Origin: Mizuhopecten yessoensis
Taxonomy: Eukaryota
DNA: 53,321 nucleotides
Direction of reading: 5' to 3'
Assembly (NCBI RefSeq): GCF_002113885.1
Contig: NW_018404544.1
Span: forward strand, 82,395 to 135,715
This document shows, in pieces, positions 1 through 53,321 of this stretch. The notes beneath the pieces are model-generated. The model made no database searches, had not been told where the DNA came from, and worked only from the letters and a program-made list of their open reading frames with translations. Position numbers and translations under genes: made by a program. How positions within the stretch are numbered: position 1 is the stretch's first letter; the number at the start of each line of letters is the position of its first letter.

Positions 1-77
1 CCTTAAAGCTTCCTCATATTTGTCTAAAGATGCATAAGCATGTGATCGGTTGCTCAGTAAAAGGTGATCGTTTGGTG
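1..77 (-). CDS. LONRF: LONRF-family gene, coding exon 2 (runs off window start)
   Basis: Acceptor ttttgtgcttcag at 78-90. Phase-1 join with exon 1 gives A-PNDHLLLSNRSHAYASLDKYEEALR, a TPR segment. Confidence 0.85.
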
Positions 78-356
78 CTGAAGCACAAAACATAAAACAT
101 ATGTAATTATAAGCACATATAATACTAAACATAAAATTATAGGTTCATGTTGTAAGTATTTAAGAATTCAATATATCCATATATGTACATACAAACAAAT
201 TTCAAGCTGGGAAAACATGTTTTCGTAAAAAGGTAATAGTTTCCCTGTATCAATCTGTCAATTACATAGGAATGCTAGTCGTTTCGGGACATGACACAAG
301 ATGTTTCGGGACATATATAATTTTCAATTACAAATTACATTTTGCTCCCGTTTCAT

Positions 357-481
357 ATAAGGTCCTGTAAATACACAAGTATGGTTTTATTCTATGACCT
401 GTGTCACGACTTTACCCATTATAAGGTCCTGTAAATACACAAGTATGGTTTTATTCTATGACCTGTGTCACGACTTACCCA
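357..481. repeat. ~64-bp direct tandem duplication
   Basis: ataaggtcctgtaaatacacaagtatgg...cacgactt occurs twice in tandem. Confidence 0.85.
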
Positions 482-984
482 TACTTGGGATCATTAATTA
501 GTGTAACCAGATTGCGTGCTTGAGGGGATACCTGCCAACATTTACACGATTGACATCGTGTTGTTCCTGGTGAAACTAATCTCATCATCAAAAACAGATC
601 TAGAGGAACAATTATGAAATTCACATTCAATTTCTTTCATTATTGATAGGTTGATTCCTTGTTTTAGTAATAATGTTCTAGTTCTAGCATATAGTGACCA
701 CCTTCAACCAACTGAAGATTTTGTCACGAAGTTGGGTTTATGCAGCACAAATGACAGACTATATATATTACATAATAATTAATAATTTATCAATAAAGTT
801 AAAGTTAAGAGAAGGAAAATTTAGTTCGAGGAGAGTCCGAGAGAGAGGTCCGAGCAAGCCAGTGATTGGGCAGCCCCAACCGACAAAGCTTGTTCAGAAA
901 AGGGGGGAAAAGAAGAGAAGTGGTAAATTATTATGTAAAGTCTGTTTAAGTAACTAATTACTCTGCATCTTCAATTTTATAGGT

Positions 985-1185
985 GTACCAGCTGGAAAGA
1001 GATGTTTTGAAAGAGTTGAAAGTGGGTGCATGAACGATGTCCGATGGTAATTTGTTCCAGTCTAGTATGGTACGAGGAAAAAATAATTGTTGTCTAGTGA
1101 GTGTTTTCGAGCATTGCTGCTGGTATTGGACCTGATGGGAATTTCTAGGAATTCTTCTCAGCCAGGCTCGGTGCATCCTGTCAGT
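985..1185 (-). mobile_element. CR1/L2-group LINE 3' fragment in LONRF intron 1
   Basis: Translation FFPRTILDWNKLPSDIVHAPTFNSFK is the typical ORF2 C-terminal motif. Confidence 0.7.
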
Positions 1186-1751
1186 CGTGGATATAGGGTA
1201 CATTGATTCTAACAATGTTTTAAGCAATTTATTTTTGCTATATTGAAATTAAATTTCATGAAAGTAAAAACGTGAAACACATACTAACATAGAATATGTT
1301 TTAGACATGAGAATCAATTCATCAAATTCAACAATACATTTTGAACGGTGTTTTTATGTTGTGTAAAGAAAATAGACAATGGTAGGGCCTATAGATCTTA
1401 CAGAAAACATAATTCCGAAACGACTTTTTACATGTCCCGAAACGACTTGACACCTTACATAGAACATAATGTAAAGGCATTTCTTTATTATTTCGTTATT
1501 TTGTTTTTACATTTTTACAAATTTCGTTTCATCCGCGAAGAAATGGAAAGGATTGGAAAGATTACATTTTTCATAGCAACACTTTCGGACTTAGGCAAGT
1601 CTGAATACGTGCGTGTTTACAAATTACCGGAAGTTGACACATTATGTAAGCTTTTAACTTCCGGTTTATGAATTCTCTTATGAAACAGGTTATTTTATGG
1701 GTTAGCGATATAAATAAAAATGAAGAAAAGTATGAATTAAAAAATACATAC

Positions 1752-2340
1752 CTAATAAAATGGCTTTGTTATAAAGGTTAATTGCCTTTTCAAATTCTCT
1801 TCTCTCAAAGAAGATATTCCCTTCCGATTTCAATCGCAGTGCCTCGCACTCCGATGGAAACCACACGTCGATCACCTGTTTCAAAAGTACATTTGTCTTG
1901 ATAGACGACACATTAACGAAATGATTTGCTTTCCCACATCTTTTGCAGATTTTTGATTGGTCCCTTTCTACACATTTTCGACAAAATGTATGACCACAGG
2001 GAATTGTAACAGGGTCGCTGAGTAATCCTCTACATAAAACACAGGTGAATATACAGTTTTTGTTCATCATCGCGTCTTCCACTACAGAGTCTTGTTTGAC
2101 AGCCTCCACAAGGGCTGTAACTAAATGTTTTAATACTCCTGGTCGTATGGAGTTTGTCAGTCTAAAAGCACTGCAGTAAGATTCGAATGCCCTTTCAAAC
2201 TGGCCACTTCGAGCAAAACTGTCAGCTAGTCCAAAGTACAAATCAGATGACGGGCCATGCTCCCTGATTGTTCTCTCATATACATCCACGGCTAGTTCAA
2301 AATTATTTGTGTTGAATGCTTGCCTGGCAAGATCAACCAT
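1752..2340 (-). CDS. LONRF: LON peptidase N-terminal domain and RING finger protein, coding exon 1 (TPR + RING + TPR start)
   Basis: TPR-like N-terminus, C3HC4 RING (CVLC..PVTIPCGHTFCRKC..CKRC), then LRLKSEGNIFF TPR. Donor G|GTATGT at 1752/1751. Confidence 0.88.
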
Positions 2341-2450
2341 TTTGATGGTCTGCTTAGATAATAACTTCTACATATATAACTAAGGACACATGTGTGTGAG
2401 AACAGTGGTGATGTGCCTTGTATAACTGTCATATGACCTCATGCTCCAAT

Positions 2451-2461
2451 CTGATTGGCTA
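2451..2461 (-). promoter_or_regulatory. CCAAT box upstream of LONRF
   Basis: ctgattggcta = TAGCCAATCAG on the minus strand, ~115 bp upstream of the ATG. Confidence 0.45.
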
Positions 2462-2699
2462 ATAAAATCCTATTCGTGGGGTGGGGGGTCATCGTTCGAC
2501 CTCACAGTGCACTCTTTTTACATAATTGTCACAGTTATGAAAGAAACATCATATAAATTGTCCTTTGTGCGTTGATACAGCAAACCTGTTATATTTAGCC
2601 ATTTAATGTTAACAGGGTTATATAATCTTTATGTGTGTGATTTATAAATGTTTCTGTTCGCTAATATGATATACTTTATAAATGGTGTATCCAATTATA

Positions 2700-4090
2700 G
2701 TAAGTAAAATATTGACCTCTGTGTAACTTTTGCAGTTAATTTTGTAACCAACTACAATGTATTTTAGATTTTGCATATTTACTGTATGATGATCCAACAC
2801 CTTTAAATAGTTTTGTTATTCGTGCCCAATATATACTCAAATAGTCACATTCAATAAAGTAATGTCTATAATCCTCTGTGACATTACAAATGTTACATAA
2901 ATTATTATCCTCGATTTTCCACTGATTTAGCAGTACTTTATTTGGTAATATGTTTTGAAAGAGTTTCCATCTATACATTTTATGACGGTTATCTTTCAGA
3001 TTATAAAATATAAATTGAGGCAAATCATTAAAAAGTTGTGATCCTTCTATGTTCAGTACTCTCTTCCACTTTTCAATGGAGTGTGTTTTTATACACTTTT
3101 TTGCTATAAATGCATTGTACAAAAATGTGTTATTAATAGTTTCTATCTGTTTATACTGTTTTCCATCATATATTAGAAACCCTTTGCTACATTTTACCTG
3201 TGTGAATCTTGATTCATTTGTTTTTAATAAATCTAACCACGTTTTTGGTATTGCATTTTTTAAAGTGTTTAATTCACTTATCCAATTTCTAGTATCTTGT
3301 AATTTATTCAATATGTTTTGTTCGTCTTTTTCCCCGTGTCTATTAATAATATCATCGATTGTTATTATGTTACTATCAGCCCAGTGTTTGTAAACAAGTG
3401 ATTTTCCTTTGAATTTTATATTGCTGTTGCCCCAGATAACTTCCTTTCTTACATCATAAAATGTTTTACAATTTCGTTTCAATCCCCCTCCTAGCCATAT
3501 TCACGCCTCTAACATATCAATGTAAAAATCAGATATATCAGTTTTCCCAAGATTTGTTATTTTACCGATGTTCATTTTAAAAATGAGATATTTTTTTCCA
3601 TATCTATCAAACATTTTTTCCGGTAATGATTTCCAATTTGCTTCACTGCCATCAATTAATCTTTTCACCCACCCCACTCAACATATCTATATGTGACTGA
3701 ATATCTCTGATTTTCAGCCCGCCCTGTTCATACGTTCCTATCATCGTTTTTCTCTTCACCTTTTCACTACCTTCCCATATAAACCCAAAGACCTTTTGCT
3801 CTAATTCAATTATTTGACTCTTTGATATTACTTGCATATTTGCTAAATATGTTATTTTTGGAATTAAAAGAGTTTGTACTATAACCGATTTTCCGATGAA
3901 AGTGAGTTTTCTTTTTTTCCAATTTTTAAGCATTTCATCCATTGTTGTCTTTTTACTTTCCCAATTCAAATTATTACAGACTTTTGTATTTGTCCCAAAG
4001 TATATTCCAAGTGATTTAATTTCCGTTTTCCATTTAATCCCCTCGTAATGTTTTCCTTTTCTTTTATTGCTACCCAACCATAAGCCCTCA
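2700..4090 (-). mobile_element. Tx1/L1-like LINE, 5'-truncated, broken ORF2
   Basis: IKSLGIYF, WKKRKLTFIGKSVIV..LLIPKITY, GGLK, IWGNSNI and CNICNVTEDYRHYFIEC (zf-RVT) are spread over two broken ORFs. Confidence 0.85.
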
Positions 4091-4600
4091 GTATATATAG
4101 TCATTATAAACATGTTTTTAATTATGATACCATACAGTGCAAGTCTGCAGCATACACCAAACACACTCCCACAAATAAATAAACTACTAGCATTGATGTC
4201 ATAACATTAAAAATACACTGTTTCCACATAAAGAAAATTAACGCTTAAATTTTACCTCTGATATAATTCCTATAAAAATGTACAATTTCATATTGTAAAC
4301 TAAATATAGATATATATGGCAGATTTAAATTATATGACTGTGCAGACGCCTTCTAGCTTCGCACTAGATGAAAAACATTTTGGGCTCTGTGGAATAGACA
4401 TACATATATAGAATTTCACTTCGAAAGCTCGTGAGTTCACTCACTCAGAGCAGCTGAATGACAATGACAACTTTTTATTCTCGTAAACTGGTTACAGCGT
4501 AGAGATTTACATTTACATATATATATATATAGAACAGTGAATCATGGTGTTAATGGACAGTGTTCGTTGTTGTGGTGCTCCGAGACGAACACATTTAAAA

Positions 4601-5845
4601 ACAAGAGGCCCAGAGGGCCTGTATCGCTCACCTGAATGTGTTTAAAATAATTGTTATGAATTAAAGATATAGCACTCAATGGTAGGTGCTGTAAGTACAT
4701 GTGAAATTTCAGAAAGATCAATCCAGTACTTGAGATATAGCGAAAACAAACTTCAAACAGAGCCCCACCCCTATGCCCCTAGGGGTTCATACCCACTGTT
4801 TATACAAAATTAAGTCCCCTTGGCCCAAGGATGCTCCAGACTAAATTAGGATAAAATCCCTTAATCCCTATGGTAGAAGAAGGATTTTAAAGATTTTACC
4901 TCTAATTCCCCTATTGGGCCCGCCTCTCTGCTTCCAGGGGGGTTAGACACACCATTTATACAAAATTGGTTCCCCTTCACCCAAGGATGCTTCATACCAA
5001 ATTTGGACAAAATCCTGTCATTCGTACAGAAGAAGAAGGTTTTTGAAGAATTTGCTATGTTTTCCTTAATGGGCCCCGCCAATCTGCCCCCTTGGAGACC
5101 ACACCCACTGCCTATACAAAATTGAGTCCCCTTGGCCATAGGATCCTCCAGACCAAATTAGGATAAAATCCCTTAATCCCGATGGTCGAAGAAGGATTTT
5201 AAAAGTTTTACCTCTATTTCCCCTATTGGGTCTGCCCCTGAGGTCCCAGGGGGACACACCCATTATTTATACAAAATTTGTTCCCTTTTACCAGAGGATA
5301 CTCCACACAAAACATTGACCAAATCCTTTCATTCCGACAGAAGAATAAGAATTTTAAAGAATAATTTGCTATGTTTTCCCTATTGGACCCGCCCCTAAGG
5401 CCCCTGGGGGGCCAGACCCCCAGTTTATACAAAATTGGTTCCTCTTCCCTCAAGGATGCTTCTGACCAAATATGGAACAAATCCTTTCATTCCTACAGAA
5501 GGACAAGGATTTTAAAGAATTTGCTATATTTCCCCTATTGGGCCCTGCCCCTCAGCCCCCAGGGGGGCCACACCCACCATTTATACAAAATTGGTTCCCC
5601 TTCACCCAAGAATGCTTCAGACCAAATATGGGCCAAATCCTTTCATTTCTACAGAATGAGAAGGATTTTAAAGAATTTGCTATGTTTCTCCTATTGGGGC
5701 ACGCCCCTCAGGCCCCTGGGTGGCCAGACCCACGGTTTATACAAAATTGGTTCCCATCCACCCAAGGATGATTCAGACTTAATATGGAACAAATGCTTTC
5801 ATTCCTACATAAGAAGAAGGATTTTAAAGAATTTGCTATATTTCT
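4601..5845 (+). mobile_element. Helentron/HINE-like non-autonomous element with internal ~180-bp tandem units
   Basis: End motif acaagaggcccagagggcctgtatcgctcacctg (hairpin + subTIR). Repeated units ttatacaaaattggttcccc...gaaggattttaaagaatttgctat. Right end interrupted by a SINE. Confidence 0.7.
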
Positions 5846-6148
5846 GGCCTGCAGTAGTTGAGCGTTCGCCCCTGTGAGAAAGGCTTTGGGTTCTTTCCCC
5901 GAGACATACCAGAGTCTGTAAATTTACGCTCAGCAATTTAGGAGTGGGACGACTGGTTCGCCCAGTGTCAGTATTATGTGACCGGATGGGGTGTTTCAGT
6001 GAGGTAGCACTATAAGTCGTCATCAGTTCGGCGCTATCACAAGGAGACAAACACGAACATATCGCAGCCGCCAAAAACACACACGGATACACTACACGCA
6101 TGCATCTTGCACATAGGACATTTAACAATGCTAAACCAAACCAAACCA
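5846..6148 (+). mobile_element. tRNA-derived SINE with Meta-like central domain
   Basis: Degenerate tRNA head, central cgctcagca..gactggtt..cagtgaggtagcactataa, (AAACC)n tail. Confidence 0.65.
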
Positions 6149-6298
6149 ATTAGCCCCAAAAATCCATAACACCCCATCTATTTCGCCCGAAAAAACTACA
6201 ACGCCCCAAAAAATTCTTTCATGAAAGTCATTTATTTGACAAATTTTAAAGTGAAATATCTACCTTTTATTAAATATTCGTAAAGATAAAAAAATAAA

Positions 6299-7703
6299 AC
6301 AAGAGGCCCAAGAGGGCCTGTATCGCTCACCTGAATATTTAAGCAGTCATAGCAAAATATTCTCATTAAATATTATATTGCACTAAAAATATTTCCCTCG
6401 CAAACTTTGTTGGCTCCATCTGTTAAAACTACGAGCAAAATATTATTATAAGATTCTATGCTTTTTGATTCTTCTTCAGAAGTTGCTCGACATATTTTTC
6501 CCTGTGACCTTGTAAGTAGGTCAATGTCATTTTCCTTTTCCAATTGGTTAGCTCTATTCCTTAAAGCTTCTATATTATATATTATAATTGTATGCCTTTT
6601 TATTCTTCAGAAGAAGTAGTTTGAACTATTTGACATATTTGATTGCTGTGACCATGAAAGTAAGTCAAGGTCGATTTCATTCACAAACTTTGTTTGGCTC
6701 TATCCCAGGAAGCCATCAATCAAATATAAAGATTCTATACCTTCAAGTTCTTCAGAAGAAGTCGTTTGAAGCATTTGACATATTTGACCCCTGTGACCTT
6801 GAAAGAAGGTCAAACTAATTTTCATTCTCAAACTTTGTTGGACTCTATCCAAGGAAGCCACCAGCCAAATATAAAGATTCTATACCTTTCAGTTNNNNNN
6901 NNNNNNNNNNNNNNNNNNNNNNNNNNNNNNNNNNNNNNNNNNNNNNNNNNNNNNNNNNNNNNNNNNNNNNNNNNNNNNNNNNNNNNNNNNNNNNNNNNNN
7001 NNNNNNNNNNNNNNNNNNNNNNNNNNNNNNNNNNNNNNNNNNNNNNNNNNNNNNNNNNNNNNNNNNNNNNNNNNNNNNNNNNNNNNNNNNNNNNNNNNNN
7101 NNNNNNNNNNNNNNNNNNNNNNNNNNNNNNNNNNNNNNNNNNNNNNNNNNNNNNNNNNNNNNNNNNNNNNNNNNNNNNNNNNNNNNNNNNNNNNNNNNNN
7201 NNNNNNCCTGTGACCTTGAAAGAAGGTCAAGGTCATTTTCATTCTCAAACTGTGTCGGGCTCTATCCGAGGAGGCCATCAATGAAAAATAAAGATTCTAC
7301 ATCTTTCAGTTCTTCAGAAGAAGTCTTTTGAAGCTTTTGACACATTTGACTCCTGTGACCTTGAAAGAAGGTCAAGGTAATTTTCATTCTCAAACTTTGT
7401 TGGGCTCCATCCCAGGAAGCCATCAGCCAAATATGAAGATTCTATACCTTTTAGTTCTTCAGAAGAAGTCGTTTGAAGTTTTTGACATATTTGACCCCTG
7501 TGACCTTGAAAACAGGTCAAGGTCATTTTCGTTCTCAAACTTTGTAGGGCTCCTACCAACGAAGCTTTCAGCCAAATATCATGACTCTAGGCCTGTCCGT
7601 TCTTCAGAAGAAGTTGTTTAAAGGAAAAGTTGACGGACGAGGACGGACGACGGACGCCGCGCCACGGCATAAGCTCACTTGGCACTTCGTGCCAGGTGAG
7701 CTA
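6299..7703 (+). mobile_element. Two-ended HINE-like element spanning the first gap
   Basis: acaagaggcccaagagggcct..gctcacctg at left. Internal cctgtgaccttga units, GACG microsatellite and caggtgagct at right (subTIR pair). Confidence 0.75.
6895..7206. other. Assembly gap
   Basis: Run of N. Confidence 1.
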
Positions 7704-8657
7704 AAAATCAGATCTGTTGCAATTCGTTTGATGTTTATGACAGAATTATTGTGCCGTAGATCGATAACTTACCATATCTATAGTATGTATGTTTGGCATG
7801 TATTTCTATATTTTAGATAATATAATAAGTGTATTTTAAAGATAATTAGATTGTATACACGCGTGCCGTCGATCGAAAAAAAAAATCATTTTGTTACATG
7901 TGTTGCAAAAGAGAGTGTGTACTTATATTTGTATATAGATCTACTTCTTTTTCCACATGAGTATTATTTTTATTTTTATTAACAAATTTAAAAAAAATAA
8001 CTATAAAAAATCAATCGTGCTCTGCCAAGTAACATTCTACTGGAGACGTATAATAGCTGATATTTATGCTGATACCACAAATGTTAAGGATAAGAACACT
8101 ATGTTTGCTTCTTAACTGATGAAGTCCGGGCAAAAATGCTTATTATGTAATGGAACATAAATCGGCATATCTTTTATTTTTCACAAATTGACTGACGATC
8201 TCTTTCATCAATTCGCAAACTGATAACTCATCCAAACAAAAATATTCTAAAAACCATTACATGAAAATTAAAACAAAAGTGAATGCCAATTGAGTGAAAC
8301 TGGCAATAATTACTGCCACTTTCATACGATCAGGACTCGTTCAATATAGGTTCGTAGCGGTTGTGGCGGTAAATAATTTTGGGGCGTTATGGTTGTCATA
8401 CTTTGGGCGAAATGAACTGAAAATTGGGGAGATGTAAAATAAAGTTGGGGCGTGATCTTGGGCGAAACGGTTTTAGGGCAAAACGTCTGTAATTCAAAAT
8501 AATACCATACTATAGGCTGTGACACCACCGAACTGTCGCCGAGCTTTATTTATTCTCCGTAACTTTAAGTCATTTAGGGTTTACCAGAGACGTATATATA
8601 TGTAATACATTATTCACTTCGTGGACATTTTGAAATGCTTCCTATATTTATTATTTT

Positions 8658-9990
8658 CGTTGAAGAGTTCAAGGTAGCAAAATGCAGGCTGGTGATGACT
8701 CTGAGGGACTCCAAAGACGTGAAAATCAGCGAGGCAGGGATACAGACAAGAACAGGGAGAAAGTGGTCAGCAGGCACTGCAGTTGGTGAAGCAGAGAGTA
8801 TGCTCGAGTTGAAGGATATCATCGGGAATACCTGCGTCGGAAGACAAGGAGTTGGCTTCTCTCATTTCCAGCAGTGGGAGAAAGCAAATACCCAAGAAAG
8901 ACGGCAAATGGTGCAGAAAGAAATCAGAAGGATTGAGGAGGAAAGGAGGAGAGGGAAATCTGTAGAACTCAGCAAACAGGGTGCGTGGACCAGATGGAAT
9001 CTCCCAGAGAGGAAGATGACGTGGGCTGAAATATGGAGAATGGAGCCCTTCCGGATATCATTTCTGCTACGATCCGTGTATGACACGCTACCATCTCCTG
9101 TTAACCTGCATCAGTGGGGATTGACGGAGGATCCTTGCTGCAAGCTATGCGGAGGAAGAGGAACAATGGCTCATATCTTGTCTGGTTGCAAAGAAGCACT
9201 ACGACAGGGTAGATACCGATGGAGGCACGACAACGTCTTGCGGGTCCTAGCGGATATCCTTGAAGTGGAGAGAAGGAAGAAAAGAACTGGTGTAAGAACA
9301 AACCAGGCTGGTATCAAGTTTGTGAAACCAGGGGAGAAAGCCACAGTGAAGCCTCGAAGCACCTCATCCATCTTTGAACGGGCGTCAACATGGGAGATGA
9401 AGGTTGACCTTGACAGGAAGCTTGTGTTTCCAGGAATAGTGGAAACAACACTGAGGCCTGACATGGTAATCTGGACAGAGCAATCCAGACACCTCATCGC
9501 CATAGAGCTCACCGTACCATGGGAGGAAGGCTGCGAGGAAGCTCACGAGAGGAAGAAAGCCAAGTATGATGAGCTGATGGAAAAGTGCAGGAGCAGAGGA
9601 TGGACAGTATGGCTCTTTCCAGTGGAGGTTGGCTGTAGAGGTTTCCCCGCACAGTCAGTGTGGAGGACACTACGGTCAATAGGACTCACTGGGAGGGCAA
9701 GAGCTACCGCCATCAGACGATTGGGAGAAGCTGCAGAGAGAGCATCGTGCTGGCTATGGCACAAACGAGATGAGCCGATGTGGAAGCCGACATAGACGAG
9801 TAGTGGTTTGGCCACCACTACTGACCCACCAGCCGGAGGATGTAGTGATTAAGGGTCGAAACATCTGAAGAGGGCTGGCCATCACCTGATAACGTCAAAT
9901 GAGGCTTCGCGACTAGAATGACAGCAGTGACGGACTACAAGTCAAGGATGTCACAAGATGCAGAATCACCATCATCTGTAAGCAATCATT
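8658..9990 (+). mobile_element. 5'-truncated RLE-type non-LTR retrotransposon (Hero-like)
   Basis: Open frame to stop at 9795. CKLC..HILSGC zinc knuckle, WRHDNVL, RPDMV, IELTVPWE, KKAKY restriction-like endonuclease. Sharp GC rise near 8658. RT domain absent; 3' end approximate. Confidence 0.85.
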
Positions 9991-10219
9991 ATCACATTAT
10001 TAACACTACCTGGCATCACTGCCTGTACATGTTTTGATTCATACATGCTCTGCGGGAGTATCACCTTTATTATCAGCTGACCAAAATAGAACACTTTTCC
10101 TTCAATAGGAAAACAACATAACAGTTAACATCAACAGGCTTTCGTGCCATTGTAGTCGTCTGCTCCAGTCTCTCGGAACTCAACAACAACAACACCATAA
10201 TGTGAGAATATCTCGTATA

Positions 10220-10612
10220 TATAACAGTGTTAGTGTAGCGGAGATGGACTGGGTCGACCATCGCCGACCAAATAGCTCAACGGGTAGAGGGTTAGTATAG
10301 AGTTCGGAGGGTCTTGGGTTTGAACTCCGCCCCGGCTGTGTCTTTCTCTTTCTCCTGTTACAAAATTGATGAGCTTGGCCAACCATTATTTCCAAGCACT
10401 GGGTGAATGTGTGACAAGGACATACCCGAATCTGGGTTGTGAATAGTTGTGTCTTAAGGGGGCGAGACTGAGAAAAAGAAATGTAGCAGAACTGGACTTG
10501 ATCGATCATCAGCGAACAAGTAGCTCAATATTGATAGAGCGTCCGTGTGGAGTTCGAAAGGTCCCGAGTTAGAACCCCAGTCCGGCAGTGCGTTTCTCTT
10601 TCTCCTGTTATA
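10220..10612 (+). mobile_element. Miniature non-autonomous LTR element with tRNA-like LTRs
   Basis: Two ~143-bp direct repeats with A-box TAGCTCAA and a B-box-like motif, both ending ctctttctcctgtta. Purine tract aagggggcgaga precedes repeat 2. Confidence 0.65.
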
Positions 10613-12147
10613 TCAGAATGTATAGCCAATCGACTCTCACTGACAACAGTACCGTTTTGTTTTGTGTTTTATCTGAAATGATACCAAACAAGGATGAAAT
10701 GGCAGATGATTTCTTTCCAATGATTACGAAATATAATGCTACTTATATATATGTATTATGAGTTACATATTTCAATTTCTGTGATGAGGACATGTCGATC
10801 AGGTGGGGAATTCAAAAGAAGCCATTCACATCTTCCTCCCTTTACATTTCCAATTAAAGGTCTGTCATTTTGGTCACCATAAAATATCCATGAAGACCAA
10901 ACAGATTACGATGTGCTCTGCACATGCTTTGTTGCAACAAGGAGGTCATCAGTCGCCATTTAGCGACAGACACAAGAAGATGACGTTCGTTTTCAGGTTG
11001 ATGATGATGATGATGGAAAGAAGATCGAGGAGGTTAGAGGAGGACAGAGACAGTACAGTAGGAATGATAGTCTTGCAACTTCATTTAGATAGAAGTGTGC
11101 TGCAGTTGACAGCAGGTATTCTTTCATTAAATTGAAGAAAACAGATTTCCTTTAACAAACGTTTCACTTTGTCATGGTTGTGATATTGTAAGAGAGTTTG
11201 ACCCAACAACCCGCATGCAATATTCCAATGAAACCAAAGAACCCTCTAGACCTGCGAAATAGCGGATTCGATTTCAGTGTGACATACCCTATAGGCTCTT
11301 TGCGTTTTATTTTCAAAGTAAAACCATCTTCATTTTCGAGAAGGTCGATGTCTCCAGAATCATCCTGTAATCCATCCTTGAGTTCCTTTCCATGAAATTA
11401 AATGATACAAAATTAATTAAAAACTTTGCTTTAACCACCAATAATGCTCATATGTACACACTTGTCACATTTTCGATTTCTACCACGTAGGGATCCTAAG
11501 ACCCCAGTGACTTTTCATCGGGAGCGAAGTTAATTTAAAAGGTTCTAGGAGAAAAAATTCGCACCACAGCTTTTTGAGTCTGTTCCCCAATATTTTTGTA
11601 GTTTCCCGTGGAATAAGTAATCTTTCCCGCGCATTCTCGAACAAAAGCTGGCGTGCACAATCTAGTTAGCGTATTTTACTTCCTATCCGATTCCTTGTTT
11701 GGTTTGTCTGCTAACGGACGCCACCATCACACCGTCAATTACGTCTTCAGCAGCAAACGTCCTTGCTATATGCAATAACAAGTTTATGATTTCTTCGATT
11801 GTATTGTCGCTGCCTGTAGCCTCCTCAATGTCCTTCCCTTCCTTGACATTATCCTGAAAACAAACATCATCTTCCTTCTTGCATCTGTTTGGTCCGAAGT
11901 GATTTGTATGGTGACCGATATAATGAACTACGAACTGTAGATATACAAGGAGGCAGACGTGGATAGGTTCCGTACTTCCCACATGGTCGGCACCACTTTT
12001 TGGACGTGACGGGATATTCGGAGGGAGCGGAATTCGTGTCCGCGGAAGAAGAATACATTTTGCATTTTTGTGGAATTAAAATAGCACATACATGTATGCT
12101 GCATGCATCATGATAAAAGATAGGGTAAACCATTCCAAATCTTCACT

Positions 12148-12458
12148 CAACATCCAGCACTGGTGGCAGTTAAACTATCAAGCTTCTGGGAAAGAACCAC
12201 GATACACAATCAACACCAACTCCAGCACTGGTGGCAGTTAAACTATCAAGCTACTGGGAAAGAACCACGATACACAATCAACACCAACACCAGCACTGGT
12301 GGCAGTTAAACTATCAAGCTTCTGGGAAAGAACCCCGATACACAATCAACCCCAACTCCAGCACTGGTGGCAGTTAAACTATCAAGCTTCTGGGAAAGAA
12401 CCACGATACACAGTCAACACCAACACCAGTACTGGTGGCATTTAAACTATCTAGCTTC
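12148..12458. repeat. 68-bp minisatellite, ~4.5 copies
   Basis: ccagcactggtggcagttaaactatcaagc.. at 12154, 12222, 12290, 12358. Confidence 0.95.
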
Positions 12459-12659
12459 CAATGACTTTTAATTCACCAGGAAGTGTATATAGGGTTAATT
12501 TTAACTATGGATTTTACTACTAATAATTTATCACATTTTCAAATGAAAATCGGATTATATGCAGATATGTTTTACAACTCTCTGTCTCAGTTTGTTTCAG
12601 AGACTTCTGTTTCCTCAGCCTAATTCAACAGCCACCATCATTTGTATTACTCTTGGATC

Positions 12660-13040
12660 AAATATATAACTATCGGTGGTTTCAAAATATAGAACTATCG
12701 GTAGTTTCCAAATATATAACAATCGGTGGTTTCTAAATATAGAACTATCGGTGGTTTCCAAATATAGAACTATCGGTGGTTTCCAAATATAGAACTATCG
12801 GTTGTTTCTAAATATAGAACTATCGATGGTTTCCAAATAGAGAGCTATCGGTGGTTTCCAAATATACAACTATCGTTGGTTTCCAAATATAGAACTATCG
12901 GTCGTTTCTTAATATGGAATTATCGATGGTTTCTAAATATGTAACTATCGGTGGTTTCTAAATATATAACTATCGTTGGTTTCCAAATATATAACTATCG
13001 GTGGTTTCCAAATATATAACTATCGGTGGTTTCTAAATAT
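12660..13040. repeat. 25-bp minisatellite, ~15 copies
   Basis: Unit aatatagaactatcggtggtttcca. Confidence 0.95.
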
Positions 13041-14619
13041 GTAAAATTCATTAAGGAAGCTCACTTAAGATTTGGGAAGTTGAGCATAAATTTGTAAATG
13101 TCTCCACCAATTTGTGACCAAGGTGGACATTTTGTTAAGAATTAACTTGAATATATTTTCAATAAATTATATTCAAGTCAATCCTTATAATTTAATCTAC
13201 TATACACATTCCCTGTGGGAATCCACTTTTATTGGTGGAATCTTTTCTCTTACAAATTATTACGCCGCTGTATAAGCCAATCAAAAGCGACGTTATAAAC
13301 GGCGACATACTTTTTTTACGTTATGGGCCGATAACATAATTTGTTAAGCCAATGAAAATGCTTGTTACAAGCAAGATTAAATTATTGCCAAATAATGACA
13401 AAAACACTCCACATAGTAAAATAAATTTTATTACATAAGTGGACAAGCCCCCTGTAACTAAACAAGTATTTACTGTAGAGTCGGTCAGTTTTTCAAAGGG
13501 AGGTAAACATGACTGTCTACTGCAGTAGGTAAGCTCTGTAATAATTGTACAGTTCAAGGTTGCCAGTAACATACAGGACACAATATTTAAGTGCTACATC
13601 CCCAAACATAATCATGAAGAGTTAAACATTCCTGTAGGTTTTTGGCAACACATTTCACTATATTCAATTTAAAATGGTCAGAATTTCACAGATGCCACCA
13701 GCTAAGATATCTTTTTTTTAAATAATACAGAATAGTTTCAAAGTTACTTTGGCCGAATAATTATTTTGGTAAATCACTATATTTTTTGTTAGAAATGAAT
13801 TTCATCGTAATTTGTGAGGGAAATCATACCTTTACTTAAATCATCTTTTAATTCCAATGATAAGTGCAATAGATATTGTAATAGTGAATTCAAGTATATT
13901 TTAGAAAAAAATGCTTTACTAGTTTGCTAAATAACTTACACATGAAAATAAAGTGATTTTCAGTAACAAATCATTAAGTCAAAACACTGTCAACTTTGAT
14001 GCCATTATGTGGATAATTTGATTACCGTAATTTCATTAATGGAAGAGGTAAGAGTTTGCTGAAGATCAGACTATTCTTGTGATATATATTAACAACTATT
14101 GACTTCTGAAAAGGTGATATCAACCAAGGGGAAGCCGAGATCAATATCACAGGTTATATTTGGATACATATTTTAGGTTAGCTATGGATATACATGTACA
14201 CGTATTCTTTCAATTTGGTCCATATTTAATCAGGAATCTACTAACAAGTTTTCACCAATAATGTTTATAAAGTTAACAACACAGGTGTCTTGTATTTACC
14301 CTTATCTAGTGCCTACTGCAACATTTATTTTCAGAATGTGTACAATTCTAAGAAATATTGAAAAATACTTATTATGACAGGTTACTTGTTCTTTGATAAT
14401 TAATATTACATTAATGATATAAAAATACATTTACTAATAACACTTATATTAGATTACACAAATTGAAAACAAATAATTAAGGGAGATAATGCGAAGTCGA
14501 ATATTACCTGAAAGGTAAATAATTCTTAACGCAATTCACAGGTATAATGTGGAAGCAGGTAACATACATCCTTAGCGAAGACAATCTAACACAGGTCAAG
14601 GGTATCATGTGTACCCTTG

Positions 14620-15020
14620 TATCCTTAACTCGAGTTTAAGGTGTTAGGTGACATTATTATATCCTTAACTCAGACTCAAATAACAGATATAATGTGTAAG
14701 GTAGCATATATCCTTAACTCTGACACAAAATAACAGATATAATGTGTGAGGTAGCATATATCCTTAACTCTGACACAATCTAACAGCTATAATGTGTATG
14801 GTAGCATATATCCTTAACTCTGACACAAAATAACAGATATAATGTGTGAGGTAGCATATATATCCTTAACTCTGACACAAAATAACAACTATAATGTGTG
14901 AGGTAGCATGTATCCTTAACTCTGACACAAAATAACAGCTATACTGTGTATGGTAGCATATATCCTTAACTCTGACACAAAATAACAGATATAATGTGTA
15001 AGGTAGCATATATCCTTAAT
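14620..15020. repeat. 50-bp minisatellite just downstream of the COMMD5 stop (probable 3' UTR)
   Basis: tccttaactc at 14711, 14761, 14811 and onward. Confidence 0.9.
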
Positions 15021-15161
15021 GGAGATGACTCTAAAACATAACATTTGTAAAGAAGCCTATATCCTTCCAACATGCAATAGACAATGTGTTGACATGATAT
15101 ATACTGCAGTTTCACAAAGAAGTTTGCATACACATGTGTTCATATTACTATCCAGAAAACA

Positions 15162-15263
15162 TTAGTCTTTTATCTTTAGAATACTTCGTTTTTCTAAGTC
15201 TTCCATTTCTTTAAGAACAAATGCAACGTTGTATCGTAGTTCGTGGAATTTGGCAACAGGAAT
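15162..15263 (-). CDS. COMMD5: COMMD5 coding exon 7 (last)
   Basis: IPVAKFHELRYNVAFVLKEMEDLEKRSILKIKD*, the end of the COMM domain. Acceptor tttaag. Confidence 0.92.
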   Translation of the reverse strand: MPVAKFHELRYNVAFVLKEMEDLEKRSILKIKD

Positions 15264-15334
15264 CTTAAACAAAAAGAAATTATAAATAATACTGAGGCAT
15301 AGCAGTATGACTACTATATTAAAGAGAAACACAA

Positions 15335-16315
15335 ACAAGAGGCCAATGGGCCTGCATCGCTCACCTGTTATTCAACACTGTTCAGAAACACCTGTCACCA
15401 TAAATTAGGGTTAAGGTTACATACACTGAAAATGTGTTTACAGTAAACAAGCTAACACAACAGATAACTGCATGAGTGGAGATTTTGGCTATTTTGAAAT
15501 GTTCATGTATTTACACGGAGTAAATTAGCATAAAAGATCTGCACAAGTATAGTTATAATTATAGATTATAGATGTACAGAATATGAAGATGTCAACCCCT
15601 AGCGGCCAGTTTAAAGAATCGCAATGTAAACATTTCAACAATCTCCACTGATACAGTATTCCACTCCTTTTTAATATACTACACTGCTATCATGACTCTT
15701 TACCTTTTATCATGCAACATTTAAAGTAGGTCAAGATCATTTATTTGAACAAACCTGTATTATTATATCAAGCTGCCAGCCAAATGTTTCTAATCTATGC
15801 CTTAAAGACCTAATGAAGAAGTAGTAAAGGTTTAAGATATGTGTTGTAAATAAACTTCCTAAACCTTCATCCCAATATGATATTTGCCAGCCAAATGTTT
15901 CTACTTTATAACTTAAGGACAATATGAAGAAGTAATGTAAAGAGTTTAATACATTTGACACCTTTGACCTTGAAAATGGGTCATGGTTATTCTTATGAAC
16001 AAACTGGACAAACTTTTAACATAGAGATATACATGCCAAATTCCATGACCCTCAGGCTCTTCAGGAGAAGTTGTTAAAATATTTTAACACATTTGACCCC
16101 TGTAAACTTGAAAGAGGGTTAATGTCACTAATTAGAATAAACATGATGGACCTTACTCGCAGCATACTACTGGAAATATCCGGTCTCTAGGCCTCTTGGT
16201 TATTTAGAAGAAGTTGTTTCAAGAAATAAGTTGATGCCAGTTGGATGGACAGATGACAGATGACGGATACATCACCATGACGAAAGCTTAGTTGCCCTTC
16301 AGGATTGTGACTTAC
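15335..16315 (+). mobile_element. Degenerate HINE-like element
   Basis: acaagaggccaatgggcctgcatcgctcacctg end, tgaccttga units, gacag microsatellite near the right end. Confidence 0.6.
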
Positions 16316-16449
16316 AGATTGAATATATATTGTGTACCACATCTGTCTGCATCAGATGGAGGACACACATACTATGATAACTTAATGCTGAATTGACTTC
16401 CTATGCTAATATTAGTGCATTAATCATGTAATGCTAGTCCGACATAAAA

Positions 16450-18510
16450 TTTGTTAATCAGTGACAGACCTACCGTAAATACGTTTATTAGTGACAGACC
16501 TACCTCAAATATGTTTATCAGTGACAGACCTACCTCAAATAAAATATGTTTATCAGTGACAGACCTACCTCAAATATGTTTATCAGTGACAGACCTACCT
16601 CAAATATGTTTATCAGTGACAGACCTACCTCAAATATGTTTATTAGTGACAGACCTACCGTAAATACGTTTATCAGTGACAGACCTACCTCAAATATGTT
16701 TATCAGTGACAGCCTTACCTCAAATATGTTTATCAGTGACAGACCTACCTCACATATGTTTATTAGTGACAGACCTACCACAAATATGTTTATTAGTGAC
16801 AGACCTACCTCAAATATGTTAATCAGTGACAGACCTACCTCAAATAAAATATGTTTATCAGTGACAGACCTACCGTAAATATGATTATCAGTGACAGACC
16901 TACCTCAAATATGTTTATCAGTGACAGAACTACCTTAAATATGTTTATTAGTGACAGACCTACCTCAAATATGTTTATCAGAGACAGTCCTACCTCAAAT
17001 ATGTTTATTAGAGACAGTCCTACCTCAAATATGTTTATTAGTGACAGTCCTACCTCAAATATGTTTATTAGTGACAGCCCTACCTCAAATATGTTTATTA
17101 GTGACAGACCTACCACAAATATGTTTATTAGTGACAGACCTACCTCAAATATGTTTATCTAACAGACCTACCTCAAATATGTTTATTAGTGACAGCCCTA
17201 CCTCAAATATGTTTATCTAACAGACCTACCTCAAATATGTTTATTAGTGACAGACATACCGTAAATACGTTTATCAGTGACAGACCTACCTCAAATATGT
17301 TTATTAGTGACAGACATACCGTAAATACGTTTATCAGTGACAGACCTACCTCAAATATGTTTATTAGCGACAGTCCTACTTCAAATATGTTTATTAGTGA
17401 CAGACCTACCTCAAATATGTTAATCAGTGACAGACCTACCTCAAATATGTTTATCTAACAGACCTACCTCAAATATGTTTATTAGTGACAGTGACAGACC
17501 TACCTCAAATAAAATATGTTTATCAGTGACAGACCTACCGTAAATATGATTATCAGTGACAGACCTACCTCAAATATGTTTATTAGCGACAGTCCTACCT
17601 CAAATATGTTTATTAGTGACAGCCCTACCTCAAATATGTTTATCTAACAGACCTACCTCAAATATGTTTATTAGTGACAGCCCTACCTCAAATATGTTTA
17701 TTAGTGACAAACCTACCTCAAATATGTTTATCAGTGACAGACCTTCCTCAAATAAAATATGTTTATCAGTGACAGACCTACCGTAAATATGATTATCAGT
17801 GACAGACCTACCTCAAATATGTTTATTAGCGACAGTCCTACCTCAAATATGTTTATTAGTGACAGCCCTACCTCAAATATGTTTATCAGTGACAGACCTA
17901 CCTCAAATATGTTTATCAGTGACAGCCTTACCTCAAATATGTTTATCAGTGACAGAACTACCTCAAATATGTTTATCAGTGACAGCCCTACCTCAAATAT
18001 GTTTATTAGTGACAGTCCTACCTCAAATATGTTTATTAGTGACGGACCTACCTCAAATATGTTAATTAGTGACAGACCTCCCTCAAATACGTTTATTAGT
18101 GACAGACCTACCTCAAATATGTTAATCAGTGACAGACCTACCTCAAATATGTTTATCAGTGACAGAACTACCTCAAATATGTTTATTAGTGACAGACCTA
18201 CCTCAAATATGTTAATTAGTGACAGACCTACCTCAAATACGTTTATTAGTGACAGACCTACCTCAAATATGTTTATTAGTGACAGTGCTACCTCAAATAT
18301 GTTTATTAGTGACAGACCTACCTCAAATATGTTTATCAGTAACAGTCCTACCTAAAATATGGTTATCAGTGACAGACCTACCTCAAATATGTTTATCAGT
18401 GACAGACAGACCTCAAATATGTTTATTAGTGACAGACCTACCTCAAATATGTTTATCAGTGACAGTCCTACCTAAAATATGGTTATCAGTGACAGACCTA
18501 CCTCAAATGT
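16450..18510. repeat. 30-bp minisatellite, ~68 copies, anchored on the COMMD5 exon 6 donor
   Basis: Unit atgtttatcagtgacagacctacctcaaat. Confidence 0.97.
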
Positions 18511-18577
18511 GTGGATCCTGCCATCACTAAGAGTCAGCTCCATGAGAATACTTGGTTCCAACACTCTGTTTAAAACA
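18502..18577 (-). CDS. COMMD5: COMMD5 coding exon 6
   Basis: (S)VLNRVLEPSILMELTLSDGRIHTFE. Acceptor ttctttcag, donor GAG|GTAGGT. Confidence 0.92.
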
Positions 18578-18938
18578 CTGAAAGAAAATCAAGAGATTAT
18601 AAGGATGCCATTTATACAGTTGTCTCCTTAAAGGATCAGCGCCCATAATAATAAAACAAGAGGCCCAAGGGCCTAAACGGTCACCCAAGTTATATTTTAG
18701 GTAGCTTAATTTCATTGCTGAGATGTGAAGTGGAAATCAGCATACAAACATAGTGAAATACAATACTTGTTATGTCGCCAAAGGAAAAGAACTTTAAAAA
18801 CTATTCAAAAAAAATATTTTGCTATGGAGAAATATAATATCTATTGTCATGGGAAGGACGGTGTGTGAAGAGGAAGTTTGGTTAGGGCTACAAATATACT
18901 ACCTACAGTAAAGTATTGTAACATTGATCATGGCCTAC

Positions 18939-19034
18939 CTGGTAGATATGGCTACATCAACTCTCCACTTGAGACAATCTAATCTGGGTAGTCGTGGTCT
19001 GTTCTCTAGACAGTGTGCGGTGATCTGTGGCCCC
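18939..19034 (-). CDS. COMMD5: COMMD5 coding exon 5
   Basis: (R)GPQITAHCLENRPRLPRLDCLKWRVDVAIST, containing the COMM-domain WRVD motif. Confidence 0.92.
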
Positions 19035-19830
19035 CTTCAAAAAACAACAGAATTATTGATTCACCAAACAAGGATAGTTTCATAGGCACGGGCAAAAACT
19101 ACATGAATTGCCTGGAATTGACTTGATTTCCACAAGGAATTTCTTTCACTGTTCCAAACAAGCAACAATTCTTTATTTGCCTAGCCGACACCTATCTCAA
19201 GATATAGGGTACACTGCCATACTTCGTGTACACCCATACTTCACGAGCCAAGACACACATGCACACCTGAATCTGGTCACCCCAGGTGAATTAGTATAAA
19301 AGATGTGCCCCGAACACTTTAAAAGGATAAGCTCAAATGTCAAAGCATAGGTCACGGTAACCTACTTTTTGTTTTTGACACTCCATCATCCCAGGATGTT
19401 CATGCATACAACATCTGGTTACTCCAGCTGAAATAGTATAAATGCTATGTCCCAGTAAATGTTTCCAAAGGTTTAGTTCAAAGGTCAAACTATAGGTCAC
19501 AGTGACCTTTGTTTTGTAAATTCCTAACCTGTGTATTTATGGTGAAATAGTATAGGAAATCGAAATATACCTTGGACTAACTCTTTGGATCGACAGAAGG
19601 ACATATAGACAGGAACCAGTGGGGAACTAATAAACACTACAACAGTTTATTCAGGGCTGCTAGAGACTTATAATTATATTATCATACATTCTTGTGTGGT
19701 CTTAAAAAGACCTACAATGTATCCTTTCAATATAACATAGTAATTATTTGTACCAGTCATGTTTTTAGCACGGAACTCGTTGACACTCAAATCACAGTAG
19801 CGATAGCGTACATCCCTGAGGACGACTCAC

Positions 19831-19881
19831 CTTGAACCAAAGATAACACTAGCAAGATCACTGTGGAACTCTTCAGGAATG
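19831..19881 (-). CDS. COMMD5: COMMD5 coding exon 4
   Basis: (N)IPEEFHSDLASVIFGS. Sites ttacag / AG|GTGAGT. Confidence 0.9.
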
Positions 19882-20974
19882 CTGTAATGAAAACAAGACC
19901 ATTGAAGGCAGAACATCAGGGTTTTTTGTTTGTTAATATATTTTCAGCTACAGGTCAAACATGCCATAACTTTCCGGTGCAAAATAATGATTTTATTTGT
20001 GAGATTTGGACATTTGGATTTTCTCCGAGTTAGTGAGAAATTTGTGAGACATTTAAAACAAGACAAACAACATGAGCCTAAATCTCTTTGATATTCAGAA
20101 AATATGTTCAACAAGCAAAGTTGTGGAATTTATATCCCCCGCTTTTGGGACATACTGTAGGTAAACATTATTGAGGTTAGGTTTAAACATGTGAGTATCG
20201 TGCTGTTGAGGCATAATGTATAGCTTGAACCTCGAAGAAAAAAAGCCTTATCAAAACATTTGCTAGAGTTATCAAGCAGAAACTGAAGATAATGACTCCG
20301 CCAAATGGAGTCCGATGAAAGTGGTTTTCAAACTTGGCCGAGCCCTTAATGCGCTGAACCCTGTTACTAAGTTTGAGGACAATTGGATTATATTTGCGAG
20401 AGTTGTAGTTATTGCACGGAAACGAAGTGTGACAGATTGACAGACAGATGGACAAACCCAAATTAATATCCCCGCTTTCACCGCAGGGGATAAAAATTTA
20501 CATTTGACCCATATAACTTTGAAATTGGTCATTGTCATTGATTTGAACCAACTTGACATAGCCATTCATCACAGCATGCTAACGCTCAAATAGCAAGACC
20601 CTTGGTCTAGATTTCTTGGTTAATCAGAAGAAGTTATAAAACAATTTTAACACGTCTGATCCCAAAACTGTTCCCATAATTTGGGATATTTTGATGTCAC
20701 CAATGGCGTTGTTCCCACAACATTGGATATTTAAATTGTGGCACATAAAATTTTAGCTTTTGACAATTCCTTTCATTTAAATGGTGCTGCTTTCTGATGT
20801 GCGATTTCCGTAGTTGCTCCGTTAGTGTGTCAGTTAATGGTAGGTTATAGGTACAATTTATGATAATATACAATTCAAAAGGCTCATTGGCATTACTTAG
20901 CTGTCACCTTAAGCGTAATGAAACTGTCATTTGTTGTCATTTTTTGGAATTAAAGCAATAGAAGAAATACTCAC

Positions 20975-21003
20975 TTTAATTCCTTTATGTCCTCCTTGAA
21001 CAT
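20975..21003 (-). CDS. COMMD5: COMMD5 coding exon 3 (29 nt)
   Basis: MFKEDIKEL. Sites ttgcag / AA|GTGAGT; phases fit both neighbours. Confidence 0.85.
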
Positions 21004-21161
21004 CTGCAAATTTGAAATACAAAATTCTAAAAAAATATAATATTTATATAAACAATGTTTTTATTCACAAACCTGTAGATTTGGAAATCAAAGAAGATTA
21101 CAATAAAACATGTACCTACAGTCTGTACACACACACACACACCTATATACATGTACATTTA

Positions 21162-22065
21162 ACAAGAGGCCCAGAGGGCCTGTAGCGCTCACCTGGATAT
21201 CAAAGTAATCATGGCAAAATATTCTCCAAATAAGATCCAAAGGAATGGGCCAGACCCCAAGGACAATCCTTGTATCCTATCTGTATTAGATTTTTCATAC
21301 CCAGCAATATTATGTATGGTTATGGGGTGGGGATCTCAACTGTTTCCAAGGTGTGACTCAGAAATTAAGTCCCTAGGGTTGTGGCCAGACCCCAGGATTA
21401 ATTATAATATCATGACTGCATTCGTATCTTTATGCCCAACAATTGTATATATAGTTTTGGGGTAGGGATCTTAACCGTTTTAAAGTTATGACCCATGGGT
21501 TAGGTCTCAAAGGGTGGGGCAGACTCTGAAATCAATTCTAATATCATGACTGCAATCGTCTCTTTATCCCCAGCATTTGTATATACAGTTTTGGGGTGGG
21601 GATCTCAACCGTTTCAAAGTTATGACCCAGGGACTATGTCTCCAAGGGTAGGGCCAGACCCCTGGGCAATCCTGGAAACATATGTGCATTCTTCTCTTGG
21701 GGATCTCAACCATTTCCAAAGGGGCTCTGCCCCACTACTTGTACAATTTGAATCCCTGCCTCCCATGATATCCAGTGCATTAGTTCTACAGAAGATGCCA
21801 TTTATAGCAATATAGCCAAATTACCCTTTTTGGTCATGCCCCTTGGCCCCCTGGGGGTCAGCCCTCCATTTGTAAAATTTTGAATCCCCACCTCTCATGA
21901 ATGCTTCTGACCAAATACGATTGATATCCAGCGTATAGTTCTACAAAAGAAGTCATTATAGCAATATATCCAAATAACCTTTTGGCCCCGCCCCTCAGCC
22001 CCCTTGGGGGTCAGCCCCACCATTTGTACAATTTTGAATCCCCACTACCTAGCTAGGGATGCTTC
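21162..22065 (+). mobile_element. HINE-like element, right end abutting the 38-bp array
   Basis: acaagaggcccagagggcctgtagcgctcacctgg end; internal ggggtggggatctcaac units. Confidence 0.7.
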
Positions 22066-23594
22066 ACACTTTACCTCTGGTTTTATCATAGATATCACAT
22101 AAGCCACTTTACCTCTGGTTTTAACACCTTACCTCTGGTTTTATCATGGATATCACATAACACACTTTACCTCAGCTGGTTTTATCATAGATATCACATA
22201 ACACACTTTACCTCTGGTTTTATCATAGATATCACATAGCACACTTTACCTCTGGTTTTATCATAGATATCACATAACACACTTTACCTCTGGTTTTATC
22301 ATAGATATCACATAACACACCTAGCCTCTGGTTTTATCATAGATATCACATATAGCACATACATTTTACCTCTGGTTTTATCATAGATATCACATAACAC
22401 ACTTTACCTCTGGTTTTATCATAGATATCACATATAGCACATACACTTTGCCTCTGGTTTTATCATACATATCACATAACACACTTTACCTCTGCTGGTT
22501 TTATCATAGTTATCACATAACACACTTTACCTCTGGTTTTATCATAGATATCACATAGCACACTTTACCTCTGGTTTTATCATAGATATCACATAACAAA
22601 CCTAGCCTCTGGTTTTATCATAGATATCACATAACACACTAAACATCTGGTTTTATCATAGATATCACATAACATATCTTACCTCTGGTTTTATCTTAGA
22701 TATCACATAACACACCTTATCTCTGGTTTTATCATAGATATCACATATAGCACATACACTTTGCCTCTGGTTTTATCATACATATCACATAACACACTTT
22801 ACCTCTGGTTTTATCATAGATATCACATAACATACTTTTCCTCTGGTTTTATTATAGATATCACATATAGCACCATTACCTCTGGTTTTATCACAGATAT
22901 CACATACCACACCTTACCTCTGGTTTTAACACCTTACCTCTGGTCTTATCATAGATATCACATAACACACTTTACCTCTGGTTTTATCATAGATATCACA
23001 TAACACACTTTTCCTCTGGTTTTATCATAGATATCACATAACACACGTTACCTCTGGTTTTATCATAGATATCACATAACACACTTTACATCTGGTTTTA
23101 TCATAGATATCACATAAAACACTTTACCTCTGGTTTTGTCATAGATATCATATAACACACTTTACTTCTGGTTTTATATATATCACATAACACTTTTCCT
23201 CTGGTTTCATCACAGATATCAAATAACACACAACCTCTGATTTTAACACCTTACCTCTGGTTTTATCACAGATATCACATAACACACTTTACCTCTGGTT
23301 TTATCATAGATATCACATATAGCACATGTTACCTCTGGTTTTATCACAGATATCACATAACACACTTTTTCTCTTGTTTTATTATAGATATCACATATAG
23401 CACACGTTACCTCTGGTTTTAACACCTTACCTTTGGTTTTATCATAGATATCACATAACACACCTTACCTCTGGTTTTATCATAGATATCACATAACACA
23501 CTTTACCTCTAGCTTTATCATAGAAATCCTGTAACATAGTTTACTTCTAGCTTAATCATAAAAATCCTGTAACATAGTTTACCTCTGGTTTTAA
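22066..23594. repeat. 38-bp minisatellite, ~40 copies, anchored on the COMMD5 exon 2 donor
   Basis: Unit acacactttacctctggttttatcatagatatcacata. Confidence 0.96.
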
Positions 23595-23743
23595 CGATGT
23601 CAGTGGCAGTCGAATTGCCCGTCTCAGTAGGGAGTACAAGCCAGTATAAACTATACTCAACACTTCCTTGGTGAAGATGTCATGTTCTAATTCCTCTAAT
23701 ACTGCACAATCAATTTCCTTTCCTTCCATAGAGGACACAATCA
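23583..23743 (-). CDS. COMMD5: COMMD5 coding exon 2
   Basis: (M)IVSSMEGKEIDC...LYSLLRRAIRLPLTSLKPE. Sites gtttcag / GAG|GTAAAC. Confidence 0.92.
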
Positions 23744-24197
23744 CTGAAACAAAACATGATAACACGATAACATTCAAGTCTTTTTCCTCACACGGATGAA
23801 ACTTTTATGCAAATATATTTAAATATTTTTCACATATTTAGATATTTATAGCTGTGTCCTAAAGTGTATATAAATAACAATTCCTACATATTTAGTGTTA
23901 GGACCACTTACAAATAAAACCTGTGCTTAACTGACAAGTCTGTGTGATACTTCATGATAAGATTGTTAAAGAAAAAGCAAAAAATATATAATATTTCTCA
24001 TACTAGGATTACAGCTACTATATTTGTAATTAGGTTGTCCAGTCATCTTCACCTTGAATTTAATTAGGGTCAAATATATATAAGTACAATCATTCTGACC
24101 AATTCATTGATGATGTTGCAGCTACGAAAGCAAAACATATTAGGATCCTGGCCAAAATGATGGGATCACTCAGGGAGATTTTAAAGTATTATCTCAC

Positions 24198-24858
24198 TGA
24201 AAGGAAGGAAGGAATGAAGGACAGGTGATGACCCTGGAAAACAGGTAGGTCAGTACAGGCAATCACCTTTGAAAGAAGGTAGGACAAGTGATGACCTCTG
24301 AACTAAAGTAAGATAGGTGATGACCCTGGAAGGCTGGTAGGACAAGCAATGAAAGAAGGTAGGATAGGTGATTACCCTTGAAGGAAGGTAGGACAGGTAA
24401 TGACCCTTGAAGAAAGGTAGGACATGTGATGACCCTTGAAAGAAGGTAGGACAGGTGATGACCCTTAAAGGAAGGTAGGACATGTGATGATCTTTGAAGG
24501 AAGGTAGGACATGTGATGACCCTTGAAGGAAGGTAGGACATGTGATGAACTTTGAAGGTAAATAGGACAGGTGATGACCCTTGAAAGAAGGTAGGACAGG
24601 TGATGACCCTTGAAAGAAGGTAGGACAGGTTATGACCATTGAAGGAGGGGAGGACAAGCAATGACCCTTGAAGGAAGGTTGGACATGTGATTATCTTTGA
24701 AGGAAGGTAGGACAGGTGATGACCCTTGAAGGAAGGTAGGACAGGTGATAACCCTTGAAGGAGGGGAGGACAGATGTTGACAATTGAAGTAAGTATGATG
24801 GGTGATGTTCCTTGAAGGAAGGTAAAACAGACGATTACCTTTGAAGGCAGGTAGGTCA
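24198..24858. repeat. 29-bp purine-rich minisatellite in COMMD5 intron 1
   Basis: Unit gaaggaaggtaggacaggtgatgaccctt. Confidence 0.92.
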
Positions 24859-25334
24859 TATCTTCTCTTAAGATATGACCAGAACACCTACCTTGGATGT
24901 ATATTCAAGGCGAGGTTGTCAACCAAACAGAAGTAGACAGACAGTCACGACACTTAGCACAAGTTTCCTCTGGCCCTGACACCAGACTTCGACATTTTGA
25001 CAGATAGATGCCAACACCAGACATCTATCTGTCAAAATGTCGAAGTCTTGTGTGTAGTGGTACCGATCAGAGGAAACTGGGGCTATCAGACAGTGGTGTA
25101 CATAGTTTTATTAAATGAATTTTTTGACAGTGTCATTATTTCATAATTAAGTACATGCCGCACATGTGCAATCAGCGTGATATCCAATAGGTCATTGCTG
25201 ATTAGTAATTAGTGACCAGAACCAGTAGGAAGGTTTGACAGATGATAATCCTGGAATGAACTAGGTGTCACTGGGTCAATTTAGGAACTATACGCATTGT
25301 GACCTGTAATTTATTTCAAACCCTATCAACTTAC

Positions 25335-25482
25335 TTTGCAACAATTTACGAAAAGTTTGTTTGTCAATCTTTGCCATAGGTTTGCTGATGGCTTTGATTT
25401 CCTGGGGCACTCTCCCACCATAAAACGGTGATCTGTCCACTGCTACACTGCCCCCGCTTCCCTTCACTTGAATAATGGACAT
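25335..25482 (-). CDS. COMMD5: COMMD5 coding exon 1
   Basis: MSIIQ..FYGGRVPQEIKAISKPMAKIDKQTFRKLLQ resembles COMMD5 FLGAQLPPEV..LDRSTFRKLL. Donor A|GTAAGT. The seven exons total 663 nt. Confidence 0.9.
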
Positions 25483-25869
25483 ATTGAAACTGTTGAGATT
25501 TTCACAATTATTTCCATATAACTCTATATATTAAGTAATGACATATTTCATGGAGATTTCAAACGCAAATTCGTCGTTCTCGTCATGTGTAAACAGAAAC
25601 ACTCGTTAAAACGACATATTTCGTCTGTCATGTGCCTCCCCCAAAACACGGAAGTGGTAGTTCAAAGTTCAGCCGGATGTTAGTTCGAGGAAATGTTTTA
25701 CAATTACAATTGTTTAACTGGCCGAAATATGATTACTTAACAGTCACCACTAGAATCGTTATCAGAGTTAACAGATTATTTTGTTACAAAAGATGAACAT
25801 ATTAGATTCATATTTTAATTTTGACCAATCGGCAGTCGCCGTTTGTTTTGCTGCATTCTTTCAAACGCA
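25483..25869. promoter_or_regulatory. Bidirectional promoter COMMD5/VMA21
   Basis: 387 bp between divergent ATGs, CpG-richer than flanks. ETS CGGAAGTG at 25649, CCAAT at 25825. Confidence 0.7.
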
Positions 25870-25892
25870 ATGGCAGACGATCTTAGAAGCAG
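25870..25892 (+). CDS. VMA21: VMA21 coding exon 1
   Basis: ATG GCA GAC GAT CTT AGA AGC AG|GT. Phase 2 fits exon 2; the donor (GTGCGA) is weak. Confidence 0.65.
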
Positions 25893-26799
25893 GTGCGAGT
25901 TTTACTATACCATTATAGGCCTAACTAGACTTCTAACTACTAAATAGTAATAACTTGACTTAACTATGTAGCCGGATTATTGCCAATCGTTAAAAGAAGT
26001 CTCTGCGCCAGCTGTAATGCAGAATTATTATCTCAGATCCTGACGACAGAGGCATCGTCATTACGCTTCAGTCACAGGGACGGGGAATTAGGCGAAGTTT
26101 TTGTTTAGTCTTTCCACGGACTTAGATAATTCCGTGGTCTTTCTAATCGGTGTTTTGTGTTATTAATGTAGACGTGTTAGAGATACACACACAGCATTAG
26201 TGTGATTGTCACATATGTATGTAAAACATTTGAAATTACACTTAATCTGTATTTTTTCTCTACCTTTTTTCTGACTTGTTTCTTCTGAATTCTCTGATCC
26301 CTGTGGCATCAGTCACGTGCGACTTTCATTTTATTGTTCAACACGGGCCTAGATTCTTATTAAACTGGTAAAATATATACTATTACATTTGTTTATGTAT
26401 GTAATTGTACTCGTGTTTATTAATCAATCATAATACTGCAATAATTTAGTCATTTCATTGACAGTAATAAGGAAAAGATAGATAAATTAGTATGTCATTC
26501 TTCATCACTGATATAAGCAGAACAAACACATAACATGTCATTAAGGAAAATGATTTTACATAATGACTGTCTCATTATAAGAAACAAGTGCTCAGGATTT
26601 AACCTGATGTATCTAACCTGTGTAAGGTGACAAGAACTGGTCAATCGTTAACTTTCTTATATAGTGTAATAAGGACGGTAAAAACACCTGCACTAGAAAG
26701 AAATCTGACACTGGTTTACAGCGAGTAGATTTACTTGTGTGTAGAACACATGGGAACAATTGAAAAACAAGGCCAGTTTACAGAAATTAAAATCTATAT

Positions 26800-27030
26800 A
26801 GGTCTTCTCAGCTGTAAATGAGTATGTGGTTGGGCCTAGCTGTTAGCGCCGAAATGGCAGCTCCGGCTGTATGGTCCTCAGGGAGTTGAGAAAGATTGGC
26901 TGGTTGCAAAGGCCCTATATTCAAGGATAATAATTTGTGAACCGCTTTGAGACAACCTACGAACTAGGTTGTGATGACCTACGAACTAGGTTGTGATAAA
27001 GTGGTATATAAGAACCTCAAATTATTATTA
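26800..27030 (+). mobile_element. Headless SINE with Nin/Deu-like domain and L2-like tail
   Basis: cagctgtaaatgagta, ggctgtatggtcctcagggagttgag, cgctttgag...tatataaga, (ATT)n end. Confidence 0.55.
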
Positions 27031-27445
27031 TAGAGTCCAGATTAACCAGAGTTTACTTATATAATGAAAAAAAGATTCAGATTGGATAGTCTTTTTTACC
27101 CAGAAATCACAGTTCTAGATTTGACAAATAAGAATGCTTTCTTCATTAACCCATGTGTGTCCAAGAAAAGAGAGATTAAATGTGGCAACTCATTAGAACT
27201 AGTCTCTATGTCAGCTTTGAGGATGCGTTCCGTGTATACAATTTAATTGAGTAATTATACTGACGTATGGTATACAGTAAACCTCCAGTTATTAGGAATC
27301 AGCGGGAAGTTTGAACACATTTATTTTACAATAAACGTATAATTTTCTATCTAGTGATAGTTCGTAGCCTAGCTAGGCCTACTTATCCACATTTTGGAAT
27401 GTCTGATTATTGGTCAATTTTGGCTATAGGTGATGTAGTTATAGG

Positions 27446-27855
27446 TAGTGTTGGGAATCGGTTTTTATTCCATAATCAATGATCAGCTGTAATCGGTGCA
27501 AGTTTTTTGATCGATTTTCGATTATTAATCGGTTAGCGAGGTAATCCAAATTGTATTGGTTTGCAATGTAAATTTAAAATCAAGGGTTGACTTGAGTGCA
27601 CCTGCTACTAAAAACCATTTTATACACTTTGAACTTTAGGCTCCAACTTGGCCAAAAGACATATTTGTTAGGAAAATTTACCTCCTAACCAAAGTATAAG
27701 TAGTTTTTTAGGTGGATGCTAATCAGATAGCAATAGAAAACGGCATGCAATAATTTCAACCGATTAATTGATTATGGGATTTCATAATTGATTAATCGCA
27801 ATTGGTTGTGTCACCGATTAGTTTTCGATTTTAATTGATCATCGGGACAACACTA
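27446..27855. mobile_element. hAT-type MITE
   Basis: TIR TAGTGTTG...CAACACTA; 8-bp flanking duplication gttatagg/gttatagc (7/8 match). Confidence 0.75.
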
Positions 27856-28119
27856 GTTATAGCCTCGCAAAACTCTCAAACTTATCTATTTTCACATCAT
27901 TTACAGCATTTATTATCTGCATAAGGGGTAGTAATCATGATGTGCGGCCGTTGTAGTCATCTATGACGGACAATTTGTGCATAAATATACCAGGAACTCC
28001 TATATAATTATACATTACGTTAATGATACAAGTAACGTCACATTTATCCATTGTTACATATACAGTGGTATGATTTTGAGTCCGGTATATTAAATAGATC
28101 CTGTATCGGTAAATAAACT

Positions 28120-28279
28120 TACCAAGGTAAGTTAATGGGTCAGTGCTGATGTACCAAGGTAAGTTAATGGGTCAGTGCTGATGTACCAAGGTAAGTTAAT
28201 GGGTCAGTGCTGACGTACCAAGGTAAGTTAATGGGTCAGTGTTGATGTACCAAGGTAAGTTAATGGGTCAGTGCTGATG
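28120..28279. repeat. 32-bp minisatellite, 5 copies
   Basis: Unit taccaaggtaagttaatgggtcagtgctgatg. Confidence 0.95.
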
Positions 28280-28437
28280 CAGGCAAGCTTGTTTCATGAT
28301 TTTACATATAATTGTGAAACTGATTCCAGTCAAAACAAACCGCTTCTGCTGATGTAACTGAATTTAGATGGAAGAGTACATGTTGTTGATGAATGGTAGT
28401 AACAGGGTATTCTATTTTTTTTATTTTTTTTTTCCAG

Positions 28438-28559
28438 GATGATGGGGCAAACAGAAGAACAGAATCAGAGTGTGATGAAGACCATGATCTTATTTAGTGT
28501 GGCCATGCTTTCCCTACCAGTATTCTCGTACTTTTTCACAAAAAGTTTTTTCTTTGAAG
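28438..28559 (+). CDS. VMA21: VMA21 coding exon 2
   Basis: MMGQTEEQNQSVMKTMILFSVAMLSLPVFSYFFTKSFFFE (TM1). Strong poly-T ccag acceptor, donor G|GTACAG. Confidence 0.9.
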
Positions 28560-28949
28560 GTACAGTAATACAAATTTAATTTTAAAGGAAAAGCTTCACA
28601 TTAAGGGAAAAGCTTCACATTAAGTAATACCGCTACAAGATCTACAAAGTGAAAGGGTTCTAATCCCAATATCATTTACCTTTTCTGAACCATTGAATAT
28701 TTTTATGTCAGAAACGAGCCTGATCTGTGAAAAATGAACAGTGCAGCAGTGGTAAAATAGACTGGTTTAGATTTTTAATACGTACCTAAAGTACAGATAC
28801 CAGTACTGTCTATCAGCCTGGTGTATAGTCAGCAAATAACTAAGTGTGAGCTCTTGATTATGCTGGCATGAGGAATGTTTATGGCTTTATCATTATCCAT
28901 AGTGTAACTCCAAAGATGCTGGTGCCAATGTCCCTTCTCACTTGTGTTT

Positions 28950-30052
28950 TTAGCTCACTCTTCTTAATAACAAAAAGGCATAGGGTGATGATATTTGGCC
29001 AAGCATTTTGATATTTGACAGCTGGTGATTTGCTGGGATGAAGGTCTTCAAAGTTTGCTCACATGAATAACCTTAACGCATATTCAAGGTCACTTGGGTC
29101 AAATATGTTAAAAACCTATAAAAGACTTCCTCTGACGGACCAAAAGTCCCATGATGTTGATATTTGGTCAGTGATATGCTGGGATGAAGGGCTACAACAT
29201 CTGTTTAAATGAATGACCTCAACTTATATTCAAGGTCACTTGGGTCAAATATGTTTTAAACCTATATAAAAGACTCCCCCTGAATAACCAAGAAGCCTAA
29301 GGTCATGATATTTGGCCAGTAACATGCTGGGATGAAGGTCTATGAAATTTGTTTAAATCAAAAACCTTGACTGAAATTCAAGGTCACAGAGGTCAAATAA
29401 GTTTAAAAACTGAACAACTTCTTTTGAATAACCAAGAGGCATAGGGTGTTCATATTTTGGAAAGTAGTATGCTGGGATGAAATAAGGGCTACCAAGTTAG
29501 TCAAAATGATGCCCTTGATGCATAATCAAGGTCACAGAGGTCTAATATGTTTAAAATCTTTAAACAACTTCTGAATAATGACCTTCACCCATATTCAAGG
29601 TCACATGGGTCAAATATGTCAAAAACTATAATGACTGATTCTCCTAAATAAAAGAAAATGCTAGGATGATGATATCAGATAATAGCATGCTGGGATGAAA
29701 GGTTACAAAGTATGTTCATGTGAATGACCTTGACACACTTTCAAGGTCACATCTGGTCAATTGTGTATAAACTTTTAAAAGACATCTTCTCAATAAACAA
29801 ATGTAGATGGTGTCGTGTCAGTGGTGATACTTGGCAAGTTGCATTATGGGATGAAGAGCTATAAAGTTTGTTTAACGTAATGACCTTGTTCAACTCTCAA
29901 AGTCACAGGGGTCAATGTGGTTAAATCTTCTTAACATTATTTATAGTCACAAATATTGATATTTTCCATGTAGCTTCATTTTAGTCCACTTTTAAGGTTA
30001 CAATTTTGAGATTAATACCAGTTGGGTGATGCAGACCCATTGGGCCTCTTGT
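28950..30052 (-). mobile_element. HINE-like element, reverse orientation, in VMA21 intron 2
   Basis: ttagctcac at left, tcaaggtcac units, gacccattgggcctcttgtt at right. Confidence 0.65.
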
Positions 30053-30088
30053 TTTGCAATAATTTTAACATGTGTTTTGTGTTTGCAG

Positions 30089-30231
30089 CATACTTAGGGA
30101 TGACGAGTCAAAACAGCTATTTCTACGCAGCCTTTGTCGCCATTACAGTAGTGCACATAATATTGGGACTGTTTGTGTATAAGGCCTTCACAGAAGGAAC
30201 TCCAACAACGTCTTCATTCAAAAAAGACTAG
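30089..30231 (+). CDS. VMA21: VMA21 coding exon 3 (last)
   Basis: AYLGMTSQNSYFYAAFVAITVVHIILGLFVYKAFTE...KKD* (TM2 and lysine tail). Total CDS 288 nt. Confidence 0.92.
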
Positions 30232-30802
30232 GAAGCAGTCATGAATAAGAACGACCAAGAGAGTGTCAAGTTCATGGATGCATGTTGTTAAGAGAGTGTA
30301 TGTGAGGAAGAGAATGGATGATTATTTATATCAACATTTTACAAAGAGTTTTGACATTACTTGTGTAATTGATCACAGCAATGACATGGTGCATACAATG
30401 TTGATTATAGGATTGTTGACCATGTATTTTTCAACAAACATATCTACTTGTATTTTCTGTGCTAAAACATAATGTTAAAGTTAGATCTATATTCCTTCGT
30501 GAGATATTTTACTGTCAGTTTCCCAGATCCATGTTCTTTAGTCGTTAAATGCATTATTCTATGTGCTTTGAATTATTAGTTCTATTTTCTGGTGAAAAAT
30601 TATCTTTACTTACAGATAAAAGGACAAATAAATGTTTCCAATTTTACATTGCACATTGCTTAATTAATTTGTTTTAAGAGAAAAAAAATGTTTTTTTTTT
30701 TTTTAATGAACAAGTATGAATGATATTGTATTTCACTCATTAATTTTCAGAGGAGAAGGGAGGCATGAATGTCAGTTTGACATATATGCATCATCAGTGA
30801 AA

Positions 30803-30842
30803 TCGCCTGAAGAGCCCCAAGATGGGCGAAAGTGCTAGCAAA
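30803..30842 (+). ncRNA. Minimal hammerhead-ribozyme-like motif, copy 1
   Basis: CTGAAGA-GCCC caagat GGGC-GAAA-GTGC-TA. Stem I is only ~2 bp. Confidence 0.5.
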
Positions 30843-30910
30843 TTGTAGTCTTCGTGTTTTGTTTTATATGTATATAAAACAACATTTTACAAACTTTCTC
30901 GTTTCTTAAA

Positions 30911-30950
30911 AACACTGATGAAACTCTAAAGGGGAGAAAGCGCTAGGGAA
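30911..30950 (+). ncRNA. Degenerate minimal hammerhead-like motif, copy 2
   Basis: CTGATGA-aACTCT aa AGGGGa-GAAA-GCGC-TA, with palindromic AGCGCT. Confidence 0.35.
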
Positions 30951-31747
30951 GATGAAGAAACTTGTTGTCTTTTGTTTTTCTTATATATATATATATATGT
31001 ATATCTAGCCTTCTATTAAGATGCTTGCCTGTTTACTACTAATTTAACTTGTTCACCCCTGAAGACACATTTGAACTCTTTCAATACAACTGTTTGAATA
31101 GTTCATGATGAAATTTCAGGGGTGAATGAGTTAATTTCTGTTGTAATTTCTGATTTTCACAAAATAACTTGTGTATGGAGATTCAGTACTGTACCTCTTA
31201 ATCATTAAGCAGAGACCATTGCACACTGGTCATGATATATTTAGTCCTGTATCATCATCAGATGGTGGCTGATCAAATCGCCCTTCATTCAGGGTCGGTC
31301 ATCCGTCAAGTTTGTTGTTGCTATTTTACAAGAAGTTCAAGTCTTTCTCATATTTGTTATGTAGGTTCCCCATAATCCATAGTTGTGCAGGTTTCATTTT
31401 GTTACTGATGGAGTCAGTTAGCTATCTTGGGTTTCAACAGTTTATGTTTGTTATCACTATTTCTCTAGAAAAAAATAATGACCTCATAATGGAGGAAATC
31501 TCCAAAACCCAGCTGTATACATTTTTCATCCGAAGTTTCTACATGCTTCATTTACTATTGACAAGACTTTCAGTCAAACAAAATAGAGAAATGAAGGGAA
31601 AAGATCAAACTTATATACATGTAGAACTAATGAAGATCTAGTGTTGGTGGTCCTCAAGATCACAATGGGATCTCTTGTTTATTCAAACACTTTTTTGCAA
31701 GATAATGGGGGAAATGTTATATGTACTAGGTTGTTACTGTTCTTGAA

Positions 31748-32064
31748 ACATTGGGGTGAATAGATTAATTGTCAGGATACCTCACTTACATTGGGGTGAA
31801 TAGATTAATTGTCAGGATACCTCACTTACATTGGGGTGAATAGATTAATTGTCAGGATACCTCACTTACATTGGGGTGAATAGATTAATTGTCAGGATAC
31901 CTCACTTACATTGGGGTGAATAGATTAATTGTCAGGATACCTCACTTACATTGGGGTGAATAGATTAATTGTCAGGATACCTCACTTACATTGGGGTGAA
32001 TAGATTAATTGTCAGGATACCTCACTTACATTGGGGTGAATAGATAAATTGTCAGGATACCTCA
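31748..32064. repeat. 40-bp near-perfect minisatellite, ~8 copies
   Basis: Unit acattggggtgaatagattaattgtcaggatacctcactt. Confidence 0.97.
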
Positions 32065-32351
32065 TCCCCCTTACACAAGCTTTTGGCAGCTTCTTGCTGC
32101 TTTGTTCGGGCGGTTACTCCCTGTGGTAAAAGTATTTGTTCTTTACACTGAATCCCCCCCACATATATAGGAACATTCTGTAACATAACGCTGGCCGTCT
32201 TGTGTCATGTGATCTACTGACAAGTAGTCGCATGAAGAAAGCAATAAACGGCTGTGGATTAAAGCTTATATAAGCAAAATGGGTAAAATGTATTTGTTCA
32301 TCATTACTTCAAGGAATCATTTTAAATTGTTATAATGTTAAAAACAGCCTA

Positions 32352-32834
32352 TTTTCTCCCACAACAACCTTTGGACTCGTATGACAAACCTGCTAGTGGT
32401 TGTATACATTTCTGGTGACATTCAGGACATTATTTTATTGGTCAATCTTCTAATTATGACCACAAGGACCTGATAATTTGATATAGCTATATTTGGACCT
32501 AAACTAAGGTGTTCAGAGTAATTTTACATGTTTTGGGGGTTTAGATCGACTTTCGGTAAAATTGACACCCCCAATGATTATATGTACGCCAAAAGTCCAT
32601 CTAAACCCCTAAACCGTGTAAAATTACTGTGAACTTATAGATAAGGTCCAAATATAGCTGTAACAAATTATCAGGTCCCTGTGATGACCTCAAGTAACAA
32701 TGCTTTGGGATGTCATTTTCCATTGTGACGTCGTAGTTCATGGCAAAACTTTTCCCAAATAGGAACAGGAATAATGTATTCCCAGGAGAAACATGTCTTT
32801 TTTAGCTAAAATATTTGAACGTTGTGGGAGAAAA
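32352..32834. mobile_element. Fold-back MITE-like element(s)
   Basis: Outer ttttctcccacaac/gttgtgggagaaaa. Inner ~90-bp imperfect inverted arms between 32467 and 32678. Confidence 0.6.
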
Positions 32835-33819
32835 AGGTCCTCAAACTCATGATGTTTGATTATTTTGTTTATCTAACTCTTGTTAGTTAATTTTTAAACT
32901 GTGAAAAACACTCTGTAAACCTTGTATCTTTATAAAATTTCCAAAATAAAACTCAAGTTAGATAACCCAAAACGGGACACTTATGGGAAAACGGCACAAC
33001 AAACTGTAATTCAATGCAAAGAAGTACTTTTTTGTATATAGTTTTCATTTGATAATACTTTTATGATAATTTAACTGTATGTAAGCTTTATTGGCTGCTG
33101 ATTATCATTACAAGGAAAATTTAAAGGTAAGAATAATGACCAAAACAAAACTTTCCCGATTTCCGTGCCGTGTGACGCTATTTATTTGAATATCACTTTC
33201 AAAAGTCTATTTTATTAAAACTAATGCTAGTTTGGAGAAGAAATTTAATCATAACCTTATTTGACTCTTAGAATATTTGAAATACGTCTTCTTTTCTGTT
33301 GATATTGATCGTTTATACCCAAATATTAGGCAAAATACTGAAGTGTCCCTTTCACGGTACAGTTACGCCAGTTCAAGGGCCTATGTAACCCTGGTGGTAT
33401 TTCACGTTTTATTTATAGAACTATGCGCCCAAAATATCAACTTGTAATAGAAATGAAAAGTGGATAGTATCAATTTATGAAAAATGAACAAATATTTTTG
33501 GAACTGATAGTATGGTATAAAGAACATTAATATTTATCTCAAAAGTGTCCCGATTTGGGCACAGTGACGTTGGGCTTATCACCAGTGAATTACTGATATA
33601 GTTCAAACAATAATATATGTCCATATTCTGAAAAGTTTTTAACGTTACTAAAGGGTATACAGAATAATTTATCACAGTCCGTTGTGGAAATGACATATTG
33701 ACAATATTTCATTGTGTAGATCATGTTATTAAAATTTACAAATGGCTAAAAGTCTTTTTTTGTTGTGTTCTTGTTCAATTCTGGATATCCTAATGGAAAT
33801 CAACGGCCCAGATAATAAA

Positions 33820-34722
33820 AGACTGAACATGTGTCAGTCAGATAATGAGTGACTGAACTAGTATGGATGAACGTGTGTCAGTCAGATAATTAGTGACTGA
33901 ACTAGTATGGATGAACATGTGTCAGTCAGATAATGACTGACTGAACTAGTATGGATGAACGTATGTCAGTCAGATAATGAGTGACTGAACTAGTATAGAT
34001 GAACGTGTGTCTGTCAGATAATGAGTGACTGAACTTCTGTGGATGAACGTGTGTCAGTAAGATAATGAGTGACTGAACTAGCGTGGCTGAACGTGTGTCA
34101 GTCAGATAATAAGTGACTGAACTAGAATGGATGAACGTGTGTCTGTCCGATAATGAGTGACTGAACTACCGTGGATGAACGTGTGTCAGTCATATAATGA
34201 GTGACTGAACTAGTAGTATGAACGTGTGTCAGTCAGATAAGGAGTGACTGAACTACTGTGGATGAACGTGTGTATCAGTCAAATAATGAATGACTGAACT
34301 AGTATGGATGAACGTGTGTCAGTCAGACAATGAGTGACTGAACTAGTAGGATGAACGTGTGTCAGTCAGATAATGAGTGACTGAACTACTGTGGATGAAC
34401 GTGTATCAGTCAGATAATGAGTGACTGAACTGCTGTGGATGAACGTGTGTATCAGTCAAATGATGAATGACTGAACTAGTATGGATGAACATGGGTCAGT
34501 CAGATAATGAGTGACTGCACTACTGTGGATGAACGTGTGTATAAGTCAAATAATGAATGACTGAACTAGTCTGGATGAACGTGTGTCAGTCAGATGATGA
34601 GTGACTGAACTAGTATGGATAAACGTGTGTCAGTCAGATAATGAGCGACTGAACTAGTATGGATGAACGTGTGTTTGTCAGATAATGAGTGACTGAACTA
34701 CTGTGGATGAACGTGTGTCAGT
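33820..34722. repeat. 44-bp minisatellite, ~20 copies
   Basis: Unit gataatgagtgactgaactagtatggatgaacgtgtgtcagtca. Confidence 0.95.
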
Positions 34723-35013
34723 TACAGTCAACACCTGTTCTGTAGAATTAACATGGCTGCCCACATTCGCTGACAATACATCCAGCTTCTTTCAGATAAC
34801 TAGATTAATATACATCCAGCTTCTTTCAGATAACTAGATTATTATACATCCAGCTTCTTTCAGATAACTAGATTATTATATATCCAGCTTCTTTCAGATA
34901 ACTAGAGTATTATACATCCAGCTTCTTTCAGATAACTATATTATTATACATCCAGCTTCTTCCAGATAACTAGCGTATTATACATCCAGCCTCTTTCAGA
35001 TAACTAGATTATT

Positions 35014-36650
35014 AGCTCACCTGGTCCAGCTCAGCCATACCGTGGCGTCCGTCGTCCGTCCGTTCTTCCGTACGTCAACAATTTCTTTAAACGACTTCTT
35101 CTTCTTAACCACTGGTTGGAATTAAACTAAATTTGACTGGAAGCATCCCTAGGTGGTGGGGATTCAAAATTGTACAAATGGTGGGGCTGACCCCCCAGGG
35201 GGCTGAGGGGCGGGGCCAAAAGGGGCCAATTTGCCCATATTGCTTTAAGCGACTTCTTCTCTGAAACTAAGAAGTGGATATCAACCATATTTGACTGGAA
35301 GCATCCCTAGGTGATGGTGATTAAAAATTGTACAAATGGTTGGGCTGACCCCCCAGGGGGCTTAGGGGCGGAGCCAAAAGGGGGCAATTTGGCTATATTG
35401 CTACAAACGACTTCTTCTGAAGAACTGTGCACTGGATATCAATCATATTTGATCAAAAGCATTCCTGGGAGGCAGGGATTTAAAATTGTACAAATGGTGT
35501 GGCTGACCCCCCAGGGGGCTGAGGGGCAGGGCCAAAAAGGGTATTTGGCTATACTGCTTTAAGCGACTTCTTCTCTGGAACTAAGAAGTGGATATCAACC
35601 ATATTTGACTGGAAGCATCCCTAGNNNNNNNNNNNNNNNNNNNNNNNNNNNNNNNNNNNNNNNNNNNNNNNNNNNNNNNNNNNNNNNNNNNNNNNNNNNN
35701 NNNNNNNNNNNNNNNNNNNNNNNNNNNNNNNNNNNNNNNNNNNNNNNNNNNNNNNNNNNNNNNNNNNNNNNNNNNNNNNNNNNNNNNNNNNNNNNNNNNN
35801 NNNNNNNNNNNNNNNNNNNNNNNNNNNNNNNNNNNNNNNNNNNNNNNNNNNNNNNNNNNNNNNNNNNNNNNNNNNNNNNNNNNNNNNNNNNNNNNNNNNN
35901 NNNNNNNNNNNNNNNNNNNNNNNNNNNNNNNNNNNNNNNNNNNNNNNNNNNNNNNNNNNNNNNNNNNNNNNNNNNNNNNNNNNNNNNNNNNNNNNNNNNN
36001 NNNNNNNNNNNNNNNNNNNNNNNNNNNNNNNNNNNNNNNNNNNNNNNNNNNNNNNNNNNNNNNNNNNNNNNNNNNNNNNNNNNNNNNNNNNNNNNNNNNN
36101 NNNNNNNNNNNNNNNNNNNNNNNNNNNNNNNNNNNNNNNNNNNNNNNNNNNNNNNNNNNNNNNNNNNNNNNNNNNNNNNNNNNNNNNNNNNNNNNNNNNN
36201 NNNNNNNNNNNNNNNNNNNNNNNNNNNNNNNNNNNNNNNNNNNNNNNNNNNNNNNNNNNNNNTCATGACATTAGAATTGATCCCAGGGTCTGCCCCACCC
36301 TTGCAGACTTGGCCCCTGGGTCATAACTTTGAAACGGTTGAGATCCCCACCCCAAAACTATATATACAAATGCTTGGCAAAAAGAGACAAATGCAGTCAC
36401 GATATTAGAATCGATCCTGGGGTCTGGCCACAACTCTAGGGACCTAGTTTCTGAGTCAAAGCTTGGAAACAGTTGAGATCCCCACCCCATAACCATACAT
36501 AAAATTTCTGGGCATGAAAAATCTAATATAGCTATGCTACAAGGATTGGCCTTAGGGTCTGGCATATTCCCTTGATCTCATTTGGAGAATAGTTTGCCAT
36601 GATTGCTTAGGTATCCAGGTGAGCGATACAGGCCCTGTGTGCCTCTTGTT
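35014..36650 (-). mobile_element. Two-ended HINE-like element spanning the second gap
   Basis: agctcacctgg plus cgtc microsatellite at left; ccaggtgagcgatacaggccctgtgtgcctcttgtt at right. Confidence 0.8.
35625..36262. other. Assembly gap
   Basis: Run of N. Confidence 1.
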
Positions 36651-37584
36651 ATACATCCAGCTTCTTCCAGATAACTAGAGTATTATACAACCAGCTTCTT
36701 TCAGATAACTAGATTATTATGCATTCAGCTTCTTTCAGATAACTAGATTATTATACATCCAGCTTCTTTCAGATAACTAGAGTATTATACATCTAGCTTC
36801 TTTCAGATAACTAGAGTATTCTAATCCTTTGATCAATAACAAGTGAATACCCCGAGTGGCAGCAAAGCTGTAAAACTAGGGCGAAATAGGAAACAAATTA
36901 GACCAAGCGTTCAAGGGTGAACATCTTGCTTCATCGACAACACCTGCCACGTAAATCTAGGTCAAATCCAGGTAATGTCACGTCCTCGCAATGATAACTC
37001 GGATGATTAAAAAAATATAAAGTCACACTTATGACCAATAACATCGATGTTCATATGACTGTGATTCACAAAGAAAAAATATATCCTATGAGATCATGAT
37101 GGTACCCATGAAACTTGTTCTTATTCTTCATCAACCTGTATCTAGGGAAACCGTGTGCTGTTTGTCAGCAGTCAACATCTGTCCTGTAAAGCACAAACCA
37201 AACAAACAACCAACCAGAATGCAACTTGCTAAATATCACCACCCTGTACCTTTTGTTTATTGAGAAGATGACGTTTAAAGATTTATGCATAATTGACCAG
37301 ATGTGACCTTGAAAGTGTGTCGAGGTCATTCACATGAACAAAAATAACCCTGGACGTTTGGTTAATCAGAAGAAGTCGTTTAAAATGTCAACATATTTTA
37401 CCCCTGTGACCTTGAATATGGTAAAAAGTAATTAATTTGAACAAACTTTGTAAATCTTCATCCCAACATACTTCTACCCGAATATAATCACCCTAGACAT
37501 TTGGTTATACAGAAGAAGTTGTTTGAAGTTTTTAGACAATTGACCCAAGTGACCTTTAATGTGGGCGAAGATTATCTATTTGAA

Positions 37585-37885
37585 ACAAGAGGCCCAATGG
37601 GCCTGAATCGCTCGCCTAGTATTAATCTCAAACTTAATCTTAAAAGTGGACTAAAATACAGCTACAGGCAAAATATCAGTGTTTGATTCAAAATAATCTA
37701 TTAAAAGATTTAAACATGTGACCTTGAGTTTTAGTCAAGGTCATTCATTTGAACAAACTTTGTAGCCCTTCATCCCAGCATGCTACAGGCCAAAAATACC
37801 ATCACCCTAGGCCTATTGGTTATTCAGAAGAAAAGTAAAAAGTAGACGACGGACGCTGCACCACGACATTTAAGCTCACCTTACC
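37585..37885 (+). mobile_element. Short HINE-like element
   Basis: acaagaggcccaatgggcctgaatcgctc ... gacgacggacg ... taagctcacc. Confidence 0.65.
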
Positions 37886-38243
37886 CAAAGAAAAAAAACT
37901 TAAATTCCTCAGTGCAATATTGCATTAAATATTTTCAAAAATGGCAGGCGCATTTTTAAAGCCCATCAGTAAACATGATTGTAATTTATTCTGGAACATT
38001 ATTTATAAAATGCACAACTAAAGCCGCAATGAAAGTCAAAGAATGATAGCATTCCTGGTTGATTATATTTATTTATTTGGCAATGTCATTTGCACGATCC
38101 CTTCACGACGTTGCGTGGGATTTCATGAATGCCCAGTTCACCCACAGAATGCATGCGTCTTCAGGTTCAACAAGCCCCCTAAAAGATTCTGAAGTCATCC
38201 TGAGCTTAAGCCTCTGATAAGTCATATTCAAATACCTCAATTA

Positions 38244-39445
38244 ACAAGAGGCCCAGAAGGCCTGTATGGCTCACCTGTATCTTTATGCCCAGCAAAGGTA
38301 TATATGGCTATGGGTTCACAGGATCTCAACCATTTCAAAGTTATAGCCCAGAAATTAAGGCCCCAAGGCCCCACAATAGGCAATACTAATATCATAACTG
38401 TGTTCGTCTCTTGTTGCCTAGCAATGGTATACATGGTAATGGGGTGGGGATCTCAACCGTTTCAAAGTTATAACCCAATACGTAAGTCCCTAGATCTAGA
38501 GGTGGAACCCGACCCCAGGGTCAATTATTAAATATGACAGTGTTTATATCTTTATGCCTGTCAAATCTATATATGGTTGTGGGGTTGGGTTCTTAACATT
38601 TTCAAAGCCATGGCCCAAAAAGAAAGTCCCTGGGGGTAAGGCCAGACCCAAGATTCAATATTAATATCATGATTGGGTTCGTCTCTTGATGTGCAGCAAT
38701 GGTATATATGGTTGTGGGGTGGGAATCTCAACAGTTTAAAAGTCATGTCTCATGAATGAAGTTCCAAGGGGTGGGGGCCATACCAATCGGTAAATTATAT
38801 CATCATGACTGTATTAATCTCATTATGGCTACCAGATGTATATACGGTTATGGGGTGGGGATCTCAACTGTTTAAAAGTTATGGCTCAGGAATTAAGTCT
38901 CTATTGGTGGGGCCGTTTCAAAGTTATGGCTTAGAAATCAAGTCCCTAGGGGTGGGGCCAAACTCCAGCGTCCATTCTTATATCATGATTGTGTTTGTCT
39001 CTTGATGCTCAGCCATTGTTTACTTGGTTATAAGGGTGGGGATCTCGATAATGTCCTAGTTAACATTTCTTTGGTCCCTCCCCTCAGACCCAAGGGTCAG
39101 CTGGGTCAATTTTGAATCCTGAACCACCGAAGAATGTTCCCAATCAAATATGGATGATATTCGTCACTTTGTTCCAGAGAAAAAGTCGCTTTAAGCAATA
39201 TGACAAAATAACCCATTTTGGCCCCACCTCTCAGCCATGAGAAGAGCCACATCCTCCTTTCATACATAAGGGAATTCCTCTTGCCAAAGGATATTCTAGA
39301 CAAAATTTGGTTAAAACACCTCTATTTGTACAGAAGGAGAAATTTTTTAAATGATTTACCTAAATTCACCCTATTAGGACCCCACCCTTCTGCCCCAGGG
39401 GGCCTCATCCTCTATTTTAATAAAATTTAGTCCTCTTTGCCAAAA
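38244..39445 (+). mobile_element. HINE-like element
   Basis: acaagaggcccagaaggcctgtatggctcacctg; ggggtgggatctcaac units. Confidence 0.65.
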
Positions 39446-42400
39446 ATAAGGCATTAGGACCGACGTCTTCATAAACATAGTTCACCGGACTTAAACCATG
39501 TCGATCTCTTTTGCGACACCAACTGCGTGCTAAGAAATGACACATACACTTTTTTGTAATTAAAGATTATTTATATACCCAGGCGCGTAGCTGCCACGTA
39601 AGCAAATAAGCAGTTGCATGCACATCAAAAATTCAAATATACTATTATATTTTCATTCATTTATTTATTTATTTTGTAGTTCGGAAAAGTGATTAAATGA
39701 TGTGTGGTTCATTTAAAAAATATATTAAATTTAACTGTATAACCGACAGCCGACAATCAGTACGTATCCGGAAGTTTCAACCTATAGAAGAGAAATAAAG
39801 CTCCACATGGCATAGGTATGATACCTATGTCATGTGGAGCTTTATTTCTCTTCTTCTAGCTGTTGAGAGGAATTCCAACCCAAATCATGAAAGATGTTGC
39901 CATGCGAAACCACTATAGTATAATCCCCTGGTAATGTATTTTAGAAGATTATGAATAAGAAACAAAGGATATGTGATCTTGATCGATCACTGAATGTTAG
40001 ATGATGTGCCATCTGATAACACTCGGTGAAGTTGTGAATGCGCTAGAGAAATGAAGTAAACATTAAAACTGAAAAGTACGATAATGTTTATAACATGTCT
40101 AGGTTTTTTTAAACAACATTAAATGTTAAGAAAGGACACTTCCTACGAAGTTGATGTATTTGTTATGGTCCTAGGTCTATGGTTTTACACATGTATACCG
40201 GTAAAATATGTTACTCGCACGTTTTACTACCTTTCTTGTTCATTCCCATAGCCACAATTATCTACTTTTGAGGCCGGTATGCCTCCCCACGCCTAGTTCA
40301 AGAGAAATTAAGCTCCAGTTACCTAGGTATATACATGAACTTTAAATAATATGCCATTTTGTAGTGCTGCTCATTCAGTTGTAAGTCTGGTGAGCTATTT
40401 TTTATGAAGACATCAGCCTTAATGCTTCGGATTACGTTAACCTGGTTATGTGCCTTTTTGATAGCTAATGTACAAGTTCCGATTTTTAGTAAGGGTCTGA
40501 GACTGTGAATATGACTTACCGGTGTTTGAAATTTCGGAAGACTATAATACATCTATTAGAGGGCTTGTTGAACCTTACAAAGCGATATTTACAAATTCCT
40601 CCTGTTTTTGACGATCTAATGCTAGTTCTTTAAGTTCAGTTTTCAGGACTGCGCTGGTGTTTTTGGATGCGTATACAGACTGCTGTTGAATGTTCCCGTT
40701 TGTTGCGTGTAATTTGATGTCATTCTGATGGGGGTTGTTGAAGTGCATGATTTTGGAAATGAATGTTTGCTGTAGAATGTTTAAAAATTATGTAAAGCTA
40801 GAACCATTTCATTCGCTAGGTAGAGACATGTTTCTAGTGGTGAACGTATCCTGTGTGATCTACAAGTGATTGGTGATGAGTACCGCTATGTATTTGAATG
40901 AATATTTTCCGTACTGAATGATGTAAATATATTCCCAGATATTATTTCCGGTTTCCAATTACTATTAGGGACCGGAGTTTTTTTTGTACAACTAATATGA
41001 AATTGTTGAAAAACCTTTGTAACTTTCTGAAATATGTTATGCAAACGTTTCAGTCTCCATGCTAACTTACCTATTGCAGTGCTGTCTACTGTTATTATGT
41101 ATGTTGCTCGTGTATCGTCTGTATCAATCTGAGTGTTCAATACAGTTCTGTTCTGATAATTGGGACCATTTACCTGTGTGAAGTTTGACAGAATCGTCGA
41201 AATCTTCCTCGTCTGACTGTAGAATTCTAGTTTAATTTCGTAAATAAAGAGTTTTCTCAGAACCATTTGCGTGATTATTTTGTTATCCGTGTTTACAGTA
41301 TCTCTATAGAGGATTCCAGCAGTGCAATTTTGATAAGACCTGTTAAGAAACCCCCTAATCATTTCAAAAGTTTCGGGACTTTTTTTTTACAGAAGTGATA
41401 AAATAAACTCTCCTGGCATGTTTAAAAATTCCTTTCGTATAATAAAAATGTTGAAGAAATTTTTATTTGTTTTCAAAAAGGATATATTGGAAAAAACTGG
41501 TGAGACATAAAAATCCCCTAGATTGAAAGTTTTGTCATAACCTAGGTACATGGTCACTGAACTATTGTCTTAATCTAACAATTGGATATCCAAGTCGGGA
41601 TTTAATGTACGAAACCATCCAAGTGGTGAGCATATCAAAGCGAATTACAAGTTTAGTTTATTTACCGGTACAGGATCTATTAAGATCCTCCACATCACAC
41701 TCAAAATCACAACACTAGCTGACATATGAATGTGACGTTTTTTGGATCATGAACGTATCTCAGACCTGCAATTATATAGAAGTTCCTGCTTCTTATTATA
41801 TGCGTATTCAGTCTGTTTTCAAAAGTGTTTACAGTCAGTACTTAACACATTTTGCGGAAAATCGTTACATATTCTTACAATTCGCAAAGCAAAAATAATC
41901 TTGTGGAAATTTCATAAAAATTATTTATATATGAATATTTTAAATTTCATGAAAAATATGAATGTCACCCTTTTAGTTAATTTAGTTCTGTTTCTCTCAC
42001 CTTTTCTGTTGCAAACTTAAATTTACATTCCAAGCATTGAGAACTGCTATACACTCACCACTTTCTATACGTTGCTATTTGATCACCGCGCATAGAACAT
42101 TTGTGAGTGACACAAGTCATCATCCACAACTTTACGAAGAAATGAAGTGTTCATCATTTTCATTCAACATTGATTCATTCTGGCCACCACTACTAATTTG
42201 TAATATGTGTTCCAACTGTTAATATAACCTTAAAGAGTACAGAACTAATTTGTAATATGTGTTCCAACTGCTAATATAACCTGAAAGAGTACAGAATTCC
42301 CTTGCCTTCAGTGATCTACAAACAAGAATCGGCGCAGTATCAATTGAGACTTGGGTATTTATTTGAACGGAAAACGTTGAAATATTGTCATTTTTATTTC

Positions 42401-42645
42401 ATAGTGGTTCATTCCGGTTTACATTTTTACTTCTAATTCTTCATACCAATCAATATACCTACCACTTTTATAAAGAATATAATATTTTCTTTTCTATACT
42501 GGTCTACGAATTAAAATCCATTAAGTATTAAGGAACATATGACTTTTTTAAATATAAAATTCATTTAAAATCTCTTCAAGCCTGAGTGTGTTCCGGGATT
42601 TGTCCTCGCCCACCAGTTAAGCGTTTTCGTGAGGCAGGATTAAAG

Positions 42646-42808
42646 ATGGAAGTCGCCCCGAAAGATCGACGATTTTATTCCCTTCCCGAGAAAGAGAAAC
42701 ACGTGGATTTGTCTGGAAGTACCAAAACTGACAGTTTGATCAGATACATCTCTGAAAATATCATCGGCAATGACAAAGTGTTCAGTGGACCATATGGTTT
42801 AAGGAAAG
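42646..42808 (+). CDS. Class-V aminotransferase / cysteine desulfurase-like gene, exon A (start uncertain)
   Basis: ..LIRYISENIIGNDKVFSGPYGLRK; donor G|GT. The frame is also open upstream of this ATG. Confidence 0.8.
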
Positions 42809-43572
42809 GTGCTGCTTTAAGAACGTTTTTAAAATAGTAAATAATGCAATATCGGGTGATCAGTTTCTGAGCCCTTGGGTGAAAAAGGATCTTTCCATGC
42901 TTTTTATAATCTAATAAAATGGAAATAGCAGAAATGCTTCTTTTCTACTTGCATTTGAGGACGAATTGTTTTGACTTCTTTTTCACCTCATTTTCTTAAA
43001 AGTCCATGCAGATGTAACCTAAATGTTTACTCACGCTACTAACAAAAACAATGATGTCAATAAACTTGTTGTATCTGCTCTACCCAATGCACAAAATTCC
43101 ACACAAGGCATAGAAACCTGTACAGCTCAGAAACTGATCTTACGATGATATGGTTGAAGTGCAATCAGTCATAGGATTATACAACAGTGTACAAAGGAAT
43201 CTCAAAATGTGAGAACACATTGGGCATTCAAAGGAATTCCCAAACTTTTCAAGAAGTCTGTTTTGTTTTGTCATAAACAAAAACGAATGAATACTATCAT
43301 GTGAATCTAGTCATAAATTAAGAGAGAAAGACGAAATATGGTAAAATAAATGTAAACGTATAAGAACATTCTGGATGATTAGTTTTGACAGGGTGTTAAT
43401 TTAAACAGACCCTGGGATCAAATTTAGAAAAACATTATTGGCATGAATTATTTATCTAGCACTTAAACACACTTGTATTGTTCCACCAGTGCTAGCCATG
43501 GCCAACATTTTTCTAGTTATTCTTGTGTAAGATAAAAATATTTTTCTTATGACTGTGCTTTTTGTGTTTCAG

Positions 43573-43603
43573 TGACCTACTTGGATTACACTGCATCAGG
43601 AAG
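43573..43603 (+). CDS. Cysteine desulfurase-like gene, exon B (31 nt)
   Basis: (V)TYLDYTASG(R), the class-V YxDxxAS motif. Sites tttcag / AG|GTAATT. Confidence 0.9.
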
Positions 43604-45477
43604 GTAATTGTACACCCTCAGCTCCTCTGTTTGCTATCATTTTTATCTAGTAATAAGCTAAGGTGATTGTTAACCCTCAGCTCCTCTGTTTACTGTCATT
43701 TTTATCTAGTAATAAGCTAAGGTAATTGTACACCTTCAGCTCCTCTGTTTACTATCATGTTTATCTAGTAATAGGCTCAGGTAATTGTACACCCTCGGCT
43801 CCTCTGTTTACTATCATGTTTATCTAGCAATAAGCTAAGGTGATTGTACACCCTCAGCTCCTCTGTTTGCTATCATTTTTATCTAGGAATAAGCTAAGGT
43901 AATTGTACACCCTCAGCCCCTCTGTTTACTATCATGTTTATATAGTAATAAGCTAAGGTAATTCCCCCCCCTCAGCTCCTCTGTTTACTATCATGTTTAT
44001 CTAGTAATAGGCTCAGGTAATTGTACACCCTCGGCTCCTCTGTTTACTATCATGTTTATCTAGTAATAGGCTCAGGTAATTGTACACCCTCGGCTCCTCT
44101 GTTTACTATCATGTTTATCTAGTAATAGGCTCAGGTAATTGTACACCCTCGGCTCCTCTGTTTACTATCATGTTTATCTAGTAATAGGCTAAGGTAATTG
44201 TACACCCTCAGCTCCTCTGTTTACTATCATGTTTATCTAGCAATAAGCTAGGGTGATTGTAAACCCTCAGCTCCTCTGTTTACTGTCATTTTTATCTAGT
44301 AATAAGCTAAGGTAATTGTACACCTTCAGCTCCTCTGTTTACTATCATGTTTACTATCATGTTTATCTAGTAATAGGCTCAGGTAATTGTACCCCCTCGG
44401 CTCCTCTGTTTACTATCATGTTTATCTATTAATAGGTTAAGGTAATTGTACACCCTCAGCTCCTATGTTTACTATCATGTTTATATAGTAACAGGCTAAG
44501 GTAATTGTACACCCTCAGCTCCTATGTTTACTATCATGTTTATATAGTAATAAGCTAAGGTGATTGTACACCATCAGCTCCTCTGTTTACTATCATGTTT
44601 ATCTAGTAATAGGCTCAGGTAATTGTACACCCTCGGCTCCTCTGTTTACTATCATGTTTATCTATTAATAAGTTAAGGTAATTGTACACCCTCAGCTCCT
44701 CTGTTTACTATCATGTTTATCTAGTAATAAGCTAAGGTGATTGTACACCCTCAGCTCCTCTGTTTACTATCATGTTTATCTAGTAATAAGCTAAGGTAAT
44801 TGTACACCCTCAGCTCTTCTGTTTACTATCATTTTTATCTAGTAATAAGCTAAGGTGATTGTACACCCTCAGCTCCTCTGTGTCCTGTAATAAGCTAAGG
44901 TAATTGTAAACCCTCAGCTCCTCTGTTTACTATCATTTTTATCTAGTAATAAGCTAAGGTGATTGTACACCCTCAGCTCCTCTGTTTACTATCATGTTTA
45001 TATAGTAATAGGCTAAGGTAATTGTACACCCACAGCTCCTCTGTTTACTATCATGTTTATATAGTAATAAGCTAAGGTGATTGTACACCCTCAGCTCCTC
45101 TGTTTCCAGTAATAAGCTAAAGTAATTGTACACCCTCAGCTCCTCTGTTTACTATCATGTTTATCTAGTAATAAGCTAAGGTAATTGGAATTCCCTCAGC
45201 TCCTCTGTTTACTATCATGTTTAAATAGTAATAAGCTAATTAAAGGTAATTGTACACCCTCAGCTCCTCTGTTTACTATCATGTTTATCTAGTAATAAGC
45301 TAAGGTAATTGTACACCCTCAGCTCCTCTGTTTACTATCATGTTTATCTAGTAATAAGCTAAGGTAATTGTACATCCTCAGCTCCTCTGTTAACTATCAT
45401 GTTTATCTAGTAATAAGCTAAGGTAATTGTACAACCTCAGCTCCTCTGTTTACTATCATGTTTATCTAGTAATAAGC
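43601..45477. repeat. 59-bp minisatellite, ~32 copies, anchored on the exon B donor
   Basis: Unit gtaattgtacaccctcagctcctctgtttactatcatgtttatctagtaataagctaag. Confidence 0.97.
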
Positions 45478-45647
45478 CCTTGTCTGTTATAAAGCCCATC
45501 CATGTAACAAATAGTTCATGACAAGTAAAAATGTTATTTCATTGTCAACAGCAAGCCTCTGAATATATATAGATATGTTGTCTCAATGGCAAGATAAAGA
45601 TAATCTGTAAATGAATTTATTACCTAAGACAGAAAATATAGCTTGAC

Positions 45648-46548
45648 TAGAAATCTGGTCCTAGCAGAAAGGTCATTGGGTGGTTAAATAGACATCCGGT
45701 CCCAGCAGAAAGGTCATTGGGTGGTTAAATAGACATCTGGTCCCAGCAGAAAGGTCATTGGGTGGTTATATAGACATCTGGTCCCAGCAGAAGGGTCATT
45801 GGGTGGTTAAATAGACATCTGGTCCCAGCAGAAAGGTCATTGGGTGGTTAAATAGACAAGTGGTCCCAGTAGAAAGGTCATTGGGTGGTTAAATAGACAT
45901 CCGGTCCCAGCAGAAAGGTCATTGAGTGGTTAAATAGACAAGTGGTCCAAGTAGAAAGGGCATTGGGTGGTTAAATAGACATATGGTCCCAGCAGAAAGG
46001 GCATTGGGTGGTTAAATAGACATCTGGTCCCAGCAGAAAGGTCATTGGGGGGTTAAATAGACATCTGGTCCCAGCAGAAAGGGCATTGGGTGGTTAAATA
46101 GACATCTGGTCCCAGCAGAAAGGGCATTGTGTGGTTAAATAGACATCAGGTCCCAGCAGAAAGGTCATTGGGTGGTTAAATAGACATCTGGTCCTAACAA
46201 AAAGGTCATTGGGTGGTTAAATAGACAAGTGGTCCCAGTAGAAATGTCATTGGGTGGTTAAATAGACATCGGTCCCAGCAGAAAGGTCATTTGGTGGTTA
46301 AATAGACAAGTGGTCCCAGTAGAAAGGTCATTGGGTGGTTAAATAGACATCTGGTCCCAGCAGAAAGGGCATTGGGTGGTTAAATAGCCATCTGGTCCCA
46401 GCAGAAAGGGCATTGGGTGGTTAAATAGACATCTGATCCCAACAGAAAGGTCATTGGGTGGTTAAATAGACATCTGGTCCCAGCAGAAAGGGCATTGGGT
46501 GGTTAAATAGACATTTGGTCCCAGCAGAAAGGGCATTGGGTGGTTATA
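45648..46548. repeat. 41-bp minisatellite, ~22 copies
   Basis: Unit tagacatctggtcccagcagaaaggtcattgggtggttaaa. Confidence 0.95.
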
Positions 46549-47406
46549 GTTAGTTTCGGTTTCTAGACTAGTTTTAGATTAATAAAGTTGAAGTTATTAT
46601 GTACTTTTAAAGGAAGAAATACCACTGAGTTTTAACAACAATTCACAGTATTACATTCTAGTGTTATAGTTTGTTTTGTGTGTCTGCAGCATCTGCAGAA
46701 AGTTTTTTTTAACCAAATCTGAAAATTTACATGGCCGCCAGCAGACATCTTTAATTAAGTAAAAAGTCATTTGGGTTTTATGAAACTTTCTGCATATGCT
46801 AATATTAATTATCGTACCCAGGGGAATTCTGACACAAATTTTGAAATACATGAAGACGAACAGGACCAGATGACACATTCATGTTCATAGAACTCTTGAT
46901 CCAGTTTCAAAGAGATAAAGAAATTTCAATCATAAACACCACCACTGAAAGTGCTGAAATGAAAAAAACAGAATCACAAAATGTATTTGAAGCCAAAATC
47001 CGGGGGATGACTCATAATAAAACCATTCTCATCTTTCATGCTACGTGTACATGTATATATGGGGCTTATTGGATTGAACTGAACAGCAGAAGGAAGGGGT
47101 TGAGAACGTCAATACTGATTGTACAAGACAAGCTAGCTCAGGCGGAACCCTTAGATTTAAAAATAGACCTGTTCTTTTCCGCATAATAAACATGCCATTG
47201 TGACACTTCAGTTTACTTATACATGTGCATCAGATTTATAATGTTTTACAATAGGAAATGCTTGTCAGTATTGCTTAAGTTTACTGAAAATCACCTGGGA
47301 ACTATCATCAACAGGAGCCCATCTTTATCAGTTGGTACTCACCTTTAACTGGTAATGTAAGGTTTATATTCGAGTTGAATAGCAAATATTGTTTTATAAA
47401 TTGTAG

Positions 47407-47523
47407 GGGATTGAAGTTCATTGAAGATTACATAGAGAATGAAGTATTACCTGACTATGGAAACACACACACCACTACAAGTATCACCTCTCTCCAGACA
47501 ACTCTGTACAGACATGAGGCCAG
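47407..47523 (+). CDS. Cysteine desulfurase-like gene, exon C
   Basis: GLKFIEDYIENEVLPDYGNTHTTTSITSLQTTLYRHEA(R). Confidence 0.9.
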
Positions 47524-47761
47524 GTACGACTTGTTTTACTATCACCTCATTTGTTTGATGGTTTATATGCAATAATACAGTTAAGTTGTTGGAACATAAA
47601 CCATAAAGAATAAGCGTTTTTCACAAGAAATGAAATTTGATTTCCCAAGTGTAGCTCTTTTAAATGAAAGGCATTTGACAAAGAACTCCAGCAGATGTGT
47701 TAGTGGATACACCAGTGACAGAGGAGGGAACACAATGTTCACAGACAGATTGCGGGAGTGT

Positions 47762-47930
47762 ATGCTTTTGGTTTGTTTATGTTTTACGTCCTATTAACAG
47801 CTACGTGCCAGGTTTTGGTGGTGGAGAAAAGCCGGAGTTCCCAGAGAAAAACCACGGACCTAAGACCAGTACGTACCTGGCGACTGCCCCATGTAGGTCT
47901 CGATTCCGCGACCAAGTGGTGGAGGGCTCC
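47762..47930 (-). mobile_element. V-domain-like SINE fragment
   Basis: ccggagttcccagagaaaaaccacggacct resembles the reverse complement of the V-SINE core; ttggtttgttt tail. Confidence 0.55.
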
Positions 47931-48018
47931 TAAGAAATTTATGCTGTAATTCTGTATAAAGAGTAATACATCGTGATATGCAGTTTATCCAGCTGAATCA
48001 GCATGTTTTGGTTTACAG

Positions 48019-48136
48019 GGACATTGTGCGGAATGCTGTACATGCCGGTGAGCATGACTCTGTGATATTCTGTGGGAATGGAACCACTGCCGCCATCCAC
48101 AAACTCATTCATGCCCTAAACCTAAGGGAGCCTCCG
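48019..48136 (+). CDS. Cysteine desulfurase-like gene, exon D
   Basis: DIVRNAVHAGEHDSVIFCGNGTTAAIHKLIHALNLREPP. Confidence 0.9.
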
Positions 48137-48588
48137 GTACGATTATCCTAGAGTGTTTCTGTGTGTGTNGGTGGGGGAGGGGTGGGGAGGTGTTTAGAAA
48201 CATTATCAACAGTCACTAATATACATACATTTTTTGAAAGAATTCACTTTAACTGTTAATACAATGCAAATTGAATATCAGTATAAGGTAATGTAAACTT
48301 AATGTAATCATGATACCTACACACGATGACGATCAGGTCATCTTAGCAGCAGCTTCTCTGTGTAGCTTATTTCTGAAGTATTTATGTTACCAATATTTCC
48401 ATAGCATACCTTACTTTGATATCAACTTTAAACTTAATGCAGTTCATTCTGTTTTATTTTACGTATTATAACTTAATTAACAGTAAACATATACATATAT
48501 ATCTCATAGTGTCAATGAGCTTACAATTTAAATGGTGGCATTCCAGTGAAAGTCTTTTTTCACTTATATCTAATAATTTCTGTTTTAG

Positions 48589-48654
48589 GTTGTATTTGTC
48601 AGTCCATACGAACATCATTCCGTTCTGCTGCCATGGAAGGAACAAGGTGCTAAG
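48589..48654 (+). CDS. Cysteine desulfurase-like gene, exon E
   Basis: VVFVSPYEHHSVLLPWKEQGAK, containing the EHHS..LPW motif. Confidence 0.92.
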
Positions 48655-49149
48655 GTACATCTTGGAAGTCCATTGTCCATCTGCTGTCTTCCATCAACAT
48701 TTTACTTTCAACAATTTCTTCTGACCCACATTCAAGGTCACAGGGGTCAAATTTGTTTAAACCTTTTAAACAACTTCATAATGTTTGACCCCAGTGACCT
48801 TGAAAGAGGGTCAAGGTCACTAATTTGAATAAACATAGTAGCCTTTTATCTCGGTATGCTATTGACCAAATACCATCACCCTAGGCCGCTTGGTTGTTTT
48901 TATTTGATGCTTTGCCTTACACATTGATTTCAATTGAAAACTTGAAATTAAGTATATTATGGTTCAGAAAATGGTAAAATGTTGACTTTGTATCATTGAA
49001 AATTAAGTCCACCTGATGCCATTTAGTGGTAACATTACAGAATTGTTTTCTTTCAAATTTCATATTTTCAATAATAATGACTCGAGTTTGGTGTAGTTAA
49101 TCACTCAGAATTGGTCACGATACTACATTATCATTTAGCAATTTGGACC

Positions 49150-49822
49150 TGCTGTTAACAACACTATTTCATTTATTGGATGTATGAACTGTACTGGTGA
49201 GCTTAGGCTGTACTGTGGCGTCCATCGTCCGTCGTCCGTCGTCTGTCTGTTAACAACACTATTTCATTTATTGGATGTATGAGCTGTACTGGTGAGCTTA
49301 GGCTGTACTGTGGCGTCCATCGTCCTCTGTCTGTCCTCTGTCTGTCCTCTGTCTGTTAACAACACTATTTCATTTATTGGATGTATGAGTTGTACTGATG
49401 AGCTTAGGCTGTACTGTGGCGTCCATCGTCCGTCGTCTGTCTGTTAACAACACTATTTCATTTATTGGATGTATGAGTTGTACTGGTGAGCTTAGGCTGT
49501 ACTGTGGTGGCCATCGTCCGTCGTCTGTCCTCTGTCTGTTAACAACACTATTTCATTTATTGGATGTATGAGTTGTACTGGTGAGCTTAGGCTGTACTGT
49601 GGCGGCCATCGTCCGTCATCTGTCCTCTGTCTGTTAACAACACTATTTCATTTATTGGATGTATGAGTTGTACTGGTGAGCTTAGGCTGTACTGTGGCGT
49701 CCATCGTCCGTCGTCTGTCTGTTCACAACACTATTTCATTTATTGGATGTACGAGTTATACTGGTGAGCTTAGGCTGTACTGTGGCGTCCATCGTCCGTC
49801 GTCTGTCCTCTGTCTGTTGACA
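49150..49822. repeat. 88-107-bp tandem array, ~7 copies, containing a HINE-like terminus
   Basis: aacaacactatttc...gagcttaggctgtactgtggcgtccatcgtccgtcgtctg repeated. Confidence 0.9.
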
Positions 49823-50191
49823 ATTCCTTAAAATGACTACTTCTAAACCGCTGATTAGAATTTGATAATATTTGATTGGAAGCAGGGTGGGTTGAGGGTG
49901 GCGAGCTGTGGCAGGGGGGACGGGGTAATTTGGCCATATTGCTTCAAGCAACTTCTTCTCTGGAACTAACCATAAGTACATTTGATAGGCATACAGAGAT
50001 AAAAACAGTCATGATGCTAGAATTTACACTGAGGTCTGCCCCACCCCTAGGGACTTTATTTCCAGACCATAACTTTGAAATGATTGAGATCCCCAATCAA
50101 TAGCAATAAATACCATCGCTAGGAAAAAAGGTCCAGGTAAGTGATACAGACTCTCCTGGACTTCTTGTTATGAATTGTTAAAATTGTTAGT

Positions 50192-50421
50192 GTCAATTCC
50201 ATAGTTATCCTTGTTTATGTCATTCCAGGTACTTAGGGTAAATTCCATAGCTATCCTTGTTTATGTCATTCCAGGTACTAAGGGTCAATTCTACAGCTAT
50301 CCTTGTTTATGTCATTCCAGGTTCTTAGGGTCAATTTCACAGCTATCCTTGTTTATGTCATTCCAGGTACTTAGGGTCAATTTCACAGCTATCCTTGTTT
50401 ATGTCATTTCAGGTACTTAGG
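50192..50421. repeat. 46-bp minisatellite, 5 copies, anchored on the exon F acceptor
   Basis: CAG|GT with the G of AG at 50228, 50274, 50320, 50366 and 50412. Confidence 0.95.
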
Positions 50422-50478
50422 ATCAAAGAGGACCAACATGGCTGTGTGTGCCTGGCAGACCTTACAGCCAAACTACAG
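50413..50478 (+). CDS. Cysteine desulfurase-like gene, exon F
   Basis: VLRIKEDQHGCVCLADLTAKLQ; phase 0/0. Confidence 0.85.
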
Positions 50479-53107
50479 GTCTGTATTACTCTCTTAGTCT
50501 ATAGGACTGGTAAGCCATGGCACCCTCCTGAATGATAAGATTTCAAAGAAACTTGGTATGTTGCATCCTACTGACTAGAAAAGTATTTTTGTCTTGCCGC
50601 CACAAAGTAGCGGAAGTGAGACTAAGGTGTTGCTTTTCTGGCGACAACAGCGGCAGCGTCAACATTATTTTTTGCGTTTAAGTTAGTTTCACTGAAAGTA
50701 TAAGTACTAGACCACCTAAGCTTGGACCATAGATGCATTTTAGGTAGTACATCTCAACCCATGCATCAAATGCTAGATGCGGCCACCTTTCATGGTCCAT
50801 TGACTTTGTCAGCATCTCCATCAACATTAAGTTTTTGTGTTTAAGTTAGTTTCTCTGAAACTATAAGTGCTACACCAACCAAACTTGACATGTACACTGA
50901 TGGTCAAAGCAGGGCACAGACGAGACATATCAATCCGAATGGCTTGTTTACATTGTGTATAGTGTTAGGATTTTAGGGGGCTGAGGGACAGGGTAATAAG
51001 TGAAATTAGAACATTTAAGCCTTTAAAAACTACTTCTCCTGTAGGATTTCACAACTTTGTACCATTTTTGGTCTGAAACATAAATGGTGTAAAGCAATAC
51101 TATTTTACAAAATGAAGATTGTGCATCACCATTGGTCAGAGGGACAGGGCCAAACATGTGAATTTAGGCCTTTTCTGCTTCAAAATCTTCTCCTCCTCAA
51201 CATAATGGATTGTAGCCATATTTGGTTTGAAAAACAACTGTGGAAAGTTGATTATATTTTATATAAATGAAGATGGCGTGGTCACTTGGGCCAGAGGGGT
51301 TGGGACCCAATTGAAGAGTTTTGGGTGTAAAGATGTACTTTTTAACTTGGATCCACTGTCTATATGTATATTACCATTAACACACATAGGGGGCATGAAG
51401 AGATATAAACATCTTTGACAACAGGGTTGACCCTGGGGTCCCTGATTCATAACTGAGAGACGGTTAAAACCCCCACTCTATAACTCTATATACAACTGCT
51501 AGAAATGAAGACATGAAGACAATTATACTACCAGGATTGTCTCCGGGTGCTGTCCCACCCCTGGAGACTTACTACTTAAGTCACAACATGGAAACAATTG
51601 AAATACCTTCCCTAATACCACATATCCACACAATTGCTGTGCTTGAGGACACAGATATTCTTACTACCAGGAATGGCTCTGGGTTCTGGCCCTGCCCACA
51701 GGGACTTAGTCCCTGAGTCACAACATGGAAACATTTAAGATATCCACCTTATAACAATATATGAAATTGCTGTGCTTGAAAATATGAATACATCCATACT
51801 ACCAATGTCCAGGCCGAGATTTTATCTGGGTCATAACATGGAATCAGTGACGATTCTCAACCTATAACCATATATGCTGTAGGCAAGAAAAGTTCTTGTC
51901 TACTAGGTCTACTAGGATTAGCCCAACCAATAGGGAATTAGTCCCTGGGTCATAACATGGAAACATTTTAAATCCCCACTGTAAACAGTTGTTGAGTATG
52001 CAGAGATAAATATGCATAGCTACCAGGATTTGACCCAAGGTCTTGCATATTTAGATAGTGACTTAGCCCCTGGGTTATAATTTTGAAACGGTGGAGATCC
52101 CCACCTCAAAACCATATATGCAGTGGCTGAGTATGAAAAGTCTAATTCAGACATGCAACAAGGATTGGCCCTCAGACCGTTCCAGACATGTAACCACATT
52201 TACAATCTCTGGGCATGTTAAGATGAACACATGTATGCTACCAGACTTTGCCTGAGGGTCTACTGCCACCCTATGGAATTAGTCCCTGGGTCATAACTTG
52301 GAAACATTTGAGATCCCCACTGGATCAATTTCTGAGCATGGAGATTTTAATACACATTTTTATATTACCAGGGTTGGCTCTGGGTTCTATGAAGCCCTAT
52401 ATCCGTGGAATATTATTTTCGATATTACTTTTAATCAAACACTGTAAAAATTGTTGCTTAAATATCGTTTTATGTCGATGAAACTTGATATTCATGCACG
52501 TTATACAGGCTTATTCAAGTTCGAAGTGGAGCAGAATCTGAGCATAATTAATTAGCATACTGTGCTCTGATTGCTTGACGGTTTCTGTACAATATGACCT
52601 GATTCTGATGGAACTTAGTCAATATTTATATTATACAATGACAAAGGCTATGCTTAAAGGTGAGCAAAACCTGCACATAGTTTATTGGCATACTGCTATC
52701 TGATTGGTCGACGGTTTCCGCACAGTAACTGAATTGTTAAATATGGCGGTATTCTGATGTGACTTAGTGAACTCTGTTATTGATGAATAAACAATAGATA
52801 TATCTCTGATTTTAATATTAATGGTGTAAGATGGTTTGATTATTGGCATTTTCAATTTCTATTTTCTTTATTGGCATTTTCAATTTCTATTTTCATGGGT
52901 TGAAGTATATACAAAAGGAGACATATGAAAATCAATTTTTAAGGGTCATGCATGATACCAGAATATGAAATGTGTTAAATACATTGAGAGATCTAGGGTT
53001 CAGCTGATTGTATCACCCTCGGCCTGAATGTCCCGTGTTCTGATCCTTGTCACTATTATTTAAGAAGTACTGGAAGGTTATTCCTAAAATTTCATGTTTA
53101 TTTATAG

Positions 53108-53289
53108 CAATGGAAGACAAGTGGCCGACAGTTGATTGGTTGTCTGAGTGCTGCGTCAAACATCACAGGGATGCTGGTCGATGTAGATGCAGTAACAGTT
53201 TGTCTTCATCGTCATGGTGCTTTAGCTTTCTGGGACTACGCTACAGCAGCTCCTTATGTCAGGATAGACATGAACCCAGTCAATACCAG
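53108..53289 (+). CDS. Cysteine desulfurase-like gene, exon G (gene continues past window)
   Basis: QWKTSGRQLIGCLSAASNITGMLVDV..LHRHGALAFWDYATAAPYVRIDMNP, with the SNITG motif and PLP-binding Asp region. Confidence 0.92.
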
Positions 53290-53321
53290 GTAGTACATCT
53301 GTCACCACTTACTGTGTTAAT

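What the first reader, a model, noticed from the sequence alone, without database searches (positions are those of the whole stretch)
16450..50421. Recurrent splice-junction-seeded minisatellites: real AG|GT splice sites amplified into the adjacent intron
Seen: four arrays with unrelated sequences and units (30, 38, 59, 46 bp) each end exactly on a phase-consistent junction in two genes: COMMD5 exon 6 donor, COMMD5 exon 2 donor, desulfurase exon B donor and exon F acceptor. Each unit includes 3-11 nt of exon, so the splice site is repeated 5 to ~68 times. All four junctions are AG|GT, so each unit reads GT...AG. Rough hand estimate: ~28 array ends and ~31 junctions in 53 kb give ~0.5 expected coincidences within 15 bp, against 4 observed. 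Established: tandem duplication of AGGT-containing sequence is a proposed route to intron gain, and AG|GT is the recursive-splice motif. Inference: a process may target exon-intron borders for tandem amplification (splicing-coupled DNA damage or R-loops, or rolling-circle copying of small DNA/RNA circles), or junction arrays are selectively tolerated. I do not know whether this has been reported for this lineage.
Basis: partly seen in the sequence, partly recalled or inferred. Interest (0 to 1): 0.85.

Follow-up and report, generated by a model that had tools for sequence, protein, structure and literature searches.

The report
Splice-junction minisatellites ("mirages") in a bivalve
Four intronic minisatellites in two genes of a scallop-like bivalve are tandem copies of the genes' own exon-intron junctions, a structure already named "mirage" in amphioxus, and 5' splice-site sequences are strongly over-represented in this genome's minisatellites.

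Summary
Four unrelated arrays (30, 38, 59 and 46 bp units) overlap real junctions by 11, 11, 3 and 14 nt. The junctions are the COMMD5 exon 6 and exon 2 donors, and the exon B donor and exon F acceptor of a class-V aminotransferase/TtcA-like gene. Homologue coordinates run continuously across every junction.

In the window, 4 of 7 intronic arrays touch a junction, against 0.4-0.65 expected (P about 4e-4 to 2e-3).

Genome-wide, triple tandem perfect donor 9-mers (AAGGTAAGT, CAGGTAAGT) give 1416 and 2218 matches. Six control 9-mers of similar composition give 86-436. Two acceptor 9-mers show little or no excess.

The arrays are locus-specific and young. The Tegillarca orthologue has the same introns and no arrays. 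Pinctada and Saccostrea orthologues carry their own donor-spanning arrays at other exons.

The kind is already known: "mirages" in amphioxus and the human F7 intron 7 VNTR. I found no report for molluscs in the held library, nor of a donor bias. The cause of the bias is untested.

The AG|GT point, the rolling-circle idea and the intron-gain idea are not supported. First readers of this scan noted the same thing on many other pieces of this genome.

The parts
16447..18512 (-). 30-bp x 68 minisatellite. On the minus strand the unit is the intron start GTAGGT... plus the last 7-11 nt of exon 6 (...ATTTGAG).
   Evidence: TRF; sequence; unit segmentation (62/68 units start with GT). The unit is found only at this locus in the genome, apart from one weak 76% match.
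18502..18577 (-). COMMD5 exon 6; it ends in phase 0 at GAG|GTAGGT.
   Evidence: Pfam COMM_domain positions 21-48 for this exon and 1-18 for exon 5. The translation continues into exon 7 (IPVAKFHELRY...), read.
22065..23593 (-). 38-bp minisatellite (about 40 units, some shortened to 20 bp). The unit is the intron start GTAAAG... plus the last 11 nt of exon 2 (TAAAACCAGAG).
   Evidence: TRF; sequence. The two units nearest the exon are the most diverged.
23583..23743 (-). COMMD5 exon 2; it ends in phase 0 at GAG|GTAAAC.
   Evidence: It aligns end to end with human COMMD5 residues 55-107, ending ...SLKPD (PDB 8p0w_E).
20975..21003 (-). It fixes intron 2 at 21004-23582.
   Evidence: Splice-site and frame scan. 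The match to the human stretch TFRDQLQELC is from my memory of the human protein, so this exon is probable, not proven.
43573..43603 (+). Exon B (31 nt, VTYLDYTASGR) of the class-V aminotransferase/TtcA-like gene; donor AAG|GTAATT.
   Evidence: tblastn of homologues gives contiguous coordinates. Tegillarca protein P0059 residues 27-37 match exon B, 37-76 match exon C and 76-116 match exon D. Argopecten protein P0206 residues 60-70 match exon B at 100% identity.
43601..45477 (+). 59-bp x 32 minisatellite that starts 3 nt before the exon B donor GT. It also shows 118- and 177-bp higher-order periods.
   Evidence: TRF; sequence (25/32 units start with GT).
50187..50426 (+). 46-bp x 5.2 minisatellite that ends 14 nt inside exon F. 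Every unit carries ...TCATTCCAG|GTAC.
   Evidence: TRF; sequence.
50413..50478 (+). Exon F (VLRIKEDQHGCVCLADLTAKLQ); acceptor CAG|GT.
   Evidence: Octopus protein P0076 residues 142-164 match exon F, lying between exon E (121-143) and exon G (165-222). Argopecten P0206 residues 170-192 also match it.
24208..24855 (.). Comparator: a 29-bp intronic array in COMMD5 intron 1, 464 and 479 nt from the two junctions.
45648..46546 (.). Comparator: a 41-bp intronic array in intron B, not at a junction.
49152..49823 (.). Comparator: an 88-95-bp intronic array in intron E, not at a junction.
35625..36262 (.). Assembly gap in intergenic repeat sequence. It is not part of any junction array.

Best explanation
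These are 'mirage'-type minisatellites.

Origin. Four times independently, a short stretch of DNA (30-59 bp) that straddled a working splice junction was duplicated in tandem. It was then expanded inside the intron by the usual minisatellite processes, replication slippage and unequal exchange. Because the founding unit held the exon's last (or first) few bases plus the splice signal, every copy is a decoy splice site.

Tolerance. The gene survives because the authentic site is the copy next to the exon: the first donor in line, or the last acceptor. Any decoy that was used would add sequence with a premature stop.

Age. The arrays are young, lineage-specific additions to old introns.

Genome-wide. 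Units holding a 5' splice site are far commoner among minisatellites than chance allows. Either duplications that include a donor arise or expand more often, or they are kept more often.

Shown: the anatomy, the identity of the junctions, the local excess, the genome-wide donor-motif excess, locus specificity for the one unit tested (30 bp), and absence from one orthologue. Inferred: the slippage or exchange mechanism, which site the spliceosome uses, removal of mis-spliced RNA, and the cause of the bias.
For: - Array coordinates and overlaps with exons.
- Junctions validated by homology: Pfam COMM_domain positions 1-18 and 21-48 on exons 5 and 6; human COMMD5 residues 55-107 on exon 2; contiguous homologue coordinates over exons A-G.
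- In the window, 4 of 7 intronic arrays sit on junctions against 0.43-0.65 expected; P = 4e-4 to 1.7e-3.
- Array (c) is a whole number of units in the register that starts 3 nt inside the exon. That is what a simple DNA duplication gives.
- The edge units of (b) are the most diverged, as in ordinary minisatellites and in the amphioxus globin mirages (PMC3087553).
- The 30-bp unit occurs only at this locus in the genome.
- The Tegillarca orthologue has the same exons B-G, a 740-bp intron B and no arrays.
- Pinctada (84 bp x about 10; 76 nt of exon plus GTAAGTGA) and Saccostrea (70 bp x 6.9) orthologues carry donor-spanning arrays at other exons of the same gene, in chromosome-scale assemblies.
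- Genome-wide triple-tandem counts: AAGGTAAGT 1416 and CAGGTAAGT 2218, against controls of 86, 154, 160, 166, 224 and 436. The listed donor hits come from 16-18 loci per 100 rows, with almost all units unrelated.
- Decoys match the donor consensus as well as the real sites or better. The first unit after each donor brings an in-frame stop (read).
- The F7 IVS7 experiments show that the most upstream of identical tandem donors is the one chosen (PMC1557585).
Against: - No transcript data, so use of the exon-proximal sites and silence of the decoys are inferred.
- The genome-wide test counts matches, not arrays. Single large arrays inflate the counts (one control array gave about 96 matches). 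It also does not show that the donor-bearing arrays abut real exons.
- The window was picked out by a reader, so the local P-value is after the fact.
- Copy numbers in a gapped assembly may be wrong.
- A neutral duplication model does not explain the size of the donor excess or the lack of an acceptor excess.
Confidence: 0.8

Rival explanations
1. A mutational process tied to 5' splice sites creates or expands the arrays. Polymerase pausing, U1 snRNP binding or R-loops at donors in germline-expressed genes would stall replication and provoke template switching. Each added donor would add instability. This rivals only the cause of the excess, not the anatomy.
For: The excess is specific to donors genome-wide, with little or none for acceptors (against 62, 64). 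In this gene the mirages found in other bivalves are all on the donor side. Only real junctions, not random sense-strand AGGT sites, head the arrays in this window.
Against: The share of the unit that is exon ranges from 0.05 to 0.9 (3 of 59 nt here, 76 of 84 in Pinctada). Breakpoints therefore do not cluster at the junction. There are no data on expression, R-loops or mutation rate. One acceptor array exists here, and first readers note others elsewhere (unchecked).
Confidence: 0.25
2. A selective filter explains the excess. Tandem duplications arise everywhere in transcribed DNA. Arrays persist and grow mainly when each unit carries a U1-binding 5' splice site, for instance because U1 suppresses premature cleavage and polyadenylation in AT-rich repeats. 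Donor-side decoys would be harmless under first-donor choice, while acceptor-side decoys are harmful.
For: The donor/acceptor asymmetry. The wide spread of breakpoints around a shared feature, a donor in the unit. Some 30-bp units contain AATAAA and the 59-bp unit contains AATAAG just downstream of the decoy donor. First-donor choice is shown for F7 (PMC1557585).
Against: The AG|GT core of the copies is no better conserved than the rest of the unit (0.067 against 0.044 divergence in the 30-bp array; 0.012 against 0.041 in the 59-bp array). Three intronic arrays in this window have no strong sense-strand donor and still persist. U1 protection is known from vertebrates; its role in molluscs comes from my own knowledge and is untested.
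Confidence: 0.2
3. Chance plus reader selection. In a genome packed with minisatellites, some arrays will touch exons, and a reader looking for patterns will find them.
For: About 15 minisatellite arrays lie in 53 kb. The window was flagged after the fact. With long units the chance of spanning a junction is not small (up to 0.2 per array).
Against: P = 4e-4 to 1.7e-3 even under the generous seed model. There is an independent genome-wide donor-motif excess. Independent cases exist in Pinctada and Saccostrea. Many first-reader notes describe the same thing on other pieces (unchecked leads).
Confidence: 0.04
4. RNA-mediated origin. Small GT...AG circles or lariats cut from the intron start are reverse-transcribed by rolling circle, and the product is recombined back into the gene.
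For: Every unit can be read as GT...AG. The 59-bp unit shares only AAG with the exon.
Against: Units (a), (b) and (d) carry 7-14 nt of specific exon sequence upstream or downstream of the splice point. The oyster arrays carry 53-76 nt of exon. A mini-intron model predicts none. Introns of 30-46 nt would be very short for a metazoan spliceosome (my own knowledge).
Confidence: 0.03

Closest known systems
Amphioxus 'mirages': minisatellite-like tandem duplications of exon/intron boundaries in Adh3, globins BflGb6 and BflGb9, troponin C and PGBD5 (Canestro et al. 2002 as cited in PMC3087553 and PMC3902484)
   Same: The tandem units span an exon-intron boundary and carry AG/GT signals. Both 5' and 3' boundaries can be affected. 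Unit sizes overlap (Adh3 10-72 bp). The edge units escape homogenisation. The arrays sit beside the authentic exon.
   Different: The phylum differs: here a pectinid-like bivalve, plus Pinctada and Saccostrea. Amphioxus has RT-PCR evidence of normal splicing and evidence of length instability; neither is available here. To my knowledge no genome-wide excess or donor bias has been reported for amphioxus, and the held library has none.
Human F7 intron 7 37-bp VNTR (PMC1557585)
   Same: The first unit spans the exon 7 donor. The authentic donor is followed by identical 5' pseudo-sites. The unit length is similar to those here.
   Different: It is a single human locus of a few units. The silence of the pseudo-sites and 5'-to-3' scanning were shown by experiment there; here they are only inferred.
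Intron gain by tandem duplication of an AGGT-containing segment (e.g. potato RdRp, PMC4974935)
   Same: A duplication that includes AG|GT creates extra splice signals.
   Different: No new intron is created here. The introns are at positions shared with Tegillarca, Argopecten and Octopus proteins.
Recursive splice sites (AG|GT ratchet points)
   Same: Each unit boundary reads AG|GT.
   Different: Ratchet points are single conserved sites in very long introns. These are young arrays, absent from an orthologue, and no usage data exist.
Introner elements (transposon-borne introns)
   Same: Repetitive sequence that carries splice signals inside genes.
   Different: Introners are dispersed multicopy families. 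The 30-bp unit is confined to its own locus, and the four units are unrelated to one another.

Membership tests
Mirage (exon/intron-boundary minisatellite) | Head-to-tail repeat of minisatellite unit size | tested here: met
   30, 38, 59 and 46 bp units with 68, about 40, 32 and 5.2 copies.
Mirage (exon/intron-boundary minisatellite) | The unit contains the end of a real exon, its splice signal and the adjoining intron sequence | tested here: met
   Overlaps of 11, 11, 3 and 14 nt with exons validated by homology.
Mirage (exon/intron-boundary minisatellite) | Regular splicing is not disturbed | not testable with these tools
   No transcript data. The only indirect point is that reading frames stay intact if the exon-proximal sites are used.
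Mirage (exon/intron-boundary minisatellite) | Length instability or polymorphism between alleles | not testable with these tools
   There is a single assembly. Higher-order periods (118 and 177 bp) and deletion variants hint at turnover.
F7-type donor VNTR | The first unit spans the donor, which is followed by identical pseudo-donors | tested here: met
   Arrays (a), (b) and (c). Decoys match the donor consensus as well as the real donors or better.
Intron gain by tandem duplication | The intron is absent at that position in relatives | tested here: not met
   The same exon boundaries B through G occur in Tegillarca, and homologue coordinates are contiguous in Argopecten and Octopus.
Introner / dispersed repeat family | Many copies of the same element at unrelated loci | tested here: not met
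   A whole-genome search with the 30-bp array found only its own locus plus one weak 76% match. The other three units were not searched.
Recursive splice site | A conserved AG|GT used as an intermediate splice point | tested here: inconclusive
   The motif is present. The arrays are not conserved in Tegillarca. Usage cannot be tested here.

The most novel reading that the evidence does not exclude
In bivalves, a process that depends on a 5' splice site being inside the repeat unit, either a splicing-coupled mutation bias or selection for U1-binding units, makes exon donor junctions a major birthplace of minisatellites. Hundreds to thousands of genes would then carry tens of full-strength decoy donors that the spliceosome ignores.
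Probability: 0.35. Interest if true: 0.8.

Novelty: new member of a known kind. Interest (0 to 1): 0.6.

Why it matters
If the donor bias holds up against annotation, it gives a natural genome-scale experiment on two open questions. The first is how the spliceosome picks one 5' splice site out of dozens of identical ones in a row. The second is whether transcription or splicing leaves a mutational footprint on DNA. It would also explain part of the unusual minisatellite load of bivalve and amphioxus genomes. It matters in practice as well: such arrays mislead gene predictors and short-read assemblers, and they are likely to be hypervariable markers inside genes.

Tried and rejected
1. Sampling 1-2 Mb of the genome for a tandem-repeat and open-frame test. 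I did not try to obtain the letters by another route. I used pattern counts instead.
2. Naming the organism from the LONRF-like exon. The hits had no names. The taxon came from homologue names instead. Per-exon identity to the Argopecten irradians protein is 74-100%, higher than to Tegillarca on most exons.
3. Pfam on single short exons gave nothing for exons 1, 2 and 7 of COMMD5 or for exons A-F of the second gene. I used PDB and homologue tblastn instead.
4. A look-alike of COMMD5 exon 3 at about 20830 was rejected for lack of an acceptor. The real candidate is 20975-21003.
5. Orthologous loci of Argopecten and Mya were not on record.
6. The original mirage paper (PMC117041) is not held. It is cited only through PMC3087553 and PMC3902484.
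7. Selection on the decoys was looked for and not found: AG|GT is no more and no less conserved than the other unit positions.
8. Rejected readings: rolling-circle mini-introns, intron gain, introners, special status of AG|GT, and assembly-gap involvement (see the rivals and the membership test).
9. The C. elegans CeRep25B paper (PMC4039745) and the abalone paper (PMC6905558) proved irrelevant.

Full report
**What the window is.** It is invertebrate nuclear DNA, AT-rich and crowded with minisatellites; TRF gave 50 rows, about 15 distinct arrays with units of 25-95 bp. It is not human.

It lies at C1217:82395-135715 of a 987.6-Mb assembly in 82,659 contigs. Proteins of the plus-strand gene are most similar to a protein named for Argopecten irradians, at 74-100% identity per exon. 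They are also close to one from Tegillarca granosa (the accession was resolved through bioRxiv 10.1101/2024.07.29.605683). The organism is therefore a pteriomorph bivalve, most likely a scallop. The assembly size and contig count fit my memory of the Yesso scallop assembly, which I could not verify.

COMMD5 is on the minus strand. Its exons are:
- exon 1: 25335-25482
- exon 2: 23583-23743
- exon 3: 20975-21003
- exon 4: 19831-19881
- exon 5: 18939-19034
- exon 6: 18502-18577
- exon 7: 15164-15263

Exon 2 aligns end to end with human COMMD5 residues 55-107. Exons 5 and 6 match COMM_domain positions 1-18 and 21-48.

The plus-strand gene encodes a fusion of a class-V aminotransferase and a TtcA-like PP-loop domain (PF00266 plus PF01171 in its homologues). 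Exon G alone reaches PF00266 positions 144-189. Its exons are:
- A: 42646-42808
- B: 43573-43603
- C: 47407-47523
- D: 48019-48136
- E: 48589-48654
- F: 50413-50478
- G: from 53108

Homologue coordinates run without a break across every junction. Examples are Tegillarca protein P0059 residues 27-37, 37-76, 76-116 and 116-138, then 160-217; Octopus protein P0076 residues 142-164 for exon F; and Argopecten protein P0206 residues 60-70 and 170-192.

The four arrays overlap their exons as follows.

| Array | Unit | Overlaps | By |
|---|---|---|---|
| 16447-18512 | 30 bp | COMMD5 exon 6 donor | 11 nt |
| 22065-23593 | 38 bp | COMMD5 exon 2 donor | 11 nt |
| 43601-45477 | 59 bp | exon B donor | 3 nt |
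| 50187-50426 | 46 bp | exon F acceptor | 14 nt |

The units are unrelated to one another. GT is kept in 62 of 68 and 25 of 32 units of the two arrays that segment cleanly. Among the 7 minisatellites that lie in introns of these two genes, 4 touch a junction. The expectation is 0.43 if each array is slid within its intron, and 0.65 if a one-unit seed is dropped uniformly.

**The assembly gap.** The N run at 35625-36262 sits between the two genes, inside tandem copies of a transposon-like element. The same 34-bp array flanks it on both sides in direct orientation. It affects no exon and no junction array. It only leaves the distance between the genes uncertain. I did not try to fill it.

**Anatomy of the arrays.**
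- The 59-bp array starts 3 nt inside exon B and ends within 1 nt of a whole number of units. A plain DNA duplication of one segment would leave exactly this.
- The 46-bp array begins and ends on a 10-nt near-repeat (TTAGTGTCAA and TTAGGATCAA), one copy in the intron and one in the exon. This looks like microhomology at the founding event.
- In the 38-bp array, the two units next to the exon are the most diverged. Amphioxus globin mirages show the same edge effect (PMC3087553).
- The AG|GT core of the copies is neither better nor worse conserved than the rest of the unit. I see no sign of selection for or against the decoys.
- The decoys match the donor consensus as well as the authentic sites or better.
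- If a decoy were used, an in-frame stop would follow: at the end of the first 30-bp unit, at the ninth codon of the first 38-bp unit, at once in the 59-bp unit, and just past one 46-bp unit (read).
- The 30-bp unit is confined to its own locus in the genome.

**Genome-wide test.** I could not fetch more of the genome. I therefore counted places where the same 9-mer occurs three times in a row at a 24-54 bp period. The tool adds the reversed pattern as a control.

| 9-mer | Type | Matches | Reversed control |
|---|---|---|---|
| AAGGTAAGT | donor | 1416 | 86 |
| CAGGTAAGT | donor | 2218 | 166 |
| AAGTGAAGT | same-composition control | 160 | 154 |
| AGATGAGTA | same-composition control | 436 | 224 |
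| TTTTTCAGG | acceptor | 39 | 140 |
| TTTTACAGG | acceptor | 598 | 237 |

About 96 of the 436 AGATGAGTA matches come from one array. Several of the listed TTTTACAGG hits are really ACAG|GTRAG donors.

Counts are of matches, not arrays. The first 100 rows of each donor search already cover 16-18 separate loci, with almost all units unrelated. On a rough scaling, the donor 9-mers sit in a few hundred arrays each and the cleaner control in a few tens. Perfect 5' splice-site sequence is therefore strongly over-represented in this genome's minisatellites. Acceptor sequence is not. This test does not show that those arrays abut real exons.

**Other species.**
- The Tegillarca orthologue has the same exons B-G but a 740-bp intron B (3803 bp here) and no junction arrays. 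The scallop arrays are therefore young additions to old introns.
- The Pinctada orthologue has an 84-bp array of about 10 units, made of 76 nt of the end of the exon G equivalent plus GTAAGTGA.
- The Saccostrea orthologue has a 70-bp x 6.9 array made of about 53 nt of exon end plus a GTAGAC donor.
- Mercenaria, Tegillarca and Branchiostoma lanceolatum have none in this gene.

Taken together, the exon's share of the unit runs from 0.05 to 0.9. What the arrays share is a donor inside the unit, not a breakpoint at the junction.

**Interpretation.** The best-supported account is local tandem duplication across a working junction, followed by ordinary minisatellite expansion. It is tolerated because the exon-proximal site stays in use. 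The F7 work shows that, among identical donors in a row, the most upstream is chosen (PMC1557585).

The cause of the donor excess is open. A splicing- or transcription-coupled mutation bias and a selective filter for units that bind U1 both fit the donor/acceptor asymmetry. I could test neither.

Several readings are not supported:
- The AG|GT point is uninformative (9 of 11 donors in these genes are AG|GT).
- The rolling-circle mini-intron idea is contradicted by the exon sequence inside the units.
- Intron gain is contradicted by the conserved intron positions.
- Introners are contradicted by locus specificity.

**What is known.** The structure has been described as 'mirages' in amphioxus Adh3, globin, troponin C and PGBD5 genes, where it was called possibly a general phenomenon in cephalochordates (PMC3087553, PMC3902484). 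It is also known as the F7 intron 7 VNTR in humans (PMC1557585). The held library has no report for molluscs and no genome-wide analysis. The library lacks most subscription journals.

First readers of this scan noted the same thing on many other pieces of this genome, including acceptor cases. Those notes are unchecked leads.

**Verdict.** This is a real feature and a correct observation. It is a known kind in a new lineage. The new quantitative point, the donor-specific excess, needs annotation and RNA data to be settled.

Noticed in passing
window 28120-28279: A 32-bp x 5 array in which every unit holds a perfect CAAG|GTAAGT donor. It lies about 120 nt downstream of a TATA-like CTATATAA at about 28000, in the 17-kb stretch between the two divergently oriented genes. 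It could mark the donor of an unannotated non-coding first exon. That would make it a fifth junction array.
   Followed up: partly
L003:7112-7962 (Pinctada imbricata) and L004:14729-15215 (Saccostrea echinata): Orthologues of the aminotransferase/TtcA-like gene carry their own donor-spanning arrays at other exons: 84 bp x about 10 and 70 bp x 6.9. Most of each unit is exon sequence.
   Followed up: yes
window 48654/48655 and 50412/50413: Intron E begins AAG|GTACAT, and the exon after it begins CAG|GTACTT. Both ends of the intron therefore read AG|GTAC. This may be chance given the splice consensus.
   Followed up: no
window 4762-5844, 21319-22045, 35131-35624, 38568-38959, 49876-50100, 51468-52480: A short interspersed element of about 135-160 bp, with a G/C-rich box (GGGGCTGAGGGGCGGGGCC or its complement), recurs in both orientations. 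It often forms short tandem runs, including inside introns and next to the junction arrays.
   Followed up: no
window 34708-35084 and 36583-36891: One 34-bp minisatellite appears on both sides of the transposon run that holds the N gap, in direct orientation. Either it is an array split by an insertion or it is an assembly duplication.
   Followed up: partly
window 1702-2340 (minus): First coding exon of a LONRF-like protein (TPR plus RING finger). The best exon-level homologues are 60-65% identical, and the gene runs off the left end of the window.
   Followed up: partly
window 2736-4164 and 8635-9795: Open frames that look transposon-derived: broken minus-strand ORFs (2736-4164) and an intact 386-aa ORF of unknown family (8635-9795).
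   Followed up: no
window 42646-53321 and homologues: The 'desulfurase' is the N-terminal half of a conserved metazoan fusion of a class-V aminotransferase and a TtcA-like PP-loop ATPase of about 1000-1250 aa. It is mostly annotated as uncharacterised.
   Followed up: partly
window 16447-18512 (minus): The 30-bp unit is a multiple of three, and most copies are stop-free in the exon's frame (VGLSLINIFE). Only the TAG at the end of the first unit, and scattered variants, would stop read-through from exon 6.
   Followed up: partly
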